This document shows, piece by piece, positions 1 to 64,000 of a stretch of 64,000 nt of DNA. Under the pieces are notes generated by a model. That model did no database searches. It saw only the letters and a list, made by a program, of their open reading frames with translations, and had not been told where the DNA came from. The stretch is taken from contig CBDCFN010000016.1 in assembly GCA_965216315.1 (NCBI GenBank), forward strand, positions 1,792,001 through 1,856,000. The letters run 5' to 3'. A program made the position numbers and the translations under genes. This DNA comes from a bacterium. Its GTDB lineage: Bacteria > UBA10199 > 2-02-FULL-50-16 > JAJFLM01. How positions within the stretch are numbered: position 1 is the stretch's first letter; every line of letters starts with the position of its first letter.

Positions 1-2
1 AA

Positions 3-1229
3 ATGTTGAGCGCCGCCCAAGATTGTTGGGATCGTGCCGTTGAAACGGGTGAAGAACACGGTTATCGCAATTCACAAACTTCGGTGCTGGCTCCGACCGG
101 CACGATCGGTCTGTTAATGGATTGTGACACAACCGGTGTCGAGCCTGAATTCTCGCTCGTTAAATATAAGAAGCTCGCCGGGGGCGGCTACTTCAAAATC
201 ATTAACCAATCGGTGCCACTGGCCTTGCAGCACCTGGGTTACAATGAAGATGAAATCAAAACGATCAATGACTATGTCCTCGAGACCGGCAAGATCGAAG
301 GCGCGCCCGGGCTCAAAGAAGAGGATCTGCCTGTCTTTGATACCGCCAACCGTAATGGCGATGGTCAACGCTTCATCGACCCGATGGGGCATATCAAAAT
401 GATGGCGGCCACCCAGCCTTTCTTGTCGGGCGCGATTTCCAAAACCATCAACATCCCCAACGAAGCCGGCATTGAGGATATCGAAAAACTCTACGTCGAA
501 TCATGGAAGCTTGGTTTAAAGGCGGTCGCCCTCTATCGCGATGGCTGCAAATCATCGCAGCCGCTCAATACGAGCTCGGATGAAGCCGTTGAAGAGGAAG
601 AAGCTAAAGAAGCCCGCGGTGATCGTGAGTCCCTCCCCTTGCGGCGCAAAGGTTTCACGGTCGAGTCCAGTGTCCGCGGCCATAAAATCTTTCTGCGTAC
701 GGGTGAATATAACGACGGCCGTCTCGGTGAGATTTTCATCGATATGTACAAAGAAGGTGCCGCCTATCGCAGCTTGGTCAACTGCTTTGCAATCGCCGTC
801 TCGATCGGCCTGCAATACGGCGTGCCTCTCGAAAAATTCGTGAACAGCTTTACCTTTACGCGTTTCGAACCTCAGGGCATGACGGATCACCCGAATATTA
901 AGATCTCGACGTCGATCATCGACTTTGTCTTCCGCGTCTTGGGCATGGAGTACCTCGGCCGCACCGATTTTCTCCATTTAAAACCCAAGACGGTTGATGA
1001 AATAGATACCCAGGAAAAAGCCGAACGGGCGATGCTTGAAACCAGTTCGACTGCCGCTTCGGCCGCCCAACCGGTCATTGAAGATGACATCACGCCAGGT
1101 GGGATGGGGGATCATCTCGCGGACATGATGGGCGATGCCCCGGCCTGTGACAGTTGCGGGCACATCACGGTGCGCAACGGCGCCTGTTATAAATGCCTCA
1201 ACTGCGGCAACTCAATGGGTTGCAGTTAA
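3..1229 (+). CDS. nrdJ: Vitamin B12-dependent (class II) ribonucleotide reductase, C-terminal part (5'-truncated by window)
   Basis: [34 protein letters not shown] motifs; TSCPD-like domain (GRLGEIFID) and C-terminal CxxC...CxxC Zn ribbon. Confidence 0.95.
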
Positions 1230-1323
1230 AGATTTAGGGACAATGGGGAACGTGAATGGGAGAAAAAACTTCCCCGCCTCCCTCGACTGGCTGGAGGGTT
1301 CTAGTCGGGGGAGGTTAAATTTT

Positions 1324-1632
1324 TTACGCCACCCGCTTCCCCTCCCGGTCCACAAACGCGACGCAGATATCGACCTTCAGCGCGTCACACGCGCGGAGAA
1401 TCCACTTCATCGAGGTATTCTTACCGGAAAATTTTTCATAGACCGCTTGGCGCGAGATATTCATGCGCCGGGCCAGCTCATTCATGCTGACTCCTTTTTC
1501 AGTCATAACCGCACCTAATCCGACAAGTATATCCTTGAAACGAATAAAATTCTGATCTTCAGGATCATTCGCGTCGAGACCTAGCAAGTCGACTACGGAT
1601 ATTTTTCGTGGCTCTTTAGATATTTTTTCCAC
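1324..1632 (-). CDS. XRE-family HTH protein, probable antitoxin
   Basis: SMNELARRMNISRQAVYEKF HTH signature; overlaps the upstream RelE-like ORF. Confidence 0.75.
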   Translation of the reverse strand: MEKISKEPRKISVVDLLGLDANDPEDQNFIRFKDILVGLGAVMTEKGVSMNELARRMNISRQAVYEKFSGKNTSMKWILRACDALKVDICVAFVDREGKRVA

Positions 1633-2000
1633 CTCTTTATTCCTCGATTAATGGCATGGCTGAGTTTGCCGCGACTCTTGTGCACGGCAGCAACGATAAC
1701 CGTATTGTTATCGTCGATAATAAAAATAATGCGCCCGCCTTTACAAAGATCTCGTGCCTCCCAAACATCTCCATTTTTTGTCGTCACTTGGCGGTCGAGT
1801 TTCTTTATATATCCACACTTAATATACGGCGCTAACGACTTGGCTTGCTGTCGACACGACGCGACCATCGAGATCACCCAAAAAAGATGTTTGCGCTCGG
1901 CCTTACTCAGTCCAAAGGCAACGGAATCTTTGAAGAGGACATTCTGACCCTCCTCTTCCAGGACCCAGAGGCCCTCTGCTATTTTGAGTATAGCGACCAT
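1593..2000 (-). CDS. Probable RelE/HigB-like type II toxin
   Basis: IKKL...VWEAR...GRIIF...VIVAAVHKS pattern typical of the RelE/HigB fold; toxin-before-HTH gene order. Confidence 0.6.
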   Translation of the reverse strand: MVAILKIAEGLWVLEEEGQNVLFKDSVAFGLSKAERKHLFWVISMVASCRQQAKSLAPYIKCGYIKKLDRQVTTKNGDVWEARDLCKGGRIIFIIDDNNTVIVAAVHKSRGKLSHAINRGIKRWKKYLKSHEKYP

Positions 2001-2007
2001 AGGCTCC

Positions 2008-2050
2008 CAATGTAAAGATATATCTTACGGTAAGTTATTTCCTTACATTG
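2008..2050. promoter_or_regulatory. Palindromic operator candidate for the TA operon
   Basis: Nested inverted repeats caatgtaa...ttacattg, gtaaagatatatcttac and gtaag...cttac just upstream of the toxin start. Confidence 0.5.
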
Positions 2051-2089
2051 ACCGTGTTGCTGATCGGCGCGACGCATCCTCCAGTTAAG

Positions 2090-2105
2090 AGCAAATGAGG
2101 TGCCA
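2090..2105 (-). promoter_or_regulatory. sigma54 (-24/-12) promoter candidate
   Basis: Minus strand TGGCACCTCATTTGCT = GG-N10-GC, with an AT-rich tract upstream. Confidence 0.5.
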
Positions 2106-2349
2106 ATAATATTTACTTAAATTGCAAAGGTTTACGATTACAGACTTCAGACGACCGTCTCATTCTGGGACACCATGAGACTCACATCGCTATACTCTCC
2201 CCATGCGCTTCGCCATTGAACGAATTAGGTCGCGTCTCCAAAAACACTTAATCCCTCATGATCATAGAGGAGGTGCGGTGATCTCGATTGGCATCCCCAT
2301 AGCGTACCTCGGTCACGGTCACGCCGGCTGACTGCTTTCCTTCCCCAAC

Positions 2350-2844
2350 CTACATCGCGGGGGCCATGGCACGTCCCCCGCCACGCTGCTGATAGAGTAG
2401 CGCGGCCCCATTGGAAAGCCGGACCAGGATATCCGTACGGCGATCTCTATTGACATCCCCGTAGCGTACCTCGCTCACGGTCACACCGGCCGGCAGACTC
2501 CTCAGGAGTCCATCGCGTGTCGCCGCGGAAGCAAGGTCTTCATCCACCTCACTCTGAGCCGCTTCACAACTATTCCGGCCACAGCGTTCCCAACCGACAA
2601 ATATGACCGGCCAAGAACTCCGTCCTGCCAGCGTCATGCTGCGATACCCCGTTTCCAAGCGAAAAAAAGAACTGACGCGCGAACGGCCCGTCCCTAAAGG
2701 AATTTGCGCCTCGACCTGCGTGACGGGACCCTGCGGCGAATCTCCAGTCGTTAGTTGAACTTGATGACTCAATCGACCTTGATCGATCAAGTATTGTGCT
2801 CGCTCCGCAGAAATCTCTGTAGCATGAAACCGAACCCTACTCAT
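2350..2844 (-). CDS. Hypothetical protein, paralog of 2889-3797, FG-GAP-like Ca-binding motif
   Basis: YGDVNRDRRTDILVR motif; colinear similarity to the neighbour; RBS-like gaaggag upstream. Confidence 0.7.
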   Translation of the reverse strand: MSRVRFHATEISAERAQYLIDQGRLSHQVQLTTGDSPQGPVTQVEAQIPLGTGRSRVSSFFRLETGYRSMTLAGRSSWPVIFVGWERCGRNSCEAAQSEVDEDLASAATRDGLLRSLPAGVTVSEVRYGDVNRDRRTDILVRLSNGAALLYQQRGGGRAMAPAM

Positions 2845-2888
2845 GACGTATCTCCTTCTCGCACCAAATGATGAATCGATTTATTTTT

Positions 2889-3797
2889 TTATGGCCGCCG
2901 ACCCCGCACCCGAATCGTCTCAATGGTGCGGAAGTTTTGCCCATCGGTCGAAACCTCAATAGGAATGGTATGAATCCGACCGTCCGCAGTCTCGACGAGA
3001 TCGCGACCTTGTTGAGCCAATGTAATATGATTGGACCCGGCAGTCACCTCGAAGCGCCTCACTCGGGGTGGCACCCCGGCACGGACATAGAGGGTTCCCG
3101 CGCGCTCGGCCTGAACTGAAAGTCTCACGCTATCCCGATAGTAATAATTGACTGGAATACCGGCAACGCGCACTTGAACATTTCCGGCAGAATTATTGGC
3201 TGGAGGACGCGCGCCGGGTCCCGTCTGTTTCTCTGCACGTGACTCATTGAATGGGTTATCGAGATCATCTTGGGGCACATCCACCCCCAACCTATTTCCT
3301 GGACTTAGTCGCCATCTTTGAGGGCGAAGCAAATCCCTTGGGTTCTGTCTCAACAGATGAGCCGCGCCATTAGAAAATCTGACGAGGATATCCGTTAAAC
3401 CATCATCATTCGCATCTCCATAGCGAACATCGGTGACGGTCACACCTTGAGGAAGACTGCTTATATGTTCATCATTAATCGAGGTCTCGATCCTCGCCTC
3501 ATCGACGATGCGACGTGCGGATTCACAGCTTCCCGTCCCGCAGGGTAACCAACCCGTAAACAGAATCGGCCAAGACACCTGGCCACTAAAAGTCTGAGCT
3601 CGATAACCTAGTTCAAGTCGAAAGTAAGAAAGTTGCCCTTGGTTTCGCAGAGGTATCTGGCCTCCCACATAGAACGTCCGCCCTTGGGGCGTGTCTTGCG
3701 TATTGAGAATGAGTTGCTGATTAAAATGACCCTGATCGATCAGACGTTGGGCGCGGTCTGACGATATTTCAACAGTACGGTACGGTATCGTGCTCAT
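2889..3797 (-). CDS. Hypothetical protein with FG-GAP-like motif and an extra C-terminal beta-rich domain
   Basis: YGDANDDGLTDILVR; N-terminal ~150 aa paralogous to 2350-2844; aggagg RBS. Confidence 0.75.
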   Translation of the reverse strand: MSTIPYRTVEISSDRAQRLIDQGHFNQQLILNTQDTPQGRTFYVGGQIPLRNQGQLSYFRLELGYRAQTFSGQVSWPILFTGWLPCGTGSCESARRIVDEARIETSINDEHISSLPQGVTVTDVRYGDANDDGLTDILVRFSNGAAHLLRQNPRDLLRPQRWRLSPGNRLGVDVPQDDLDNPFNESRAEKQTGPGARPPANNSAGNVQVRVAGIPVNYYYRDSVRLSVQAERAGTLYVRAGVPPRVRRFEVTAGSNHITLAQQGRDLVETADGRIHTIPIEVSTDGQNFRTIETIRVRGRRP

Positions 3798-3942
3798 AAC
3801 GAGCCTCCTAGCCGCACCAGTTGTTCATATCAGATGCTTTTTACATCGACGCGCAGCCCCATATGTTGCGTGAAAAGCATTCTCCCCTTTCTTAAAATGA
3901 CATAATTTGTTACCTATTTTCGGCAAAGAACAGAGCATCGCT

Positions 3943-4404
3943 ATGACCAACCCCTACGACCAGATTATCAAGGACATCGACCGCAAGCCCTCCTTCAAAC
4001 GACGTTGGACCGTACGCCTGATATTCGGCGGGTTCATCGCGCTGATGATCGCGGGTCCGGGAGTCGCGGCATTTCCGAGCCTCATCAAACTGACGCAACC
4101 TTTACTCTGCTCGAACGGTGAGATTATCACTCAAAAACATCATCTCGGCTCGGGAACAACTCGAGAATTTACCATCGCTGTTCATTGTCTAAAACCAAAC
4201 GGAGAAAAATCTCCGGTCGGGACCTTTATCTCCATTGTTACCTTATTCGCGCTCTTACTCTTCCCCTGTATGATCGGCATCGCTTTCCTTGGGCAAGTCT
4301 GGAAATGGCATATGATCCGCAAATACGGCCCCAACTACAAAGAACAACTCCGCCGTTCGGCACAGGCCCGCCGGCAACGTTACGCAGAGCGGCAACGCTC
4401 TTGA
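3943..4404 (+). CDS. Hypothetical membrane protein (2 TM)
   Basis: Two hydrophobic segments flanking a Cys-containing loop; ATG at 3943 preferred over TTG 3907. Confidence 0.6.
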   Translation: MTNPYDQIIKDIDRKPSFKRRWTVRLIFGGFIALMIAGPGVAAFPSLIKLTQPLLCSNGEIITQKHHLGSGTTREFTIAVHCLKPNGEKSPVGTFISIVTLFALLLFPCMIGIAFLGQVWKWHMIRKYGPNYKEQLRRSAQARRQRYAERQRS

Positions 4405-4410
4405 TAGCTT

Positions 4411-5340
4411 TTATTGTGATGGCGGCTCGGAATGAGGCGAAGGATTGTCGTAGAAATTCCCTTGATAAATGAGCATGCGGGGCAAGGGGTAGTCCTTGTG
4501 TGGAATTAATTTAGTGACCCGTTCATGTAACTCCATGACACCATACTCATTGAGGGCTTCAAAAATCCGCACAACACTCTCAATCGCAAAATTCGTCCCG
4601 GGCAACACAAAGAGACGTCTCGAATGAAGGATCTCAAAACTTTCTTTCAAAGACCGAACCAGTTGCGGCACCGGGGTCTCAGCCGTCACATGGGCAACAT
4701 AATGTTTTTTGAGTAAGTCATCGACTATGATAAGTGCAGACGCTGAACCTAAACTCTCAACCGCTAACGCTTCACCAAAACCGGCGAGTATCATCTCGCC
4801 GGCAGTAACGAATTGATGGGGCGTATTCGACCGTGGCGCGGTAATTTGAAGCGTCATCGGCCATGCCTCAGAAATCAAGTTAGTCGCGAGTTTACGTAAG
4901 TGCCGAGTGGTCATGCGCTGCGCCGTCGGCTCGCGCGCGGGCAACTCAGGAATGCGCTCTAAAGGTTCCATTACCTTGCCTATCCAGGAAGGGTGTCGCC
5001 GCCGCGGTGGCAACTTGTTCTCACCTTCTTCCGGAGACGGCACTTGGCCGGTGATCTGCTGAATCAACGTATCAAGCCGCCGCACGCCAACATTCAAACC
5101 CTGAGGCTTGGCAATCAATTTGCGAATATCCTGCGTCGTCGGCCATACGGGAATCTTGTCGGGTTCGAGGCTGTCAATAACTTGCAAGGCCTCGTCCATC
5201 GTGCCCCGTAGCTCAGTTTCTCTATCCGTCGCTTGAGACTGCTCTTGGATTTGTGTCCAGAGAGCCGTTAAATGTATGATGGACGCCGGCCCGGCCGCGC
5301 ATAGCGACATGGACCCCAGCCCCAACCCATGAAATAGCAT
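4411..5340 (-). CDS. Hypothetical protein with C-terminal CheD-like deamidase fold (catalytic Cys replaced by Ala)
   Basis: VTAGEM...LAVESLGSASALIIVD...YVAHV resembles CheD V.xGE...T.LGSC..l.D...aH. Confidence 0.5.
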   Translation of the reverse strand: MLFHGLGLGSMSLCAAGPASIIHLTALWTQIQEQSQATDRETELRGTMDEALQVIDSLEPDKIPVWPTTQDIRKLIAKPQGLNVGVRRLDTLIQQITGQVPSPEEGENKLPPRRRHPSWIGKVMEPLERIPELPAREPTAQRMTTRHLRKLATNLISEAWPMTLQITAPRSNTPHQFVTAGEMILAGFGEALAVESLGSASALIIVDDLLKKHYVAHVTAETPVPQLVRSLKESFEILHSRRLFVLPGTNFAIESVVRIFEALNEYGVMELHERVTKLIPHKDYPLPRMLIYQGNFYDNPSPHSEPPSQ

Positions 5341-5410
5341 AATTCCCCTATCGACGCAGGTTCCAATAAGTTGCGTTGTGAATTTCCGTTTATTTTGCTA
5401 CTAGATACGC

Positions 5411-5881
5411 ATGGACGACGCTTCAGAACGGGCCCGGATACAGCTTCATGAGATCTTTCGGGATGCCGACGGCAACGGCATCCCGGACATACTCGAGGGC
5501 AAATTGCGCGGAGAAGACCTCCGCAATCTCGTCAGCTCCCAGTCTAATACCGTCAAGGTATTCGTCGGCGGCAAAGAGTATTCGAACCTCAATGAGCTGC
5601 CCAGCGATAAGAGACAGCAGATCGAACACAGCCTGGATCAATTGGCGCGCATATCGACCCAAGCCGGCAACGTTCTGAAGGGATTCGGCCTCTTCAAACT
5701 CATCAAGTGGTTTACCAAAAAGAAAGGGGCCGACTCGCAAAGGCTTTATACGACCGCATCTACCCCGCAAAACCCACCATCTTACCAGGTCGACGAACGC
5801 TCTTTTTTTGCTAAAAGCCTTCCTTTTTTGCTCGGAGCAGTCATTGTTGGGGCCTTGGCCTACTATCTCTTCGGGAAATAG
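5411..5881 (+). CDS. Hypothetical protein, DxDGNGxPD Ca-binding-like motif, C-terminal TM helix
   Basis: DADGNGIPD motif; C-terminal LPFLLGAVIVGALAYYLF. Confidence 0.65.
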   Translation: MDDASERARIQLHEIFRDADGNGIPDILEGKLRGEDLRNLVSSQSNTVKVFVGGKEYSNLNELPSDKRQQIEHSLDQLARISTQAGNVLKGFGLFKLIKWFTKKKGADSQRLYTTASTPQNPPSYQVDERSFFAKSLPFLLGAVIVGALAYYLFGK

Positions 5882-6071
5882 GCTTAAACCGCTAATCGAG
5901 CCCCCTAAAAAAATTCTTTCAAAATTTGGCTCTCTTCGCTAGTCTCCGCCAGGATTGTCGCCCGGTCGGCGGGTCCTGTCGCCTTCGCAATCCTTTGGCT
6001 GCGTCTACAGTGACGTTCCAAAGGATCGCTCGCGCCACCCGCCGCACGTTGTTAATTTATGAGGAGGGATC

Positions 6072-6716
6072 ATGAAGTTTATATTAATTGCGCTGACATT
6101 GGCTCTTGCGGGACCTGGTCTGATGGCCTGCAGCAAGTATAAGATGGTCAATGTGGAAGAGGATGAAAAGGCCAAGGCCGAGGAAGCTGAGAAGATGGCC
6201 ATGGAATTAAAAGAGAAGATGGCAAAAGAAGCCGCCGAAAAGGAAGCCGCTGAAAAAGAGAAAGAGCGTGAAGAGCAGCTCAAAGAGCAAGAAGAGAAGA
6301 TTAAAGAACTCGAAGAAAAACTCACTGAGCTTGACGAAAAGAAAGATGACAAGACCAAGGTTGTTGTCGTCCGCGACAAGTCACCGAGTTCGAGTGGATC
6401 TTCAGATAAGCCTGCCGGCAAGCCCAAGGGTTGGGTCCGGCTCTATGACGACAAGGGCTTTACCGACCGCCAGCTGACTATCGGCTTTGGCCGCAACATC
6501 GGCAATTTCCACAACATTAGTTCCGATGATGGTAAGTCTGGCTTTAATGATAAGGCGTCGGCCGTAAAATTCAACGTGCCGCCGGGATGGAAGGCTGTCC
6601 TCTATGAAAACAGCAACTATTCCAAACGCGCCTATCCTTTAAAGGGTCGCGGTGCCATTGCGGACCTGGGATACTTTGGCGACAAGGCCTCATCGATTCG
6701 CTGGGAAAGAAATTAA
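6072..6716 (+). CDS. Lipoprotein with coiled coil and beta/gamma-crystallin domain
   Basis: Lipobox LMAC; E/K-rich coil; two Greek-key-like motifs (VRLYDDKGF...NDKASAV; VLYENSNY...GDKASSIR); strong RBS gaggagg. Confidence 0.8.
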   Translation: MKFILIALTLALAGPGLMACSKYKMVNVEEDEKAKAEEAEKMAMELKEKMAKEAAEKEAAEKEKEREEQLKEQEEKIKELEEKLTELDEKKDDKTKVVVVRDKSPSSSGSSDKPAGKPKGWVRLYDDKGFTDRQLTIGFGRNIGNFHNISSDDGKSGFNDKASAVKFNVPPGWKAVLYENSNYSKRAYPLKGRGAIADLGYFGDKASSIRWERN

Positions 6717-6738
6717 AAAAATTAGGATAATTAAAATT

Positions 6739-6773
6739 AAAAAACCCGTCAGCGAAAGCTGGCGGGTTTTTTT
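6739..6773. terminator. Intrinsic (possibly bidirectional) terminator
   Basis: aaaaaacccgtcagc-gaaa-gctggcgggttttttt between convergent genes. Confidence 0.85.
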
Positions 6774-6804
6774 GTGAAGCGGAGTTGTTATTCGGATAAA
6801 AAGC

Positions 6805-7023
6805 TTAGCTGTGCCGTCCTCCACGTAGGTCGCTCAAGAAACCCGTGGCTTCTTCCTGGGTAAAATTCGTTGCAATCCGCTCATCCGTCGTTGGCGGGCT
6901 GGGGGTATGAGGATCTTGACCCTTCACAACGTGCTGCCCGTTCCGGGGCCGCCCAACAGGAACACTCGGGACGTTCTCTTGAAGCTTCGGATTATTGCTA
7001 TTAATTGAGAGTCTAAATACCAT
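6805..7023 (-). CDS. Small hypothetical protein
   Basis: 72-aa ORF preceded by the shared GCAAC-N16-GACGATAA promoter motif. Confidence 0.45.
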   Translation of the reverse strand: MVFRLSINSNNPKLQENVPSVPVGRPRNGQHVVKGQDPHTPSPPTTDERIATNFTQEEATGFLSDLRGGRHS

Positions 7024-7174
7024 AATTTCGTCCGTGCAGTAGTTATCGTCTCGGGTGGGGTATCGAGTTGCCAGGGAGTCAAAAAAAGCGACAGATCACT
7101 AGTTGAAATCGCTACCCATTTACCCTACAAAACCCAAATTAACACACTTTGAGGGGCCAACCAAGCCGCGAACT

Positions 7175-7822
7175 ATGCGAAAATTATCCAAACCCTGTTT
7201 TATCACCCTTGAAGGCGTCGAGGGCGCCGGAAAAAGCAGTCAAGTTGCTAATATTATTAAATATTTTGAGGACTCTGGCGATTCGATTCTCGCCACGCGA
7301 GAACCGGGTGGAACCTTGATTGCCGACGAGATCCGCCGGCTGCTCGTCGAATCCCACGATGAGCCCTTGGCTCCTCTCGCCGAGCTGCTCCTTTATAATG
7401 CCTCGCGCGTCCAGCACCTCCAACAGTGTATTCGACCTGCGCTCGCCGCCGGGTCTTCTGTGCTCTGCGATCGCTACACGGACGCGACGGTCGCTTATCA
7501 GTCCTATGGACGCCATCTATCCCTGGGAACGGTGACTCAGCTCAACGAATTGGCAACGGACGGTTTAACACCCGACTTGACCCTGCTCTTTGATTGCCCC
7601 CCGGAACTGGGGCTCGCAAGGTCCAAGTCCCGGCTTGCCGCTGAGGCCAGCCGCGAAGACCGCTTTGAAACCGAGGCTCTCGCCTTTCATGAGCGCGTCC
7701 GCGCGGGTTATCTGGAGATAGCCGCGCGACAGAAAGATAGAATGTTCATCATAGATGCAAGCCAAGATGCAACTGAAGTATGGGAACAGATTCAAAAAGT
7801 ATTCACGGATAGAATTGAATAA
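7175..7822 (+). CDS. tmk: Thymidylate kinase
   Basis: FITLEGVEGAGKS P-loop, TREPGG, LCDRY motifs; ATG 7175 likely start. Confidence 0.95.
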   Translation: MRKLSKPCFITLEGVEGAGKSSQVANIIKYFEDSGDSILATREPGGTLIADEIRRLLVESHDEPLAPLAELLLYNASRVQHLQQCIRPALAAGSSVLCDRYTDATVAYQSYGRHLSLGTVTQLNELATDGLTPDLTLLFDCPPELGLARSKSRLAAEASREDRFETEALAFHERVRAGYLEIAARQKDRMFIIDASQDATEVWEQIQKVFTDRIE

Positions 7823-7834
7823 TTCAGATGAAAT

Positions 7835-8722
7835 ATGAACGCACTCGATCAAATTCTCGGCCAAGAATCGGTCATTAAGGAACTGAAACACCGCCTGAAC
7901 CATCAAACCTTGCGCGGGAGTTTTCTTTTTACGGGCCCTGACGGCGTTGGCAAAAAAACCACTGCCCTTGCCGTCGTGGAGTCATTATTTGGTAAAGAGC
8001 ATGTCGACACTCACCCGGACCTTTTAATCCTGGAGCCCGATGAAAAGGACACCATCAAAATCGATGCGGCACGTGCGCTAATCCGGCGCATGAGCTTAAA
8101 ACCAACACAAGCACCCTTCAATATCGCCATTATCGATCGCTGTGACTGCATGACAACAGAAGCCAGCAATGCCCTCCTTAAAACGATTGAAGAACCAAAT
8201 GGATCGATATTCATGATAACAAGTCGCCCCGGTTCCCTCCTGCCAACCATACGTTCACGCTGCCAAGATATTCGATTTCGACCCCTTCCAAGCGATCTTA
8301 TTGTCGATTTATTACACCGGTTAGAAAAATGGCCCCAGGCTGAATGCGAAGCGGCCGCCGCATTAGCCGATGGGTCACTCACGCAAGCACGTCACTTTGG
8401 CACCTGGCTACAGGAACTCGGCCTTAATCTCACGGACCTCTTCAACACCTTGAGCTCCCAACCTTACACACAATTGGAAGCGCAACTCAAAGAACTCCCG
8501 TCGGATCCTCAAGGCATTATGTGTCTTCTTGCCGGTCTGCGCCAAATATGCCGCGACAATCTTGTTTCCTGTAACACAGACCAGAGCCGGCCCTGGCTTG
8601 ACTGCATTGACGCCATTAGTTCGGCTGAAATGGCCTTGCGACAACATACTGCCCCCCTCCTCCTCTGGGAAACACTCGCTTTTTCGTTTCAAAAAGTGCT
8701 AAGGACAAAAGATGTCGCGTAA
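7835..8722 (+). CDS. holB: DNA polymerase III delta' subunit
   Basis: GPDGVGK, HPDL, ASNALLKTIEEP, LLPTIRSRC; follows tmk. Confidence 0.9.
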   Translation: MNALDQILGQESVIKELKHRLNHQTLRGSFLFTGPDGVGKKTTALAVVESLFGKEHVDTHPDLLILEPDEKDTIKIDAARALIRRMSLKPTQAPFNIAIIDRCDCMTTEASNALLKTIEEPNGSIFMITSRPGSLLPTIRSRCQDIRFRPLPSDLIVDLLHRLEKWPQAECEAAAALADGSLTQARHFGTWLQELGLNLTDLFNTLSSQPYTQLEAQLKELPSDPQGIMCLLAGLRQICRDNLVSCNTDQSRPWLDCIDAISSAEMALRQHTAPLLLWETLAFSFQKVLRTKDVA

Positions 8723-10625
8723 AAAAATCTACATTACGACCGCCATCGACTACGTCAACAGCCTCCCTCACTTAGGCACCGCCTACGAAAAAATCGGTGC
8801 GGATGCCCTGGCCCGCTTCTATCGCCGCGAAGGTCACGAAGTTCATTTCCAAATGGGCAATGATGAACACAGCACAAATGTCCACAAAGCCGCTCAAGAA
8901 AAAAACTTAGCTCCCAAGGCCTACTGTGATGAAATGCGCCAACGCTTTGAAAGTATTTGGCAGCTGTTGGAAATTTCTTATGATGGATTTATCCAGACCT
9001 CCGAACCGCGCCACCACAAGGCCGTCCAGGCACTCTTCCAAAAGATTTATGATGCCGGCGACATATTCAAAGGTCACTATGAGGGTTGGTACTGCGAATC
9101 CTGCGAAGCCTATTATACAGAAAAGGATTTGGTCGATGGGCATTGCCCTAATCACAAGGCCAAACCCAAGTGGCTCCAAGAAGAAAACTATTTTTTCAAG
9201 CTCTCACGCTTTCAAGAACCCCTTCTAAAACTTTACGAAGAGCACCCCGAATTTATCGTTCCGGAAATTCGCCGCAACGAAATCAAGCGACTTGTAGAAG
9301 CCGGACTCCAGGACATCAGTGTCTCTCGTGCCGGCGTCCCCTGGGGAATTCCCTTACCGATTGATAATAATGAAGTTGTTTACGTCTGGTTTGATGCACT
9401 TATCAACTATCTCACGGCAACAGGATTTCCGGACAAGGGTTTCGAAGAGCTTTGGCCTGCCGATCTCCATGTGATCGGCAAAGACATCACGCGTTTTCAC
9501 TGCGTCATCTGGCCGGCCATGCTCATGAGCGCCGGACTCCCGCTGCCCAAAACGGTTTTCGGTCACGGTTTTGTTTATTTGAAAGGCGAAAAAATGAGCA
9601 AGACCCTGGGCAACATCGTCACACCTCTTGATATCGCCCCTACCTACGGCGCAGACGCACTCCGCTATTATTTGTTAGCTGAATCAAGCTTCGGTGCGGA
9701 TGGAGACTTCACTTGGGAAGGTTTTATCAACCGCTACAATGCGGATCTGGCCAATGACCTGGGAAATGTTCTCAATCGAACCGTTGGCATGGCCTATAAA
9801 TATCAAGATGGAGTGATCCGACGACCTGAAGGCGATGATGAAGCCGACGACGAGTTGCTCCAAGAAAAATTCACTCAAGTCCTCCACGAGATGAAAAAGG
9901 CGATGGATCCGGCCAACGGGGATATCCGCACCCATCAAGCGATTGGCTCGCTGTGGAGTTTATTAAGCGCGATCGACAAATATATTGATAGCGAAGCTCC
10001 ATGGACCTTACATAAAGAAAGCAAAGTCGATCGCATCAATGCCGTACTCTACCATGTAGCTGCGGCGCTACGCATAGCAGCGCTCTTATTGGAACCTTAC
10101 CTTCCACTTGCAGCGCAAAAAATATGGCAACGTTTGGGACTAGAAGACAAACAAGATTTTCAGGCCTTAAAATATTCGGAACTTGCGTGGCATGATTTGC
10201 CAACTGAATTCCGGCTTCAGCAAGGAGAGGCCCTCTTCCCTCGCATTGAGGCTGACGATCAAAAGAAATCCAAGAAAGGAAAGAAAATGGAAGCGGAAGA
10301 AGCAAAAATCAGTATCGATGATTTTGCCAAGGTTCAACTCAAAGTTGCTAAAGTCTTAGAGGCTGAAAAAGTCGAAGGCGCTGATCGCCTCCTCAAACTG
10401 CAAATTGATTTAGGCGATGAACAACGCCAACTCGTCGCCGGTATCGCCCAAAGCTATGCACCGGAAGAGCTAATCGGCAAGCAAGTCGTTATTGTCGCCA
10501 ACCTTAAACCGGCAAAAATACGCGGCGTTGAATCGAATGGCATGATACTCGCAGCATCGGGCAAAGATGGTGCTGTCATCCTCCAGCCACAGACGGAAGT
10601 CCCGCTCGGCAATCCGGTCCGTTGA
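8712..10625 (+). CDS. metG: Methionine--tRNA ligase with C-terminal tRNA-binding domain
   Basis: HLGT (HIGH), YVWFDAL, KMSKT motifs; C-terminal Trbp111-like domain. Confidence 0.97.
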   Translation: MSRKKIYITTAIDYVNSLPHLGTAYEKIGADALARFYRREGHEVHFQMGNDEHSTNVHKAAQEKNLAPKAYCDEMRQRFESIWQLLEISYDGFIQTSEPRHHKAVQALFQKIYDAGDIFKGHYEGWYCESCEAYYTEKDLVDGHCPNHKAKPKWLQEENYFFKLSRFQEPLLKLYEEHPEFIVPEIRRNEIKRLVEAGLQDISVSRAGVPWGIPLPIDNNEVVYVWFDALINYLTATGFPDKGFEELWPADLHVIGKDITRFHCVIWPAMLMSAGLPLPKTVFGHGFVYLKGEKMSKTLGNIVTPLDIAPTYGADALRYYLLAESSFGADGDFTWEGFINRYNADLANDLGNVLNRTVGMAYKYQDGVIRRPEGDDEADDELLQEKFTQVLHEMKKAMDPANGDIRTHQAIGSLWSLLSAIDKYIDSEAPWTLHKESKVDRINAVLYHVAAALRIAALLLEPYLPLAAQKIWQRLGLEDKQDFQALKYSELAWHDLPTEFRLQQGEALFPRIEADDQKKSKKGKKMEAEEAKISIDDFAKVQLKVAKVLEAEKVEGADRLLKLQIDLGDEQRQLVAGIAQSYAPEELIGKQVVIVANLKPAKIRGVESNGMILAASGKDGAVILQPQTEVPLGNPVR

Positions 10626-10646
10626 CAAAAAGCAAACAGAGGCGCC

Positions 10647-10886
10647 TTACCTTCTATTATTTTTTGCGACTAGACGCTGCCAAGGAGTCAGTTCCGGTTT
10701 TCCCATAATGAAATGGTCCCAAGGAGCTTCATTGGCGCGGGAATTCCCGGCGATCTGTGGAGGCGTCTGCCTGGAAGTTCCAAGCTTTTTTGCATTTGCG
10801 CGACTAAAAGCGGCAATGCTATCATCCAGATCTATTTGAGCCCGACTCACTGTAATGTGATCCGCTTTGAAATTAATTTCTGCCAT
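10647..10886 (-). CDS. Small hypothetical protein
   Basis: ORF with gaggt RBS before ATG 10886 and the shared promoter motif; PPQIAGN motif shared with 12050-12607. Confidence 0.5.
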   Translation of the reverse strand: MAEINFKADHITVSRAQIDLDDSIAAFSRANAKKLGTSRQTPPQIAGNSRANEAPWDHFIMGKPELTPWQRLVAKNNRR

Positions 10887-11088
10887 AACTATATACCTCA
10901 CTTAAAATTATTTTACTCACTTATCGAATATTATCGACAATTCGAAAACAATGTTGTGACTAGCGCACTAACTTCTGTTAACGCGAGTAAACAGTTTGTG
11001 TTCCTAGAGAAATTCATTTGCACAACTCCATTCCTTGGCATTCGATAATCGCCGCGGTTCTTGAGGGATTTATAAGGAGTCTGAAACG

Positions 11089-11901
11089 TTGTCTTGTGCG
11101 AGCATTGGAAATACGGATTCGGTCGCTGCGTCAATTTGCAGGACGTTTGTTAAATACGGCACTAAAGAGTCCCGCTTTAAAAGCAGTCAAGACGTCTATC
11201 GTTTAGCCATCGACTATGCGATACGAGAGGCACGGCAAAATTATCGGCGATTCCAACAAACCGCGGATGCATCGAAATTCGTATTTCAGTCACCCTGGCT
11301 GAGTTATTTGCATAACAAGGGCGTCATTATCCCCTTTATATTTGACGACCTTAAGACCTCTCGGACCGATGATTTATCGACGTTTCGCCAGTTAAAACAG
11401 CAGAAAAATGCTATTAAGGATATCGCCGCCTTACATTCATTTATCGAGGGCTCAAGCGGTCTCAGCATTAGCTTTAAGAGCAATCCCGGCAACCCAACGC
11501 CCCATAGCCTAGATGCCGTTGCCAGCAAAAAGGGAAACTGTCTTGACTATATTTACCTGTACTATGGGCTTGGAACCTTATTAAAAATCGATATGACTCC
11601 TCATGACCAGCTCGATACCGCCGTCGACAACGCGCATGTGCTTGCAAAATCGGGAAATACATTTTTTGACCCACAGACGGGAACTTCGGTCGATTCACCG
11701 CAGACGCAGGCACTTAGCAGTTTAGAACTGCTCGCTTTTTATCACTATAACAATGCCTTTTACGGGGAATGCAAAGGGCTAAATGATAGTGAAAAAACCG
11801 CTTGTGCCGAAAAAGAAATTCGCTTAGCGGAGCGCTATGCGCCAAGCAATCGTCAAGTCAAACTCGCCCGCGCTTATCTCGACAGTCAATCCAACCAGTG
11901 A
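11089..11901 (+). CDS. Transglutaminase-like (Cys-His-Asp) protein
   Basis: KGNCLDY, AHVL, FFDPQ spacing typical of the transglutaminase-like triad; taaggag RBS. Confidence 0.65.
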   Translation: MSCASIGNTDSVAASICRTFVKYGTKESRFKSSQDVYRLAIDYAIREARQNYRRFQQTADASKFVFQSPWLSYLHNKGVIIPFIFDDLKTSRTDDLSTFRQLKQQKNAIKDIAALHSFIEGSSGLSISFKSNPGNPTPHSLDAVASKKGNCLDYIYLYYGLGTLLKIDMTPHDQLDTAVDNAHVLAKSGNTFFDPQTGTSVDSPQTQALSSLELLAFYHYNNAFYGECKGLNDSEKTACAEKEIRLAERYAPSNRQVKLARAYLDSQSNQ

Positions 11902-12049
11902 CTGCGCTATGCTTCATTAGGAAATCCCCGCCCTGTTAACGAACGTCAACAGATAATTTCCACTCCGAACAACAATTTACTTTCTCCAGCCGATAACTCC
12001 AGACATTGGGTTAGTCACAATTTTAATTAAAGAAGTAAGGAGACATAAA

Positions 12050-12607
12050 ATGGGAGAAAGTAACCTGGTTAATTGCAAAGCCAATAAGGATCCTTGGCTT
12101 ATGCCGAAGTGTGAACCCAGAGAAGAAACCAGCGATGAGTTTTATGAGCGTATTGAAGCTGAAGTTGATGCAGAAATCGCGGCGGAAGAAGCTAAAGCGA
12201 AGGCTGAGGCCAAAGCGAAGCCAGCTAAGCGTGTCGTTGCTGCGCCACCGCCACAGATCGCCGGAAACGGCCCGATGACAGCTGATTTAAGTTCTTTGAC
12301 AGAACCCCTCGTCCCCGGCCCCACAGCAGAACCGACCGTAACAGCCACACCAAAACCTAAAAATGTTCAGTATCGCAACGTTGTGTTCAACACAGGGGAC
12401 AATCAACGAGGCGCCGGCCGCATCGCCGTTGTTAAAGCGGGCAGTAATGAACGTGAAATGGGAAATTACTTGTCAAGCGAAGGCTTCGATCAAACGCCAA
12501 TCCGCTTAAAGGACGGCAGGTTGGTCTACGTCCCGCAAACCATGAGTTCGACGAATAAGGCTTATCTACAGGTAGCCCTCGAAAATGGGAACCTGCGCTT
12601 AAAATAG
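12050..12607 (+). CDS. Hypothetical protein
   Basis: taaggag RBS, shared promoter motif, Ala/Lys/Pro-rich linker. Confidence 0.7.
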   Translation: MGESNLVNCKANKDPWLMPKCEPREETSDEFYERIEAEVDAEIAAEEAKAKAEAKAKPAKRVVAAPPPQIAGNGPMTADLSSLTEPLVPGPTAEPTVTATPKPKNVQYRNVVFNTGDNQRGAGRIAVVKAGSNEREMGNYLSSEGFDQTPIRLKDGRLVYVPQTMSSTNKAYLQVALENGNLRLK

Positions 12608-12878
12608 AAAGCGTCCTAAAAAAGTTAAGCCCGCGCCAGCGACTGAATTTCATCACTGAGCTGCGGAGCAAAGGGATGGACAAGGTCCGATGCGGCGAGC
12701 AATAAGCCTGGCGCGCCCGCCTCAACAACGCTATGCGTCATTCCTCTGAGGCCCCTTCCCCCCAAGTTGAGGACTTCCGTTGACAAAAACATTTATTTTT
12801 TAATTATTTGTAAACATTACTATCTAAAATTCTCTAATATTTTCAAATAATTATAAATTTATGAATGCATACTCTATT

Positions 12879-12894
12879 TGGCATTATCTTTGCA
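12879..12894 (+). promoter_or_regulatory. sigma54 promoter of giant gene A
   Basis: TGGCATTATCTTTGCA (GG-N10-GC) after an AT-rich tract. Confidence 0.7.
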
Positions 12895-12946
12895 TTTGTA
12901 AACAGCATCACTCCGGGTGCGACCGGTGATTATTGAGGAGTAATGC

Positions 12947-15900
12947 ATGGGTGATCATCCCAAGATAGAAAAGCAGGTTCAGGAAATATTGGCAGGTGCG
13001 AACAATCCGCCTCCAGCCATCCACCCACGCCTGCTCAAGGAGATCCCACCGGAAGTAATCGACGACACGCACTCGGTTCGCATCACCGCGGACGGTTTCG
13101 AACTGACCCCAGTGAATGCCGAGCCTATGCCTCCCGAGATGGCAGCCTGTCTCCAGCAACCGAATCAAACTGCAAGACTCGACTGTCTTTTTTCACCATC
13201 TACATACCAAACCCCTGATGTCGACACGTGCCTGGCCATGCCCGACCCGAATGCTTCGGTTAATTGTCTCTTCGGTCCAGGCCTGAGTTTATTTACACCG
13301 ACAAGCACCAGCGCCACAACCATCGCAACCCCAGTCGCACCGACTGAAGAGGCTTCGGAAGTCGACAAGGCATTGCATGAACTCGCCACTGCGGACACCG
13401 ACGAAAAACGCAAATTTGCAGCCAAAAAGGCCTTGGCTGCCGCGAAAAAAAGTCCGAACGCTGAGGTATTGGCCGTGCCGATGGTTACTGCCGAGATCGC
13501 TGCGATCAATGGAAAATATTTAGAAGCCGCCAAGCAGTACGCGCAGCTCTCCGCTTCGCTGCAAGTGCTCGCGGCGACGAATAAAGAAATTCAACCTCAC
13601 GTCGACACCGTTGAAAAACGACGCCGTGGCGTTCTCGCCGCCGGGGCCGCCGTCGCGGTCGCCCAGATCAAGTATGCCGAATCCCCGGAAGCAGGATTAC
13701 GCTTGCAAAAACAGGCGACGGACTGCGCCGATCAATTGTATCTCGCTGAACCGACCGAGAAAAATCTCCAGCTCCTGCTCGCCACGTATGCCCAGGTCGG
13801 TCTGGATGTCCGCGAGGGGCGCCGCCGCATGGCCGCCAATGACTATCGTATCAATGCCCTCACGTTGGGTACCTTTGATCCGAAGCTGGACCCCACCGGG
13901 GAAAGCAATCCCGCTCCTGACAATGATCCTTTCAATTCCAAAAGCATCTTGGGTCCCGACATCAACGACATCGATCACTTCGGCTTCAAGGCCGAACGCT
14001 CCAAGGCGGATACGATCGCCGAGCTGCAGCAAACCAACAAGGAACTCAAGGGCATCGTCGATGAAACCGAACAACATATTCTTAGTCTCATCGCCCGGGC
14101 GCATCCAAACGATCCGTTTGCCTCCAATGTCCAAACGGCCACCGCGCATGTCGTCATGGGCAACAACCCAGCCGCGATGAAAAACCTGCAGGTCGCCCGC
14201 ACACTCTTCAAAGATAAGAGCGTCGAGCACACGCCTGACAATAAAGTGACCTATATCACCCTGCTCCACCGCATGGTGGATATCGCCGGGACGAAGACGG
14301 CCCTCAAGGAAGAAGTCTTGCTCGAAGCCCGCCAAGCAATTGATGAAATGATCAAGTCGCATCCCAAAGTCGCCTTGACCCTGCGTCTCGAGAACATGGA
14401 GCTGCTGGGCCAAGTTCGCGTCGATAAAGCAGCGCGCAAACTCAATGACAAATCCTTAAGTGATGATGACCGCAAAAAAGCCGTCGACAACTATCACCGG
14501 GCCCTGTCACGCAAACATGAAAACATCTTGATGTATTGCAAGCAAGTCTTGCCAATGACGCAGGATCCCGAAGCCCGCAAAGTTCTCATCGGCGGCATCG
14601 CACGTGCCGACGCCGGGCTGCTCGAGGCTCAACTCGATCGCAGCATGACAATTTATCTCAACGGCAACGAAGACCTCGGCAAGGGCTATGCCCAAGTCGA
14701 TATGGATTCGTTTCATCGGCGCATGGCGGAACTGCAGCAGCAGAATCCGACAGTTGATCTCAGCGAGGCCTTGAGCCGCGGGATGTTGGCCCAAGCGCAT
14801 TTTCAATTCCGCACCGGGCAGATCGAAGAGTCGGTTAAGAACCTGCGCAAAATCGTCAACGATCATCCGAAGTCAACCGCGGCTAACATGGTCCGCAGTA
14901 AAGGCGGTTGGGCGCATAAGTACAGTATTGTTACGGACAAGGGTGAATTTAATCCGAACATCGGCACCGAAAGCTGGACGGCCGGCACCAAGGAATTACT
15001 GGGCAAACTCAATAAAAAACCCGGCCGTGCGATGTTGGCTGCCACCGGCGGTTCGATCGTCGGCTGGGGCGCCGGGATGATCTTCGCCCCGGAAATCACC
15101 GGCCCCCTGTTAATCGCCGGTGCGGTCGGTGGGTTTCTTATCGATCGCACGGTTCTCGTCGCCCAAGAGTGGTCCCAAATCTCCGCGGCCTACAATACGG
15201 GAATCTCGACGGTCAGTACCGAAGAAGCGGCCCGCGAAGGCGGCATCTTCGCCCTGCAACTGTTCAGCATGTTCGTCGGCGGGGCGGCCGGTGGTGTTGC
15301 CGAACGCGCGGTCCTCGCGGGTGGAACGCGTCTGGCCCGTTCAATGGCCATGCGCGGGATTACCTCGTCGCCGTGGATGCGCGCGACCGGGGCCTTCGCG
15401 TTGCGTGAGGCCTCTTATGTGGCCAATGCCTATGCCTTCCATGAAACGTCTAATTTAACGACGCAGGCCATCGGAACGGCGGTTGGTCTCGATATCCCCC
15501 AACCCGACTCGAGTCACAACGATGATGTGATCTCGTCTTGGCTCTTCGTCCGCGGCTTTGCCAAGGCGATGAAGATGAACCTCGGTGCCAAGTTTGTCCC
15601 CGGTGAGAGCTTCGGCGCGAAGCTGGCGCAGGGTTCGATCAACATGGGCGTGGGCTTGGGCATCGTGCATACGGCCAAGGCCCTGCGCGAATGGGACCTG
15701 CGCCACCTCGATCCCGACACTCTGGCACGTTCGGCGTTTGATCTCTTGCTCATGCACCACGGAAACAAGGCACTTGGTTCCGTCATTCCGATGTCCGGGA
15801 TTGAAAAGATGAGTAAGGACCTCGAAACGATGACAAAGAAAAATATGCGCGACGCGGCGGCGGCGGTTAAATTTAAACAAGATACCGGGCTTTCGCTACG

Positions 15901-18900
15901 ACAAGCAGTGGGCCTGGGTTCGAACCCTCTCGCCGCACTTCTCCCGGTTCTCATGTACGGCCTACCCATTGTTCCAGGAAAGGGAACAAGTAGTAGAAAG
16001 GCCGAGTCCAAACCAGAAAAGAAAGCGGATCCGGAAGCAACGAATCCCGGACACACGGAAGCAAGAAACCCAGGCGCTAGAGAGGATACTAGGACCAAGG
16101 CAGGTAGAGGAACCAATCCGGGCGTCGACACAAGAAAAGTCGCCAACCTGGATCCTACTTCATTCCTTGCCGAACAGCTCCGCAAGAATGCGTCCACTGA
16201 CTCTGACCAATCGAAAGACACTCGTTCAGAAGAGCACTTGTACGTCGCGGCTTTCATCGAATATTATAATCAGCCCGCACGCATTGAAACGCTAAAAGCA
16301 CTCGGTCAACGAGAAGGTGATGTGGGCCGGAGCGCACGACGTTTCCATGATACATTGATGGACCTTCACATCGACATAGCCGAATACAACCGACTTGCCG
16401 CTGAAAACGTCGATAAAAAGGATCCGGCTGTCACCGAAAAAATGGAAAAGCTCTGGAAGCACAAGATTCTCCGCATGGTCAATCCACGGAAGAACACGCG
16501 TCTGGGTCATGACGGAAATAAATTCGGCGCAGGCGAGCTGGAGCAGCATGACTATAATCAAATAGAAACCGCTTACGCGAATAAACAACAAGCTCTTAAT
16601 AGCGACCTACGCGGCCTCTTCACGGTTCTTGCCATCCTCGAAGTCAAGGCCAACGCCGAGGCTAATAACAGCGGCAAGATGCCCGAGATGGGCTACAAAG
16701 TTTCTTATCAACGCCCTGAAGACCTGGCCCATGTCAACTTTGACCTGAATAATCTCAGCGAAAGTTTTTCCAAGTTATCCGCCCATGAGCTCGTTCAACT
16801 CAATATCCGTGCCAGCAGCCATGAGGCCGCACAGCGCATCGTTGAGACGTTTCGTAACGCCGGATATGAGGTCGTGTCGCATCCCGGGCAAAAAATTAAT
16901 TATAAAGTCAAGGTCCCTTACACGCACAAGATAGGCGGCGTGGAAATACAAGGGACGCATACGGTTGGGCTCAGGCTGGCCGTCGAACCTGCACCCCTCG
17001 GAGCTAAAACCCGACTCTCTCCCGCCGAGACCGCCTCACACGGTTTTGAACTGGCCTGGAACAATAAAAACTTCTGGTCGGAGACCGCTATTCCCGTCCT
17101 TCATAACGGCAAAGTCATTATTTTCAAGATGCGCCCGGGCCTCCCGGAGCCAACGGGTAAGTTTACAACCCTTGCTTCGGAAATCAATGAAACGATTACC
17201 GATCCAGTCGCCAAAGAGCGCCTCCTCAACATGGTCACGGCCCTCCATGGCCTCCATGAACGCCTGCCGCAAGGGGCCAATAAGACCAAGATTGAAACGG
17301 CGATCGATGAATCACGGACCGCACTCCTCAAGAACGGTGCCCGCACGGAGAGTTTAGCTGCCGTATGGTTGACGCTGGGCACTGCTTTGGCCGCATCAGC
17401 GCCGAAACTTCCGCACGTAGCAAGACACTCCACGGAAATGCGCGTCGACCTTCATCTCCCGAAGACCGATTATGACCACCATGTTGCCCAGAATAGTTGG
17501 AAATACACATTACCCGTGCTGCAACGCATGCCCAAGCGGGTGAGACAGTATATTGAATTGGCGACCGCTCCTTATTACGTCGATGGCATGAGCGAACCTA
17601 TCGTTCCGGATGCGCAGAAGACGATTGACTTGGTGACTCACATCGGAGTCGAAAAATTTGATTCCATTTTAAAGGCCGTCAAAAACAACGAACCTGCCCG
17701 CGCCAATATCGACACCTTGCTCAACTATGCGCTCGACACCACGAATTCCGAGAGAAACGCTCACGTCAAAGATTTCATCAACAAGGCATCGATTCATCAA
17801 ATCTTGCTTCTCGTCACCTATCCCGGTAAGAAAAATGTCGTCGCGCAGATCGCCGAAAAGGGTTATGTCGACATACTCAGCGGAGACCCCGCGACCCATG
17901 TCCCTCGCATCGAAAAGATGACCGACACTGCGCTTCGTGATGTACTTCTGGCATTAACGGCACAACGCATGTTTCAACAACATAAGGACAACCCTAAAGC
18001 AACGACGCCTGAAGGCATGGCTTTGCTGCTTAACTTTGGCATTGAACCCGACACGCATTTTCGCTTTCCCTGGAACGCCGTAGATGTAATTGACCGCTCA
18101 AAGCTCTATTTCCGCATCAAGACAGAGCGCAGGGCCTTCCGCAAACAGCTTGGCAAAGCCATTGAAGGCAAGGAAACCGAACTGGATGCGTTGACTGATA
18201 AAATTTGGGAACTCATCCTCATCCAGGACTATAAGGACACCCACCTTCCTTACACTCCGCATGGCTGGAAGCACACCCTCGATGTCGTCAAGGAACAACG
18301 TAAAATTTATAATGGGTCTCCCGAACTCCAAAAAGCCTTGATCGGACAGTTTGGTTCCGAGGCCAAGGCCCTTGCCGTCCTCGATATCGTCGCCATGATG
18401 CACGATGTGGGTTACGGAGCCCTTAAGCCGGGGGAATCCAAGGGAATTCATGCGATCCGTAGCGGTGAACTCTGGAAGGCCCAAATTGCCGACCACGCCA
18501 AGAAAACCCTCGATCTCAATGACAAGCAAATTGAAGATATTTTCTTGGCCATTCAACGCCATGGCGCCGACAAAAAGGGTAAAGGCGGCTACATGGAGGC
18601 CAACTTAGACAACCCTCTCCTCTTTGTCATTCGATTGGCGGACAATCTTGATTCAAGTAAGTCACGGCTCCGTAACATTCAGACACACCCACTTTTTATT
18701 GAGGGTATGAAAGAGATGAGAGAATTCGCTAATGAAAATCCCGATGTCGTCAACAACAAGAAAGAAATGAAGGCCGCGTTACAGAAGATTCGTTTGAGTT
18801 ACGAAAGAAAATTTGAAACGAATATGAACCCCAATGATGCCAAATTAGCCAAAGAACTTTTGGACCGCATGGACCATCTGAGTTGGCCTCACTTTAAGGG

Positions 18901-19210
18901 CTGTGAAAAAGTTTCAACGGTCCACATCACCGAAAAGGAAGGTCAGATGGTCGTAACTTTCGAAATCGCCGGCTTGGCTAATTCAGGCACGGTCACCGAA
19001 CAGCTCAGTGGGAAGACCATGGAAGTGGATGCCGCGCTCTATCAGCTGTGGCGCGCGATCGTCTCGGCCGAATCCCTCGACTACAATGGCCAGAAGATCA
19101 AGTTTAAATACGTCGAACTCCACCCCAGCAATCCGCATAACGGAGACGTAACCGAATTTGCCGGAGACGGTCCCAAGTCCTATCGCCTGCCGCTTGGAGA
19201 GATTCAATAG
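12947..19210 (+). CDS. Giant multidomain protein A (helical/TPR-like, hydrophobic Gly-rich core, C-terminal HD-domain phosphohydrolase)
   Basis: 2087-aa ORF, gaggag RBS; YTPHGWKH...MHDVGY...HAIRS...RHG...RLADNLD HD motif set. Confidence 0.85.
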   Translation: MGDHPKIEKQVQEILAGANNPPPAIHPRLLKEIPPEVIDDTHSVRITADGFELTPVNAEPMPPEMAACLQQPNQTARLDCLFSPSTYQTPDVDTCLAMPDPNASVNCLFGPGLSLFTPTSTSATTIATPVAPTEEASEVDKALHELATADTDEKRKFAAKKALAAAKKSPNAEVLAVPMVTAEIAAINGKYLEAAKQYAQLSASLQVLAATNKEIQPHVDTVEKRRRGVLAAGAAVAVAQIKYAESPEAGLRLQKQATDCADQLYLAEPTEKNLQLLLATYAQVGLDVREGRRRMAANDYRINALTLGTFDPKLDPTGESNPAPDNDPFNSKSILGPDINDIDHFGFKAERSKADTIAELQQTNKELKGIVDETEQHILSLIARAHPNDPFASNVQTATAHVVMGNNPAAMKNLQVARTLFKDKSVEHTPDNKVTYITLLHRMVDIAGTKTALKEEVLLEARQAIDEMIKSHPKVALTLRLENMELLGQVRVDKAARKLNDKSLSDDDRKKAVDNYHRALSRKHENILMYCKQVLPMTQDPEARKVLIGGIARADAGLLEAQLDRSMTIYLNGNEDLGKGYAQVDMDSFHRRMAELQQQNPTVDLSEALSRGMLAQAHFQFRTGQIEESVKNLRKIVNDHPKSTAANMVRSKGGWAHKYSIVTDKGEFNPNIGTESWTAGTKELLGKLNKKPGRAMLAATGGSIVGWGAGMIFAPEITGPLLIAGAVGGFLIDRTVLVAQEWSQISAAYNTGISTVSTEEAAREGGIFALQLFSMFVGGAAGGVAERAVLAGGTRLARSMAMRGITSSPWMRATGAFALREASYVANAYAFHETSNLTTQAIGTAVGLDIPQPDSSHNDDVISSWLFVRGFAKAMKMNLGAKFVPGESFGAKLAQGSINMGVGLGIVHTAKALREWDLRHLDPDTLARSAFDLLLMHHGNKALGSVIPMSGIEKMSKDLETMTKKNMRDAAAAVKFKQDTGLSLRQAVGLGSNPLAALLPVLMYGLPIVPGKGTSSRKAESKPEKKADPEATNPGHTEARNPGAREDTRTKAGRGTNPGVDTRKVANLDPTSFLAEQLRKNASTDSDQSKDTRSEEHLYVAAFIEYYNQPARIETLKALGQREGDVGRSARRFHDTLMDLHIDIAEYNRLAAENVDKKDPAVTEKMEKLWKHKILRMVNPRKNTRLGHDGNKFGAGELEQHDYNQIETAYANKQQALNSDLRGLFTVLAILEVKANAEANNSGKMPEMGYKVSYQRPEDLAHVNFDLNNLSESFSKLSAHELVQLNIRASSHEAAQRIVETFRNAGYEVVSHPGQKINYKVKVPYTHKIGGVEIQGTHTVGLRLAVEPAPLGAKTRLSPAETASHGFELAWNNKNFWSETAIPVLHNGKVIIFKMRPGLPEPTGKFTTLASEINETITDPVAKERLLNMVTALHGLHERLPQGANKTKIETAIDESRTALLKNGARTESLAAVWLTLGTALAASAPKLPHVARHSTEMRVDLHLPKTDYDHHVAQNSWKYTLPVLQRMPKRVRQYIELATAPYYVDGMSEPIVPDAQKTIDLVTHIGVEKFDSILKAVKNNEPARANIDTLLNYALDTTNSERNAHVKDFINKASIHQILLLVTYPGKKNVVAQIAEKGYVDILSGDPATHVPRIEKMTDTALRDVLLALTAQRMFQQHKDNPKATTPEGMALLLNFGIEPDTHFRFPWNAVDVIDRSKLYFRIKTERRAFRKQLGKAIEGKETELDALTDKIWELILIQDYKDTHLPYTPHGWKHTLDVVKEQRKIYNGSPELQKALIGQFGSEAKALAVLDIVAMMHDVGYGALKPGESKGIHAIRSGELWKAQIADHAKKTLDLNDKQIEDIFLAIQRHGADKKGKGGYMEANLDNPLLFVIRLADNLDSSKSRLRNIQTHPLFIEGMKEMREFANENPDVVNNKKEMKAALQKIRLSYERKFETNMNPNDAKLAKELLDRMDHLSWPHFKGCEKVSTVHITEKEGQMVVTFEIAGLANSGTVTEQLSGKTMEVDAALYQLWRAIVSAESLDYNGQKIKFKYVELHPSNPHNGDVTEFAGDGPKSYRLPLGEIQ

Positions 19211-19367
19211 CGACGACACAGCGCGTTAAATTCGAGGTGGACAGAAGTCTCCAGCAGTGGGGCCTTTGCTTACTAATATTATGTTTTTTTAAATTGAGTA
19301 AACAAAGGATTTTAATATTTATGTAATAAATTCATCTATTTATATAAATAATACTGTATACTTATAT

Positions 19368-19383
19368 TGGCATATACATTGCA
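19368..19383 (+). promoter_or_regulatory. sigma54 promoter of giant gene B
   Basis: TGGCATATACATTGCA (GG-N10-GC), followed by tgtaaacag...gggtgcg.ccg as upstream of gene A. Confidence 0.7.
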
Positions 19384-19473
19384 TCTGTAAACAGTAGAGG
19401 CGGGGTGCGTCCGTCCTGGAAATTGTCATGAACACCACGGAAACAAAGACAACCAGTAGAGGGGGTAATTGCC

Positions 19474-22400
19474 ATGGCACCGCCTAGCGCCCTGGTCGCC
19501 CTGTTCGGCCCCCTCGCCCCGGTCCTTTTCACCACAGAAACGGCCGAAACCACCGCCGCCACGGATCCGATTGCCAAGGATTCGTCTTTCTTGGATCGAT
19601 ACCTTGAGGCAGCTAAATCCAAGCTTCTCATCGATCAGGCCCTCGGAACGCCCGGCAATACGTTCAGCCTGACGATTAAAAAATACAAAAATGACGGTTT
19701 CGCATACGACCAAGAAGCCGCGACTTTTTATGTCAACGAGGCCCAACACGCAGCCATGCAGGAGGATTTCAAATTAGCACGCCGCTATCTGCGCAAGGCT
19801 GAATCGCACAATAGCGGATTGATTGATAAAATGGTCTTGGGCGGCCTCATGAAAGACAGCGTTATTATGGGCGGTCTCTTCGAAAACAAACAAAAAGAGC
19901 TTGTCGCCGGCTGGATCAATACCGCCAAACAAAATATCCAAACCCTTGAACGTGAGTATTGCAAAGACCTGATCGATGAAGGCCGGAGTCACTTCCAGTC
20001 CGGCGATTATGCTAAGGCGCGCTCGGTATATACTGAGTCTATCGAACACGATTCACGTAATCTGGAGACACGCAAGCTCCGCATCGAAGCCAATCAGAAA
20101 TTACTCGCAGCGGATGAAGACGATCAAACGGCCAAGCTCGAGCTGGAACAGGATATGGCAATGGTCCAGGCCCTTGAGTTCGATACGGCCGCGGCCAGCA
20201 TCGACAAGATCGGCAAGGATTTAGCAAAGTTTCATGATGCCGACCTAAAAACGAAACAAGAAATGATCAGCGGTCTGGAAGCCATGGCGCAGCAGTATTC
20301 GATGCTGGGCACGGTCCAATTCGATAATAAGTCGGATACGAAGTTCGTTCGTAAAAAGTTAAGCGACTTGAGCGCCAAGACCTATCGCATACTCGAGGAC
20401 TTCAGCCAAGCCGACAAGGATCCGGCCATCAACGGCCTGGCCAAAACCTACCGTGGCCGGCGCTATCTCGCCAAAGGCAAGATCGATAAGGCGCTCAAAG
20501 TTTTTAAAGAACATCGCAGTGACAATATGGCGGCTGCCGGCTTCACCGACGAAGCGGCTTACACCGCTCACCTCGACAAGGCCGCGAGTGACGTCGAGGA
20601 GCTCTTCAAGGCCGGCAAAGCGGAAGAAGCGCAGAAGCTAATCGAGACGCTGCCGAATGCCGTCTTTGCCACCCATGGTATCATCAAACAGATCGAGACC
20701 GACAAATTGCGCCGATTAAACGTCTACGCCTTGGAGGCATGGCGTTCCTTCATCATCGAAGGGGAAGCTGTTGAATTCGACCAAGCCAAGGGTTGGGTCG
20801 CTTCTTTTGTCATGTTCGGAGAAACACTCGCCGGTAGCGAAACAATTGACGACCGTCTCGCGAAACGCTGGGGACTGGAAAAAGACCTTCACAGCGCCGT
20901 TACGAAAAAAATTGCCGACGGCGAATGCAATACAGTTAAAGAAGCACTTCTAGATATCAAAGCGAATGGGCCAGAAAAATTTCATGCCCGTTCTAAAGAA
21001 TTGCTCGACAATGAATTTCAGCATAGCAACGATGCCAGTTTTGTCCTCCCGCACATCATTGGCTATGCCTCGGCACTAAACTACGATGAAACGGCACCCA
21101 GCATTCTCGGCAACGTACGGCCGTCACAGTATCTGATGGACGAGGCCGCCCGTATCAATGACCAATTCATGGTCCCGAATACCCCGGGGGCCATCTATGC
21201 CATGATCCAGGCCAGTAACACCGATGAGTCCACCAAAGACGCTGCCGGTGATGCAATCGAAAAGCTGGACGACGCCAAGGGATTTAGTGATTCACTCGTC
21301 GCCTTCTGGCACTCGGAAAGCCTGACGAGTTTGGCCCTTGACATAGTAACCTTTAAAGCCGCAGCGCGCGTTGGCGCCAACGTATTTCTGAATACCGAAA
21401 AAGCGCTGCGAGCCGGCGGCTACAGTGCCCGGGCCACAATGTATCTGTCGGAGGGAGCCGGTCTCGTGGCGGAAAATACGATTCTCACGCCTGGCATGCT
21501 GGTCAAAGCCGGGGCTTTTACCGATACCCGCCGCGTCTATTCGCCGTCGCACATGGCCAAAGAATACGGCGCCAATCTCGTCATGTTATTTTGTACCAAG
21601 GGACTCGCTTCACGCGGAGCCGCGATGCTTCCGCGCGTCGCCCGCGCGGCCGGCTGGGTCGTTGAGGGAACAACGGAACTCAGCCGCTTTGGGAAACTGT
21701 TTACCTGGGCCGGGGGACACGCGATCGGCTTTCGCGGCATGCTCGCTTCCAGTGTGGCCAACCACTACCTCGGCCTGCGCCAGATGGCCTCCGACAACTT
21801 CGGTGGCGTCATCGCCGCGGAAATGTACAACTATGTTAAGTTTGCTGCGGCTCAACGCGCGATTGGATCCAAGGGTTCAAAAATCGAGCATCAAGTCGCG
21901 AGCCGGAAGGCCTCCCTTGAATCCCAGATGGCGGTTGAAAAGCTGGGCTACAAAGTCGTTGAGTATACGCCGCAAGGCGAAGCCGTCTTCAACGATGCGA
22001 CGGCTCAAAAACTTTATCATCAGTTCGCCTACAACCTGATTCAAAAGCCGGGCTTCAGCCCGGATAAGATGGCCAAGCTGGCACTCGAAGCTACCAAATC
22101 CGGCAACTATGCAAAGTTCAATAAATACTGCCAACGTTATGGACTCAGGGCCAAGGTCAACGAAAGCGCTCCCGACAAACCTGTCGAATCGCTCGAGCAA
22201 CCAACCTTTCATGAGCAATTAACGGCCAAGGACGAGGCAGCCCGACCGCTTCCTTTGCCGGAAGCAACGCGACAGTTTCTCGAAGCGGTCAAGGATAACC
22301 AAAACATCACCGTCCTCGACATCGCGGCAGATGGAAAAGTCACATACAAGACCCGGAGTTATTTGCTCCCTGATGTCTATACGGATACTGTTTCCACTTA

Positions 22401-23697
22401 TCTTCCCGGCATCGGTGAAGCGCAAGGTTATGCACCGGGATCGCTGCCGGCAGGTGCCCGTGTTGTAATGCCGGAGAAAAGCACTAATCCGCAGCTACCG
22501 CCGCAAGTTTTAAGACAGGCAAGACCCACCGAGACAAAAAACAAGGCCCCGGAAGGTACGATCGTCATGGATAAGCCCGGTAATGTAACGAATGAAGGAA
22601 CGGTTGTCATGGATAAGCCCGGCAACGTCACCAATAAGGGAACTGTTATCATAGACACGCCTGGCAAAGCGGCACTTGAAGCGGCGGGAGCAACACGTGT
22701 CGAAAAAGGACCCAACACGACCCAGCATGTGGATATCAGTCGCGAGACGACCCAACTGCATCATGCGCGCTATCGCCTCGCGCTGCTCGAAATAGAGAAC
22801 AGTTCCGTCGAACATGCGCCCTACTTTCTGCGCAAGGCCTTGCAGGATCTCGGACTCATGGCCGCCCAATCAACTCTCCCTGGTTCCACTAAGGCGCCCA
22901 TCACAATGAATTTAGTCCGCGCCATGAAAGGCGGGACCGAATATGTCGTCGGCGTCAATATCGGCCTGCCCAAGAACAATCGAGGGGCCAAAGCCGAGAT
23001 CTTGAGTACTCTCAAAAAGCATAATATCAACTACGACGCCGAATCCGGCACGATTGAAGTGCCGTTGACGGTCAGAGAAGTAGGAACGTCGGGCCCTATC
23101 AAAATAACCATCCCCTTTGAATTCGGCACCGATCACTATTCACAACCGGCCGCCCCACTCAGTCCGGTCGTCGCCGCCGCACTTGGCTATAAGTTGGCCT
23201 GGAATAATTCTCGTTATTGGACGGATACAAATCCGGCACTCGTCAGAATTCCGATTCTCGATGGCCAGAATATTTCCGTCTTTCAATTCAAGCCTGATTC
23301 GATCGAGATGAGAGGTCCCTTTAAGTCCTTGTCGGATAACGTCCGGAGCCAGGTCACCAACCAGGAAGCACAGACACGCACTGTCAACATGGTACAGGCC
23401 CTTCAGGCAGTCCATGAAAGCTTGCCCGCCGGTGACGGAAGGCGTCCCGTTATTCTGCGCACGGTTGCGGAACTCAATCGTTATCTAAGTGACAGTGGTT
23501 CAAGCGGTGTCAGCCTCTCTTATCTGTGGTCACGGATCAGTTACGGCATGCGCAAAGGAATGACCTTTAATCCGCATTTTCAAGGGCTTGCGGCACTGAA
23601 GCAATCGATTCGGACGGGCACTGAGCAGTCGGCCAAAGGACAGGAACTTCGCTATCAAAATGCCCCGGAAGACGCCAAGAAAGCCGTTGGTCAATAA
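19474..23697 (+). CDS. Giant multidomain protein B (TPR-like, hydrophobic core, Thr-repeat linker)
   Basis: 1407-aa ORF; TPR-like GRSHFQSGDYAKARSVYTESIEHD; N-half paralogous to C, C-end paralogous to an internal part of A. Confidence 0.85.
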   Translation: MAPPSALVALFGPLAPVLFTTETAETTAATDPIAKDSSFLDRYLEAAKSKLLIDQALGTPGNTFSLTIKKYKNDGFAYDQEAATFYVNEAQHAAMQEDFKLARRYLRKAESHNSGLIDKMVLGGLMKDSVIMGGLFENKQKELVAGWINTAKQNIQTLEREYCKDLIDEGRSHFQSGDYAKARSVYTESIEHDSRNLETRKLRIEANQKLLAADEDDQTAKLELEQDMAMVQALEFDTAAASIDKIGKDLAKFHDADLKTKQEMISGLEAMAQQYSMLGTVQFDNKSDTKFVRKKLSDLSAKTYRILEDFSQADKDPAINGLAKTYRGRRYLAKGKIDKALKVFKEHRSDNMAAAGFTDEAAYTAHLDKAASDVEELFKAGKAEEAQKLIETLPNAVFATHGIIKQIETDKLRRLNVYALEAWRSFIIEGEAVEFDQAKGWVASFVMFGETLAGSETIDDRLAKRWGLEKDLHSAVTKKIADGECNTVKEALLDIKANGPEKFHARSKELLDNEFQHSNDASFVLPHIIGYASALNYDETAPSILGNVRPSQYLMDEAARINDQFMVPNTPGAIYAMIQASNTDESTKDAAGDAIEKLDDAKGFSDSLVAFWHSESLTSLALDIVTFKAAARVGANVFLNTEKALRAGGYSARATMYLSEGAGLVAENTILTPGMLVKAGAFTDTRRVYSPSHMAKEYGANLVMLFCTKGLASRGAAMLPRVARAAGWVVEGTTELSRFGKLFTWAGGHAIGFRGMLASSVANHYLGLRQMASDNFGGVIAAEMYNYVKFAAAQRAIGSKGSKIEHQVASRKASLESQMAVEKLGYKVVEYTPQGEAVFNDATAQKLYHQFAYNLIQKPGFSPDKMAKLALEATKSGNYAKFNKYCQRYGLRAKVNESAPDKPVESLEQPTFHEQLTAKDEAARPLPLPEATRQFLEAVKDNQNITVLDIAADGKVTYKTRSYLLPDVYTDTVSTYLPGIGEAQGYAPGSLPAGARVVMPEKSTNPQLPPQVLRQARPTETKNKAPEGTIVMDKPGNVTNEGTVVMDKPGNVTNKGTVIIDTPGKAALEAAGATRVEKGPNTTQHVDISRETTQLHHARYRLALLEIENSSVEHAPYFLRKALQDLGLMAAQSTLPGSTKAPITMNLVRAMKGGTEYVVGVNIGLPKNNRGAKAEILSTLKKHNINYDAESGTIEVPLTVREVGTSGPIKITIPFEFGTDHYSQPAAPLSPVVAAALGYKLAWNNSRYWTDTNPALVRIPILDGQNISVFQFKPDSIEMRGPFKSLSDNVRSQVTNQEAQTRTVNMVQALQAVHESLPAGDGRRPVILRTVAELNRYLSDSGSSGVSLSYLWSRISYGMRKGMTFNPHFQGLAALKQSIRTGTEQSAKGQELRYQNAPEDAKKAVGQ
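22552..22668 (+). repeat. 42-bp (14-aa) tandem repeat, about 2.8 copies, in gene B
   Basis: EGTIVMDKPGNVTN / EGTVVMDKPGNVTN / KGTVIIDTPGK. Confidence 0.85.
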
Positions 23698-24323
23698 GAA
23701 GTAAATAGCGCCCGCAACCGCGCTATAAAATTAGGCTCGACCGCCTCAAGCAGCTCCGTATCTAAGGCCTGTGCGGCCATGATTGACAGGCTAACAACCC
23801 GCGACCGCGTCTCCGACCGCAATTGCGTCACACTCAACTGATTCACAATCATCGTGGCCAGTCTCATCGTCTCCCGATACGCATCCCCCTCTTTTGTTCC
23901 TGAATCATCTAAACGCGTCTGATGAAACTGTAACCCACGGACTTGTGATTGCAATTCACTTATACGCTGAGTTAATTGCTGTCGTGTCCTAAAATCTAAT
24001 TGGGGGACCTGTGCGGCAGCAAAGAGAGTAGCAATCTGTTCAAGAACATCGGGAAGATCCGTCAACAAGGCGGTCGCATGCGCTACCGCACCATGATCCT
24101 GATTGATAACAATGATGGGATCGCTATGCAACTGGACGACAGGCGCTAAAGCCAGTGACTTGGCACTTGATGACGGCGTGCTTTGCTGCGATTTGATTGG
24201 CCGCGCGGGAAGACTCTCCTGAGATCCGCTGGGATAAACGCCCGTTCCGTGAGGTGGCGTGTTCGAGGCTGCCAGTAAAGTTGGTAGCATTCCCAGATTG
24301 ATCGAAAAGGCGCCTGTTAGCAT
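23691..24323 (-). CDS. Hypothetical helical protein (flagellin-like segment)
   Basis: 210-aa ORF preceded by GCAAC-N15-GCCGATTT. Confidence 0.55.
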   Translation of the reverse strand: MLTGAFSINLGMLPTLLAASNTPPHGTGVYPSGSQESLPARPIKSQQSTPSSSAKSLALAPVVQLHSDPIIVINQDHGAVAHATALLTDLPDVLEQIATLFAAAQVPQLDFRTRQQLTQRISELQSQVRGLQFHQTRLDDSGTKEGDAYRETMRLATMIVNQLSVTQLRSETRSRVVSLSIMAAQALDTELLEAVEPNFIARLRALFTSY

Positions 24324-24521
24324 CGTGCCGCTAAATCGGCGCTCCGACTCCGAAAGTTGCGGTCCGTCGCCGCGGACGCCATTAAAAAGAGCTTACTTGT
24401 GTATACAGCGACAAGCAAATCTCACAAGTTGTGCTGACATTGAGCGCGCAAGTTGTGCGCTCACGCATCAGGCCTTTTCATTTAATTAAATGATTTTAAT
24501 AAGTTAAAGGCTCCCTCCTCT

Positions 24522-24537
24522 TGGCACGACCGTTGCA
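24522..24537 (+). promoter_or_regulatory. sigma54 promoter of giant gene C
   Basis: TGGCACGACCGTTGCA, a consensus match; gaggag RBS then ATG at 24563. Confidence 0.8.
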
Positions 24538-24562
24538 ATTGTATTGGGCACGAGGAGTGACC

Positions 24563-27500
24563 ATGACGATCGGACTTTTATTAACCCAACTTCCCGGCCT
24601 TTTAGCAAGCATCGGCAGCGGCTCTCGCCTTGATAACGCTGACTCCCCGGACAGCGCTCAGGCGGGAGCCCCTGCCCCCTTGCCCTACGCCGCGCCGCCG
24701 CCGGCAAAAAAAACGCCGTCTGCTCATACTTCGGTTTTCGGTCCCCTCCCGACCGATCTTAGCGACCCAAGCGACACCCATATCATCGCGGGCCGTAAAG
24801 CCTACACCAGCGGGGACTACGAAAAAGCCCACGCCGCTTACTCCAAGCGCATTCAACTCAAGTCACGTGACGTACTGGCCCGCCGTCTACGCATCGAGAC
24901 GAGTCAAAAATTACTGAGTAAAAATAAAAAGAAATTTAATCCGAGTCAGGCAACAGATGCGGAGAAAAAATCATTCCAAGACAAACAGCAACAACTACAG
25001 CGATGCATTCTTGCCGATTCGGCCATGGTCATGGCCATCGAAACCCCTCATGCAAAAAAGAAGCTTAAAGCGATGACCGCGCAACTCAAGAAGGCCCATG
25101 ACCTTCCCACTCCACAAAAGAAGCAAATTATTAAAGCCATCGAAGGGATGGCCCAAGAGTACCTGCTTCTCGGCTCGGTTCCCTATTCAAACGGACAGGA
25201 TGCCGCGTTCGTACGCAAACAACTCAGCGATCTTGCTAGTGATTGTTTTACAGTCCTGCGTGATTTTTGCACAGCTGATTCTGATACCAAAATTCAGGCT
25301 CGTGGAAAGTTGTACGACGGCTACAAATCCCTTGCCGAAGGAAAAGTCAAAGACGCCGTCACTCAATTTAAAAAGATCCAGCAGACGGCATTCAATACGT
25401 TTAATGTCTCTACCCATGAAGAATTAGCAAAATATATTGAAGATATTAAAAAAGATATTCGCGCTGCCGAAGCCAATGGCAAGCCAAAGGAAGCCCAGGA
25501 ACTTCGTAACCTCATCCCCGTAGGGGCCATTGAAGCGAGCACTATCGTTAATCGCATTGAAACGAAGCGACTTATGCAAATAAACCTCCATGCCCTCGAC
25601 GCCTGGAAGTCCTATATCGAAGAAGGCTCTGCGGTCGAAGCCAATGAAACCAACGGTTGGATCGGTCAAGGCATTCAATTTATCCAACTCGTCGGTCAAG
25701 ATCTCGGTATTAGCAAGGGAACAATTCAAGATAACCAAGCCAAGTACTGGAACCGTGAGAAACGCCTCGTCGGCACGATTCAAAAAATGCTCGTGCGCGG
25801 CGATTGCACGACAATCCAGGCGGCCTTACAAAAGATCCAGAGCAACGGTCCAGCAGAGTTCAAACCGCGTGCGACTCAATTACTCAGAGAGCAGCACCAA
25901 AATACGGTCCCGGGTGTCCGTCCCGATGCCGGCTATGCCTTGCCCCATCTTATTTCCTATACGTCAACACTGACGCCAACACCGGCGATGGCACAAAAGC
26001 TGGTTGAGGACACGATACGTTTTGACACCCAGCACATGGCCGTCAAAACGCCCGCTCATATTTTCTCGCTCGTCGCAGCAACAACTCAGGATACCGATTC
26101 TAAAAAGCTGGCCCGGCAACGCTTTGATCTCCTGCAGAAAGAAAAAGGGGTGGGTGACGTCATCGGCAGCATCATCGCCTCCGAATCGGGTCCCATGTTG
26201 GCATTTGACATTCTAACCTTTCGGGCTGCCGGCAAGGTCGGACTCAAAGCGACCGCCCGCGCCGGCACCGTACTTGGTAAAGCGGGTATTAAAGGCCGAC
26301 GCGGTGTCGTCCTCAGTCGTGCTGCCGGAATCAGCGCTGAGTCGGCGGCATTCTGGGGCATCGGCGCCGCCCGCGAAGGCGCACTTCACAATACGAGTCA
26401 GGTTTATACCGCCGAACATCTCGCCAAAAATTTCGGCGCGGACCTGATCATGATGACCTTTCTTAAAGGCGTGGTTCCCGGACTCAACCAACTCAGCTAC
26501 CGTGGAGTACGTGTGCTCGGGATGACGACCAGGGGCGGACTCGAACTGACTCGTGCCGGCAAAATATTGGCATGGGCCAGCGGTCACACGGCCGGAGTCG
26601 GCGGTATGTTCGCAGCCGGTCAAACCAGCGATTATTTGGGCCTCCGTGCCGCCCCCGCGGAAAGCTGGAGGGCGTCACTCGCCGTGGACGTCTATCAATA
26701 TATTAAATTCGCCGTCGCGCAAAAAGCCCTGACCGGTAAAAGTGCCGCTGCCGATCGCAAACTGCAGACGAAAATCGCACTTCAGGAATCATCGATGATG
26801 AGCGAGCAGGCCCTCGCCTCGCTCGGATATAAAGCTGCTTCTCGAGGGGAATTTGGGCAACCGCAGTACACTGATCCGGCCATCCAAAACCTTCATGGCA
26901 AGCTCGTTCGCTATTCCATCCAGGCTCAGGGCTTTAGTCCGGCGAAGCTCGCTCGCTACATCAAGCGGGGCCAACACTTGCAAGCGCAACGTTATGCGAA
27001 CGATTTTGGGCTTATTACCGAATGGAGCCGCACGGGCAAGACAAAGCAAATGACTGGCATTCGTGCCATGGAACTCCATGAAATTTTAGCGAAACGGGAT
27101 GCGCAGCAGCAGAAGAGTCCCATGCGCCAATTTATCGACGAGACACAAAAAATGCGGCGCGTGGCGGGCACGGCAGGATCCGTCCTCATTGCACTTCCTG
27201 CTACACCGGCCACAGAGCTCCCTTCAGGCAAAGCCAATGCAACGGAACCGCCTGCAAAGCGTTTTCAGCCCCCGAAAATCCCTCAAGCCAAGCCAACCAA
27301 GACAAAGGCCTCCTTCACTCCAGGATCGGAAGCCTTCGGCTCCGATGCCTTGCGATTCCTCGCGGAACGCGGCGGACTCAGCTTTATGGCCAATAGTCCG
27401 AAGGCCATTGTGGATTTCTTACGCAGCACCTATGGAGAGGCGCGCTTTCAACGGATTGAGTTCCTTTTTTCCGATAGTTCGCTCTCAAGAGCTCGCATCA

Positions 27501-29701
27501 ACAAGATCCGGGCCCGCGTCGCGGCCAAAGCCGGGGGCCAATATAAAAATGTCAACGAGCTACGCCGGATTATCGACATGGTACTCAAAGAAGACGGTAT
27601 TGATCTCAACGCCTGGAAAAAGGAAAAAGGACAGCAATTTGAAAAGAACGGGAATGCCTTTGACAAGCAAAAACTAGACACCGTCCATAAGGACGCCCTC
27701 GAAGGTGTTCTGCTGATTCAGCTCATGCCTGATAACGTTCCGCTTTATCGCTCGATAGAAACAGCCCACGCGGGCAAAGCCAGCAAGATAGGTTCATCCT
27801 ATTGGGGCGTTGGTGACAACGGCATGAAGGTCGCCTCCAGTTACGCGACTCCGCAACGTATCTTTATCAAGACAACACTCGGTGAAATGCGAAAACGCGG
27901 CATCGTTCGAAGCGATGAGATGGCGGTGACAGGCAATGCATTGGAACTCTATCATGCAGAATATAAAGAGAGTTGGGCAACTGTAAGCTTTGAGGTCGTT
28001 GGACCGAAACGCGTCGAGTATCCAGCACGCATTCAAGATTTCATCAAGCAATACACGAGAGGGTACTTCGAAGAAGTGACAGGTCGCATCATCCCGGGAC
28101 CGGATCCAAAACCGCTTATTGAACTGATCAATAAAATAGGCACTCGAAAACTTGATTCTATCCTCAAAGCGATTGAAAGCAATCCCCAAGCCCACGCTAA
28201 TTTAGACGTGCTCTTAGGGAAAGCCACCGACCCCAACCGCCCCAATCGCCACGTCGCCGATTTTCTTCAACAGGCCTCAGTCGACCAAATCCTTCTTCTC
28301 GTTAGATATAACAAGACGCGCGCCGTTGTCTCGGTCATGGGCAACAAAGGTTATCTCGACATGCTTGGCGGTGATCCTGCGTCACATGTCACACGCATCG
28401 AGAAAATTACCGACCCAGGAGTGCGCAATTTATTGCTGGCTCTCACGGCACAACGTGAGTTTCAGCTCCGCAAAAAGGATCCGAGCCGCAAGAGTAAGGC
28501 CGGTCTCGAACTGCTACTCGCCTTTGGTATCGATCCGTCAACCCACAAAGTCTTTCCATGGAACAGCTCTGATGTCATGGACCGTGCCTCTCTCTATTTT
28601 CGAGTCAAGGCGGAACGCGCAAGCTTCCAGGCCCAACTCGCTAAGGCGATACCGGACAAGCCGGCAGCCGTAGAAAAACTCGTAACTGACATCTGGAAGC
28701 TGATTAAGATACAAGACGTCAAAGATACGCATCTCCCTTTTACGCCTCACGGCTGGAAGCACACCTTTGATGTCGCTAAATTGCAGCGCAAGATCTATCG
28801 AGATTCACCCGCCTTGCGCAAGGCGCTTATCAGTCAATATGGATCTGAAGCGAAGGCCCTGGCCGTCTTGGACCTCGTCGCCTTGATGCACGATGTCGGT
28901 TACGGCGCCCTCAAAGAGGGTGAGTCAAAGGGCCGCCACGCCATACGCAGCGGAGAGCTCTTTCAGGCACAGATCGCTAAGCACGCCAAGAGAACTCTGG
29001 GCCTTAGCGACAAGCAGGTGAAGGATATCTTCTTGGCTATCGAGCGTCACGGCGCCGACAAAAAAGGCAAACCCGGTTATATGGAAGCGAGTCTGGATAA
29101 CCCGCTCCTCTTCGTGATTCGTCTCGCCGACAACCTAGATTCCAGTATCAACAGGTTGCGCAAAATTCAGACCAATCCTATTTTCATTGAAGCAATGAGA
29201 GAAATGAATACCCTTGAGTCCAAACCTGAACTCATGAATGATACCAATGCGATGAAAAAGGCTGAAACTCAAATAAAAGAGAGATATTACACGCGGCTCC
29301 AATCTAAACTACCTGAAAGCGATGCGGCCTTAGCCATCGAACTCCTCCAAAAGATGAATCATACGAGCTGGCCGCATTTCAAGGGCTGTGAAAAAGTCTC
29401 AGATGTCCTCATCCAGGAAGTCAACGGTCAACTAGTCGTCAACTTTCGGATTGCGGGATATGCTAACTCCGGCATCGTTAAAGAAAAGGCCACTGGCGGC
29501 ACGCTACATGTTGAAAGTTCGCAATATCAATTATGGCGTGCCTATACGGCTTCCCAATCTTTGGACTATAATGGCAAAGCTCTAAAATTTAGATATCAGG
29601 AACTTCTCGAAGGAGACCCGCGTGATGGCGGTGTTCCGCAAGATTTGAGAGCAGGCCCTCAATCCTATGCCCCTCCTCCGCTCAAGGCTGTCAGCGACTA
29701 G
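24563..29701 (+). CDS. Giant multidomain protein C (TPR-like, hydrophobic core, ART-like segment, C-terminal HD domain)
   Basis: Long ORF; start reassigned to ATG 24563 (RBS gaggag, downstream of the promoter); HD motifs nearly identical to A. Confidence 0.85.
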   Translation: MTIGLLLTQLPGLLASIGSGSRLDNADSPDSAQAGAPAPLPYAAPPPAKKTPSAHTSVFGPLPTDLSDPSDTHIIAGRKAYTSGDYEKAHAAYSKRIQLKSRDVLARRLRIETSQKLLSKNKKKFNPSQATDAEKKSFQDKQQQLQRCILADSAMVMAIETPHAKKKLKAMTAQLKKAHDLPTPQKKQIIKAIEGMAQEYLLLGSVPYSNGQDAAFVRKQLSDLASDCFTVLRDFCTADSDTKIQARGKLYDGYKSLAEGKVKDAVTQFKKIQQTAFNTFNVSTHEELAKYIEDIKKDIRAAEANGKPKEAQELRNLIPVGAIEASTIVNRIETKRLMQINLHALDAWKSYIEEGSAVEANETNGWIGQGIQFIQLVGQDLGISKGTIQDNQAKYWNREKRLVGTIQKMLVRGDCTTIQAALQKIQSNGPAEFKPRATQLLREQHQNTVPGVRPDAGYALPHLISYTSTLTPTPAMAQKLVEDTIRFDTQHMAVKTPAHIFSLVAATTQDTDSKKLARQRFDLLQKEKGVGDVIGSIIASESGPMLAFDILTFRAAGKVGLKATARAGTVLGKAGIKGRRGVVLSRAAGISAESAAFWGIGAAREGALHNTSQVYTAEHLAKNFGADLIMMTFLKGVVPGLNQLSYRGVRVLGMTTRGGLELTRAGKILAWASGHTAGVGGMFAAGQTSDYLGLRAAPAESWRASLAVDVYQYIKFAVAQKALTGKSAAADRKLQTKIALQESSMMSEQALASLGYKAASRGEFGQPQYTDPAIQNLHGKLVRYSIQAQGFSPAKLARYIKRGQHLQAQRYANDFGLITEWSRTGKTKQMTGIRAMELHEILAKRDAQQQKSPMRQFIDETQKMRRVAGTAGSVLIALPATPATELPSGKANATEPPAKRFQPPKIPQAKPTKTKASFTPGSEAFGSDALRFLAERGGLSFMANSPKAIVDFLRSTYGEARFQRIEFLFSDSSLSRARINKIRARVAAKAGGQYKNVNELRRIIDMVLKEDGIDLNAWKKEKGQQFEKNGNAFDKQKLDTVHKDALEGVLLIQLMPDNVPLYRSIETAHAGKASKIGSSYWGVGDNGMKVASSYATPQRIFIKTTLGEMRKRGIVRSDEMAVTGNALELYHAEYKESWATVSFEVVGPKRVEYPARIQDFIKQYTRGYFEEVTGRIIPGPDPKPLIELINKIGTRKLDSILKAIESNPQAHANLDVLLGKATDPNRPNRHVADFLQQASVDQILLLVRYNKTRAVVSVMGNKGYLDMLGGDPASHVTRIEKITDPGVRNLLLALTAQREFQLRKKDPSRKSKAGLELLLAFGIDPSTHKVFPWNSSDVMDRASLYFRVKAERASFQAQLAKAIPDKPAAVEKLVTDIWKLIKIQDVKDTHLPFTPHGWKHTFDVAKLQRKIYRDSPALRKALISQYGSEAKALAVLDLVALMHDVGYGALKEGESKGRHAIRSGELFQAQIAKHAKRTLGLSDKQVKDIFLAIERHGADKKGKPGYMEASLDNPLLFVIRLADNLDSSINRLRKIQTNPIFIEAMREMNTLESKPELMNDTNAMKKAETQIKERYYTRLQSKLPESDAALAIELLQKMNHTSWPHFKGCEKVSDVLIQEVNGQLVVNFRIAGYANSGIVKEKATGGTLHVESSQYQLWRAYTASQSLDYNGKALKFRYQELLEGDPRDGGVPQDLRAGPQSYAPPPLKAVSD

Positions 29702-30669
29702 GAAAAGAAAAGAAATACCGTATAGGCCATGGCCGATGCCAAGAGAATTACGCCTTCAAGCCGCCGCAGTTGACGACTCCGAATCAGTAAAGCCACCATC
29801 CCGACCGTCAAGCCTAACATGACGGGCCCATCCCTGTAGAGTAAAGCCGGCTCAAAAGAAAGTGGCTTGATAGATGCAACCGAACCGACAATTAATAAGA
29901 CATTAAATATATTACTGCCCACCACGTTGCCGACAGCAATATCCACCTCTTTCCGCAACGCAGCGACTATAGACGTCGCCAATTCCGGTAGCGAGGTTCC
30001 GAAGGCGACAGCCGTCAAGCCAATGACACGCTCCGAAATACCAAGGGTGCGCCCCACTGTAATGGCGTTACGAACGAGAAAATCGGCACCGACTACAAGC
30101 AAGAGAGATCCTAACACGATCAAACCAATATCGAGCCACAGTTGAGAACCTTTCTTTACTTTAAATCGCTCCGTTAGTTCTTCCAGGTCTTCTCTTACAT
30201 CTTTCGGAATGGCCTTAGTTCGACGGGCTTCTAGCAACTGAAAGCTTAAATACGCTACGAAGCACAAGAGCAGGATCAAGCCATCCACACGACTCACCTC
30301 ACCATCCCACATTAATAAGAGGAGGAGGCAAGAGACAGCGATACAGACGGGAATCTCGCGACGAATCAGCGATGATTGCACCGTCATCACTGTAATCAAC
30401 GCCGCGGCCCCTAAGACGAGACCGATATTATAAATGTTAGAGCCGATAACGTTGCCGATGGCGACACTACCGGACTCCTGCATGACCTGAGCCACCAGGC
30501 TCGAAACCAGTTCGGGCGCCGACGTCCCAAAAGATACCACTGTCAAACCGATGATGATGGGCCGCACACCGAGTTGCAAGGCCAAGCGTGAAGAGCCTTT
30601 GACGAGCCATTCGCCGCCGTAATACAGAAGAGCGATTCCAAAAATCATCAATAGGATTGGAACTAGCAT
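29698..30669 (-). CDS. Calcium/sodium antiporter (CaCA, YrbG family)
   Basis: Two alpha repeats GTSAPEL / GTSLPEL and GNVIGSNI / GNVVGSNI. Confidence 0.92.
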   Translation of the reverse strand: MLVPILLMIFGIALLYYGGEWLVKGSSRLALQLGVRPIIIGLTVVSFGTSAPELVSSLVAQVMQESGSVAIGNVIGSNIYNIGLVLGAAALITVMTVQSSLIRREIPVCIAVSCLLLLLMWDGEVSRVDGLILLLCFVAYLSFQLLEARRTKAIPKDVREDLEELTERFKVKKGSQLWLDIGLIVLGSLLLVVGADFLVRNAITVGRTLGISERVIGLTAVAFGTSLPELATSIVAALRKEVDIAVGNVVGSNIFNVLLIVGSVASIKPLSFEPALLYRDGPVMLGLTVGMVALLIRSRQLRRLEGVILLASAMAYTVFLFFS

Positions 30670-30670
30670 A

Positions 30671-32116
30671 TTATTTATATTCCTTTGGAACGTCGAAAAG
30701 CGTCCCCCGCCCCAAGATCCAATGAGGGTCCCATTCTCGTTTAATCGCTACCATCTTATCAATAACTTTTTGTGAATGCTGAATCCCTAGCAAATGGCGG
30801 TGAATTTTTCCGAGACCATGCTCTCCCGCCACTCCCCCACCCCACTTAACTGCCCTCTCACATTGCCTCTTAATGAGCTCGACTCCCTTTTTCATTTCTT
30901 CAGCTGTTTGAGCGATATAATTAACATGGGGATGGCCATTGCCAATATGGCCAAAGATGATCGGCTTTAGTCCCGCAGCATTCGATTCATTAATCGTCTC
31001 CCGCAGCGCCGGCCCAATGTATTCCAGAGGAACCCACCAATCACTCGCTACCTTACCGCCACCTTGTTCACGGTACGGTTCCAGCTGCTCATTAATCGTC
31101 GCCGGAATATAATGACGCCAGCGTCTAAGCTGATCCAGCTTTGCAGGCCCTTGCGCCAACCACATCGCATCGACCTGTCCCCCGGCCTTACGAAACAATT
31201 CATACCAGGACTCAAGCCCACGCGTTTCTTCCTGCTCATCAAGAAACTCTTGTTTCCAATAAATCGCAGCTTCGGCATCATCCGGTAGATCCGCTACCGC
31301 TTCGGCGCCGGAAAAAATTTCTAACGCTGCCTTGTCCATCAGCTCCATGGCTCTAGGCTTGACTCGATTAGAGGACATCGCATCTTTTACAAATTGAAGT
31401 GCAGTGCTTAGTGATGGGAAAAAACCAATCGCCGCCCAAAACTCAGCTGACTTCGGCAAGATATCAACCGTTGCCTCAGCAATATAACCTAGCGTTCCTT
31501 CTGAGCCGATAAAAAGGTCTATCAATGAACCTTCATAACAATATCCCGCCGTCCCCTTACGCAGCGAGGGACGATCCTTAGATGACCGTTTCAACATAAC
31601 GATTTCCCCGGTCGCCTTAATTACTTTAAGGGCGCGCACATAGCGACGCGTGGGCCCATAAAGCAAAGTATCCTCACCTGTCGCATTCGTCGCAATCGTT
31701 CCACCGAGTCGCGCCTCACGATAACTCGTCGGGTCAGGCGGATAAAAACAGCTTTCATTCTTAATCGTTTCTTTCAGCTCCCCCAAAAAAATTCCAGGCT
31801 CTGTTATCGCCCAGTCAGGACCGATATCCAGCACGCTCTGGAGCTTTTCCGTTGCAACCACGATACCGGCCTCTGCAGCACTGGCACCGGTTAAACCCGT
31901 TTGCCCGCCCATAAAAGTGACAGGAATATGGTGCCCATGACAATAGGCGAGAACTTCTGAAATTTCTTGGACATCACGCGCGCGAATGACAAGGTCTGGA
32001 TTGCCCCGCTTGACGACATCACCACAATAAGGAGTTATGCGATCATCACCTTTACAAAGGACTTCACCTTGAACAGGAACACCTTTTAGTGCCGCAGCAT
32101 AAGAAGATATGTTCAT
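30671..32116 (-). CDS. FAD-binding oxidoreductase (GlcD/D-lactate dehydrogenase family)
   Basis: GGQTGLTG, YPPDP, GSEGTLG, GHIGNGHPH, GEHGLG motifs. Confidence 0.88.
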   Translation of the reverse strand: MNISSYAAALKGVPVQGEVLCKGDDRITPYCGDVVKRGNPDLVIRARDVQEISEVLAYCHGHHIPVTFMGGQTGLTGASAAEAGIVVATEKLQSVLDIGPDWAITEPGIFLGELKETIKNESCFYPPDPTSYREARLGGTIATNATGEDTLLYGPTRRYVRALKVIKATGEIVMLKRSSKDRPSLRKGTAGYCYEGSLIDLFIGSEGTLGYIAEATVDILPKSAEFWAAIGFFPSLSTALQFVKDAMSSNRVKPRAMELMDKAALEIFSGAEAVADLPDDAEAAIYWKQEFLDEQEETRGLESWYELFRKAGGQVDAMWLAQGPAKLDQLRRWRHYIPATINEQLEPYREQGGGKVASDWWVPLEYIGPALRETINESNAAGLKPIIFGHIGNGHPHVNYIAQTAEEMKKGVELIKRQCERAVKWGGGVAGEHGLGKIHRHLLGIQHSQKVIDKMVAIKREWDPHWILGRGTLFDVPKEYK

Positions 32117-32119
32117 TGG

Positions 32120-32761
32120 CTAGAAAAACTCAGGTTCTGCGACAGGGTCTTTAAAACCTTGATCTGACACAGGAACATTGCCATTCGCGTCTACGACATC
32201 AATACGGTGGCCGGATTGCTCTTCCCAGCGCCGCAGGGCCTTTTCTAGCAGAGCATTATCCATAGACCATATTTCATTATGCTCCCCTTCAATCTTTTGC
32301 TGGCTAAAAAGATTATAGGAAATGGAAAAACTCTGAAACCCGGACTCATCAGGGCCACCCCAAACGATGAAACTCGTTGGTTCCTGAATTTTGAGACGCA
32401 CGGGATTGTCAGGATCGTGCGCGGTCCTTAAAAAACCAACCAGGGCTAAATTAATCCGAAGCGTCCAAAGTGGCTGCTTTAGTTTTTTCATCACCAACAT
32501 TAATTCATCGAGAAAGGTCTGTTGATCCATCCCCTTCTTTTCAATGTGTTGGGTGGCATTATAGGTAATGACTTCGAGGCTATCTGGCATGACCAAACCA
32601 AAGAAAGCCCGCAGAAAATAGAAGACCTGTTCAAAGAACCAGACGTTGGTTTCCTCGGACGACATATTGGTAAAATCAAGATTGGAGTGAAACCCCCAGG
32701 TTCCAATAAGCTGACCTTGATCCGTCGCCTCATCCAATAAATCATCTAAGCCCTTAATCAC
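32120..32761 (-). CDS. Hypothetical protein
   Basis: 213-aa ORF tightly linked to the oxidoreductase. Confidence 0.7.
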   Translation of the reverse strand: MIKGLDDLLDEATDQGQLIGTWGFHSNLDFTNMSSEETNVWFFEQVFYFLRAFFGLVMPDSLEVITYNATQHIEKKGMDQQTFLDELMLVMKKLKQPLWTLRINLALVGFLRTAHDPDNPVRLKIQEPTSFIVWGGPDESGFQSFSISYNLFSQQKIEGEHNEIWSMDNALLEKALRRWEEQSGHRIDVVDANGNVPVSDQGFKDPVAEPEFF

Positions 32762-32810
32762 ATTTCGATAATAGACTTGGATGAAAAAAGGTGCAAGACG
32801 GAAAGTTCAA

Positions 32811-33224
32811 TTATTCCGGTGCAATCATTCCGTCATCAACGAGCGCTTCGACGTGATTGTTTAGCAATTCGATCAGCTTCTCGTCATGCCGCCATTGTGC
32901 CTCTTGCATGTCACCTGAATGCTTCATCGTGGCGATTTCTAGCTTGGTATCGAGCTTGCCTTGTTCCATCTGCTGCATACGCATTCCCATCAGGTTCATC
33001 ATATTTGTCTGCATTCTGGTCTGTTCGATTTGTCCCGCAGTGAACATCGCCATGTTGGCCTTACTCGCCTCGACCGAGGCATCGATCGCTGGATTGTAAT
33101 CAACCGGGTCGGGAGCGGCCGATGGCTCGTCTCCCCATACCTCATCCACTCCCCATCCTATCAAGGCCCCCGCGCTTCCGCCCAAGATCCCGCCAAGCAT
33201 CTTACCTAAAAAATCCATACGCAC
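32811..33224 (-). CDS. Hypothetical protein, N-terminal glycine zipper plus helical region
   Basis: GKMLGGILGGSAGALIGWG; gaggagg RBS; shared promoter motif. Confidence 0.7.
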   Translation of the reverse strand: MRMDFLGKMLGGILGGSAGALIGWGVDEVWGDEPSAAPDPVDYNPAIDASVEASKANMAMFTAGQIEQTRMQTNMMNLMGMRMQQMEQGKLDTKLEIATMKHSGDMQEAQWRHDEKLIELLNNHVEALVDDGMIAPE

Positions 33225-33328
33225 CTCCTCATGCTACTATTATTATCGAGGGGGAGGCTTGGAGCGTTCCGAGTCGGACCTCAATCAGGCTGCTAATCGT
33301 ATTCCACAGAATACGGGCGGAATACGCC

Positions 33329-34009
33329 CTATTTTGACTTTTGGATGATCACCGGGATGATCACCGGGGGGATATCCGGGCTAATCTGGTCTCTAGCAGC
33401 TCCAGGAACCACCTCGGGACTTGTTTGCTCTTGAGGTGCTTCGATCACGCCTGGTGAGTGCTCTATCCCTGGATGGGATTGAAAGAGCTGATGGCATGAG
33501 AGCGGAAGATAGGCCAAGAAACCCTCTCCTGCCACGTCGTCACAATTTTGCCCCTCTATCGCGAAGAGACAGTCTGACAACTGAAACATATCGTAGGTGA
33601 GATCACCCGTGCCCATATGGGCCCGGACATATTCTAAATCGTGATCCGTAACACCGAGCGCTCCCAGAAATTCACTCTGCAGGGGCTCTTTATTAAGCGC
33701 ATCGCGACAATCCTCGCGGCTTATCTCTGGTTGACAGCGAGCTGCCGTCTCACAGACCTTATCGATGACATCATCGATCCCTGACTGACGCGTCGGAGGC
33801 TGCTCCGTCTCACCGTCCATTGTAGTTGGTGGTGGCTCTTCAAACTGTGGATTTCCGGTCTCAGTACCCAGCTCAAGCTCTTCACTGGGGGAAAGGATGT
33901 CGGGGGCAGATCCCGCCCCCAGGCTTTGATGGGCCTGGTTACAGCCCCAGAGGGCGGAAACCAGGCCCAATAAAATGATCAGAACGGCTCTTGCCTTACA
34001 CATACGCAC
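33329..34009 (-). CDS. Cys-rich lipoprotein
   Basis: Lipobox LWGC; six further Cys; shared promoter motif. Confidence 0.7.
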   Translation of the reverse strand: MRMCKARAVLIILLGLVSALWGCNQAHQSLGAGSAPDILSPSEELELGTETGNPQFEEPPPTTMDGETEQPPTRQSGIDDVIDKVCETAARCQPEISREDCRDALNKEPLQSEFLGALGVTDHDLEYVRAHMGTGDLTYDMFQLSDCLFAIEGQNCDDVAGEGFLAYLPLSCHQLFQSHPGIEHSPGVIEAPQEQTSPEVVPGAARDQISPDIPPVIIPVIIQKSK

Positions 34010-34061
34010 CAGAATAACATTATCGGCACGCTTCTTCCATTGAGTTGCCTATTCTCTGTCT

Positions 34062-34895
34062 TTATTCACGACCGCAATCGCCGGTATCATATTCGTCGCG
34101 ATCGACGCGAACTTCTTGGCCGCCATTGATCAGCTCCAAGGTTACGTTTTGGCTGTCGCCCGGGGCATGGGGAAAATACGCACAAAGGGTGTCACCACTC
34201 TGGCGGTAAATGCCATAATAGTCACGATTCGTGTTGTCGCGAATCTGAGTGCTCCAAAAAGCAAACCCAAACTGCGGTTGACCGAAATTAGGACTATTAA
34301 CCTGATCATTGACAGGGGCAAAGTCAAAGATGGGGTCCTCCCAATAATCACCATTGGGAATCACGTTGATGGTCGGACAATCGTAACGGGCAATCTCCGC
34401 ATCAAGGTCATATTGATGGTCGACGGCACCGCAGCTGACGAGTTCATTGCCATTATCATCTTCAAAAACAAAACGCGCTAACATTCCAAGCTGAACCTCG
34501 GCTTCAACGCTCGTTCGATCAAAGCTAATATTCGGAAGCACTAAGTGTATCTGATCATCCACTAATTCATAGGTTCCGACATCAGTGTTATTGACCTCAA
34601 CACCACCATTGCCGTTAAAATAAATTTCGCTGATGCCACCGGCCGCATCAATGCAACGATAGGTCACGTTATCCGAATCAGCTAACGTCCCCTCAAAATC
34701 ACCGCAAAGGGCGGATGGCTCATTGGCGGGTGGAACGTCGCCGCCATTATTGGCAGCATTATTTGCAGTATTGTTGTTGTTCCCAGCATTCGTATTGTTG
34801 TTTGAGCCGGTTTCGCCATTACAGGCAACCACACTCACGGTAAGTAAGATCATGGCTAAGTGGCCGAAGAAATTGATTGATTTGGTTTGTTTCAT
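34062..34895 (-). CDS. Lipoprotein with Asn-rich linker
   Basis: Lipobox VVAC; NNNTNAGNNNNTANNAANN; gaggt RBS before ATG 34895. Confidence 0.75.
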   Translation of the reverse strand: MKQTKSINFFGHLAMILLTVSVVACNGETGSNNNTNAGNNNNTANNAANNGGDVPPANEPSALCGDFEGTLADSDNVTYRCIDAAGGISEIYFNGNGGVEVNNTDVGTYELVDDQIHLVLPNISFDRTSVEAEVQLGMLARFVFEDDNGNELVSCGAVDHQYDLDAEIARYDCPTINVIPNGDYWEDPIFDFAPVNDQVNSPNFGQPQFGFAFWSTQIRDNTNRDYYGIYRQSGDTLCAYFPHAPGDSQNVTLELINGGQEVRVDRDEYDTGDCGRE

Positions 34896-34962
34896 CTCAC
34901 ACCTCACAGTATTAAGGACAATTTTTAAATAGTGGATAGCTACGCTCTCAATGGTTGTTGTT

Positions 34963-34978
34963 TACAAGATTCATGCCA
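34963..34978 (-). promoter_or_regulatory. sigma54-like promoter candidate
   Basis: TGGCATGAATCTTGTA (-12 box is GT rather than GC), AT-rich upstream. Confidence 0.35.
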
Positions 34979-35112
34979 CGCTTAGAAAAAACCCCTAACT
35001 AGCTGATATAGCTAAGAAATAGTACTTTCAGGACTGGAGGTATGAAAGGTAATTACATGAATACAATGCAATAAATATATACTGCATCGCATTCTGATAA
35101 TCTGATTAATAT

Positions 35113-36603
35113 TTAGTATAAGAAGGAACGCACCGAATCACGGATCAAGAGCAGTATCTTGGACGGAAACAGGCCCCAATAGGCTGTCAGCAGCAAACAA
35201 ACAAATATCCCTGTTAAGAGGGAATAACCGCTTTGAAGCATCCTCTTTTCCGAAGCGGGTTTAAAAAAGAGAATTTGGATGATGCTAAGCGCTCCAAATA
35301 AGGAAAGCGCCCAGCCAATCAGGGCCAGTGAACCATAAATGATCAGGCCACCATCAAAGACGACCCGCAAAATAGAAAAAACACCAATAAAACCAGCTGT
35401 CATCGGAACCCCGGCGAGACCCAAGACAAATAAAGCCATCGAACAGGCGAGCCAAGGATGAATCCGCGCAAGCCCACTAAACTCCGTCAGCTCCAACGGC
35501 TCATCACCACGCCGGGCCGCAGCCATGATGACGGCAACCAAACCCATTATAAGTATCATATAAACGAGCACGTAATAGGAAAAAGCCACAAAGGCCTCTT
35601 CTTGGAGGCGTCCACTGCGACCCGCAACGGCGAGCGCCAGCAAAAGAAAACCAACATGCCCAATCGCCGCATAAGCCATCCTCCGCTTAAAGTGACTTTG
35701 CTGCAGTGCCTGCAATGGCCCGATAATGACCGCAGCACTGCCGGCAATACCCAATAAATGAGTCCATCCTAGGATAGTAGGACTCCATCCGGCGATAACA
35801 AGGCGCGACAAAACAGTAACGCCCACTAACTTACTGATGACGGCCATAAACCCGACAGAGACCGTATCTCCACCTTCATAGACATCCGGTTCGCTAAAAT
35901 AAAACGGAACCCACCCCATCTTAATGGCCACACCACCAAGAAACAGCAGTCGTCCCAGCTCCTGAATGTCATCCAATGACTGCGTTCGACCGACAGCAAA
36001 AACTTCAGCCAATTCCGTTTTGCCCAACGCTCCATAAATAAAAACAAGACCGACAAAGAGACAAAGAGACCCCAACCCCGTCGTCAAATAATATTTCGTC
36101 ATCACTTCATGACGATGGCGGGCAAATACTCCATTACCTAACCAGACAACCAAGGGCAAAATCGTTAATTCATAACCTATATAGATCCCAAGCAAATCAT
36201 GGCTATGAATCACCGCAACAGCACCCAACGCACTTAAAAGCGGTAATGAAAAAATTTCGTTTGCCTGGGATCGATCTCTACCATGAGTTTGGCAAAGCAC
36301 TAAAAGAAGCATGACTATCACGATAAGGCTGAAAAAGAGGGAGAAACGATCAATACTGAATATTCCCCATACTGAAGATCCGCCCCGCAGCCACTGCCAC
36401 GCCGTAAAAAACAATACCAATACCGATGCACTCAGGCTGAGATAAAAGCGAAACCGTGCACCCTTGCGGCTGGAAAATGACTCCCACATCGAAAGAAAAA
36501 CTGACGTCACCAGCCACGCACCACAACTTAACCACACGAAGGGAATCGAGATGCTGCGCATGGCCTGCCAATACGGCTCAATTATTTCGAGCGGCAAAAT
36601 CAT
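35113..36603 (-). CDS. nuoN: Divergent NuoN-like antiporter subunit (second copy)
   Basis: KMGWVPF...PDVYEG, KRRMAY motifs; last of the second JKLMN set. Confidence 0.8.
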   Translation of the reverse strand: MILPLEIIEPYWQAMRSISIPFVWLSCGAWLVTSVFLSMWESFSSRKGARFRFYLSLSASVLVLFFTAWQWLRGGSSVWGIFSIDRFSLFFSLIVIVMLLLVLCQTHGRDRSQANEIFSLPLLSALGAVAVIHSHDLLGIYIGYELTILPLVVWLGNGVFARHRHEVMTKYYLTTGLGSLCLFVGLVFIYGALGKTELAEVFAVGRTQSLDDIQELGRLLFLGGVAIKMGWVPFYFSEPDVYEGGDTVSVGFMAVISKLVGVTVLSRLVIAGWSPTILGWTHLLGIAGSAAVIIGPLQALQQSHFKRRMAYAAIGHVGFLLLALAVAGRSGRLQEEAFVAFSYYVLVYMILIMGLVAVIMAAARRGDEPLELTEFSGLARIHPWLACSMALFVLGLAGVPMTAGFIGVFSILRVVFDGGLIIYGSLALIGWALSLFGALSIIQILFFKPASEKRMLQSGYSLLTGIFVCLLLTAYWGLFPSKILLLIRDSVRSFLY

Positions 36604-38050
36604 ACCCTCCTTCAACCAGAATCTCAGGCTTTACTTTTGAGAGCCACAAAGTCGCTGCACGGCGCGTCTTATCCAAGAGAAGATGAGGTTGCAGTCCTGT
36701 CACAACCATCATCATCACAATGATAAGGGCTGCCGCCCAGTAGCGTAAAGAACGCCGCCAATACAGGGTTTGAGTACGCAAATCCTGACAACAAATCGCA
36801 ACAGCGCAAGCAACTATAATAAATCCAATTATGGTGATAATTGCCGCACTAAGATGCCAGGCGACAGCAGCCGACAAGAGCAAAATAATTCCCACAAAGA
36901 GGCCTGTTCCTGGCAAACCAAGAGCACTGGCCATGGCTATTGAAAGAAATGCTTTTCCTAGCGGCTGCACCTCTTTCAGTGGATCAGATGACTCGGTAGG
37001 AACTTGTTGCACATACATTACTAACGAAAAAATTATGACGATCAAGCTATGGCCGGTCAGAATCATGAACACACTCTGCGCAGCATCGACCGTCAAGAGG
37101 GAAACGCCCATCCAAAGCAGCCCCACATGCGCCACACTCAACCATACCAGACGCGCTGGCAATTTACTGGGAGCCAGACATAAGGCCGCTCCCCCTATTA
37201 CGGAGATTAATCCAATAATACTAAACAGAGGAGCATAAGTTTCCACAGCGACTGGGAATAACGGATAGGCAAAGCGGAACACAAAATAAAGACTTGCCTT
37301 GATTACCAGTGCCAACATGAGCAGGTAGGTGGCAGGCGTTGCTCCATGAAGCACGCGCCCAATCCACATCTGAAGTGGCATGGCGCCGGACTTAAGTAAA
37401 AGGCCTAATAAGAGTATCACCCCATATTTTTTTTGAACGTCCGGCGTCGCAACCCTTTCGATGAGGCTTGCCAAATCAGTAACATCACCTGCGGCGCGCG
37501 CTACGACAAATAAACCTAGCCACAGCGCCAAGCTTCCCACCAGGTTAATGGCCAAAAACCAAGCAGCACCTTCCGATTGCCGGCTTTCTCGACGAATAAA
37601 TATAAAGGTTAGTAATGTGGCGATCTCATAGGCTATTAAACAAAGCAACATATCAAGCGCCATAAAATAGAGGGCCCACACCGAGGCCATCAATAAACAC
37701 AGCGCCCCCGTAACACGGCTATCACCCTCTTTTCTCGACAAAAATGGGAGAAAAGGTGTTACGAGAAAGACCAGACCGACAAATAAAATGGAAATACCAT
37801 CCAGCCCGACCCAATAATGTATTCCTAACTCAGGTATCCACGCGGCAAACTCTGAAAATTCAAAGCCTATCGCACCGCGAAATTCCCGAAACAATCCGAG
37901 CCACCCGACAAATACCAGTAAAGATACAAGGAGACCCCAATTCCTAATCCAGGCCTTGCGGTGCTGAGCAAACAAGAAAAAACTACCGGCACCTAAGGCG
38001 GGAACAATGAGCAGGATACTTGAAATATGTCCTAACAAAATATCTTTCAT
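36578..38050 (-). CDS. nuoM: Divergent NuoM-like subunit (second copy)
   Basis: WIPELGIHYWVGLDGIS, LGLPGTGLF; ATG 38050 overlaps the nuoL2 stop. Confidence 0.78.
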   Translation of the reverse strand: MKDILLGHISSILLIVPALGAGSFFLFAQHRKAWIRNWGLLVSLLVFVGWLGLFREFRGAIGFEFSEFAAWIPELGIHYWVGLDGISILFVGLVFLVTPFLPFLSRKEGDSRVTGALCLLMASVWALYFMALDMLLCLIAYEIATLLTFIFIRRESRQSEGAAWFLAINLVGSLALWLGLFVVARAAGDVTDLASLIERVATPDVQKKYGVILLLGLLLKSGAMPLQMWIGRVLHGATPATYLLMLALVIKASLYFVFRFAYPLFPVAVETYAPLFSIIGLISVIGGAALCLAPSKLPARLVWLSVAHVGLLWMGVSLLTVDAAQSVFMILTGHSLIVIIFSLVMYVQQVPTESSDPLKEVQPLGKAFLSIAMASALGLPGTGLFVGIILLLSAAVAWHLSAAIITIIGFIIVACAVAICCQDLRTQTLYWRRSLRYWAAALIIVMMMVVTGLQPHLLLDKTRRAATLWLSKVKPEILVEGGYDFAARNN

Positions 38051-39888
38051 ATAATAATCCAAGCCATAATCATCGCTAGACCAAGAACCATCCAGAAAAG
38101 CGCATGTTGCACGAGGCCGGTCTGCAACTGAAGTAACGCACGTCCACTTAATCGCAGCCCCGATGCAATTCCTTCCGTCAAGAGTCCCCACTGAACCTTC
38201 TCGATGATAAATTTCTCTAGTACCTCTCGAGAAACAAACTGAATCGGCCGGACAATACAACATTCAACCAGCCCTTCCGCTATTAAACCATCGGTAGACC
38301 ATTGCCTCAGTTTCTTAAAGCGGGTTTTTGGATGATCATCCTGTTTGCGCGATATGATAAAAGTGGCTCCTGCCGCAACCATTAGACTCAATAAGGTTGC
38401 AAGCCCTAATACCAAATGAGCGGTAAATCCATAAACCTCTGATCGGATTGGCAAATGATCTTCAAAAACGGGAAACCAGAAACGATGGAGACTGCCAGGA
38501 CCATAAAAAACCTCCGGTATTGCAGGCCATGTCGCGAGAGCAAGTGGCAGACTGAAACCAACTAAAATTATCAGCCAGCGTAAGCGGCCTAACTTGTCAG
38601 AGCCTGACTCAACAGCACCAGCGGATCTCCAGAAAATCTGCACTACAAGACGACTCGCCGCAATTGCCGTCATAAGGCTCGCGCCTGTTAACAGCACCCA
38701 TGTGAAATAGCGCTGTTGGTTAAAAGCGTGCCAAATAATTTCATAACGCGTAAAAAATCCTGGGAAAGGAGCCAGGCCTATTAATGAAACCACCGCAATA
38801 ATCGCTAGTATGCGGACATGGCGAGACAAAGCCACGCACAACAAAGCGATTGCCCCAATAGAAACAGTCCAATGCGATAGCCCTTCAGGCACACCGCCGG
38901 TTCCAAAGGCCGCAATAGCAATGGCGACTTGACTCCAAGCCAACAATGACACGGTCCGATGCGAACCTGTTTGAAAGCACGCAAACAAAGCCGCCATAAA
39001 GGCGCTCACGGCTCCAACAATTTCAAGACCCAGCAAAGCCCAAGAATTCATGAGGGTAAGCGAATGAATGCGAGCCACATAATAGAGCCCAAGCAAGCCA
39101 AATCCAGCGCACAAAACCCAGGTCAGCACGGTCAATGAAGTCGTATCCAGGCGTCTCAACCAAAATGCAAACGGCCAGGCAAGCGTGATCAATAAAGGCG
39201 GAATCAACAGATACCAGAGCAACGACCGGCTAATAGCTCCGGCCTGATCAGCGAGCGATGCAAAACTAAGCACAATTTTTGCGTCTGCTGACGCCTCAAT
39301 TGATAACAAAGGAAGGAGCCCAACCATGGCAATAATCAAGGCGCCACTACACAGCTGTGTCAGCCATAACAACTTGTTATCACGGAAATGCCAACACAGT
39401 AAGAATGCGATTCCTTCCCACCCGAATATAAATATCGGCAGGCTTTCCGCCCACAATGCCGTGAGAAGAAAGAAGAGTCCCGCATTAAGCAGCGATGTAT
39501 CACGTGCCATTCGTTCCGGCTTATCAAGAAGCCAGAGATTCATAAAAATTGTCAGAAATGCGGCTATGACACTAAAAATAAGCGTCATTGGATCAATCCA
39601 GAAAGTGAGATCAAATTCGCCTAGCTCAGTATGAAACCAATCCGTATACGGCCCAATGACCAGGCCATCAGGGGCTCCGTCCGTCATGAATACAATGAGA
39701 CCAATCAGGAGAATAGAGATCAAAGGCGCCCCTATAGCCGAGCTAACGACAACAGGGATCGCACGTCCTTTGGCAGTGCCATCCGAAGCAAGCGCAATAA
39801 CCGCATTGATAGCAGCGCTTATAAGAGGTGCTAGCAAAACGATCAAGGTGAGATCGTTAATGGAGAAGCCAAAAAGAAGTGTCGACAT
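38047..39888 (-). CDS. nuoL: Divergent NuoL-like subunit (second copy)
   Basis: IDPMT, FGWEG, C-terminal LQTGLVQH. Confidence 0.75.
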   Translation of the reverse strand: MSTLLFGFSINDLTLIVLLAPLISAAINAVIALASDGTAKGRAIPVVVSSAIGAPLISILLIGLIVFMTDGAPDGLVIGPYTDWFHTELGEFDLTFWIDPMTLIFSVIAAFLTIFMNLWLLDKPERMARDTSLLNAGLFFLLTALWAESLPIFIFGWEGIAFLLCWHFRDNKLLWLTQLCSGALIIAMVGLLPLLSIEASADAKIVLSFASLADQAGAISRSLLWYLLIPPLLITLAWPFAFWLRRLDTTSLTVLTWVLCAGFGLLGLYYVARIHSLTLMNSWALLGLEIVGAVSAFMAALFACFQTGSHRTVSLLAWSQVAIAIAAFGTGGVPEGLSHWTVSIGAIALLCVALSRHVRILAIIAVVSLIGLAPFPGFFTRYEIIWHAFNQQRYFTWVLLTGASLMTAIAASRLVVQIFWRSAGAVESGSDKLGRLRWLIILVGFSLPLALATWPAIPEVFYGPGSLHRFWFPVFEDHLPIRSEVYGFTAHLVLGLATLLSLMVAAGATFIISRKQDDHPKTRFKKLRQWSTDGLIAEGLVECCIVRPIQFVSREVLEKFIIEKVQWGLLTEGIASGLRLSGRALLQLQTGLVQHALFWMVLGLAMIMAWIII

Positions 39889-39896
39889 AGAGTATT

Positions 39897-40202
39897 TTAG
39901 TTCTTCAAAAAGTTCTGTTTGCTTACATCCACAGAACTTTGGTCCTTAGCAATACGAACAACAAGGCCCAAACCGATAAGGAACTGAGCCGTCATCGCAA
40001 CAAGCAAAACGATCAATCCGAGAGACCCAAGAGCATCTCCATGAAAGCGCCAACCAGCCACCCACCCTAAAGCCGTTCCCTGAAACATTAATAGTATCGC
40101 AAATACGAGGGTTAACAGGTTGCGACGTCCCAGCAGAACCATGAGACCAATACCAAAAAGTATCCAACTCAAAAGAAGACAAGCACCAAAACTCAGGCTC
40201 AT
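39897..40202 (-). CDS. nuoK: Divergent NuoK-like subunit (second copy)
   Basis: LFGIGL..RRNL, 3 TM, position in cluster. Confidence 0.75.
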   Translation of the reverse strand: MSLSFGACLLLSWILFGIGLMVLLGRRNLLTLVFAILLMFQGTALGWVAGWRFHGDALGSLGLIVLLVAMTAQFLIGLGLVVRIAKDQSSVDVSKQNFLKN

Positions 40203-40687
40203 GTATCCTCCCTACTGCCGCGAAGTAGAAATCGCATGGAAATAAAAACCGTAAATAATAAAAGTCCTGCAAGACTCAGCAAAGTGATTCCGTTGGAACC
40301 GAGATTTAGAAAAAAAAGCTTGGGAGATACGCCGAACGCCGTTTTATCTGGCAGCAGGCTACTCATATGCAACAAGACAAGCCCCCCGAACAGCACGGAC
40401 AATAACAAACCTGTCAGTTGCGCAAAAGAAAGGCTCCGTTTGGTATAAAGTCTCTCAGGCCCGACCGCGCGAATAAATTGCACCGCTCCTGCCAAGAGAA
40501 GCATCATTATAATGAATTGAATCATGGCGAGTATGGGTGCCTGGAGGGCAACCAAAAGGATAATCATACCCAGCACATTGAGGAAAACTGCCAGTACGAT
40601 CTTGAGGGGGCTTCTCAAGACAAGTATGGCTACAGATGAACTTATGGCTGTAACAGCCCCAAGATTAAAGAGAATCCCCTCCCCCAT
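40199..40687 (-). CDS. nuoJ: Divergent NuoJ-like subunit (second copy)
   Basis: RSPL..L, LQAPILAMIQ; size and position. Confidence 0.7.
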   Translation of the reverse strand: MGEGILFNLGAVTAISSSVAILVLRSPLKIVLAVFLNVLGMIILLVALQAPILAMIQFIIMMLLLAGAVQFIRAVGPERLYTKRSLSFAQLTGLLLSVLFGGLVLLHMSSLLPDKTAFGVSPKLFFLNLGSNGITLLSLAGLLLFTVFISMRFLLRGSREDT

Positions 40688-40749
40688 AGTTCCTTATAAA
40701 GGTGAAGCGCCTATGGATCAAGCTAAAGCTTGCTACGAAGGATCACGAC

Positions 40750-42240
40750 TCAGCGCAGCATTTGCGTCGAGGCCTGGACCCACTCGGCGACTGGCTGCCA
40801 GAAAACACCCAAGTAAAGGGTCAGGATGGCCAAGGCCCCCAACAGAGTCGAATAGGAAAGGCCGGGTTGAGCCAACAAATCCTCATTTTCGGCCTTATCG
40901 AAGAACATGACCTTGACGACATACATATAGTAATAGAGGGCGATAACGCTGTTAAGCGCGCCTATCACCGCGAGGACATAAAGTTCGCTCGAAATAACCG
41001 CCTTAAAAAGATATAACTTGCCGATAAAGCCGGCAGTCGGTGGCAGCCCTGTTAGGCTGAACATGAAAAGGGTCATCGCAACGGCAACGGCCGCCCCTCT
41101 GGGCCCACGAGAGCTGAGCCCCGCATAATCAGCAATCTTCTCTACACCGAATTGATTGGATACAATGATAACGACCAAGAACGCGCCGATATTCATGACA
41201 AGATAGACAACCATATACAGCATAACGGACTCGACGGCCGCCTGATTGAGCGCCGCAAGTCCCATCAACATGTAGCCGGCATGCGCAACGCTAGAATAAG
41301 CCAACAGGCGCTTCATATTTTGTTGGCGCAAGGCAATGAGGTTACCTACGGTCATTGTAGCTATAGCTAGATAAGATAAAACGTCACTGATACCAATCGT
41401 CTTGATATCTATAAACTCGGTCCCATCCGCAAAAAAGAGGCCTATTAAGAGATAACGAATCAATACGGCAAAACCCGCCGCCTTAGGACCAACAGACAGG
41501 AAGGCCGTAAAAGGCGTTGGCGCTCCTTCGTAAACATCAGGGCTCCACATGTGAAAAGGAAACGCAGCTACTTTAAAGCCAAAACCGGCGAGCGACATAA
41601 TCAACGCTAAAAACAGTACGGCTCGATCCGTCGCGTTGAATTGCAAAAATTCAGCAATCTCATTTAATTGCAGCGTCCCCGTCAGGCCAAAAAACAGTGA
41701 AAACCCGTAGATCATGACACCGCTCGCAACACCCCCATAAATCACGTACTTGAGCGCCGCTTCCGTCGAGCGCCGCGCTGACCCAGAATACCCGGTTAAC
41801 AGGTAAGAACTAATACTGACCATTTCAAGCGCCAGATAAATCATCAAAAGATTTGACGCCATCGCTAAAAAATTCATCCCCATCGTCAAAACAAGGATCA
41901 AAATGTAATAACTGGGTGAATCGCTCTGAGCTAAATCTTTGGATCGTTGTGACAAGATAACCGTCAACACCGCCGCCACGCCGAATATATATTTAAAGAA
42001 TAAGCCCATCCCATCAAATGAAGCCATCCCCATAAATATCATTGCCGATTCTTTTGAATGCAAAGTCGCGGCCACAGCCAGGGAGATAATGATTCCAATT
42101 AAGGTCAAGGACCCGTAGATACTCGTCGACGGCTGTTTTTCAGCGCCTTTAAAGAACGTCAGAAAAAACAGTAAAACGATAGTCCCCGCGAGTACGATCT
42201 CCGGAAGGATAAACTGGATGCTTTCTAAATTCCCTAACAT
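40750..42240 (-). CDS. nuoN: NADH-quinone oxidoreductase subunit N
   Basis: EAALKY, FKVAAFPFHMWSPDVYEGAPT, KRLLAYSS, GFIGK. Confidence 0.95.
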   Translation of the reverse strand: MLGNLESIQFILPEIVLAGTIVLLFFLTFFKGAEKQPSTSIYGSLTLIGIIISLAVAATLHSKESAMIFMGMASFDGMGLFFKYIFGVAAVLTVILSQRSKDLAQSDSPSYYILILVLTMGMNFLAMASNLLMIYLALEMVSISSYLLTGYSGSARRSTEAALKYVIYGGVASGVMIYGFSLFFGLTGTLQLNEIAEFLQFNATDRAVLFLALIMSLAGFGFKVAAFPFHMWSPDVYEGAPTPFTAFLSVGPKAAGFAVLIRYLLIGLFFADGTEFIDIKTIGISDVLSYLAIATMTVGNLIALRQQNMKRLLAYSSVAHAGYMLMGLAALNQAAVESVMLYMVVYLVMNIGAFLVVIIVSNQFGVEKIADYAGLSSRGPRGAAVAVAMTLFMFSLTGLPPTAGFIGKLYLFKAVISSELYVLAVIGALNSVIALYYYMYVVKVMFFDKAENEDLLAQPGLSYSTLLGALAILTLYLGVFWQPVAEWVQASTQMLR

Positions 42241-42251
42241 TAACTTCTCGC

Positions 42252-43757
42252 CTACATTCCCAATGCTACGAGATACGGTTTCATAGCATCGTTAAGCCCG
42301 ACCAAAGACGTATTCATCAGATCCAACACGACCTTGGGATAGACACCCACAATAATGACAATAATCGCTAAGGGAGCGATCGACAGTATCTCGCGACCAT
42401 TCACATCGGGAAGACTCTTATATTTTTCATTAGGCGTCCCCAAGAAGACGCGCTGAAAGCACCAGAGCATATATCCCGCAGTCAAAACAACGCCACTGAC
42501 CGAAATAATCGTGTAGACACGCCAGGTCTTAAATCCACCAATGAAGCACAAGGCCTCGCTAATAAACCCTGATAACCCCGGCAACCCAAGCGCGGCAAAA
42601 AACGCAAGCCCGGTCAGAACGGCATAACGCGGCATAATCGACGCCAATCCCCCGAAACCATCTAAATTCCGATGATGCGCACGATCGTAAATAATCCCGA
42701 CTATCAAGAATAGTTGGGCCGTGATCGTGCCATGATTAAACATTTGCAGAACAGCGCCATTCATTCCCTCGGCCGTAAAAGAAGCCATGCCCAACATACA
42801 AAAACCCATGTGACTAATCGAAGAGTAGGCAATGAGTTTTTTGAAATCTTTTTGGGCCATCGCGCACAAGGCTCCATAGACGATATTGATCACGCCCAGG
42901 ACGACAATCAACTGAGCAAAAGTCGCCGTCGCGTCCGGCAAGAGCGGATAACAAATCCGCATGATTCCATAGATTCCCATCTTGAGCAAAATCCCGGCCA
43001 GGATAACCGAAATCGCAGTCGGCGCTTGCACGTGAGCATCTGGCAACCAGGTATGAAAAGGAAATGCCGGAATCTTAATTGCAAAACCGATGAACAGCGC
43101 CAGCCAAGCAACATTACGGAAGGTCGAATTAGTCAGAATCCCCGTATGCGTCTCCTGGTTGGCCAGCGTGACGAGATTAAATACGTTACCATCACTGTAG
43201 AGATAGAAGGCCAACATGACCAAAAGCATCATCACGCTGCCAAACAGCGTATAAAGAAAAAACTTAATCGCTGCATATTCGCGACGCTCTCCACCCCAGA
43301 TACCGATTAGAAAATACATCGGCAATAACATGACTTCCCAAAAGACGAAGAAAAGGAAAAAATCGAGCGCACAAAACACACCCATCATTCCTGAGCAAAG
43401 CATTAGGAAAAGCGAAAAATAGCCTTTAACGGACTTCTTAATATTCCATGACGCCAGGACACAGACAAAGGAGATCAGCGGCGTCAATAAAATCATCGGG
43501 ATCGAGACCCCATCGGCCCCCATAAAATATTCAATGTTAAAAGCCGGAATCCAGGGATAAGGCCCTTCGATGAACTGCAAGGATGTCGTGTTCGTATCAA
43601 ATGCCGCATAAAGCATAATAGCGGCAATAAGCGTAGGAATTGTCGTCAGCAATGCCGTCCAACGAATCACTTCTTCTTTTTCCTTGGGGATAAGCAAAAT
43701 AATTAATGCCCCGACCAAGGGAAAGAATGTTAAAAATGAAAGATAGGGGAAATCCAT
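42252..43757 (-). CDS. nuoM: NADH-quinone oxidoreductase subunit M
   Basis: FWEVML, KIPAFPFHTWLPDAHVQAPT, LKMG, FISE. Confidence 0.96.
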   Translation of the reverse strand: MDFPYLSFLTFFPLVGALIILLIPKEKEEVIRWTALLTTIPTLIAAIMLYAAFDTNTTSLQFIEGPYPWIPAFNIEYFMGADGVSIPMILLTPLISFVCVLASWNIKKSVKGYFSLFLMLCSGMMGVFCALDFFLFFVFWEVMLLPMYFLIGIWGGERREYAAIKFFLYTLFGSVMMLLVMLAFYLYSDGNVFNLVTLANQETHTGILTNSTFRNVAWLALFIGFAIKIPAFPFHTWLPDAHVQAPTAISVILAGILLKMGIYGIMRICYPLLPDATATFAQLIVVLGVINIVYGALCAMAQKDFKKLIAYSSISHMGFCMLGMASFTAEGMNGAVLQMFNHGTITAQLFLIVGIIYDRAHHRNLDGFGGLASIMPRYAVLTGLAFFAALGLPGLSGFISEALCFIGGFKTWRVYTIISVSGVVLTAGYMLWCFQRVFLGTPNEKYKSLPDVNGREILSIAPLAIIVIIVGVYPKVVLDLMNTSLVGLNDAMKPYLVALGM

Positions 43758-43770
43758 AGAACACTCCTAG

Positions 43771-45822
43771 TTACAGCGCTAGTCGCCAAAACATAAATAC
43801 CAAAACGCCTACCACCATTACGTAGACGTAATTTTGAATCTTGCCCGTCTGGATTAGACGTAATTCCTTACCACTAATCTGAATTGAATCGGCAATGCGA
43901 TTCACAATGCCGTCGACAAAAATCCTGTCAAACCAACCACTGATCCAAGAAATTATTTTCGTGAGAAAAGCCGAAAAGTTAACTATGCCATCTACGACTC
44001 GATTATCAAAAGCGGCTAGAAAATTCATAAGTATCAACACCGATTTGACGAAAGTCGCCTGATAGATCTCATCGACGTAAAATTTATTATAGGCCAGCTG
44101 ATATAAGCGTGAGAAACGGCGAGCCAGCTTTTCGGGAATATCCTGGCGCTTGGTGTAGAATAAAAAGCCGACATAACAAGCGATACCGGCAACGGCCAAG
44201 GAAAGGCCCATTAGGATATATTCCGCAATTGGAATTTCATGGTGCCCACCTTTGGGCACAGCCATCGCCGGCGCCAACCAGTCGTGCAAAATGTGTGAAT
44301 GATCAAGCCCAACGAGATGCCCTAAGGCTGCCGGGACACCGAGAAAACCACCAAGAATAGAAAGACCCGCCAAGACGATTAAGGGCACGGTCATTGAACG
44401 TGGCGACTCATGAATATGCGATTGAACCTCTGCATCGGACCGATTCTTGCCTAAAAAGGTCATCCCCAGGAGGCGGAACATATAGAAGGCTGTCATCGCG
44501 GCAGCGACCAGCCCGACGGCCCAGAGGATCTTATTATGCTCAAAGGCATGCCACAGAATCTCATCCTTACTAAAGAACCCTGCAAACGGAAAAATACCGG
44601 CAATGGCCAGAGTTCCAATCAGAAAAGTGGAATAGGTAATGGGCATCTTCTTTTTAAGTCCACCCATCACGCGCATATCCTGATGATTACTCATCGCATG
44701 AATGACAGAACCGGAACCGAGGAAGAGTAATGCCTTAAAGAATGCATGAGTAATAAGATGAAAAATGCCTGCAACGAATGCCGCCACGCCCATGGCCCCC
44801 ATCATGTAACCAAGTTGACTGACGGTCGAATACGCCAGGACCTTTTTAATATCATTCTGAACCAGACCGATCGAAGCCGCAAATATCGCGGTCGCAAATC
44901 CAACGGTGGCAACAACCGCCATCGTCTCAGGCGCCAGGATGAATAAACTCGACATACGTCCGATCATGTATACCCCGGCCGTGACCATAGTCGCCGCGTG
45001 AATCAACGCCGAAACCGGGGTCGGACCCGCCATGGCATCCGGCAACCATACATATAAAGGAATCTGTGCCGACTTTCCTGTCGCACCGACAAAAAATAAG
45101 AGTGTGGCTAGACCGACCGCACTCACACCAAACAAAGTCACACCTTCGAGCAAGGGGGCATACTGCCTGATCTCAGTAAACTTCACAGTCGGGTGCCCTA
45201 AACTATGCAGGGTCCAGAAGAGAATAAACAGGCCAACCAGAAATGCAAAGTCGCCAATACGGTTGACGATAAAGGCCTTCATCCCGGCCTTGGCTTTTTC
45301 AATGTCCTTATGCCAAAAGCCAATAAGTAAATACGAGCAGAGCCCCACGCCTTCCCAACCGACAAACATCAACAGGACATTCTCTCCCATCACTAAGAGC
45401 AACATCGCAAAGCTAAAAAGATTTAAATAACAGAAATAACGCGAATAGCTCGGGTCGTGATGCATGTATCCCACGGAATAGACGTGAATGAGAAAACCGA
45501 CACCCGTGATAACCATCATCAAGGAGACCGAAAGAGGATCAAGTAAAAAGGCAATATCCGCCTGCACATTGCCGATATAAATCCATTGCCACAGGTCTAC
45601 CGTGATCGAACGCGACGTCGGCGGTAACCCCATAAGATGTATTAAGACGCCCAGCGAAAGCAAAAAGGAGAGTGCGATGCTGCCGCACGCAACCGTATGA
45701 ATGAAGCTCTTGACCTGCCGTGCGCCAGAAAAGCTATAGAGCCCGTTAATAAGGGCACCAAGCAACGGGAATAAAGGAATCAATCCCGCTAAATTAATAC
45801 AAAGTTGAGTAAAGCCTTCCAC
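43771..45822 (-). CDS. nuoL: NADH-quinone oxidoreductase subunit L
   Basis: GWEGVG, NRIGD, GKSAQIPLYVWLPDAMAGPTPVSALIHAATMV. Confidence 0.96.
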   Translation of the reverse strand: MEGFTQLCINLAGLIPLFPLLGALINGLYSFSGARQVKSFIHTVACGSIALSFLLSLGVLIHLMGLPPTSRSITVDLWQWIYIGNVQADIAFLLDPLSVSLMMVITGVGFLIHVYSVGYMHHDPSYSRYFCYLNLFSFAMLLLVMGENVLLMFVGWEGVGLCSYLLIGFWHKDIEKAKAGMKAFIVNRIGDFAFLVGLFILFWTLHSLGHPTVKFTEIRQYAPLLEGVTLFGVSAVGLATLLFFVGATGKSAQIPLYVWLPDAMAGPTPVSALIHAATMVTAGVYMIGRMSSLFILAPETMAVVATVGFATAIFAASIGLVQNDIKKVLAYSTVSQLGYMMGAMGVAAFVAGIFHLITHAFFKALLFLGSGSVIHAMSNHQDMRVMGGLKKKMPITYSTFLIGTLAIAGIFPFAGFFSKDEILWHAFEHNKILWAVGLVAAAMTAFYMFRLLGMTFLGKNRSDAEVQSHIHESPRSMTVPLIVLAGLSILGGFLGVPAALGHLVGLDHSHILHDWLAPAMAVPKGGHHEIPIAEYILMGLSLAVAGIACYVGFLFYTKRQDIPEKLARRFSRLYQLAYNKFYVDEIYQATFVKSVLILMNFLAAFDNRVVDGIVNFSAFLTKIISWISGWFDRIFVDGIVNRIADSIQISGKELRLIQTGKIQNYVYVMVVGVLVFMFWRLAL

Positions 45823-45826
45823 TCCC

Positions 45827-46135
45827 CTACCCCTTCAATAAAGTCGCAGCTTCCACATCAATATTGTGGAAGGACCTGTAGATTGCGACGACGATTGCCA
45901 GAGCAACGGCCGCCTCTGCAGCTGCCAAAACAATAATAAATAAAGTAAAGACCGTCCCGGCAACCACCTGTCCGCCATAATGAGCAAAGGCAACAAAGTT
46001 GATCGCCGCAGCATTCAAAATAAGTTCAACTCCCATCAAGATGGCAATCGCATTGCGGCGGGTCATGACCGTATAAAGTCCTAAACAGAGGATGAGGGCT
46101 GACAAAGCAACAAAATACCCCAAACCTAAAGTCAT
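45827..46135 (-). CDS. nuoK: NADH-quinone oxidoreductase subunit K
   Basis: RRNAIAILMGVELILNA, AAAEAAV. Confidence 0.95.
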   Translation of the reverse strand: MTLGLGYFVALSALILCLGLYTVMTRRNAIAILMGVELILNAAAINFVAFAHYGGQVVAGTVFTLFIIVLAAAEAAVALAIVVAIYRSFHNIDVEAATLLKG

Positions 46136-46635
46136 CGTACTGCCCTCCTGACCAACACTACGGCCCCCACCAACGCGCCCAACAGGAGCACTGAGATCAC
46201 TTCAAAAGGAAGCAAGTACTCCTTGAGCAATGCATTCCCGATCGGTGCCACAACTGACTGACTCGTCAGCGCTTCCGTAGCTAGCCAACGAGCACCGGGC
46301 AACACCGTCAACAAACCAATAAAAAGCAAAAAGATAATCGGCACAGCCATTTTCCAATGGGCCGGCTTATTCGTCACTGAACTATCCGCAATATCCGCCG
46401 TCAACATCACTGCAAACAAAATCAGGATTAAAATGCCGCCCACGTATACAAGCAACTGCGTCACAGCGACAAAATCCGCGGCCAGTAAACCGTAGAGCAC
46501 TGCTGTACCCAATAAGGTCCCCATTAATGCAAAGGCGGAGTAAATGAGATTATGTGAGAAGGCCACGACACAAGTAGACGCCACCATAAATAGGGCAACT
46601 AAAGTAAATACAACTAATTCAATCGATGGCATCAT
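46132..46635 (-). CDS. nuoJ: NADH-quinone oxidoreductase subunit J
   Basis: QLLVYVGGILILILF, YLLPFEVISVLL. Confidence 0.93.
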   Translation of the reverse strand: MMPSIELVVFTLVALFMVASTCVVAFSHNLIYSAFALMGTLLGTAVLYGLLAADFVAVTQLLVYVGGILILILFAVMLTADIADSSVTNKPAHWKMAVPIIFLLFIGLLTVLPGARWLATEALTSQSVVAPIGNALLKEYLLPFEVISVLLLGALVGAVVLVRRAVR

Positions 46636-46636
46636 G

Positions 46637-47116
46637 TTATTCGGTCTTTTCCGCTTTAGGTGCCACATAGGGCACGATTTTTTCCCCTTCCGGGACAAAA
46701 TTAAATACGAGCTCGCTCATGCTAAAGCTGGCTTTCTCAAATTCTTTGGTAAAATGAATCGCCCCGGTTGGGCAGGGTTCCGTGCAGAGCCCGCAATACA
46801 TACATTTACCGAGATCAATATCAAATTGAGTCAGAAAGCGTTCTTTAGTTTCTTTATCTTTATCCGTCTTGATCAGGATGCAGTCGATTGGACAATCCAT
46901 CATGCAGGCCAAACAGGCGGTACAAATTTCCATATCCACCTTAAGCAAACCGCGAAACCGCTCAGGCAAAGCTTCGGCAATGGGCTTCGGCGTCTTGTCC
47001 GGATACTGAACGGTTACGGGACGCCGAAACAAATGGGAAAAAGTAATACTCATCCCTTCAAAAATCGAGGTCGCCGCATCTGAAATATTTTTAAAATAGT
47101 TTGTTACTGCCGTCAT
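46637..47116 (-). CDS. nuoI: NADH-quinone oxidoreductase subunit I
   Basis: TVQYP; two CxxCxxCxxxCP 4Fe-4S motifs. Confidence 0.95.
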   Translation of the reverse strand: MTAVTNYFKNISDAATSIFEGMSITFSHLFRRPVTVQYPDKTPKPIAEALPERFRGLLKVDMEICTACLACMMDCPIDCILIKTDKDKETKERFLTQFDIDLGKCMYCGLCTEPCPTGAIHFTKEFEKASFSMSELVFNFVPEGEKIVPYVAPKAEKTE

Positions 47117-47134
47117 AGCAGCTCATCTCCATCA

Positions 47135-48340
47135 TCAAACAAACGGGTTTAAGTGTATTTCCGCCTTGGAAAAACGCAGCTGATAAATAACCCGATATAG
47201 AAAATAAACAATCGTCGCTACCGCCCCAAAAAAGAGCACGTAACTGGCAAACAAAGACCCTGCGGGCAGCAACAACATCCACACGGCGTTGCCAAGAACA
47301 CAGAAAAACCCGAAGGGGACAAAATACTTCCAGCAAAGACCCATCAATTGATCCACGCGCACCCGCGGCAAAGTCCAACGTATCCAGATAACCACGAAGA
47401 CCACCGCTAGCGCCTTAACCATAAACGTCGCTAGCTGCATCAGATTCAAAAGAACCACGCTCTTTTCCGTGGCCCAACTCGCCACGTCCGGCGGCAATTG
47501 CCAGCCACCTAGAAAAAGCGCCGTACTCACTGCCGCGATCAAGTAAAGATTTGCCCATTCTTCCAGAAAAAAAAGCGCAAAACGCATTCCCGAATATTCC
47601 GTATTGTAACCAGACACCAACTCACTCTCGGCCTCGGGTAAGTCAAAAGGTGTCCGATTCCCTTCTGCGAGCGCGGCAATAAAAACGATAAAGAAAGTAA
47701 TCACCGTAAACGGACTCTGAAACAAGTACCACTGCCAGGGATAAGCTCCCTGCCCGCCAATAATTCCTTGGAAAGAAAGAGTGCCGGACAACATTACAAT
47801 GACGAGAATCCCCAATGCCAATGGAATTTCGTAACTGATCACCTGGGCCGCAGAACGCATGGCTCCAAGTAGCGACCATTTGTTATTTGAAGACCATCCA
47901 CTCATGATCACACCGACCGTCACAATACTCGTCACCGCAATCATGTAAAAAATACCGACATTAAGATCGGCAACAATGACTTTGCTACTGAAAGGGATTG
48001 TAACAAAGGCCGCAAACATTCCGATCAATACAAGATAAGGCCCCAGACGAAACAGTAATGGATCCGCGGCACGCGGGATGATATCTTCTTTGAGTAGAGC
48101 TTTAAGTCCATCGGCAATCCACTGGAGTATGCCTTGGGGCCCCACCCGGTTCGGCCCAACGCGACTCATCATCCGCGCCGCGACACGCCTTTCGATAAAA
48201 CTCGTAATGCCTGCAAATGGCGCCACAAAAAGCATCAGCATGGCCAAGGCCGCCGCAAACTGCAGTCCGAGATGAATCGCCCACGACACATCCTTCAACG
48301 CAGGTGCCTTTTCGACAATGATGTTGACCAGTGCTTCCAT
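47135..48340 (-). CDS. nuoH: NADH-quinone oxidoreductase subunit H
   Basis: ERRV...GPNRVGP, NRTPFDLPEAESELVSGYNTEYS. Confidence 0.96.
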   Translation of the reverse strand: MEALVNIIVEKAPALKDVSWAIHLGLQFAAALAMLMLFVAPFAGITSFIERRVAARMMSRVGPNRVGPQGILQWIADGLKALLKEDIIPRAADPLLFRLGPYLVLIGMFAAFVTIPFSSKVIVADLNVGIFYMIAVTSIVTVGVIMSGWSSNNKWSLLGAMRSAAQVISYEIPLALGILVIVMLSGTLSFQGIIGGQGAYPWQWYLFQSPFTVITFFIVFIAALAEGNRTPFDLPEAESELVSGYNTEYSGMRFALFFLEEWANLYLIAAVSTALFLGGWQLPPDVASWATEKSVVLLNLMQLATFMVKALAVVFVVIWIRWTLPRVRVDQLMGLCWKYFVPFGFFCVLGNAVWMLLLPAGSLFASYVLFFGAVATIVYFLYRVIYQLRFSKAEIHLNPFV

Positions 48341-48342
48341 AT

Positions 48343-49488
48343 TTACCTGTCTATCTCCGGAGCGACGACATCCAGACTTGCAATAAAAGCAATCAAATCA
48401 GCCACCATCATGCCGCGACTGATCTTTTCACATATGGCCATCGCCGTATAAGAGCTCGTTCTAAACCGGAGCCGATAGGGTTTGTCACTCCCATCACTGA
48501 CTAGATAGACGCCCAAATCACCGCGAGTACTTTCCGTCCTGACATAGACTTCACCCTTGGGGGGCCGTAATTTGCGGGGGACCTTTGACAAAAAATCCCC
48601 CGCCGGCATCAGCTCAAAACACTGTCGAAGTATCTTGACTGATTCGCCCATCTCACGAATGCGAACATCATAACGATCGAAACAATCGCCAACCGTTCCC
48701 GCATCTCCGCGACCCACCTGAACATCAAAAGCAAGTTCCGGGTACACCGAGTAAGGAATATCCTTACGGAGATCCCATTTGACCCCCGAACCCCTTAAGT
48801 TAGGACCTACTAGGTTGTAAGCAATCGCGTCTTCCTTGGAAATGACACCAACATTGCCTAAGCGTTTGCGAAAAATCTTATTACCGGTCAAAAACCGATC
48901 GTATTCATCGAGAATCAGCTCGAAACGATCGAGAGCTTTCAGAAGCCGCTCTGCAAAGCCATCCGGCAGATCAAAAATAACGCCACCGATACGCGCATAG
49001 TTGTACGTAATCCGTTGCCCACACAACTCCTCGATAAAATTATTAAAAATCTCGCGTTCTCTGAGAGCGTGAATAAAAGGGGTGTAAGCGCCCACATCCA
49101 TTCCGACGCTACCAACAGACAAAAGATGCGAAACGATGCGGTTTAATTCCGCCGCGATCACTCTCAAGAACTCACCACGCCGTGGCACTTCAATGCTGGC
49201 AAGCTTTTCGACCGCCATCGCATACGCAATATTGGCATTCATGGCGGCCAGATAATCCACCCGGTCCGTCCAGGGCATGAATCCATTATAGGTCGCTTGC
49301 TCGGCAATCTTTTCAATGGAACGATGGAGATACCCTATTTCCGGTACTGCTTTGCTCATGACCTCGCCATCGGTATGGACAACAAAACGTATCACCCCGT
49401 GGGTACTCGGATGATGGGGCCCCATGTTCAGGACCATGTCTTGTTCGCGATCCGCTGGCTCAGCGGTATTTGGCATTATTGTTGTCAT
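48343..49488 (-). CDS. nuoD: NADH-quinone oxidoreductase subunit D
   Basis: [22 protein letters not shown], terminal EIDR; no NiFe CxxC motifs. Confidence 0.95.
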
Positions 49489-49493
49489 ATGGT

Positions 49494-49643
49494 TTATTGG
49501 AGTAATGATGTCCGTGTTGTGCTGATTCCGTGGTAGTCTTCCGCGGCTTTAATAGGGGCTTGCGTCGCCCCCTCCAGAAGCAAAGCTCCTGGAGCCTCCC
49601 CCTCTCGCTCGCGTTGCTCGCTATACGACATTCTGTAATCCAT
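49494..49643 (-). CDS. Possible 49-aa ORF: palindromic repeat fused in frame to a duplicate NuoC C-terminus
   Basis: Translates as [49 protein letters not shown]. Confidence 0.35.
49553..49623. repeat. 71-bp REP/MITE-like palindromic element, copy 1
   Basis: Nearly identical to 52774-52844; two hairpins. Confidence 0.9.
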
Positions 49644-49648
49644 GCCGA

Positions 49649-50176
49649 TCATTGCAGCAACGATGTCCTTGTAGTACTGATTCCGTGATAATCTTCCGCT
49701 TCCTTATAATCTTTTCTTAAGGGGTGGCCGGGCCAATCATCAGGCATCATGATGCGCCGCATATCGCTATGACCATCAAAAACAATTCCGAATAAATCGT
49801 AGATTTCACGTTCAAACCAGTTGGCTATCGGCCAAACGGCTTCAACTGTCGGGACTTTTGGAGTGCCCTCATGAGTCAAAACAACTTTAAAGGCAATACT
49901 ATGCCCGTGTTTATAAGAAAAAAGATTGTAGACAACTTCAAACGACTCTTTGCGATCAATCGCCGTCTGATCACTTAAGCAATCAAAGTCAAAGCTATCC
50001 ATCACTTTCATCAGTTCGCATACATCTTTGATTCGCGCCGCAGGAATAACGATGTATGTATCACCCGCATGCCCCGGCTCATCCTTGGCGGGGGCAGGAA
50101 TCTGCCCTTCGCAGAGTTGAAACTCATCGTCTGGAAATTTCTCTTTGATTGCTTTTAAGATTTCTTGAGTCATCAT
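49649..50176 (-). CDS. nuoC: NADH-quinone oxidoreductase subunit C
   Basis: ANWFEREIYDLFGIVFDGH, GHPLRKDY. Confidence 0.95.
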   Translation of the reverse strand: MMTQEILKAIKEKFPDDEFQLCEGQIPAPAKDEPGHAGDTYIVIPAARIKDVCELMKVMDSFDFDCLSDQTAIDRKESFEVVYNLFSYKHGHSIAFKVVLTHEGTPKVPTVEAVWPIANWFEREIYDLFGIVFDGHSDMRRIMMPDDWPGHPLRKDYKEAEDYHGISTTRTSLLQ

Positions 50177-50193
50177 ACTCTGCAAATTCTTCG

Positions 50194-50688
50194 CTAAGCT
50201 GCTTGAGTCCGCCGCACCAGAAATTTTTCCTTGCGCATTTTTTCTTGTATCTTGAGTAAGCCTTCTGTCAGGGCCTCGGGACGTGGGGGGCAACCCGGCA
50301 CGTAGACATCAACCGGAATAATCTTGTCGACACCTTTCACAACTGAGTAGGCTGGTTGAAACAAGCCACCACAGTTAGAGCAACTGCCCATCGAAATCAC
50401 GTATTTTGGTTCAGCCATCTGGTCATATAAAAGCTTGGTTCGAAGCGCCATCTTGTAGGTGAGCGTTCCAGCAACAATCAATAGATCCGATTGTCGCGGC
50501 GTCGCCCTTGGCACGGAACCAAAACGATCCAGATCCGCTCGAGGGCCACCCGTCTGCATCAGTTCAATGGCGCAACAAGCAAGTCCAAAGAGGAGATACC
50601 ACAACGAAGAGGCCCGGCCCCAATTGATCACATCATCGAGTTTGGTTGTGATCAAAGTATCCGGCAGTTGATTCTTAAGCGTAAACAT
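50194..50688 (-). CDS. nuoB: NADH-quinone oxidoreductase subunit B
   Basis: [22 protein letters not shown]. Confidence 0.96.
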
Positions 50689-50703
50689 CTCGCACTCCCC
50701 AAC

Positions 50704-51147
50704 TTAGGCAGCCTTTGCCGCAGTGCCTTCGTCTTTAGAATCGTTCGTAGGCGCGGTCAGCTCCGACGATAGTTGCTTGATCCACTCCAAGTCTCCATGG
50801 ACCCAGACATAAATCAAACCCAGTAAAAGTATCCCTACAAAGACAGCAATCTCGCCTAACGCCAACCAGCCCTGACCATTCGCCATCCATTCTTTAAAAA
50901 CGACCCCAACCGGCAACATCAAAGCGATTTCAACGTCGAAAATGATGAACAGTAACGCGATCAGATAAAAGCGCATGTTGAAGTTGATCCAGGCGGGACC
51001 AACGGGGACCTCCCCACACTCGTAAGTCGTTAATTTTTCAGCAGTTGGGACGGAGGGACGCACCAGTCGGCCCAGACTGAGTGAGACCATCACAAAGCCG
51101 AAGCCAACAAGGAAAAAGACTAATATATTCGACAAGTTGAGAGGCAT
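50704..51147 (-). CDS. nuoA: NADH-quinone oxidoreductase subunit A
   Basis: YECGE, FIIFDVE, GDLEW; aggag RBS before ATG 51147. Confidence 0.95.
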   Translation of the reverse strand: MPLNLSNILVFFLVGFGFVMVSLSLGRLVRPSVPTAEKLTTYECGEVPVGPAWINFNMRFYLIALLFIIFDVEIALMLPVGVVFKEWMANGQGWLALGEIAVFVGILLLGLIYVWVHGDLEWIKQLSSELTAPTNDSKDEGTAAKAA

Positions 51148-51295
51148 TTGACTCCTTGCATCAAACCGCGTCGTATACTTATCGAGGCCCCTGGGCATCG
51201 TCAAGGGCTTTATGATTAGAATCATGAGGAAATGCCTAGTCTTTCTCCGAATGCGGAGTTTGACAAGCGTACGGATGCCCCGTAAAGAAAGCTCC

Positions 51296-51718
51296 GTGTC
51301 AGCAACTTGGACAAAAGTGGCCCTGGTGAGCCTCGGAATGCTTATTTTAGCAAGCCCTGCCGGCTATGCGCAAGAGGCAGAGCCGGCCGCCGCTCCGGAG
51401 GAAGCCGAGACCAAGATCCCCGGAACCGGCTCTGACACCTTCATCCAGGTCCAAGTTCACAAGATTCTGCTGACGTTCGTGGACTTTCATAAACACGAGC
51501 CACTCCGGGCCGCGAAAGAACAAATGAGATCCATCCCCGGGGTCACGGATTTCATTCCCCATACGGCGACCAAGGGGCTCATCACCTATGATGTCCGTTA
51601 TTCAGGAACCCCTCGCCTCCTCATGAAAGCCCTCAAAGACACTATCGGCGTAAAATATGAGTTGGGTCTCAAAGAAATAGCTAAAAAAGAGTGGGAAATT
51701 ACGGTTCGAAAATTATAA
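51296..51718 (+). CDS. Exported hypothetical protein
   Basis: Signal-peptide-like ...LASPAGYA-QE; start uncertain (GTG 51296). Confidence 0.6.
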   Translation: MSATWTKVALVSLGMLILASPAGYAQEAEPAAAPEEAETKIPGTGSDTFIQVQVHKILLTFVDFHKHEPLRAAKEQMRSIPGVTDFIPHTATKGLITYDVRYSGTPRLLMKALKDTIGVKYELGLKEIAKKEWEITVRKL

Positions 51719-51730
51719 ACCCTAGCTACT

Positions 51731-52099
51731 TTGCTTCCTGAACTCATCGACATTATCGCCAAGAGTCGAGAACCGTACGATCGACGCGACTTCAACTCGG
51801 TCTTCTTTAAGCTCGTGCTTTTCTCGATGGCACTCTCATTCTTGGCCTCCAAATTAGCCGGCCATCTCCCCCCCTGGCTTGATCAGGCCTTGATGCCTAT
51901 CCTCGGACTGATCTGGGCCTTTGTCTTCGTGTTTATCTTCGCCGCGATCATCAGGCGCCTTCGAGACCTCCACTGGTCGCCTTGGCTCGCACTCGTCATG
52001 ATGATTCCGTTGGCGAATTTTATCTTGTTGTTGTTTTTGCTCTTGAGGAAAGGGCCGCTGACTGCGCAGCCCAACAGAGAAGACGACCACGCCGGCTAA
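51731..52099 (+). CDS. DUF805-like membrane protein
   Basis: IRRLRDLHWSPW...IPLAN motif. Confidence 0.75.
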   Translation: MLPELIDIIAKSREPYDRRDFNSVFFKLVLFSMALSFLASKLAGHLPPWLDQALMPILGLIWAFVFVFIFAAIIRRLRDLHWSPWLALVMMIPLANFILLLFLLLRKGPLTAQPNREDDHAG

Positions 52100-52108
52100 A
52101 GTGCGATT

Positions 52109-52576
52109 TCACTTTATGACTTCATTCACATGTGCGGAAGCAGCATTGTATTTGTAAACGAGTTCCCCCCCGCTATGACCGACAAGAGCCGCTACTATCA
52201 GATTGGCGATGACTCCAGCGAAGCAAAGCCCCCTAATGAAATTTCCGTAACGCGGATGCGGCCAAAGACCGGCAACAAGCAACAGACAGAGAACTCCTGA
52301 GACCCACACAAAAACCTCTGCTTTCTCCTCATGCGCCTCTATCACTTGTTCGTTGACGACCCGCTCGACAATCTCTTCATCCTGCTCGCCCGCATTCATA
52401 GCCAGCAAACCGGTTCCAAATAAGATTAATTGCAACAGGATGAGAAATACCCACGTCCTGGAAGGGATCCACCTTTTAAGAATTGCAATCCAGATCCCGA
52501 GCACTAGAATAGGCATGATCAACGCAATACCTAGCGGAACATGAACAACGGCCGGATGCAGTGGAATATCAAACAT
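52109..52576 (-). CDS. DUF2231-like membrane protein
   Basis: LHPAVVHVP...HEE.A...GHSGGELVY. Confidence 0.75.
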   Translation of the reverse strand: MFDIPLHPAVVHVPLGIALIMPILVLGIWIAILKRWIPSRTWVFLILLQLILFGTGLLAMNAGEQDEEIVERVVNEQVIEAHEEKAEVFVWVSGVLCLLLVAGLWPHPRYGNFIRGLCFAGVIANLIVAALVGHSGGELVYKYNAASAHVNEVIK

Positions 52577-52654
52577 AAAAACCTCCTGGTTTCATCTTAT
52601 GATATTACCTCTGCTTCAAATTTCCGGCTATGATATCGCTCAGATTAAACGTAC

Positions 52655-52694
52655 AAAAAAGCTGCTAGACCACAGGGGCCTAACAGCTTTTTTT
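52655..52694 (-). terminator. Probable terminator after the tRNA
   Basis: aaaaaagctg...cagctttttt imperfect inverted repeat. Confidence 0.5.
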
Positions 52695-52695
52695 G

Positions 52696-52769
52696 CGCGC
52701 CCGGAAGGATTCGAACCTCCGACCCCCTGGTTCGTAGCCAGGTACTCTATCCAGCTGAGCCACGGGCGC
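52696..52769 (-). tRNA. tRNA-Arg(ACG), CCA not encoded
   Basis: GCGCCCG acceptor stem, D-arm GCTCAGCTGGATAGAG, anticodon loop CTACGAA, T-loop GGTTCGAATCC. Confidence 0.97.
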
Positions 52770-52773
52770 TTCA

Positions 52774-52844
52774 TAGGGGCTTGCGTCGCCCCCTCCAGAA
52801 GCAAAGCTCCTGGAGCCTCCCCCTCTCGCTCGCTCTGCTCGCTA
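52774..52844. repeat. 71-bp REP/MITE-like element, copy 2
   Basis: Near-identical to copy 1; 4 nt upstream of the tRNA. Confidence 0.9.
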
Positions 52845-52860
52845 GGGAAGGCTTCAACAA

Positions 52861-52892
52861 AAGTAAGGGCGGTTCACGAACCGCCCTTACTT
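52861..52892. repeat. Palindrome resembling a GTAG-family REP
   Basis: aagtaagggcggttc-ac-gaaccgcccttactt. Confidence 0.7.
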
Positions 52893-52918
52893 CAATTCAA
52901 TATATCACAATAAACTAA

Positions 52919-53248
52919 TTAAATCTTGCCTTGGAGCAAGAATGCAATAACCAGCGCATAAATGACCAGCGACTCGATCAGGGCCAGCGCGATGATCATC
53001 GGGGTCTGCACCTTACCGGCAGCACCTGGGTTGCGAGCGATTCCCTCAAGGGCCGCCGTTGCCGCCTTACTCTGACCAAAGGCACCACCAACAGCGGCAA
53101 TCGCAATACCGAAACCAGCCGCCAGGGCCAGGGCTGACTTAACGTCGCCACTCGTGCCGCCCATCGCACCATGATCTTGAGCCCAAGCCATCGCCGGGCC
53201 TAAAGTTGCAACGAAAGATGCTACCAACATCCAAAAATATTTCCGCAT
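52919..53248 (-). CDS. atpE: ATP synthase F0 subunit c
   Basis: [16 protein letters not shown]-terminal extension. Confidence 0.95.
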
Positions 53249-53280
53249 GAGAGTCTCCTTAAATAGTTCCAATTTAATAT

Positions 53281-53973
53281 CTAATGTTCATGCTCTGTGG
53301 CCAAGCCCACGTAAATGAGCGACAACAGAGAAAAAACAAAGGCCTGAATAAAGGCCACAAAAACACCCAAACCAAGAAAGATTACCGGAACCAATAACGG
53401 CACCAGATCTGAGAAAATTCCCAGCACCAAGTGATCCCCAGTAATATTTCCGAACAAACGCAATGACAACGAAACCGGCCGCACCACGTGTCCAATTAAC
53501 TCAATAACCAGCATTAAAGGTGCCAGCCAAATAATAGGACCCATAAAATGCTTCAGATAACCGGGTCCATGTTCCTTAAAACCTACGTAATTATAATAAA
53601 CAAAAACCGTTAGGCCGCAGGCCAGGTTGGTATTGATATTGTCCGTCGGGGGCAGAAAACCTGGAATCACCGACAAGAGATTACATAAAAAGATATAAAT
53701 GAAGAGTGACCCGATGATCGGCAAGAACCGTGGAGCCGACTTGCCCGCGATTCCTTCAACAAGACTCAAGAGCTGCTCGACGGCCACTTCAAAAATATTC
53801 GTCAGACTTCCCTTGGATTCGGGAACCAGCCGCGCCTCAACATTGCGCAATTTTAGATACACGGGAATCGTCAATAACGCGATCACGGCGACGACAAGCG
53901 TCGAATACATCATGTGGACATTATGATGATCGACTTTCTCAAAAAATAACTGCGCCCAAGTAAAATGATGCAC
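53281..53973 (-). CDS. atpB: ATP synthase F0 subunit a
   Basis: [23 protein letters not shown]. Confidence 0.95.
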
Positions 53974-53974
53974 G

Positions 53975-54439
53975 TCAACTTTCCTCTTCGGTCTGAGGGC
54001 CAACAAGACCCCAAATACCTTCCAACACGATTCCGATGACGATACAGGAGAGACCCACTAAAAAGGGCACCACCACAATCGGAACTTTTAATACAACATA
54101 GCCCAGGACCCCGAACAATACCGCCGCCTTGGCGATAAAGATCAACAAGAGCCGCTTTGAACTCGTCTCTTCGCGGTTAATGAGTCCTGTTACGAGGCGC
54201 TCCAGGAGCCAAAAATTGGCTACGGCAATCGCAATCCCAATGGCAACGCTGAGAGTGGCCGTACGACTCACAAAGAACAGGCTCCCAACCAGTAAGAGGA
54301 GCCCCGCAACGAGGCTCTTTATCCAAATGGACCGTGTTCTTGTCAAGATTTTCTGCCTTCCTTTGGGGCTCGCGTCGCCCCCTCCACCGGCAAAGCCGGA
54401 CGGAGCCTCCCCCTGTCGCTCACTTTGCTCGCTAAACAC
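53975..54439 (-). CDS. atpI: ATP synthase protein I (N-terminus derived from the repeat)
   Basis: Four TM, ANFWLL motif, position upstream of atpB. Confidence 0.75.
   Translation of the reverse strand: MFSEQSERQGEAPSGFAGGGGDASPKGRQKILTRTRSIWIKSLVAGLLLLVGSLFFVSRTATLSVAIGIAIAVANFWLLERLVTGLINREETSSKRLLLIFIAKAAVLFGVLGYVVLKVPIVVVPFLVGLSCIVIGIVLEGIWGLVGPQTEEES
54364..54434. repeat. REP/MITE-like element, diverged copy 3
   Basis: ggggctcgcgtcgccccctccaccggcaaagccggacggagcctcccc...gctcgcta; compensatory stem changes. Confidence 0.85.
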
Positions 54440-54443
54440 TGAT

Positions 54444-54707
54444 TCATGAATCGCCTTTACTATTATCTGAACGCCGTTGTTTCCAATTCATAATTCGGAT
54501 CAAGTTATAAAAACCGCCGGTACTGCCTAAAAGCAGACCAACCAGGGTCAACCAGGGACCCGTCCCCCAGTGTTCATCGGCTAGATAACCGACATACAAG
54601 CCCCCCACCACGGCAAAAGCGAGCTGAAAGCCTACGGCTCCGTAGATACCAAAGGCGACGATAAATGAATCCTTGTTGCCCGAATCATCCTTCTTAGGGC
54701 TCATCAA
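54444..54707 (-). CDS. AtpZ/AtpI family membrane protein
   Basis: GYLADEHWGTGPWLTLVGLLLG motif; upstream of atpI. Confidence 0.85.
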   Translation of the reverse strand: MMSPKKDDSGNKDSFIVAFGIYGAVGFQLAFAVVGGLYVGYLADEHWGTGPWLTLVGLLLGSTGGFYNLIRIMNWKQRRSDNSKGDS

Positions 54708-55996
54708 AGCGACTCCAAGGCGCGACCGGCCGCCTCGATGGTCTGAGCAATTTCTTCCTCGCCGTGGGCGATGGACAAGAACCAGGCCTCATAGGGAGAC
54801 GGAGGTGGATAGACCCCCTGCTCTAGCAAGCTATGGTAAAAACCCTTGAAACGATCAGCACTTATCCCTTGAACCTCATCATAATTATCAACTTGTTTTG
54901 CAGCGGTGAAAAAGAAGGAAAACATGGAGCCGATGCGAGCCACGACCATAGGAACGCCGCAACAATCCGCTTCGGCCTTGACGCCATCGCAGAGCGTCTT
55001 GGCACTTCGATTGAGCTCCTTATAGGGATTAAGTGCCTGCAACTCCCTGACAGTTGCCAAGCCCGCCGCCATGGCCAGGGGATTTCCCGACAGCGTCCCG
55101 GCCTGATAGACGGGTCCTTCCGGCGCCAATTGTTGCATCAAGTCGGCTCGCCCTCCAAACGCCCCAACCGGCAGACCTCCGCCAATGACCTTACCCAAGC
55201 AGGTCAGGTCCGGCTCAATCCCGTACAATTCCTGGGCCCCACCAAAGGCCAAACGAAAACCCGTCATGACCTCATCAAAAATCAGCAGAACCCCTTCCGC
55301 CCGCGCGAGCTGCGAGAGCTCCTGCAGAAAAGTCCCCTGCGGCGCCACGAGGCCCATGTTGCCACAAACCGGTTCTATAATGATGGCCGCTACTGACCCT
55401 TGATTCTCACCCAAGAGTTTTTTCACGTGGTCGAGATCGTTGTAGCGCGCGAGCAAGGTATGGGCCGCAAAATCGGCGGGCACCCCGGCACTGTTCGGCA
55501 CCCCCAAGGTCGTTGCACCGGAACCTGCCTTGACGAGCAAATAATCCGCATGGCCATGATAGGCCCCTTCAAACTTGATAATCTTGTCCCGGCCGGTGGC
55601 TCCACGCGCCAAGCGGATCGCACTCATCGTCGCCTCGGTGCCCGAATTGACGAAGCGGACCCGTTCCATGCTCGGGTAGGCCTGCCGAATCAATTCTGCA
55701 AACGTGACCTCCTGAACGGTCGGTGCTCCAAAGCTCGTGCCTGACTCGGCGGCTGCATTGATGGCCGCCACCACCTTGGGATGCGTGTGTCCGAGTATCA
55801 TCGGCCCCCACGACCCAACGTAATCGATGTATTGATTGTCATCGACGTCCCAAAGGTAGGCACCTTTTGCCCTCGCGATGAACGGGGGCGTCCCGCCAAC
55901 CGAACCAAAGGCGCGCACCGGACTATTCACACCACCGACGAGGGACTCCTGAGCCCTCCTAAAGGCCTGCTCTGATTTATCAAAGGAATTCGACAT
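54704..55996 (-). CDS. hemL: Glutamate-1-semialdehyde 2,1-aminomutase
   Basis: GGVNSPVRAF, NSGTEA, FDEVMTGFR, GKVIGGGLP, QAGTLSGNP. Confidence 0.96.
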   Translation of the reverse strand: MSNSFDKSEQAFRRAQESLVGGVNSPVRAFGSVGGTPPFIARAKGAYLWDVDDNQYIDYVGSWGPMILGHTHPKVVAAINAAAESGTSFGAPTVQEVTFAELIRQAYPSMERVRFVNSGTEATMSAIRLARGATGRDKIIKFEGAYHGHADYLLVKAGSGATTLGVPNSAGVPADFAAHTLLARYNDLDHVKKLLGENQGSVAAIIIEPVCGNMGLVAPQGTFLQELSQLARAEGVLLIFDEVMTGFRLAFGGAQELYGIEPDLTCLGKVIGGGLPVGAFGGRADLMQQLAPEGPVYQAGTLSGNPLAMAAGLATVRELQALNPYKELNRSAKTLCDGVKAEADCCGVPMVVARIGSMFSFFFTAAKQVDNYDEVQGISADRFKGFYHSLLEQGVYPPPSPYEAWFLSIAHGEEEIAQTIEAAGRALESL

Positions 55997-56106
55997 GATA
56001 GGCTGAGCTAGCACTTTCACCGCAGGGGCGCAAGAGCCGTCCTCAGCAAAACCCCCTAGAATAGCGAAACATTTTCCGAAATACGCAGATAAAGGCGTAA
56101 TCGATC

Positions 56107-57027
56107 ATGTTAATGGCAACCTCACCCATATTGGCAGCGGGCCAGCTTACGAGCGCATGTCGTCCCCTCGCAATCCTGCAAGAGTGGAGCCAAAGCCTCC
56201 AACAACTCGGTCCCGACTTACAGGACTCCGATGGCCTGAAAAATGCGCAGCGGCTTGTCCCGTCACTGCAGGCGCAAGGCTTGACGAAGCTCGCAAGACG
56301 CGTCAATGAACGCGGCGCACCCGCTCTGCTCGAACTCAGCCCGCAGTCACGTTTGGCAATTTTCTCAGACATCGCAACGACGCTCAGTCCTCACCATCAG
56401 CTCGACTTACGCAACGAAAGCACCCGCATCAACAACGCACGCGGCATCAAACGACCGATAAGTCTCTTAAGCTTTGGTCTCTTGGCAAAAGACAGTTCAC
56501 CGGAGGCGATATCTATTCTCGATTATCATTTTCCTTATGGGCACGGGATCGGCTTAATGTTGGAACCTGCTTTCGGAGGAGCGCAAGAAACGGGCCATCA
56601 GCTGTACTATGCGGCAGACACTCAACTTGACCCGGAAGGTTATGGAGTTCCTCGTGGCTTTACAGCACTCGATGGAACGAATGCTCTCGAAATCGGCGGA
56701 CTAAGGGTCATCGGCCTGGACAAAGCTTTGCACAAAAATCCACCACGCAGTCAAACGCCGGTTGATATTGTAATAACCAGCTCTCTCTTAAAAGAGCATG
56801 ACGACTGGAGTCTGCGCGTCATTGAGGCGCTTTCCCCGACACTCTTCTTACATCATACCCGCGAAGACACGGTTCATGCCATTCATCACGAGACCCGAAT
56901 ACTGGGACTGGGACCCGCCATGTATCGCTATGCCCACATCGTCTTCAATCCTCACTCGCCGGACGGACCCCTGCAAGTCGCCATCCATGCAACCGAGTCA
57001 GGCGAAGAACTATACGGATACTACTGA
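56107..57027 (+). CDS. Hypothetical protein
   Basis: 306-aa ORF preceded by GAAAC-N14-GCAGATAA. Confidence 0.6.
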   Translation: MLMATSPILAAGQLTSACRPLAILQEWSQSLQQLGPDLQDSDGLKNAQRLVPSLQAQGLTKLARRVNERGAPALLELSPQSRLAIFSDIATTLSPHHQLDLRNESTRINNARGIKRPISLLSFGLLAKDSSPEAISILDYHFPYGHGIGLMLEPAFGGAQETGHQLYYAADTQLDPEGYGVPRGFTALDGTNALEIGGLRVIGLDKALHKNPPRSQTPVDIVITSSLLKEHDDWSLRVIEALSPTLFLHHTREDTVHAIHHETRILGLGPAMYRYAHIVFNPHSPDGPLQVAIHATESGEELYGYY

Positions 57028-60000
57028 CCGACAGCCATCTCCGCGGGAAGCTCACCCGCTTCTAAATGGATTTCAAGCGTGAGTTCCATCCGACGTAATT
57101 CCGGACGAATCTTTCTAACCCGTGAGTTGACCGGAAAATCAACCATCAGTACCGGACGCCCATTCTGTGTCGTCTGAAAAACATAATAGCCTTGCGCTTT
57201 TATCCCCTCAATCAGACCGGTCAACTCGGCGGGATTTTTGACAAAGACATCAACCCCTAAGAAACTTTCCGGGCTTAACCAGAGGAAACTTTTCGCGGGA
57301 TTTGCCGGGTCGACACTGCCATGTATTTCCTGAATCGGTCGATAGTTCCATTCAAATTCCACTCCGCCCTTACTCCGTAATGAGTGACCAATTAAAAAGA
57401 CATCCATCGGCTCTGCTGCCCGTCGCGCAAACTGCAAGGAATTCATATATCGAATATCAACTTGATTATAGAGTGACGGTCTCAATCGGGTGGAGATATA
57501 GGCCTCTAATAAGGTCGGCACGTCTAGGGGCATCTCCCCCGCCTGCATGCGCCTGACGGCTTCGCCTATGCCACGATGTTGGATAGCAGAAAGATCCATC
57601 GCGGAGAGTTCACTGAAAATCTCCTGTGCCAAGGCCGCATCCTGTTTCATGAACTCCGGAGAGCTTTCGTCGAGACGAGTCAATTCACGCATGCGTTGTC
57701 CCCAGGACTCGGTCTTCTTGACCTGCCCCAGAAAAGTGCGAGCTTCGAGCTGGTAGTCGGCCACCTGCTCCGGGGTCCAATTGGTCTCTTGCTTCAAGGC
57801 TTCCGGTGTCATCTTAACAACGCGTTCAAGTTCAGCCCGAATCTCGGGATCCGCAAAATAGTCGTTGAAGGCATTCGCATCGCGGCGCCAGTCGCCGGCG
57901 GCCTGTTGAAGCTTGAGGGTTGGTATTTCGGCTAGTTTTTCACTGAGCGTCACTGCCGTCTCAGAAGTCCCCGACCTTGAAGGATCGGGCGGCGGCGGTG
58001 CGTCATTCGCGGCAACCTGCTTTTTGTTTCCTTTCCCTTCAGCAAAGGTAACATCTTCGGTAGAGGCCGGCACAGGCTCAACGATTTTACCCTCGGCTTT
58101 TGTCACCTCATCAGCACCACTTGACGGTGGTGTCTTCGCAACTTTGCCTTCGACTTTTGTCACTTCTGCAGGCTTCAGGCTTTCAGGCGCCGCTGGAGCC
58201 ATCGGCTTAACCACCTTGCCTTCGACAAACGTCACTTCATCAGGGGCAGCCGTTTCAACAATCGGTTTCGGGCGATCAACCACCGTTACTTCAGGAGAAT
58301 CTCCACCGTCCTTGATTGATACATCTTCTTTAATCTGTTGCGTCCGCTTCCAAATCACTTGTTCTGTCTTGGAATAACCACCGCTACGAACCTGATTATT
58401 CACCCAACGCCCGTAATGCATGCCCAGCAAATTGCGAATCGTCTCGCCGGCAAGACGCTCCGAAAATGTGTATGGACTGTCATGATCCATCACGATGTCA
58501 CCAGCATAGGTCATGGCCGTCGCCACACTTGTCTGCGTCGATAACTCACCAGCAAAATTAAACACGCGCCCTTCTGGATTCATCCTTAAGAAACGAGCGA
58601 CCTTTGGATTCACAACTTTCCAGCCCAAATGACCGCAATGGAAGGCCCGACTCATAATAGTTGCAAAGCCCGCGTTCTTCCAGCTGAAATCCCGTTGTTG
58701 CAACAGCGATGATGTCCCTTCGATCATAAGACCTTCAGTCGCGGAACCGGCCCATACAGTGACAAAACCCGCCCCAAAACGTCGCACCCCGGTCTGGGCA
58801 CTGAGCTTTAAGGCACTACCGACACCGACACGTACGAGTTGGCCGGCTCCCATTGCCAAGGGCAAAGTCACTGCCGTAATCACAACTTCGTCGACGATTG
58901 CATCGATACTATCATCCGAAAGATTCCAAAATTGATCGAGTGGATCTTTCATATCTTCGTAGATGGCCCACGCATCGGCCGCGATCGGATCATTCACTCG
59001 CATCTCACCCGATTCGTAATCGGCTTGAAGGCTCGCAAAAGCGATTTTGTGAAGTCGTCTCTCGATTTCAAGTTCGACGGACACATCAACCATCTGTTCA
59101 ATTTCAGCTTCAGTCGGTTGACCACTTGGAAATCGCTCGGCGTATTGACTTGGATTGGCTTCTTTCGCCTCCGCCAGACTGTCCATGACCTTGCTGTGAA
59201 AATCATTCCGGTCGCCTTCGACGGCATCCCGCACGTCTTGGCTCACTGTGTCCGGAATAACCGCTAGAGCCTCCTGCAAAGGCTCCGCAAACAACTGTTC
59301 GAGGATTTGACCAGCAACGGCATAAGAGCCGTTGCGATGACGTACTTGTTGCGCGACGGACAGAAGATGCTTACGCTTGCCATCCGGTGTCTTCATCGCT
59401 TCGAGACCTTCACGCGTCTCCAGCGAATACAATGTCAAAAAGTCTTTGTCACGAACGCCAATATTCGTCCAATGCCCATACTGACCGAAAAGGCCTTCAT
59501 AACGCAGCGGATTCTCGGCATGCGAAACATTCCCTGCAGCCGTTAATTTGCCGAATTCTTTCTGGATATCATCGCGATGTCTTAAGATTTGATAATCTCT
59601 ATTGAGCTGCATACTCGAATGAATACGCACACCACCGTCCCGCTCGATTAAAACAACCCGCTCGCCCTCGGCGGGTGGGAAATAATACGCCTTATGTGTA
59701 TCCGTCCGAATAATCCCACCTTCAGATCCAATCGAAACACGCACGATGCGTGGTTGATTACGACCACTCGAAGTCCGCAACATCCCACCGGAAACCGTGA
59801 CGTTCGTCACCTCAGGGTGTGTTGCCGAAGTATCGGCAAACCAATCGCGCAGGAAGGTAAGAGCTACACTACGTTCTTCCTTGTCCTGTGTCGATCCGTA
59901 CGATGGCGCCTCGTAAATCAGGTTGACATCCCATCCTCTTTGCACGACGGGATTCGTTGCAAACTGTTCTTGAAGCCGTTGATGCTCACTCTGCAGATAC

Positions 60001-61484
60001 GACATTGCTTCATCAAGCGTATCCGCGTGCCCGCTTTCGACTGCCTGCCTGAGTAACCCAATCAAGCCGCTATTCGCCTGAGCGGTTTTCTTATCATAAT
60101 AATTAAGTTCCATGCGTCCTAACCGTTGGGTCAGGAGTGAGCCATTTGCTTCATCGAGTCGATCCAATGCTATCAACGTGTAGTCACGCAATTCCGCACG
60201 CACCACCTCGCGCATGGCCAATAATTCAGGATCATCGGTCGACTCGGTCGCGGTCTTAAAATCCATCATATAGAGTCGTGCCTGTGGGATATTATTGTCT
60301 TCAATCAGCGCCAATCGACTCTGATAGAATAAAGTGCGCGCCGTATCGCCATTCGCTTGCGCCGTTTCAAGTCGACTGCGATTCATCGCGATGAGACCAA
60401 TCTGCTGCAGCTCCCCGAGAATGCGGAGTTTGTCACGATCTTCGAGCACATCGAATTCCGGCGTCATACTCATTGAATGCATGTGAACCAGATCGGAATG
60501 AAAGATTACATAAGCCGCATATGCATGAGTATTTTCCTCGGTCAAGAAGCCATTATCCGCCAATGTCGCCGTCTCATTGATAACAACTTCCAAAGAAAAA
60601 TCCTGCGTATAACTCATTAATAAAGGAGATAATTCCCGTGCAGCGGCTTCATCCCCCAATAAACGAAACACCTCAATTTCCTGGGATAATAGGAGCACCG
60701 TATCCGCCCTATTACCGCTCGTTTCCGCCAGCTTTCTTTGTATTGTCAATTCAGTTCGAATTTCTTCAAGGCGGCAGGGATAGGCATCCGCTTCCGCCCT
60801 AAAACTTGGTTCGAGTTGTGCAGCCATCCCATAGTCATAGAATGCTTCTTCATAGTGGCCCAGCATATGGTGTAATCGTGCGCGATAAAGATAGGCTTCG
60901 GCATCATTCGGATCATTCTGGATCTGACCATTCATGAAATCGATCGCGTAGGAGGTGTGCTTAAAAGCACTGGAATGCCCCGTCGCCTGTTTGGTTGCCG
61001 CACGCAAGAAGAATATCCGTCGCGTCAACTGAGGATCCAAAATTCTTTCATCTGTTTTAAAATTCTTGTAGGCCACTTTAAAGACCTTAAAGGCTTCTCG
61101 ATAGGTTTCTTTCGCTTGAACTGCATCACCGGCATCAAGCTGCCTTTCAACCGCGGCCAACCGATCATTGAGATAGGCAACTATACTCTCAGGATCATCC
61201 ATGTTGGGAGAAGCATAGATAGCAGTCGGTTGCGTGAAGAGTTGTGTGCCCGGAAGACTCGTAAAAAAGCCGAGAATAGTCGACGACGCCGGATCCGTGC
61301 TGCAATAGCCCCCCTCGTTCGCCTCGGGTTGCGACACGCTTTCTGGCGCACAACTGCCCGCATCCACCTCTCCGTACAGGAGAGCCGAACTAGAAGACGG
61401 GTCAGACCCGCACTGATTTATGGCTTCAAATGGCAGATCTGCAGACGCAGCTCCGCACACACATAGGGTATTAGTACCGCACAC
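57021..61484 (-). CDS. Giant multidomain protein D (TPR, hydrophobic core, Thr repeats, C-terminal module shared with A)
   Basis: TPR AEAYLYRARLHHMLGHYEEAFYDYGMAAQLEP; start reassigned to GTG 61484 (ggagg RBS, downstream of the sigma54 site). Confidence 0.85.
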   Translation of the reverse strand: MCGTNTLCVCGAASADLPFEAINQCGSDPSSSSALLYGEVDAGSCAPESVSQPEANEGGYCSTDPASSTILGFFTSLPGTQLFTQPTAIYASPNMDDPESIVAYLNDRLAAVERQLDAGDAVQAKETYREAFKVFKVAYKNFKTDERILDPQLTRRIFFLRAATKQATGHSSAFKHTSYAIDFMNGQIQNDPNDAEAYLYRARLHHMLGHYEEAFYDYGMAAQLEPSFRAEADAYPCRLEEIRTELTIQRKLAETSGNRADTVLLLSQEIEVFRLLGDEAAARELSPLLMSYTQDFSLEVVINETATLADNGFLTEENTHAYAAYVIFHSDLVHMHSMSMTPEFDVLEDRDKLRILGELQQIGLIAMNRSRLETAQANGDTARTLFYQSRLALIEDNNIPQARLYMMDFKTATESTDDPELLAMREVVRAELRDYTLIALDRLDEANGSLLTQRLGRMELNYYDKKTAQANSGLIGLLRQAVESGHADTLDEAMSYLQSEHQRLQEQFATNPVVQRGWDVNLIYEAPSYGSTQDKEERSVALTFLRDWFADTSATHPEVTNVTVSGGMLRTSSGRNQPRIVRVSIGSEGGIIRTDTHKAYYFPPAEGERVVLIERDGGVRIHSSMQLNRDYQILRHRDDIQKEFGKLTAAGNVSHAENPLRYEGLFGQYGHWTNIGVRDKDFLTLYSLETREGLEAMKTPDGKRKHLLSVAQQVRHRNGSYAVAGQILEQLFAEPLQEALAVIPDTVSQDVRDAVEGDRNDFHSKVMDSLAEAKEANPSQYAERFPSGQPTEAEIEQMVDVSVELEIERRLHKIAFASLQADYESGEMRVNDPIAADAWAIYEDMKDPLDQFWNLSDDSIDAIVDEVVITAVTLPLAMGAGQLVRVGVGSALKLSAQTGVRRFGAGFVTVWAGSATEGLMIEGTSSLLQQRDFSWKNAGFATIMSRAFHCGHLGWKVVNPKVARFLRMNPEGRVFNFAGELSTQTSVATAMTYAGDIVMDHDSPYTFSERLAGETIRNLLGMHYGRWVNNQVRSGGYSKTEQVIWKRTQQIKEDVSIKDGGDSPEVTVVDRPKPIVETAAPDEVTFVEGKVVKPMAPAAPESLKPAEVTKVEGKVAKTPPSSGADEVTKAEGKIVEPVPASTEDVTFAEGKGNKKQVAANDAPPPPDPSRSGTSETAVTLSEKLAEIPTLKLQQAAGDWRRDANAFNDYFADPEIRAELERVVKMTPEALKQETNWTPEQVADYQLEARTFLGQVKKTESWGQRMRELTRLDESSPEFMKQDAALAQEIFSELSAMDLSAIQHRGIGEAVRRMQAGEMPLDVPTLLEAYISTRLRPSLYNQVDIRYMNSLQFARRAAEPMDVFLIGHSLRSKGGVEFEWNYRPIQEIHGSVDPANPAKSFLWLSPESFLGVDVFVKNPAELTGLIEGIKAQGYYVFQTTQNGRPVLMVDFPVNSRVRKIRPELRRMELTLEIHLEAGELPAEMAVGQ
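58030..58292 (-). repeat. Five imperfect EVTxxEGK peptide repeats in gene D
   Basis: EVTVVDRP, EVTFVEGK, EVTKVEGK, EVTKAEGK, DVTFAEGK. Confidence 0.75.
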
Positions 61485-61510
61485 GCACCTACTCCTCCAC
61501 CCCAATAGAG

Positions 61511-61526
61511 AGCAAAGACCGTGCCA
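61511..61526 (-). promoter_or_regulatory. sigma54 promoter of giant gene D
   Basis: Minus strand TGGCACGGTCTTTGCT; downstream tattggg...gaggagt as in the gene C leader. Confidence 0.8.
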
Positions 61527-61813
61527 GAGTGGCTTAGCGGGCGATATAAGCCGTAACAATTTGATTTTATATGATTTTTATCATATTGAAGGTGCGCGAT
61601 TTCCATGTGATCACCCTAAAATCACGGGTATAGACCCCCCATTTTTTGCGAAAATTTCCCAATTTGACATCAATTTTGTGGTTTTAACCCCTCAAATCGC
61701 GGCTTTTTTGAATTTTTTGCGGCTCTTATCTAATGGACAACTTTTTTCGGCCGTTACCGATAAGGAAGGAACATCTGAACGGGGGTGAAGGATGAGAGAG
61801 AGGGAGAATATCT

Positions 61814-63406
61814 GTGAAAAAACTAGGGGTTTTTCTCGGCTTCGTAGGGAGCCTCGTACTCGGACAGACCAGCTTCGCCTGGGACTGCAACGATCCGGCT
61901 GTTGACTGCAATACACTCATTGTGCAGAGCCAACCTTCCGGCGCCGGTCTCGCTTCATTCCAATCCGCTGCGCTTACAACCCAAACGGACACGCATATTG
62001 TTAAGGTTCCATCCCGCGAAGATGCGCATGAAATCATGGATAACCTTAAGCAAAGCCCGGGAGTTAAGCTCGTCGAGCCGGCGATGGTGATCGAGTTGGA
62101 GCAAGGCACCTTTGATCCGATTCCCGAAGATCCTTATAGTCCCTCTACATCCACCAACGGCCCGCTGCCATCTGAATCCATCTTTAATGCACCGGATGAT
62201 CCCCTCTTTGATTTTCAAAACCATTTTACCGGCAGCATGGGTTCAGGTCTCAACATCGATGATGTCTGGGAACGATTTACGGCATCAACAATTGTCGTCG
62301 CAGTGATTGATTCGGGCATAGACTATGAACACGTTGATCTTGCCGACAATGTTTGGACCAACATCGGGGAAATTCCAGACAATGGAATTGACGATGATGA
62401 CAACGGCTATGTCGATGACGTCCACGGATACAATTTTTACGACGATATTGCGGACCCCTATGATGACCATATGCATGGAACGCATATCGCTGGGATTATC
62501 GGCGCCGTCGGAAATAATGGCATTGGCGTTGCCGGCCTGCTCTGGGAAGTCCAATTAATGGGGCTTCGATTTACCGATGAAAATGGGATTGGCAACACCG
62601 CCAAGGCAATCAAGGCGATTCATTATGCTGTCGCCAATGGTGCCCGCGTGATCAACATGTCTTGGACCGTCAAAGCCAGCTCCGGCTCAAGTGGAAGTCA
62701 GGCCTTAAGAAATGTTGTTGAGTATTACGAAAACCATGGTGTCATTTTTGCTGTTGCTGCCGGCAACGGAGACGCAAGCTACCAAGGGATCAACATTGAT
62801 GCTGAACCTGTTTACCCTGCAGCGATTCCAAGTTCTAACATCGTGTCCGTCGCTGCTGCCAACTTAGACGGTGAGCTGGCTTCCTATTCCAATTATGGAT
62901 CGAAAAATGTTCACATCATGGCTCCCGGCAGTGGCATCCTCAGTACCATTCCCGGTGACGCTTACGGCCGCATGACAGGAACTTCAGCGGCAACCGGCCT
63001 CGTCAGTGCCGCCGCAGCGATGATCCTCACTGAAGCGCCCGAACTAACCGGCACTCAGGTAAAAAACGTCCTGCTGAATACAGTTAATTTTCAATCCGAC
63101 TTACAAGGCTATGTACAGAGCTCAGGAAGTCTTGACCTCCATGAACCACTCTATGCGTTAACTAATAACCAAGATATTGCCAACCAAGCACCACCAAGTA
63201 GTGCCCCATCGGTTAGCAACAACAACGGCAGCAGCAGCAGCAGTGTCGCAACTTCGCTCGACGCCTATCCCGGTGCTAGCTGCGCACTTGTCGGCAAACA
63301 ATCTCGGGGCAATACTTCGACAATACCTGCTTTAATTCTTTTTGCGCTTTTTATTCTCACATTGAAACGTGCTCTTCCCTCCTCGACCCCGCGGGCTGGC
63401 ATTTAA
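61814..63406 (+). CDS. Subtilisin-like S8 serine peptidase, secreted, C-terminal membrane anchor
   Basis: VIDSG, HGTHIAG, AAGN, GTS catalytic motifs; signal peptide. Confidence 0.92.
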   Translation: MKKLGVFLGFVGSLVLGQTSFAWDCNDPAVDCNTLIVQSQPSGAGLASFQSAALTTQTDTHIVKVPSREDAHEIMDNLKQSPGVKLVEPAMVIELEQGTFDPIPEDPYSPSTSTNGPLPSESIFNAPDDPLFDFQNHFTGSMGSGLNIDDVWERFTASTIVVAVIDSGIDYEHVDLADNVWTNIGEIPDNGIDDDDNGYVDDVHGYNFYDDIADPYDDHMHGTHIAGIIGAVGNNGIGVAGLLWEVQLMGLRFTDENGIGNTAKAIKAIHYAVANGARVINMSWTVKASSGSSGSQALRNVVEYYENHGVIFAVAAGNGDASYQGINIDAEPVYPAAIPSSNIVSVAAANLDGELASYSNYGSKNVHIMAPGSGILSTIPGDAYGRMTGTSAATGLVSAAAAMILTEAPELTGTQVKNVLLNTVNFQSDLQGYVQSSGSLDLHEPLYALTNNQDIANQAPPSSAPSVSNNNGSSSSSVATSLDAYPGASCALVGKQSRGNTSTIPALILFALFILTLKRALPSSTPRAGI

Positions 63407-63456
63407 GCCAAACCCGCGGAGCATGAGGGAGTGCGCCGAGAGGCGTTAGGGAAGTT

Positions 63457-63756
63457 CTACTTGCGTGCCGAATAAGAGACCGCCACATGTGGGCGTATCT
63501 TCTCTAAACTTTTCTCTCCAATCCCCTTAATCTCCGTCAATTCGTCCACGGACTTAAAGGGCTGGCGCTGCCTCCGCTGTACGATCAAGGCCGCTCGCTT
63601 GGGCCCGATAAACGGCAAGGCCGAAAGTTCTTCGACAGTGGCCTTATTCAGATTGACCGGTCCTGCAGCCACCTGAGGCTGCGCAGCCGACAAGGGTCCT
63701 GCCAACAACATAAGTGCCAACACAACAAATGGGATCGTTCGTTTGATATGATGCAT
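63457..63756 (-). CDS. comEA: ComEA-family helix-hairpin-helix DNA-binding protein
   Basis: VNLNKAT.EEL..LP.IG..RA, FKSVDEL..IKGIG; signal peptide. Confidence 0.88.
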   Translation of the reverse strand: MHHIKRTIPFVVLALMLLAGPLSAAQPQVAAGPVNLNKATVEELSALPFIGPKRAALIVQRRQRQPFKSVDELTEIKGIGEKSLEKIRPHVAVSYSARK

Positions 63757-63772
63757 GATTTTAACCTCGAAA

Positions 63773-63985
63773 TTAATTGGATGCGGGTGCGCGCCGCGGG
63801 GGACGACGGTCGCGTACATGTAAACGACCATTGACCGGCGTTGCATCCAGGATGATATTGAGTGAATCGTCACGATTGACGAAACAGATTCCGATTTTAG
63901 TCCAGCGTTCCTTACCGCCTTCGGCAGTCCCGCTTTCTCGTTCCGATATAGTGAAAACGTCTTTCACGATAACCGATGACTCCAT
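63773..63985 (-). CDS. Small conserved-looking hypothetical protein (possible ssDNA-binding)
   Basis: RWTKIGICFVNRDDSLNIILDATP motif; aggag RBS. Confidence 0.65.
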   Translation of the reverse strand: MESSVIVKDVFTISERESGTAEGGKERWTKIGICFVNRDDSLNIILDATPVNGRLHVRDRRPPRRAPASN

Positions 63986-64000
63986 ACGAGCTCCTTTCGA

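Follow-up and report, generated by a model that had tools for sequence, protein, structure and literature searches.

Chlamydia has no flagellum but retains a FliA-type sigma-28, a regulator of late genes whose own gene neighbours genes for flagellar or type III export. It controls a developmental stage; its regulon is small, and its promoters follow the classical consensus. Promoters of ECF sigma factors typically have a -35 box with AAC and a -10 box that contains CG, and ECF factors usually autoregulate.

The fliC promoter of Pseudomonas aeruginosa is given as TCTAAAG from -36 to -30 and GCCGATAA from -15 to -8 (PMC12784957). For Bdellovibrio bacteriovorus, Karunker et al. 2013 (PMC3627812) describe FliA as a sigma-28-type global regulator of life phases: TTAAG-N16-CCGATA was present in 92 of the 140 promoters of the attack phase, and among the targets are regulators, proteases, surface proteins and numerous genes of unknown function.

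Here we describe a motif found in a window of 64,000 nucleotides from an uncultured bacterium, for which a preliminary description had listed ten sites and proposed a lineage-specific sigma-28-like factor. As in the class-3 sigma-28/FliA promoters of E. coli, Salmonella and P. aeruginosa, the octamer is GCCGATAA, the gap is 14 nt, a T-rich stretch follows the pentamer, transcription would probably start ~7 nt past the octamer, and a FliA/WhiG-family sigma is the candidate reader. The differences are a -35 box GCAAC instead of TAAAG, a region 4.2 helix KSWTSRLH instead of ESRVSQLH, the lack of flagellin and of a rod/hook C-terminal domain in the genome, a sigma gene that lies inside a non-flagellar type III secretion cluster, and ~250 promoters instead of a few dozen. 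We consider it quite probable that the motif defines the promoters of one divergent FliA/WhiG-family (sigma-28-like) sigma from this secretion cluster.

Consensus and genome-wide statistics of the motif

A position weight matrix was trained on intergenic sites of the window's own genome (357 training sites; genome completeness 98.3%), with a working threshold of at least 15 bits. Genes were called by a rough caller of our own, which gave 2207 genes and missed short ones. The consensus was GCAACTTT-N11-GCCGATAA, the variant from the trained matrix being CGCAACTTT-N11-GCCGATAA. The octamer (matrix columns G.55, C.52, C.97, G.98, A 1.0, T.77, A.73, A.73) is identical to the sigma-28 -10 element (reference consensus from PMC12784957), which bears out the earlier likening of the -10 box to that of FliA/sigma-28. 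The -35 consensus was (C/A)(G/A)CAAC followed by TTT. When the matrix consensus was compared with the classical sigma-28 element TAAAG(TTT), it did not match; only two A's and the T-run were common to both. The spacer from the -35 pentamer to the -10 octamer was 14 nt in 259 of the 357 training sites, which is the sigma-28 spacing, and the remainder were longer by 1 (n=47), 2 (n=39) or 3 nt (n=11) or shorter by 1 nt (n=1).

AAC-N16-CGATAA occurred 130 times in the genome, compared with 24-58 times at spacers of 12-15 and 17-22 nt. Ninety-two of the 130 were intergenic (intergenic DNA being 13.9% of the genome by our rough gene calls), and 75 lay at most 150 nt upstream of a same-strand start. 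In the matrix scan, 453 sites reached 15 bits and 317 of these were intergenic; reversed or complemented strands, scanned over the whole genome as controls, gave 93 matches. In tandem intergenic regions, 161 sites were oriented productively, toward the gene start, and 12 were not; the median distance from motif to start codon was 51 nt. A genome-wide look at position and orientation had been proposed in the preliminary description, and both were enriched. It may be noted that 136 sites of at least 15 bits fell in called coding DNA, above the control expectation; these could be internal promoters or mis-called genes.

Within the window, the loosest union pattern of the preliminary description gave 19 matches; over 100 dinucleotide shuffles the count was 9.6 +/- 3.2 and never above 17. 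The nine additional matches in the window were in coding DNA. This pattern is weak alone; the signal resides in spacing, position and orientation. We give hardly any credence to the view that a loose pattern and selection by eye produced chance matches: an excess of about twofold over shuffles and one of the ten sites at just 12 bits would suit it, but it is contradicted by the genome-wide spacing, position and orientation and by conservation across genomes. These counts refute it for nine of the ten sites. Judged by them, the motif is confirmed as a real promoter type, with the -10 box and spacing of sigma-28 and an altered -35 box.

Sites in the window

All ten sites listed previously read exactly as written, in coordinates and strand, and nine of them scored 16.4-25.2 bits. 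An eleventh site had been overlooked (Table 1).

Table 1. Motif sites in the window, with the genes that follow them
Position	Strand	Site	Spacer	Bits	Gene downstream
3843..3870	-	CGCAAC-N-GTCGATGT		18.6	orphan 2889-3797(-), no Pfam family; ATG ~45 nt away
5348..5375	-	CGCAAC-N-GTCGATAG		23.0	orphan 4411-5340(-), no Pfam family
7043..7072	-	GGCAAC-N-GACGATAA	+2	16.4	only a doubtful 72-aa ORF, 6805-7023(-), no Pfam family
10931..10958	-	CACAAC-N-GTCGATAA		25.2 (highest of the ten)	79-aa orphan ORF 10647-10886(-), no Pfam family; 44 nt away
11021..11048	+	CACAAC-N-TTCGATAA (divergent from preceding site)		20.9	orphan 11089-11901(+), no Pfam family; 40 nt away
11968..11996	+	AACAAC-N-GCCGATAA	+1	20.9	orphan 12050-12607(+), 53 nt away; then, on the same strand, giant orphan genes 12947-19210 and 19474-23697; Pfam: none, or TPR only
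24333..24361	-	CGCAAC-N-GCCGATTT	+1	18.5	orphan 23691-24323(-), no Pfam family
33243..33271	-	CGGAAC-N-CTCGATAA (weak)		12.0	orphan 32811-33224(-)
34020..34049	-	GGCAAC-N-GCCGATAA	+2	20.9	lipoprotein-like orphan 33329-34009(-), no Pfam family; 10-16 nt away
56065..56092	+	CGAAAC-N-GCAGATAA		18.4	orphan 56107-57027(+), 14 nt away
61736..61763	+	GACAACTTT-N-ACCGATAA (eleventh site)		24.7	subtilase (Peptidase_S8) gene 61814-63406(+), 50 nt away

The ATG at 5340 lies 7 nt past the -10 box, so that the mRNA of 4411-5340(-) is a leaderless candidate; that of 23691-24323(-), with its ATG 9 nt past the box, may be leaderless or have a very short leader. Because only a doubtful ORF follows the site at 7043, the transcript there may encode a small protein or itself act as a small RNA. 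The site at 33243 is plausible yet insecure, since about one in eight intergenic matches at 12 bits is expected by chance. Homologs of 56107-57027(+) were absent from 40 other genomes of the phylum; its own genome has a single paralog, with a 21.3-bit site 9 nt ahead of the paralog's start.

The FliA/WhiG-like sigma

The genome has five genes of the sigma-70 family, which encode RpoD, an RpoH-like factor, two ECF sigmas and one FliA/WhiG-like sigma. The last lies outside the window (G000:C16:350583-351407), within a non-flagellar type III secretion cluster that has no secretin gene inside and contains flagellum-like FliG-like, FliM/N and FliO genes. In these features of gene content, the cluster is like the needle-less 'Myxo' T3SS* of Myxococcus xanthus, as described in the available parts of PMC10849154 and PMC3459982; in the accessible text of the latter, the words 'sigma' and 'FliA' do not occur.

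The best solved relatives of this sigma were WhiG (6pfj, 3e-24) and FliA (9wsf, 7e-22; 6pmi, 4e-21), and SigF (1l0o) reached only 9e-11. Its score with the NCBIfam model FliA_WhiG (TIGR02479) was below the cut-off (133 vs 189.6 bits), but this was still the top-scoring family, the next being SigB/F/G with 82.9 bits. Like the sigma-28 of Chlamydia, it is a FliA-type sigma beside export genes in a bacterium without a flagellum; unlike it, it scores far below the cut-off of the chlamydial-type sigma-28 model of NCBIfam (93 vs 378 bits). Flagellin and the rod/hook C-terminal domain Flg_bbr_C were not found in the genome (98.3% complete). A search for FlgM-like anti-sigma factors (PF04316) gave 0 matches at E <= 0.1 in the same genome, and a non-homologous anti-sigma is possible.

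Region 4.2, which the preliminary description had singled out for inspection, has a changed -35-reading helix, KSWTSRLH, in place of the canonical ESRVSQLH. KSW[TV]SRLH was present in 45 of 45 orthologs. Flagellated relatives carry a canonical FliA in addition to the KSW-helix sigma, and seven such flagellar paralogs have TE[SA]R[VI]SQ[IV]H; the canonical helix is also found in the P. aeruginosa, E. coli and WhiG chains. The base-contacting Q228 of P. aeruginosa aligns with the Arg of the KSW helix. The holoenzyme with this sigma would read GCAACTTT-N11-GCCGATAA, with octamer and spacing as in classical sigma-28 and the pentamer GCAAC replacing TAAAG, a replacement that matches the changed recognition helix.

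Distribution and other possible readers

In 61 sampled genomes of the phylum, CAAC-N16-CGATAA occurred 19-107 times per genome, compared with 0-8 times for the reversed control. All 61 were motif-rich and all had an ortholog of the sigma; apart from the RpoH-like factor, no other alternative sigma was found in every one of them. The sigma loci of 45 relatives gave 91 matrix matches (13 in controls), and matches recurred upstream of the sigma gene, at distances of ~3.1 kb and ~1.0 kb; the window's own genome has them at 347330 and 349486. The regulon would take in the operon of the sigma itself, a positive feedback, as well as parts of the secretion cluster.

The preliminary description had also called the -35 box ECF-like, and two ECF genes are present in the genome. 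As in ECF (group 4) promoters, the -35 box has an AAC core, with 16 nt from there to the CGA of a CG-containing -10 box. That one of these two factors reads the motif is nevertheless very improbable. The -10 box is the eight-base box of sigma-28, and GCAAC-N14-GCCGATAA has the exact geometry of TAAAG-N14-GCCGATAA. Neither ECF gene is preceded by a site of at least 15 bits; the best sites before L002 had 10.6-10.9 bits, and before L003 there was none of at least 10 bits. In 24 of the 61 motif-rich genomes neither ECF query found a relative, and sixteen of the sampled genomes have only 2-3 genes of the sigma-70 family by Sigma70_r2 matches. Because of the sigma-28 geometry and the dispensability of the ECF sigmas, the label ECF does not apply to the -35 box.

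The KSW-helix subfamily was also found in other lineages at 35-45% identity, again inside type III secretion clusters and with the motif adjacent. Thirty-nine metagenome loci with such sigmas had 41 motif matches, against 7 in controls; in 19 of them a site came immediately after the sigma gene, and in long loci the secretion genes came next. Hence, of the lineage-specific sigma-28-like factor proposed earlier, the sigma-28-like part stands, with a single FliA/WhiG-like sigma, but lineage-specific it is not.

It is improbable, though less so than a reading by an ECF factor, that RpoD or the RpoH-like factor recognises the motif through an unusual specificity, or that the motif is a transcription-factor site over ordinary promoters. 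RpoD and the RpoH-like factor are also universal in the phylum, so that co-occurrence alone does not single out the FliA-like sigma, and the motif, with ~300 sites, is the most conspicuous promoter-like signal of the genome. These two are set aside only because the known RpoD and RpoH consensus sequences differ from the motif and because the classical TTGAC-N17/18-TAnnWT is itself enriched intergenically (17 and 28 sites, vs 4-12 at other spacers). Region 2 of RpoD is a near-perfect match to its family profile (88.7 bits). The matrix scan found no motif before the nuo, atp, hemL and tmk-holB-metG genes of the window, in agreement with the earlier remark on housekeeping operons. The fixed 7-nt distance to the ATG suits a -10 box, not an operator. 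Moreover, the motif accompanies the KSW-helix sigma into distant lineages, which argues against all of these readings and for the divergent FliA/WhiG-family sigma.

Start sites and regulon content

An ATG opening an ORF of at least 60 aa sits 6-10 nt past the octamer in 88 of the 317 intergenic sites, with a peak at 7 nt (27 sites), which suggests leaderless mRNAs at these sites. Transcription would probably start ~7 nt past the octamer, and in about one quarter of the promoters this position would be the A of the start codon. The preliminary description had named starts ~6-8 nt past the CGATAA box as a condition, to which these ATG positions speak indirectly.

There were 250 first genes at most 200 nt from an intergenic site of at least 15 bits, and ~330 of the 2207 called genes once close co-directional followers were added. 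In this bacterium, roughly a seventh of the genes, most of them of unknown function, are probably activated from the motif. No Pfam family was found for 43 of 66 regulon genes, compared with 14 of 66 controls. The picture of a large, orphan-rich regulon driven by an alternative sigma-28-like factor is supported. That the orphans might be secreted was not borne out: by a crude heuristic, N-termini resembling signal peptides were no more frequent in motif genes (13%) than in controls (18%).

A role in driving late flagellar and chemotaxis genes does not fit a genome that lacks flagellin and Flg_bbr_C; besides orphans, the regulon has proteases, cell-wall hydrolases, helicases and regulators. This composition, mostly orphans without signal peptides together with such enzymes and regulators, suggests by analogy a life-phase programme that may resemble the FliA-driven attack phase of Bdellovibrio. 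Going by PMC3627812, Bdellovibrio differs in being flagellated and in having a classical -35 box, whereas here flagellin is lacking, -35 box and helix are changed, the sigma is part of a secretion cluster, and a canonical FliA stands alongside it in flagellated relatives. In both, promoters of sigma-28 type serve hundreds of non-flagellar genes, and the regulon genes are richer in G+C (here 0.536 vs 0.514).

Promoter sites in the window and in the whole genome

The two-box motif proved to be real. It is probably read by a paralog of sigma-28 whose -35 specificity has been re-tuned and whose regulon is very large and rich in orphans. All ten sites listed for the window in the preliminary description are present exactly as reported. 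When the loosest pattern uniting them was run over the window, 19 matches were obtained, against 9.6 ± 3.2 in 100 dinucleotide shuffles (about twofold), and the nine extra matches fell in coding DNA. Hence, the loose pattern by itself proves little, and the signal lies in spacing, place and direction. On a matrix trained on the genome, nine of the ten sites scored 16.4-25.2 bits and the remaining one (33243) 12.0 bits; one site had been missed (see the table). The motif had not been noticed before housekeeping operons, and in the window the nuo, atp, hemL and tmk-holB-metG genes indeed have no site of at least 15 bits in front of them.

Coordinates of features discussed in the text (G000, the window's own genome; C16, its contig CBDCFN010000016.1; L052, L053 and L072, fetched loci)
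Feature	Position	Strand	Remarks
Additional promoter site	window 61736-61763	+	24.7 bits; precedes subtilase gene
In-gene site	338833	+	inside argJ, 221 nt before FlhA
Leaderless candidate	window, site 5348		ATG 5340, 7 nt
Leaderless candidate	window, site 24333		ATG 24323, 9 nt
ORF after site 7043	window 6805-7023	-	72 aa, low complexity
Giant gene	window 12947-19210		2087 aa
Giant gene	window 19474-23697		1407 aa
Giant gene	window 24521-29701		1726 aa
Giant gene	window 57021-61559		1512 aa
Orphan gene	window 56107-57027		
Paralog of the orphan	G000:C16:1310063-1311451		29% identical; 21.3-bit site 9 nt before start
DUF4423/TIGR02147-type regulator gene	L072:17715-18599 = G000:C16:97715-98599		motif-driven
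Type III secretion cluster with sigma gene	G000:C16:344700-360500		outside window; L052, L053
Sigma gene	G000:C16:350583-351407 (L053:8583-9410)		outside window
ORF after sigma gene	L053:9407-9895		162 aa

The window lies at G000:C16:1792001-1856000. The genome (2.96 Mb, 16 contigs, 98.3% complete) was scanned with 2207 genes called by our own rough caller. The core AAC-N16-CGATAA occurs 130 times, compared with 24-58 times for spacers of 12-15 and 17-22. By the rough gene calls, 92 of the 130 are intergenic, with intergenic DNA making up 13.9% of the genome, and 75 lie at most 150 nt upstream of a start on the same strand. An iterated two-box matrix converged to CGCAACTTT-N11-GCCGATAA; its 357 intergenic training sites comprised 259 with the main spacer, 47 with +1, 39 with +2, 11 with +3 and one with -1. 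At 15 bits or more the genome holds 453 sites, including 317 intergenic ones; for 253 sites, a start on their own strand is no more than 200 nt away. The control (reversed and complemented strands, whole genome) gave 93 matches. By inference, roughly 13 sites would be expected by chance in intergenic DNA. In gaps between co-directional genes, 161 sites face the downstream start and 12 face the opposite way. The motif is thus enriched genome-wide in both position and orientation. The other 136 sites fall in called genes and outnumber what the control would lead one to expect; they might be internal promoters, or the genes around them might be miscalled.

Promoter type and start site

The consensus is GCAAC-N14-GCCGATAA. 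For fliC of P. aeruginosa, the promoter elements of sigma-28 are given as -36 TCTAAAG -30 and -15 GCCGATAA -8, that is, TAAAG-N14-GCCGATAA (PMC12784957). The two share the octamer, the spacing and the T-run after the pentamer, but only the two central A's of the TAAAG pentamer are retained in our motif. Classical sigma-28 promoters are accordingly one of the closest known systems, with the same -10 box and geometry but another -35 box and other targets. The other is the global FliA attack-phase regulon of Bdellovibrio, in which, as excerpted, 92 of 140 promoters carry TTAAG-N16-CCGATA (PMC3627812).

At 88 of the 317 sites, an ORF of 60 aa or more begins with an ATG 6-10 nt past the octamer, and the distances peak sharply at 7 nt (27 sites). 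The same 7 nt separate -8 from +1 in the P. aeruginosa complex whose structure was solved (PMC12784957). Judged from sequence, the spacing fits transcription from the A of the start codon, i.e., leaderless mRNAs, and suggests that these are common in the regulon; two candidates lie in the window. The start-site check proposed in the preliminary description is thereby answered only indirectly. Among sequencing runs containing window 3800-12700, four of DNA type from a single study were listed and none of RNA.

The sigma factor that probably reads the motif

Five members of the sigma-70 family are encoded in the genome, namely RpoD, an RpoH-like factor, two ECF factors and one FliA/WhiG-like factor (hereafter, the sigma). 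The best profile for the latter was FliA_WhiG (133 bits, under the cut-off of 189.6), and its nearest solved relatives are WhiG and FliA. Its N-terminus is extended by some 40 residues, variable and rich in lysine, which are unaligned to the solved FliA chains. Profile searches of this genome, 98.3% complete, yielded no flagellin and no rod/hook C-terminal domain, and no FlgM homolog was found in it.

We examined 61 genomes from 50 genera of the phylum, UBA10199. CAAC-N16-CGATAA occurs 19-107 times per genome, against 0-8 times for the reversed pattern, and an ortholog of the sigma was present in all 61. The -35 box had been described as ECF-like. However, neither ECF query gave a match in 24 of these motif-rich genomes, and 16 of the 61 have only two or three Sigma70_r2 matches. 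This distribution excludes an ECF sigma as the reader, and leaves RpoD, the RpoH-like and the FliA-like factor, among which the FliA-like one alone has a known relative reading GCCGATAA. A separate TTGAC-N17/18-TAnnWT signal occurs in intergenic DNA of the window's genome. The octamer, the N14 geometry and the universal FliA/WhiG-like sigma therefore uphold the sigma28-like factor that had been postulated behind the regulon; the ECF-like label falls, the geometry of GCAAC-N14-GCCGATAA being that of sigma-28.

According to the structural report on the complex from P. aeruginosa, S224 and Q228 of region 4.2 touch -35 bases (PMC12784957). Aligned to that chain, the sigma reads K-S-W-T-S-R-L-H against E-S-R-V-S-Q-L-H of canonical FliA; the base-contacting Gln is replaced by Arg and the adjacent Arg by Trp. 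KSW[TV]SRLH was found in 45 of 45 orthologs.

Flagellin occurs in nine of the 61 genomes (loci L055-L063, from G029, G048, G007, G026, G016, G013, G036, G034 and G044). In all seven flagellated relatives that were sampled, a further sigma with 25-32% identity and the canonical helix is encoded near flagellar genes. The pattern T[ATC]AAG[TGC]T[TC]-N11-12-TCCGT precedes eight of the nine flagellin genes and the GCAAC motif none of them; the -35 box of this pattern is that of classical sigma-28 promoters, but its -10 box is unusual. Its only basis is conservation at the eight genes, with no genome-wide enrichment: AAGTTT-N11-12-TCCGT gave 32 matches in the genomes of five flagellated relatives against 43 for the reversed control. 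The second, canonical-helix sigma and the different flagellin pattern together identify the sigma studied here as a paralog distinct from flagellar FliA. The two paralogs differ in both promoter boxes, which would hold their regulons apart.

Content of the regulon

The motif precedes 250 first genes, or about 330 of the 2207 genes when co-directional followers at most 60 nt apart are counted. Pfam searches were made for the 66 of these 250 that lie wholly inside 40 evenly spaced 20-kb tiles of the contig, and for 66 controls drawn at random from the 261 eligible genes of the same tiles. At E ≤ 1e-6, 43 motif genes lacked a family, compared with 14 controls, in agreement with the large orphan-rich programme first suggested. 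Among the named products were a subtilase, an M23 peptidase, a lytic transglycosylase, alpha-2-macroglobulin and LamG proteins, four helicase-type proteins, a DUF4423 regulator, a hybrid kinase, PilZ and FHA proteins, along with ordinary enzymes (RibBA, BioB, Ddl, RtcB).

The products had also been called possibly secreted. By a crude heuristic, Sec-type signal-peptide-like N-termini were found for 13% of motif genes against 18% of controls, so that no enrichment speaks for secretion by this route; multi-pass membrane proteins, also by a crude heuristic, made up 2% against 11%. In the window, only the product of 33329-34009 and the subtilase look exported. The median G+C of motif genes was 0.536 against 0.514, and excerpts of the Bdellovibrio study describe attack-phase genes as also richer in G+C (PMC3627812).

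The orphan at 56107-57027 had no homolog among 40 other genomes of the phylum, and has a paralog in its own genome with a site of its own. The cargo of the regulon turns over, while the promoter code stays.

Type III secretion cluster around the sigma gene

The sigma gene lies in a type III secretion cluster. An SctD-like FHA protein, a TPR protein, SctJ and two unknowns precede it; a 162-aa unknown, FliG-like, FliH/SctL, ATPase, YscO/FliJ and FliK-like proteins follow, and FliM, FliN, FliO, FliP, FliQ and FliR come next. FlhA is encoded 10 kb upstream and FlhB elsewhere (805 kb). The cluster contains no secretin gene; two secretin-family genes sit elsewhere in the genome. Several units, including the sigma's own operon, are preceded by sites of 17.9-24.9 bits.

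In 45 loci of public genomes with sigma orthologs, the order sigma, FliG-like, FliH, ATPase was kept in 37-41. These loci gave 91 matrix matches compared with 13 for controls, and the matches recur at two distances ahead of the sigma, about 3.1 and 1.0 kb, across a G+C of 37 to 61%. The cluster resembles the needle-less, secretin-less system of Myxococcus as excerpted, and the excerpts mention no sigma factor for that system (PMC10849154, PMC3459982). The mixture of flagellar-type and injectisome-type parts also recalls these needle-less 'Myxo' systems.

Of 44 loci from relatives, 42 have a fast-evolving ORF of about 165 aa after the sigma gene, in which a stretch near the C-terminus is conserved (N..Q.QMD, SGKKFS..ELLA.QA). 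No meaningful Pfam match was obtained at E ≤ 5, either for the 162-aa ORF or for four more small ORFs in the cluster.

Occurrence beyond the phylum

A library search covering 1.84 billion representatives gave 118 proteins that match the sigma at E ≤ 1e-30. Among the best 150 matches, at least 114 have a [KR]SW-type helix by a regular expression that left 36 unmatched. Where the source names such relatives, they are called 'FliA' or 'sigma-70 family', and the one named organism belongs to Acidobacteriota; Myxococcota and Planctomycetota are the groups in which the nearest Atlas clusters occur most often. With an alignment of KSW-type proteins we fetched 80 metagenome loci, 39 of which have a sigma 35-45% identical to ours. 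These 39 gave 41 matrix matches against 7 for controls, and 19 have a site right after the sigma gene. In long loci the sigma is followed by SctJ, FliH, ATPase and FliPQR. The distant loci and their gene content show that a KSW-helix sigma, a type III cluster and the GCAAC-GCCGATAA promoter also occur together outside the lineage, and the sigma can no longer be called lineage-specific.

The open-access literature was searched for UBA10199, for sigma-28 in connection with Myxococcus or with type III systems other than the flagellum, and for the octamer (mostly primer matches); no GCAAC-type sigma-28 promoter or sigma inside a type III cluster was found described. Our results point to an uncharacterised branch of sigma-28, with a re-tuned -35 reading head and fixed residence in a type III cluster in several lineages. 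They offer a readable regulatory code for the uncultured phylum UBA10199, or 'Ca. Esaciota' (naming: PMC11382960), in which a single 28-bp signal marks about 250 promoters and hence a coherent programme among otherwise unannotated genes. How paralogous sigmas avoid cross-talk, a long-standing question, becomes testable, since GCAAC/KSWTSRLH and TAAAG/ESRVSQLH can be swapped in vitro.

By analogy, we put forward a joint proposal, which as a whole we consider unlikely: a switch gated by secretion would have the sigma as its output, and its apparatus would also export cargo. Following the logic of FlgM and the flagellum, the needle-less apparatus around the sigma gene would export a putative inhibitor once assembled or on touching a target cell, and this export would free the sigma, thereby activating about 15% of the genome. 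Fast-evolving orphans without signal peptides make up much of the regulon, and some would be cargo of the apparatus. Sigma, cluster and promoters would then constitute an ancient multi-phylum contact-response circuit, kept separate from the true flagellar FliA of flagellated members by its -35 specificity.

Further observations in the window

The low-complexity ORF is the only one after site 7043 and is convergent with a lipoprotein gene; the product behind this site may be a small RNA instead of a protein. A search of the window against Rfam gave one tRNA and nothing else. The four giant genes have no Pfam family or only TPR repeats, and the first two lie downstream of, and on the same strand as, promoter 11968.

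Follow-up and report, generated by a model that had tools for sequence, protein, structure and literature searches.

Four giant genes, here called A to D, lie within the 64,000-nucleotide stretch of bacterial DNA that was analysed (the window), and they raise the question of how their transcription is initiated. According to the original prediction, a GG-N10-GC site of the sigma-54 type lies directly upstream of each gene. These sites were found with exactly the positions and letters that had been claimed (Table 1), and we consider each element likely to be a genuine RpoN (sigma-54) promoter of its own giant gene. As a prediction, sigma-54 promoters before the giant genes are well supported; the kind of promoter is known and ordinary, and the gene set that it precedes is unusual.

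Table 1. Positions of the giant genes, of their promoter elements and of the neighbouring sequence features in the window.
Feature	Position	Strand	Details
Giant gene A	12947..19210	+	2087 aa; ATG 12947
Giant gene B	19474..23697	+	1407 aa; ATG 19474
Giant gene C	24563..29701	+	1712 aa; starts at ATG 24563, not at the open-frame TTG 24521
Giant gene D	57021..61484	-	1487 aa; starts at GTG 61484, not at TTG 61559
Promoter core of A	12879..12894	+	TGGCATTATCTTTGCA (TGGCAT-N5-TTGCA); sigma-54-type, 1 mismatch to TGGCAC-N5-TTGCW
Promoter core of B	19368..19383	+	TGGCATATACATTGCA (TGGCAT-N5-TTGCA); sigma-54-type, 1 mismatch
Promoter core of C	24522..24537	+	TGGCACGACCGTTGCA (TGGCACG-N4-TTGCA); sigma-54-type, 0 mismatches
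Promoter core of D	61511..61526	-	TGGCACGGTCTTTGCT (TGGCACGG-N3-TTGCT); sigma-54-type, 0 mismatches
Predicted transcription start sites	about 12905 (A), 19394 (B), 24548 (C), 61500(-) (D)		about 12 nt past the GC
A, -12 element to start codon	12895..12946	+	TGTAAACAG at about -8 to +1, then GGGTGCGACCG
A, Shine-Dalgarno sequence	12935-12941	+	GAGGAGT
B, -12 element to start codon	19384..19473	+	TGTAAACAG, then GGGTGCGTCCG
B, Shine-Dalgarno sequence	about 19459-19465	+	G-rich
AT-rich tract before A promoter	12770..12878	+	up to 89% AT
AT-rich tract before B promoter	19261..19367	+	up to 89% AT
Inverted repeat in A tract	12797-12819 / 12835-12857		23 nt, AT-rich
IHF-like site in A tract	12841-12853		TTTCAAATAATTA; 1 mismatch
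IHF-like site before C	24483..24495	-	AATCATTTAATTA, in a short AT-rich tract; 1 mismatch
IHF-like site before D promoter	61554..61566	-	AATCAAATTGTTA; exact match to the IHF consensus
GTAAACA in A and B tracts	12810 (A), 19298 (B)		
Dyad before C	24441..24463		TGAGCGCGCAA-G-TTGTGCGCTCA; centre about 96 nt before the predicted start site
Repeat of part of the C dyad	24425		CAAGTTGTGC, recurring 24 nt upstream
Imperfect palindrome before D	61595..61626		around GTGATCAC; 18-nt arms, 72% complementary; centre about 110 nt before the predicted start

Sigma-54-type cores and gene starts

Mismatches were scored over the 11 specified positions of TGGCAC-N5-TTGCW with GG and GC fixed, and a scan for RpoN sites with this consensus recovered all four cores at zero or one mismatch. 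The spacing from GG to GC is exactly 10 nt at all five intergenic sites, namely those of A, B, C and D and a further one at 2105(-). All four cores face their giant gene, the distance from GC to the start codon being 53 nt in A, 91 nt in B, 26 nt in C and 27 nt in D, and a Shine-Dalgarno sequence precedes each of the four start codons. The corrected starts that had been proposed for C and D were borne out as well: each is preceded by GAGGAGT, and the resulting proteins have the lengths of identical deposited proteins. The starts of A and B likewise agree with deposited protein lengths.

Frequency and placement of the sites

The motif TGGCA-N6-TTGC occurs eight times in the window against an expectation of 0.63, a count reached in 0 of 100 shuffles. 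Perfect TGGCAC-N5-TTGCW sites number three, compared with a mean of 0.063 and a maximum of 1 in 300 shuffles. With one mismatch allowed there are seven sites (shuffle mean 1.47, sd 1.28); as the largest shuffle value is also seven, this raw count is less decisive than the placement of the sites. Such a site, in the right orientation and no more than 250 nt upstream, is present at 4 of 4 giant genes versus 2 of the 38 other window genes with readable upstream DNA (hypergeometric p ~1.3e-4, by our own arithmetic), and the motif is thus commoner before the giant genes than before others. The shuffle rate gives a chance expectation per gene of about 1.4e-3 (at most one mismatch, one orientation, within 120 nt), and four of four would therefore arise by chance with a probability of about 4e-12 (own arithmetic).

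If the sites were functionless chance matches in intergenic DNA, the count of seven would be their best argument, one of the 300 shuffles having reached it, but the placement and the excess of perfect sites both speak against such a reading, whose probability we regard as negligible. A chance origin of the four sites is excluded, being effectively refuted by counts and placement. The third perfect site, at 2105(-), lies in an intergenic gap and faces a small two-gene unit, which would fit a general use of sigma-54 by the organism. Two further sites with one mismatch, at 53525(-) and 56192(-), are about as many as expected by chance (1.47).

Giant proteins

Proteins A, B and C are built as mosaics, with modules in common between A and C, B and C, and A and B. 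In protein A, the N-terminal module, about 850 aa long, belongs to a rare family (34 matches among 1.84 billion representatives). Hydrophobic segments lie at about 709-785, one module of 140 aa is common to B, and the C-terminal module, about 590 aa long, carries an HD motif; this last module is common to C (55% identity), and a word-indexed search of 5.8 billion proteins returned four matches for it. Protein B contains one TPR repeat, and its N-terminal module of about 800 aa is shared with C at 32% identity. Protein D, for which one relative was found, likewise contains one TPR repeat, together with a hydrophobic segment at about 859-886. The four genes do not form one set of paralogs, as D is not detectably homologous to the other three: BLASTP of D against A, B and C detected no homology, and hhalign of D with P0011 gave a probability of 1.9% against B, C and P0009 and of 0.07% against the A/B module.

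With regard to the HD module, the residues H281, H285, H328-D329, H381 and D408 are invariant in all four aligned sequences. P0005 is a third paralog with this module, beside A and C. One relative, P0006, passes the Pfam HD family with 25.5 bits (cut-off 22), while A reaches at best 14.3 bits on Cas3_HD, below the cut-off of 23.1, and C matches nothing. Searches of the giant proteins against Pfam and NCBIfam returned single TPR repeats and sub-threshold HD hints only. The structure model of the HD module (pLDDT 77.6) matched HD folds weakly, with a best E of 0.016, and a profile search of PDB sequences with this module gave 0 matches. The predicted fold of the A/B module (pLDDT 61.9) was too low in confidence for a structure search, and the ESM Atlas held no usable matches for D or for residues 1-1115 of C. 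Convergent open reading frames overlap B and D at their 3' ends and are not related to one another.

Similarities between the leaders

The leaders had been described as related in pairs. The similarities between A and B and between C and D are real, and they lie mostly in the stretch from -12 to +1 and in the ribosome-binding site. With a start about 12 nt past the GC, TGTAAACAG in A and B and TATTGGG in C and D would fall at about -7 to +1, so that they would belong to the promoter and mostly not to the leader RNA. The arrangement TGTAAACAG-N(5-12)-GGGTGCGNCCG occurs in the window at A and B only (0 expected), and TATTGGG-N3-GAGGAGT at C and D only, even when two mismatches are allowed (0.34 expected). 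The GAGGAGT of C and D is the ribosome-binding site, and their predicted leaders measure about 15 and 16 nt, respectively. A conserved, structured 5' leader RNA was also considered and rejected: none of the four leaders folded better than its shuffles (z -0.77, -0.16, +0.41 and +1.18), and Rfam at gathering thresholds returned one tRNA only for the whole window and no match for the leaders.

Given that the value of 74% obtained with MAFFT for A and B is inflated by AT richness, in-register identity and shuffles were used instead. From -100 to -20, 44 of 80 positions are identical between A and B (p ~0.0009), as are 10 of 12 positions just past the -12 element (p ~0.0004). A BLAST comparison among the upstream regions linked A and B solely by the 16-nt TTGCATNTGTAAACAG (E 0.75). 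The promoter regions of A and B are related and were most likely copied together, and C and D follow a common, very compact layout of promoter, predicted leader of 15-16 nt and GAGGAGT.

Transcription units

Separate promoters are required for C and D, since the neighbour on the upstream side of each lies on the opposite strand. A and B are on the same strand, 263 nt apart, and the gap between them contains a single, weak terminator-like hairpin of 5 pairs (19247-19263); the number of terminator-like sites does not exceed the shuffle level (22 vs 19.2). Each of the four genes has its own sigma-54-type element, but no convincing terminator lies between A and B, and the earlier view of separate transcription is not supported for these two by the gap between them.

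This arrangement allows for a reading in which the sites are real, but A and B form one transcript from the A promoter, the B site being redundant or an internal copy produced by duplication, and the promoter likeness would then reflect duplication and not a shared programme. The short gap with its weak hairpin, the upstream likeness of A and B, which extends well past the core, and the construction of A, B and C from shared modules are all in its favour. We nevertheless consider it unlikely, as the B site equals the A site in quality and has its own AT tract and Shine-Dalgarno sequence, and as the best sites are those of C and D, where co-transcription from upstream is impossible. Moreover, D has the layout of C and yet is not its paralog, so duplication cannot explain the likeness between these two.

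AT-rich tracts and other upstream elements

Stretches of 80 nt with at least 80% AT occur in the window only at 12770-12904 and 19261-19396, where they abut the A and B sites; the AT-rich tracts upstream of C and D are shorter, about 35-40 nt. The IHF consensus used here is that of E. coli, WATCAANNNNTTR. With at most one mismatch to it, IHF-like sites lie upstream of A, C and D, at offsets from the TGGCA of -38, -39 and -40, respectively, and an exact match was found before D only among the four giant-gene promoters; no site at this threshold was present in the tract upstream of B. Over the window as a whole, the consensus shows no excess (3 vs 2.6 expected). Of the AT-rich, IHF-site-like tract that had been proposed for each gene, the AT richness is thus real throughout, and the likeness to IHF sites extends to A, C and D but not to B.

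No convincing activator site shared by all four genes emerged from a comparison of 10-mers and 12-mers on both strands between -260 and -5. The motif CAAnTTG was considered as a common site and rejected: five of its 25 copies lie upstream of A, C (two) and D (two), with none at B, it was picked post hoc, and it is not enriched in the window (25 vs 23.4 expected). The dyad upstream of C and the imperfect palindrome upstream of D are candidate activator-binding sites, each for its own gene only. In addition, two copies of GTAAACA flank the A site at a distance of 88-89 nt from each other, and the B site is flanked likewise. This heptamer occurs 12 times in the window against 5.0 expected, with 4 of the 12 copies around the A and B sites, and the pairs look like an operator pair.

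These pairs could also be taken to indicate that TGGCA-N6-TTGC is the site of another DNA-binding protein, or of an uncharacterised sigma factor of this lineage, and that the promoters are sigma-70-like and situated in the AT tracts. Such matches do exist in the tracts of A (TTGACA-16-AATTAT, 10/12, at 12780-12807) and B (TTTATA-18-TATATT, 9/12, at 19339-19368), where a second type of promoter may be present, and the use of RpoN by this organism is something that we infer. In contrast, the elements have the two-block sigma-54 consensus with its exact 10-nt spacing at all five intergenic sites, and TGGCA-N6-TTGC is not palindromic. Sigma-70-like matches are furthermore not found upstream of C or D, and in the two regions scanned they remain below the shuffle expectation (6 vs 9.0 and 5 vs 6.0). 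We regard this explanation as very improbable and retain that of sigma-54 promoters.

Proposed mode of activation

We infer sigma-54 use, activator dependence, looping, start-site positions and co-regulation. The sigma-54 RNA polymerase would bind the -24 TGGCA and the -12 TTGC as a closed complex, and transcription would start about 12 nt past the GC only once an AAA+ enhancer-binding activator, bound upstream, has remodelled this complex. The AT-rich upstream DNA may aid the formation of a DNA loop, either through intrinsic bending or through an IHF-like protein, which in A, C and D would sit some 58 nt ahead of the predicted start. Activator proteins probably induce the giant genes jointly. 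As sigma-54 promoters depend on activators, we propose that these genes would be silent by default and be induced by a signal; control of this kind, off unless activated, would point to a specific signal and a specific activator. If true, this would open a first way into the regulation of proteins with next to no relatives and without an assigned function.

In a scan of 54 ORFs of the window, none was found to encode RpoN, a sigma-54 activator domain (Sigma54_activat type) or IHF. A profile search of genome contigs with the alignment of the HD module identified three loci, all in other genomes. One of them (L003) is a 20-residue match, and the two others (L001 and L002) carry genes of at least 5,000 aa with 61-63% GC. 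Of these two genes, one lies immediately next to an ORF upstream of it, and the other extends past the end of its locus. No sigma-54 site with at most one mismatch was found in about 21 kb at each of these two loci, nor an activator domain among the neighbours of their giant genes. These two loci therefore lend no comparative support to conservation of the promoters, and both are too distant to be informative.

A broader interpretation, which we put forward tentatively and consider rather doubtful as a whole, is that the window displays a portion of a sigma-54 regulon dedicated to one kind of cargo. This cargo would be near-orphan proteins of giant size and mosaic build, from two or more unrelated families, silent in the small (~2.4 Mb) genome of an uncultivated lineage and fired by enhancer-binding activators on cue, for example upon contact with a host, a prey or a surface. 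Each of these proteins would combine helical parts resembling TPRs with a hydrophobic central portion and, at the C-terminus, exchangeable enzyme modules such as an HD-type hydrolase. Lineage-specific additions to the sigma-54 switch would then be the roughly 100-nt AT tracts, the GTAAACA pairs that flank the A and B promoters and the 15-16-nt leader of C and D.

Comparison with known sigma-54 systems

The nifH and Pu promoters are textbook examples of sigma-54 promoters with enhancer-binding proteins and IHF-assisted looping. As in canonical sigma-54 promoters, the -24 GG and the -12 GC are 10 nt apart and lie 26-91 nt before the start codon, and, as in the IHF-assisted ones, AT-rich or IHF-like DNA separates the core from putative dyads located some 100 nt upstream. 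The elements differ from the canonical ones in the very short predicted leaders of C and D (about 15 nt), in the tracts of about 100 nt and 85-89% AT that abut the -24 element in A and B, and in the conservation of TGTAAACAG across the predicted start site of these two genes. As the promoter class is a textbook one, the value of the prediction lies in annotation, i.e. starts, operon structure and probable regulon, and in the odd cargo rather than in a new mechanism.

In Chlamydia trachomatis, transcription under sigma-54 control is reported to be linked to type III secretion effectors and membrane reorganisation at the conversion to infectious forms (PMC7482065). It may be viewed as a precedent for the idea of stage-specific expression, by analogy only.

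A global RpoN regulon of Geobacter sulfurreducens has been predicted by the same kind of motif scan (PMC2725144). It covers flagella, pili, central metabolism and cytochromes and is backed by transcriptome data, whereas the present set consists of giant orphan proteins and is predicted from sequence. The same report gives the general sigma-54 consensus as mrNrYTGGCACG-N4-TTGCWNNw and that of Geobacter as TTGGCACGGTTTTTGCT (PMC2725144). The latter is almost the D site, which agrees with it at 15 of 17 positions by our own count.

Sigma-54-type sites upstream of the giant genes

This analysis found the same kind of candidate promoter core before each of the four giant genes, A, B, C and D, which are the only ORFs longer than 1,000 aa in the window. 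The four 16-mers lie on exactly the strands and at the coordinates of the original prediction (Table), and sigma-54 promoters are probably the best explanation for them, as a prediction from sequence. Sites were scored against TGGCAC-N5-TTGCW, with GG and GC held fixed. The cores of C and D and a fifth site show no mismatch, and those of A and B show one each, where the sixth position is T rather than C. TGGCA-N6-TTGC occurs 8 times in the window, compared with 0.63 expected, and 0 of 100 dinucleotide-preserving shuffles gave 8. Across 300 shuffles, the mean number of perfect sites was 0.063 (maximum 1; 3 observed) and that of sites with at most one mismatch 1.47 (sd 1.28, maximum 7; 7 observed). 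The latter count is not overwhelming, and it is the placement that decides. Upstream DNA was readable for 42 genes; a site with no more than one mismatch, facing the gene, lies within 250 nt upstream of 4/4 giant genes vs 2/38 others (hypergeometric p ~1.3e-4, our arithmetic). The two other genes are a 135-aa ORF and the aminotransferase gene. The leftover one-mismatch sites, 53525(-) inside atpB and 56192(-), are about as many as expected by chance.

Features of the window, with sigma-54-type cores and predicted transcription starts
Feature	Position	Strand	Core	Predicted start	GC to start codon (nt)	Details
Gene A	12947-19210	+	12879(+)	near 12905	53	2087 aa, same length as protein-collection entry
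Gene B	19474-23697	+	19368(+)	near 19394	91	1407 aa, same length as protein-collection entry
Gene C	24563 (ATG)-29701	+	24522(+)	near 24548	26	1712 aa, length of identical protein-collection entry
Gene D	61484 (GTG)-57021	-	61526(-)	near 61500(-)	27	1487 aa, length of identical protein-collection entry
Family-less ORF	1593-2000	-	2090-2105(-), TGGCACCTCATTTGCT		 	135 aa, 90 nt after the fifth site
Cro/C1-type HTH ORF	1324-1632	-				102 aa
Orphan ORF	ATG 34894		34963-34978(-), TGGCATGAATCTTGTA then AACA			281 aa, ~70 nt after the possible site
AT tract before A	12770-12904
AT tract before B	19261-19396
Overlap at 3' end of B	23691-23697					7 nt, with convergent 210-aa orphan ORF
Overlap at 3' end of D	57021-57027					7 nt, with convergent 306-aa orphan ORF
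Subtilase (Peptidase_S8)	61814-63406	+
nuoL/M/N	40750-45822
Three antiporter-like ORFs	35113-39888	-
Segment of approx. 49 nt	2280-2328, 2442-2490, 3412-3443					84-90% identity
Orphan ORFs at this repeat	2350-2844, 2889-3797

The candidate promoter elements agree with every sequence-level criterion for RpoN promoters given in PMC2725144. They also follow the order of the classical sigma-54 layout, namely the core, AT-rich or IHF-like DNA and a possible upstream dyad. As predicted promoters, the sites are a fresh instance of a well-known class; the moderate interest comes from the cargo, as the four giants, near-orphans that fall into two or more unrelated families, would carry the same kind of switch. 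The only papers found on sigma-54 together with giant genes concern engineered nitrogen-fixation polyproteins, which are not relevant here. No genes for RpoN, an activator or IHF were found among the 54 ORFs scanned in the 64-kb window. Separate transcription of B, the identity of an enhancer and stage specificity are points that we infer. A precedent for stage-specific expression is the sigma-54 regulon of Chlamydia (PMC7482065), but nothing links the organism of the window to such a life cycle, and the comparison would be an analogy only.

The fifth site is a perfect, intergenic match, and the 135-aa ORF behind it overlaps the HTH ORF in a toxin-antitoxin-like layout. The site TGGCATGAATCTTGTA follows an AT-rich stretch (35035-35132) and is similar to the promoters of A and B, except that GT replaces GC at -12; this could be either a sixth site that has degenerated or a chance match.

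Gene starts and other promoters

Predicted transcription starts were placed at the usual sigma-54 spacing from the GC. With the corrected starts proposed for C and D, the resulting lengths equal those of identical protein-collection entries; the open-frame TTG of C (24521) is just the TTG within cTTGGCAC. A Shine-Dalgarno sequence precedes each start codon; it reads GAGGAGT for A, C and D, and for B it is G-rich.

With regard to other promoters, sigma-70-like matches were not above shuffles (6 vs 9.0 and 5 vs 6.0). None was found before C or D; the AT tracts hold matches of 10/12 for A (12780-12807) and 9/12 for B (19339-19368). No convincing terminator was seen in the sequence between A and B, and read-through from A to B is therefore possible. 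The upstream neighbours of C and D lie on the opposite strand, so each of these two genes must have its own promoter.

Upstream DNA

The AT-rich, IHF-like tract predicted before each gene was recovered in part: all four upstream regions are AT-rich, and an IHF-like site with at most one mismatch is present in A, C and D. The AT tracts adjoining the A and B promoters contain the only 80-nt stretches with at least 80% AT in the 64 kb, and those before C and D are shorter. The IHF consensus searched was that of E. coli, and among the four promoters it occurs exactly before D only; across the window it is found 3 times vs 2.6 expected, without enrichment. The IHF-like sites of A, C and D lie at -38, -39 and -40 from TGGCA, centred ~58 nt before the predicted start, and upstream of B there is none even with one mismatch allowed. 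The common offset is a suggestive positional coincidence, noticed post hoc.

A k-mer comparison upstream of the four promoters gave no activator site common to all four. Upstream of C lies a dyad with 11-nt arms, TGAGCGCGCAA-G-TTGTGCGCTCA (centre ~-96), of which CAAGTTGTGC has a second copy 24 nt further upstream; D shows a looser dyad around GTGATCAC (centre ~-110), and A and B only AT-rich inverted repeats. Any activators that bind these regions would probably not be shared by all four genes. GTAAACA pairs occur at A (12810/12898) and B (19298/19387), 88 and 89 nt apart, with one copy in the AT tract and the other across the predicted start site. Such a pair could be a paired operator; the window holds 12 copies vs 5.0 expected, 4/12 of them at these two promoters.

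D and the subtilase gene are divergent, and the 329-nt gap between them holds the D promoter and dyad. It is conceivable that the subtilase is co-regulated with D, or processes D.

Paired leader similarity

The proposed relatedness in pairs, A with B and C with D, was confirmed, and the notion of a leader RNA element was not. TGTAAACAG-N(5-12)-GGGTGCGNCCG occurs in the window only at A and B (0 expected). In register, A and B are identical at 10/12 positions immediately downstream of the -12 element (p ~0.0004) and at 44/80 from -100 to -20 (p ~0.0009). TATTGGG-N3-GAGGAGT is restricted to C and D even at 2 mismatches (0.34 expected), GAGGAGT being the ribosome-binding site. TGTAAACAG and TATTGGG cover ~-8 to +1 relative to the predicted start, which is the stretch that melts when transcription initiates. 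Folding of the four leaders was in no case better than that of shuffles (z -0.77 to +1.18), and none matches Rfam. The similarities fit the description of related promoter-proximal DNA better than that of leader RNA elements.

The giant proteins and their relatives

Judged by alignment, A, B and C are mosaics of common modules: a C-terminal one of ~590 aa in A and C (55% identity), an N-terminal one of ~800 aa in B and C (32%) and one of ~140 aa in A and B (31%). D has no detectable homology to A, B or C (hhalign probabilities 1.9% and 0.07%), and the four giants are therefore not one paralog family. What all four have in common is a TPR-like repeat or a helical N-terminal region, together with a middle part that is hydrophobic or rich in Gly/Ala. 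The C-terminal module of A and C, of which P0005 is a third paralog, carries invariant H...HD...H...D residues, and a related metagenomic protein, P0006, passes Pfam HD. Because the HD-fold matches of the structural model of this module (pLDDT 77.6) are weak (best E 0.016), the module would be called HD-like and nothing beyond. Ahead of its HD module, P0006 also matches the Pfam HopA1 effector family (residues 256-347, E 2.2e-10), a match absent from the window's own proteins.

Members of these families are very rare: there are 4 matches to the HD-type module in a word-indexed set of 5.8 billion proteins, 1 outside relative of the B/C module and 1 relative of D. For the N-terminal module of A, 34 matches were found among 1.84 billion representatives, some of them 3,700-6,500 aa long. 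A genome-contig search with the HD-type module gave two real matches, in MAGs labelled STL-UBA1 and UBA10199-1, with genes of at least 5,000 aa and 61-63% GC. These loci contain no sigma-54 site with at most one mismatch, and no activator neighbours their giant genes. The only genome relatives found for this module (L001 863-16447 and L002 32-15172) are both followed by an opposite-strand ORF of ~910-924 aa and a squalene-hopene cyclase gene, and the loci are therefore syntenic.

Other content of the window

This piece of bacterial chromosome comes from a contig of 2,397,981 bp, has ~50% GC and contains ordinary housekeeping genes, among them tmk, holB, metG, atpI, atpB, a fragment of a class II-type ribonucleotide reductase, a class-III aminotransferase and a subtilase, besides one tRNA-Arg. 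The convergent orphan ORFs at the ends of B and D are mutually unrelated. The nuo operon is long, with extra antiporter-like subunits; of the three further antiporter-like ORFs downstream of nuoL/M/N, two match Proton_antipo_M clearly and one weakly, so that the number of antiporter-type subunits is unusual for a complex I operon. The repeated segment lies in and beside two orphan ORFs, one of which has a weak FG-GAP-like match.

Follow-up and report, generated by a model that had tools for sequence, protein, structure and literature searches.

The described systems that come closest to the proteins discussed here are two kinds of large toxin, the polymorphic toxin systems, a sigma-54-controlled set of type III effectors and, for one of the modules, HD-domain or class I PDE-like phosphohydrolases such as the PDE domain of Legionella SidE-family effectors. 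MARTX toxins combine RTX, glycine-rich repeats with a cysteine protease domain (CPD) and are exported by a T1SS, and the large clostridial toxins consist of an N-terminal glucosyltransferase, a CPD, a delivery domain and CROP repeats. Polymorphic toxin systems, as set out by Zhang et al. (2012, PMC3482391), have a conserved N-terminal part and diverse, recombining C-terminal enzymatic domains, and that account describes how polymorphic toxin domains recur in toxins that are aimed at hosts and pass through a T3SS or T4SS. In Chlamydia trachomatis, sigma-54 regulates type III effectors and membrane proteins, according to Soules et al. (2020, PMC7482065).

The window analysed here, a stretch of 64,000 nucleotides from a genome of the phylum UBA10199, encodes four giant proteins, A to D, members of a lineage-restricted and so far undescribed family of giant, modular proteins from this uncultured phylum. 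As in MARTX and the large clostridial toxins, several effector modules and a Gly-rich or hydrophobic region are carried on one very long chain, but the order of the modules differs, the fold search of the front domain listed no toxin delivery domain, and neither HemolysinCabind nor Peptidase_C80, expected for MARTX, is matched in A to D or in the relatives P0009 and P0010. Like polymorphic toxins they join a conserved N-terminal part to variable, recombining C-termini and form expanded, patchily distributed families, features described in PMC3482391; they differ in that known trafficking, repeat and pre-toxin domains are undetected, the front unit is new, several cargoes occur in one chain, and A, B and C have no immunity gene 3′ of the toxin end. 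The likeness to C. trachomatis (PMC7482065) lies in the small genome, the non-flagellar T3SS and the sigma-54 control of a gene set; C. trachomatis differs in belonging to another phylum, in showing no sequence relationship, and in having effectors of ordinary size.

Proteins A, B and C share modules in differing combinations. The initial annotation had described such shuffling, and each of the pairwise similarities it reported proved real, in place and far beyond chance in BLASTP comparisons. A and C have a common end that includes the HD domain, with 55% identity over 594 aa (649 bits, E = 0.0; A residues 1494–2082 against C 1130–1719); B and C have a common N-terminal part with 32% identity over 811 aa (E 5e-126; B 167–945 against C 88–881, nucleotides 19972–22308 and 24782–27163); and A and B share a module with 31% identity over 140 aa (E 5e-18; nucleotides 17015–17416 and 23158–23577). 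The likeness of A and C was said to extend to the DNA, and this holds for three stretches of 489, 119 and 122 nt, but at merely 71–73% identity (BLASTN); A–B and B–C comparisons gave no DNA-level matches at all in BLASTN. The mosaic is no obvious assembly chimera, because Logan contigs from four runs of one study (possibly the source samples) hold A, B and C contiguously, with a single contig of 12,347 nt covering positions 12500–24670; no RNA run is among those listed as containing the sequence.

Gene A (12947–19210, forward strand) is an open frame of 2087 codons, and its product corresponds to the metagenomic protein P0100 with an HD module appended at the end; the two are 33% identical over 1416 aa, and P0100 (1388 aa) has no HD module. 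The Gly/Ala-rich hydrophobic region of A, defined by hydropathy and composition, spans residues 690–1010 (15014–15976), has transmembrane-like segments at residues 709–740 and 766–785, and is kept in P0100. The module that follows the linker (residues 1078–1352, 16178–17002; iterative HMM, alignment A3) is also found by iterative HMM in P0006, in a 2245-aa ORF at C16:731623, in P0010 of genome G027 and in the giant ORF of locus L019, with a weak match in D. It is followed by the module common to A and B, with the pattern LSP..G(F/Y).LAWNN, which occurs in P0100 too, and by the HD module (residues 1531–2082, 17537–19192; alignment A1 and motif). An ESM Atlas search with residues 1075–1495 of A gave no usable match.

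Gene B (19474–23697, forward strand; open frame, 1407 aa) has a Pfam TPR_2 match above cut-off at residues 166–196 (E 5.7e-8), at the beginning of the conserved front unit, a TPR-like region plus Gly/Ala-rich helical core, that it has in common with C. A 42-bp tandem repeat of 2.8 copies (22552–22667; Tandem Repeats Finder score 127) encodes a 14-aa repeat within its low-complexity linker; the linkers of both B and D are long and contain repeats. The C-terminal module of B (residues 1152–1368, 22927–23577; BLASTP) is 31% identical to the end of P0100 over 215 aa (E 7e-25) and is related to residues 1357–1490 of A. The core of B scored 0.84–0.87 in the ESM Atlas, where the matches included PT-TG (0.86) and a Tle1-like C domain, all under the meaningful level of 0.9.

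Inspection of the ORFs bore out the absence of a small, co-oriented, immunity-like ORF 3′ of A, B and C, these positions being occupied by the giant gene next in line, an ORF of the opposite strand and a Na/Ca exchanger gene that runs convergently. The 210-aa ORF between B and C (23691–24323, reverse strand; from translation), a possible gene, has no match in Pfam, NCBIfam or PADLOC; neither it nor the small ORFs at 11089–11901 and 12050–12607 has a family match, a paralog, or a counterpart in related loci. The genes around A, B and C are housekeeping genes, with neither partner genes nor operon structure.

Gene C (24563–29701, forward strand) is an open frame of 1712 codons from its ATG, in agreement with the 1712-aa database entry P0005. 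It most likely starts at this ATG and not at the listed TTG at 24521, because the TTG falls inside a sigma-54-type promoter at 24522–24537; were the TTG the start, the N-terminus of C would look like a signal peptide. Counted from 24521, the front unit of C, delimited by BLASTP against B, occupies residues 88–881, and a middle cargo module (BLASTP) residues 949–1173 (27365–28039), the latter being 31–32% identical to P0013 (residues 1832–2090) and P0058 (residues 611–821). The HD module follows at 28028–29677, as assigned by similarity to A, motif, AF2 model and fold search. Gene D (57021–61484, reverse strand; about 1487 aa) probably starts at the GTG at 61484, downstream of the listed TTG, because a promoter and a GGAGGAG ribosome-binding site are placed before it. 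D has a TPR match in Pfam and is related to an ORF at C15:100250 and to P0009 of genome G027.

The module at the ends of A and C is, by its sequence and model, an HD/PDE-fold phosphohydrolase with an intact H..HD..H..D motif; in alignment A1, H241, H245, H288-D289, H304, H341 and D368 are invariant in all eight aligned modules. The AF2 model of the copy in C (pLDDT 89.0, pTM 0.86) matches the HD hydrolase 2pq7 (Z 12.7 over 164 residues), PDE9A (Z 11.7, 238 aligned), YhaM (Z 11.4) and, at Z of about 10, the C-terminal domains of PPX/GppA and the PDE domains of the SidE family. The model also shows two extra subdomains, about 180 aa of helices on the N-terminal side and about 100 aa rich in beta structure on the C-terminal side. 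The SidE-family PDE domains resemble the module in fold and in the metal-binding H..HD..H..D motif, but their scores (SdeD, Z 10.7 over 151 residues; SidE, Z 9.5–10.0) are no better than those of unrelated HD enzymes, so that the likeness is one of superfamily level only. SidE-family PDE effectors carry SidE-specific catalytic residues, and they pair the PDE with a mono-ADP-ribosyltransferase, a domain that Pfam did not find in A, B or C. Sequence similarity to solved chains is undetectable, since PDB sequence searches gave nothing below E 0.25, whether run with the middle module of C or with profiles A1 (HD module), A3 (post-linker module) and A4 (front); Foldseek likewise returned nothing at E ≤ 0.001 for the HD-module and front-domain models. 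Against a Pfam HD (PF01966) gathering cut-off of 22, P0007 scores 25.5 bits and P0010 23.1 bits; A has a sub-threshold Cas3_HD match only, and C no HD match. The module changes its company from protein to protein: it stands behind a ParB-like part in P0006 (a weak Pfam match below cut-off, E 0.023), follows a HopA1 domain in P0007, accompanies FHA in P0010, and lies inside proteins of 3436 to 5046 aa. A word-indexed search for a stand-alone HD module (306–975 aa) found one 547-aa protein only, probably a fragment because its contig is 1,737 nt long.

The conserved front unit is a new domain. A profile made from part of the B/C front unit, TPR-like plus Gly/Ala-rich helical, matches 88 proteins among 1.84 billion representatives, and those relatives that were looked up are annotated as 'hypothetical' or 'TPR repeat' proteins of MAGs. 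The domain is present in 19 of the 93 genomes of the phylum, with 7–12 matches per genome in one taxonomic family of the phylum. An AF2 model of C residues 330–830 is all-helical, with six helices of 20–35 residues across the Gly/Ala-rich part. It has no convincing fold match in the PDB: the best Z, 8.2, falls on the TPR-like stretch only, the two chains that VIA-align placed at Z ≥ 8 both align to TPR-like residues 79–211, and, because the model was searched whole (501 residues), the Gly/Ala-rich part was barely probed by this search. No known translocation or pore-forming domain is listed among the structural matches.

The cores of the four proteins are less uniform than the initial annotation had it. 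Enrichment in Gly and Ala holds for A, B and C (26–31% in the core against 18–19% in the whole protein) but hardly for D (18.6% against 16.5%). A hydrophobic core is a fair description of A, and likewise of D and the paralog P0008, the only members with transmembrane-like segments, but the helices of the B and C cores are mildly hydrophobic, with mean Kyte-Doolittle values of 0.06–0.53. In hhalign comparisons, homology between cores is limited to the B/C type against the D type (D core at 58260–59462; probability 95%, E 3e-8, 232 columns); for A and P0008, no relationship of the core to any of these three was detected.

The module-sharing network comprises 17 ORFs of the 2.96-Mb genome and six external giant proteins, and module combinations vary both within the genome and among relatives. 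Giant network ORFs of other MAGs range from 1.9 to over 5 thousand aa; some relatives are chains of 3,000 to over 5,000 aa in which long low-complexity linkers join several cargoes, and the records of relatives are UBA10199 or 'Deltaproteobacteria' MAGs. The idea of swappable C-terminal cargo behind a conserved front is upheld by the tails of 48 relatives with the B/C-type front, which sort into 27 groups without relationship to one another, including 19 singletons. Among 29 relatives, Pfam identifies RelA_SpoT in two, FHA in three, HopA1 in one, a helicase (ResIII) in one, and no family in 15; a PP2C-like module was also read by eye from the sequence of relatives. Such cargoes are characteristic of conflict or effector proteins. 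Pfam finds no RHS, LXG, PAAR, TPS/filamentous haemagglutinin, PT-TG or similar domain in A to D and these 29 relatives.

Members of the family have a common type of promoter. Sigma-54-type sites precede A (12879–12894, forward strand; −24 TGGCAT and −12 TTGCA, 68 nt before the ATG), B (19368–19383, forward), C (24522–24537, forward; TGGCAC-N5-TTGCA) and D (61511–61526, reverse), all located by pattern search; for A, B and C, an alignment of the upstream sequences also centres on the motif, and −24 GG and −12 GC elements at the spacing TGGCAC-N5-TTGC are found upstream of family genes. The window has five such sites against 0.43 expected, and none of 100 shuffles reached five; genome-wide, strict sites number 59, compared with a mean of 4.7 in 10 Markov simulations. 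Family ORFs follow eight of the strict sites; A, B and the ORF at C15:171523 have relaxed sites before them, and rpoN is present (208 bits). The motif also lies 25–75 nt before family start codons in five of eight regions from five other genomes; it was not found in the other three, where the guessed starts may be off, or in loci L014–L020. Of 32 other ORFs scanned 3′ of strict sites, 20 have no Pfam match, and 7 of the 12 with a match carry extracellular-type domains (TSP_3, RTX, FG-GAP, PD40, Ig-like and, weakly, pectinesterase-like). Scans for sigma-70 promoters and terminators gave results at chance level.

The genome encodes a non-flagellar T3SS. SctV scores 806 bits against an NCBIfam cut-off of 692, with FlhA under its own cut-off, and the cluster includes SctJ-like, SctL, SctN, SctO, SctQ, SctR, SctS and SctT proteins together with an LcrH-like TPR protein; the secretin and SctJ matches are below curated cut-offs. 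Flagellin, TssC (the T6SS sheath) and VirB4 were not found in this genome, which is 98% complete. A chlamydial origin, which small genomes, a T3SS and giant proteins might suggest, was rejected, as the records of relatives name other groups and no TLC/NTT transporter was found in a search run without a positive control. T3SS genes do not adjoin the family genes, whose neighbours also include no identified chaperone gene. Because the T3SS cluster (C16:339-361k) has no strict sigma-54 site, it does not visibly belong to one regulon with the family. A connection between sigma-54 control and type III secretion in this genome is put forward here as a conjecture. SctV is present in 91 of the 93 genomes of the phylum and the family in 19, so that their co-occurrence is uninformative. 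Proline is at position 3 in 19 of 71 family N-termini against a background of about 5%, a lead only, as these proteins are kin; several members have short hydrophobic N-termini. A literature search found no published link between UBA10199 and type III secretion, and the literature on the phylum, by its titles and the opening parts of its abstracts, appears to concern other subjects.

We propose that A to D are sigma-54-controlled, exported polymorphic effectors, probably substrates of the T3SS, and give this reading a probability of roughly 0.5. Each protein begins with a short proline-rich or hydrophobic N-terminus, followed by a TPR-like helical region, a helical region rich in Gly and Ala (the two making up one conserved unit of about 750 aa in B, C and D), a low-complexity linker, and one to several swappable C-terminal modules, one of them an HD-type phosphohydrolase with its catalytic motif intact. 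Sigma-54 and a putative enhancer-binding activator would switch the family genes on together, and the proteins would be exported, most probably via the non-flagellar T3SS of the genome. The front part may provide secretion or targeting together with association with the target membrane, and the C-terminal enzymes would then act in or on a target cell, which might be a prey bacterium or a eukaryotic host.

It is also conceivable, if unlikely, that the proteins never leave the producer and, free in the cell or anchored in its inner membrane, serve in conflict or signalling, for instance in defence against phages; the TPR part would sense a trigger, the Gly/Ala-rich part would anchor in or disrupt the cell's own membrane, and the enzymes (HD, RelA/SpoT, nuclease, helicase) would act inside. 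Proteins of defence and signalling within the cell often contain HD, RelA/SpoT, helicase, ParB-like and FHA modules, TPR sensors are common in defence systems, and the HD, RelA_SpoT, ResIII helicase, FHA and weak ParB-like cargo of the family would be at home there; a Sec signal is not obvious, and the distribution is patchy. The PADLOC results can be read both ways, as the HD module does match the HD parts of Cas10 and Cas3, but these matches are weak and generic (E 5e-4 to 7e-3) and no defence-system family was found beyond them. The solitary placement of A, B and C among housekeeping genes speaks against this explanation, as do a family of 17 members with multi-cargo relatives of such length, unusual for defence proteins, and a sigma-54 regulon held in common with ORFs for extracellular-type domains.

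The same regulon lends something to a different and quite unlikely explanation, namely that export takes a path that bypasses the T3SS (Sec or T1SS-like) and leaves the proteins on the producer's surface or in the medium, as giant carriers of adhesins or enzymes that are not injected into another cell, since the regulon includes an RTX-repeat protein and TSP_3, FG-GAP and Ig-like ORFs; the short hydrophobic N-termini and the repeat linkers of B and D point the same way. However, the HD, RelA/SpoT-like, FHA and HopA1-like modules need cytoplasmic substrates (nucleotides, phosphoproteins) and therefore make little sense outside a cell, and Pfam finds no adhesin-type repeats and no Ig, cadherin or RTX domains in A to D. 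A conserved N-terminal part with variable C-termini fits an N-terminal secretion signal and argues against a C-terminal one of the T1SS type. The initial annotation had favoured self-translocation in the manner of MARTX or the large clostridial toxins, which would have the proteins bind a cell, form their own pore and free their cargo by autoprocessing. That one chain carries several cargo modules behind a hydrophobic or Gly-rich region is in keeping with this, and the long Gly/Ala-rich helices of the model could be membrane-active, but we regard it as very improbable: Pfam detects no RTX repeats, CPD or other autoprotease, glucosyltransferase or receptor-binding repeats in A to D, P0009 and P0010, and no glycosyltransferase of any kind in A, B or C; the fold search of the front domain listed no delivery domain of a solved toxin; and the cargo lies C-terminal to the hydrophobic region, unlike in the large clostridial toxins.

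The proteins thus form a previously undescribed family with a hallmark of conflict proteins, one delivery-like part joined to dozens of unrelated cargoes, and this family sits in a phylum that encodes a T3SS almost universally. The common sigma-54 promoter offers a simple handle for listing the regulon and predicting the 'attack' gene set of the organism. A broader reading, which we hold only tentatively, is that the whole phylum keeps a non-flagellar T3SS and that some of its lineages have in addition built a sigma-54-controlled arsenal of giant effectors, coupling the logic of polymorphic toxins to type III secretion, in which the 750-aa front would serve as a built-in secretion, chaperone and membrane-insertion device for almost any enzyme, in the service of predation on bacteria or the exploitation of eukaryotic hosts. 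Should export of the family's proteins be confirmed, their front unit would represent a new type of domain for secretion or membrane targeting, and the many cargo modules that belong to no family would constitute a store of new effector enzyme activities.

Genes A (12947-19210, 2087 aa), B (19474-23697, 1407 aa) and C (24521 or 24563 to 29701, 1726 or 1712 aa) are long, co-oriented neighbours, and a fourth giant ORF, D (57021-61559), lies on the minus strand of the same window. The host genome (2.96 Mb, 16 contigs) is 98% complete, and the genes flanking A-B-C are ordinary chromosomal ones, with ribonucleotide reductase, thymidylate kinase, DNA polymerase III delta' and MetRS upstream, and an Na/Ca exchanger, an FAD oxidase and the nuo operon downstream. 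We note that this nuo-type NADH dehydrogenase region (35113-49488, minus strand) includes five antiporter-like Proton_antipo_M ORFs (500, 561, 496, 501 and 683 aa), where three (NuoL, M and N) are usual. Four public runs, all of one study and possibly from the source samples, have contigs on which A-B-C is contiguous; these contigs are identical to the window except for dense substitution clusters at 19662-20327, in the N-terminal part of B, and at 26776-27229, in the core and linker of C, which could reflect strain microdiversity or local recombination.

The initial annotation described A, B and C as mosaics of shuffled modules, and BLASTP recovers all three of the pairwise similarities on which it relied, in the positions where it had placed them: A and C share 55% over 594 aa (649 bits), B and C 32% over 811 aa (E 5e-126), and A and B 31% over 140 aa (E 5e-18). 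The likeness that it saw at the DNA level is confined to A and C (71-73% over 489, 119 and 122 nt), with no match between A and B or between B and C. All-against-all BLAST of ORFs of at least 400 aa places 17 ORFs of this genome and six external proteins in one module-sharing component, with a second hot spot at C16:1.28-1.32 Mb. The post-linker module of A (residues 1078-1352) recurs in the own-genome protein P0006, in a 2245-aa ORF at C16:731623 and in two external giants, and weakly in D; the middle module of C (residues 949-1173) matches internal parts of two other relatives. A aligns with a 1388-aa metagenomic protein (33% over 1416 aa) that stops where the HD/PDE-fold (HD) module of A starts, and the C-terminus of B matches the end of that same protein.

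Relatives with the same modules are MAGs, and in one of them, G027, many modules are united in single ORFs, P0010 (L014:5658 to >20000) and P0009 (L015:7392-17702), with TPR, core, a long helical-repeat region, the post-linker module, HD, FHA and a stretch that by eye is PP2C-like; P0010 directly follows a 1251-aa ORF, the stop of which overlaps the P0010 start. Short motifs of the type (E/D)(G/V)T.V.(D/E)(K/G)(K/P) are repeated in the low-complexity linkers: that of B has a 42-bp tandem repeat (22552-22667), that of D four or five EVT.VEGK-like copies (about 57900-58300, minus strand), and those of A and P0010 contain similar motifs.

A profile of the front unit, built from residues 330-830 of C, 400-900 of B and two paralogs, matches 88 proteins (145 to 3654 aa) among 1.84 billion representatives, 73 of them at E <= 1e-10; by BLASTP, homology mostly covers some 750 aa, comprising the TPR-like region and the Gly/Ala-rich part. 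What follows the unit is extremely diverse. Among the 48 proteins in which a complete front unit is followed by 200 aa or more, the tails form 27 groups without detectable mutual similarity, 19 of which are singletons. Pfam, applied to 29 of the 88 matches, finds TPR repeats N-terminal of the unit in 11, and behind it RelA_SpoT (two proteins), FHA (three), HopA1 (one) and a ResIII/Helicase_C pair (one); 15 of the 29 have no Pfam family at all. Ten of these proteins were checked in the cluster collection, where three are unnamed and seven are called 'hypothetical protein', 'tetratricopeptide repeat protein' or 'superfamily II helicase'. Within the phylum, 19 of 93 genomes and 13 of 73 genera have the unit; in one family, each genome yields 7-12 matches.

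Comparison by hhalign links the B/C-type core to the D-type core (probability 95%, E 3e-8), and links the cores of A and P0008 (an own-genome protein of 2496 aa) to neither. An AlphaFold2 model of the front domain (23-row alignment, pLDDT 89.2) is all-helical, with helices of up to 44 residues; six predicted helices of 20-35 residues each cross the Gly/Ala-rich part and are Gly/Ala/Ser-rich and mildly hydrophobic, with basic residues. Neither Foldseek nor VIA-align finds it a convincing match in the PDB, the best (Z 8.2) being confined to the TPR-like stretch; the search used the whole model and so barely probed the parts beyond that stretch. At the N-terminus (P0012-P0097 of the family, and B from 19474), proline occupies position 3 (MTPP, MAPP, MVPP and similar) in 19 of 71 Met-starting members, the share among first-Met ORFs of this genome being about 5%, and several others have a short hydrophobic stretch with G-P (LFGP, LLGP); this pattern could be a secretion-related motif or merely shared ancestry.

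The HD module of A and C has further copies in this genome, in P0006 (1279 aa, following a weak ParB-like match), P0008 and a contig-end ORF on C9. Outside this genome, the only carriers found are a 1033-aa metagenomic protein, in which HopA1 (Pfam E 2.2e-10) precedes the module, and giant ORFs from another four MAG records (3436, >4780, 5046, 2960 and >1882 aa); two of 41 related genomes have it. No complete stand-alone version was found, the sole match of 306-975 aa being a probable fragment (547 aa, on a contig of 1,737 nt). Sequence search of the PDB returns nothing. In the AlphaFold2 model (pLDDT 89.0, pTM 0.86), an HD core lies between a helical subdomain at the N-terminal end and a beta-rich one at the C-terminal end. 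By VIA-align this core belongs to the HD/PDE superfamily (2pq7, Z 12.7; PDE9A, Z 11.7; YhaM, Z 11.4; PPX/GppA C-terminal domains, about Z 11; PDE domains of the SidE family, Z 9.5-10.7). Because of this predicted fold and the invariance of H241, H245, H288-D289, H304, H341 and D368 in all eight aligned modules, the HD module is very probably an active metal-dependent phosphohydrolase.

A search for shared upstream elements brought to light a sigma-54-type -24/-12 motif, TGGCA(C/T)-N5-TTGC(A/T), immediately 5' of A, B, C and D, around which the sequences 5' of A, B and C align. The window contains five such sites where 0.43 are expected, a number reached in none of 100 shuffles, and four of the five face the giant genes; a strict TGGCAC-N5-TTGC site lies, for example, at 2090-2105 (minus strand). 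The site before C implies that TTG 24521 is not its start, and for D the promoter site and a GGAGGAG ribosome-binding site place the start at about 61484; a 530-aa S8 subtilase gene (61814-63406, plus strand) is divergent from D just past this promoter. The whole genome has 59 strict sites, where ten first-order Markov simulations gave 4.7 on average and 10 at most; eight of the strict sites precede module-network ORFs, relaxed sites front A, B and C15:171523, and rpoN is present. Among eight regions upstream of family genes from six other genomes, the motif lies 25-75 nt 5' of the start codon in five (five genomes), and in three of these the codons after it reproduce the N-termini of the family proteins P0014, P0016 and P0039. 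A Pfam scan of 32 other ORFs that follow strict sites assigned no family to 20; seven of the remaining 12 have extracellular-type domains (TSP_3, RTX repeats, FG-GAP, PD40, Ig-like and, weakly, pectinesterase-like). The predicted regulon is large, mostly lineage-specific hypothetical proteins and ORFs with extracellular-type domains, and includes three adjacent ORFs of ~700 aa at C16:654-664k.

The single FHIPEP protein of the genome scores as SctV (806 bits; cut-off 692) and below the FlhA cut-off, and lies near SctL, N, O, Q, R, S and T, an SctJ-like gene, a FliA-type sigma factor and an LcrH-like TPR protein (C16:339134-341185 and C16:346000-361000); the secretin and SctJ matches score under curated cut-offs. 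Neither flagellin nor a T6SS sheath protein nor VirB4 was found in this genome. SctV occurs in 91 of the 93 genomes of the phylum sampled here (about 1.1-4.6 Mb) and exceeds the curated cut-off in 79 of the 91. This suggests that a non-flagellar type III secretion system exists throughout the phylum; our literature search found no paper linking UBA10199 with type III secretion.

The family matches four features of the polymorphic toxin/effector signature (Zhang et al. 2012, PMC3482391): a conserved N-terminal unit, extreme C-terminal diversity, cargo types acting on nucleotides, phosphoproteins or DNA, and lineage-specific expansion. The initial annotation likened the proteins to MARTX and large clostridial toxins, for which neither domain (Pfam) nor fold (Foldseek, VIA-align) tests give support. 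A role inside the producer, in intracellular defence or signalling, would also fit, as the cargo set is compatible with it; no defence family was matched in PADLOC. We consider it the most economical reading, at a probability of about one half, that the giant proteins are exported effectors, most likely by the T3SS: no immunity gene accompanies them, the system is present while the T6SS sheath gene and VirB4 were not found, and a tightly switchable sigma-54 regulon would unite them with proteins that appear extracellular. Their conserved part also sits at the N-terminus, the location of T3SS signals. Chlamydia offers a precedent for T3SS effectors controlled by sigma-54 (PMC7482065). A literature search (main texts) returned nothing on this giant-protein family, and its predicted coupling to sigma-54 was first found in this analysis. 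The underlying logic is already known; the front unit and its cargo set, the coupling to sigma-54 and the phylum are new.
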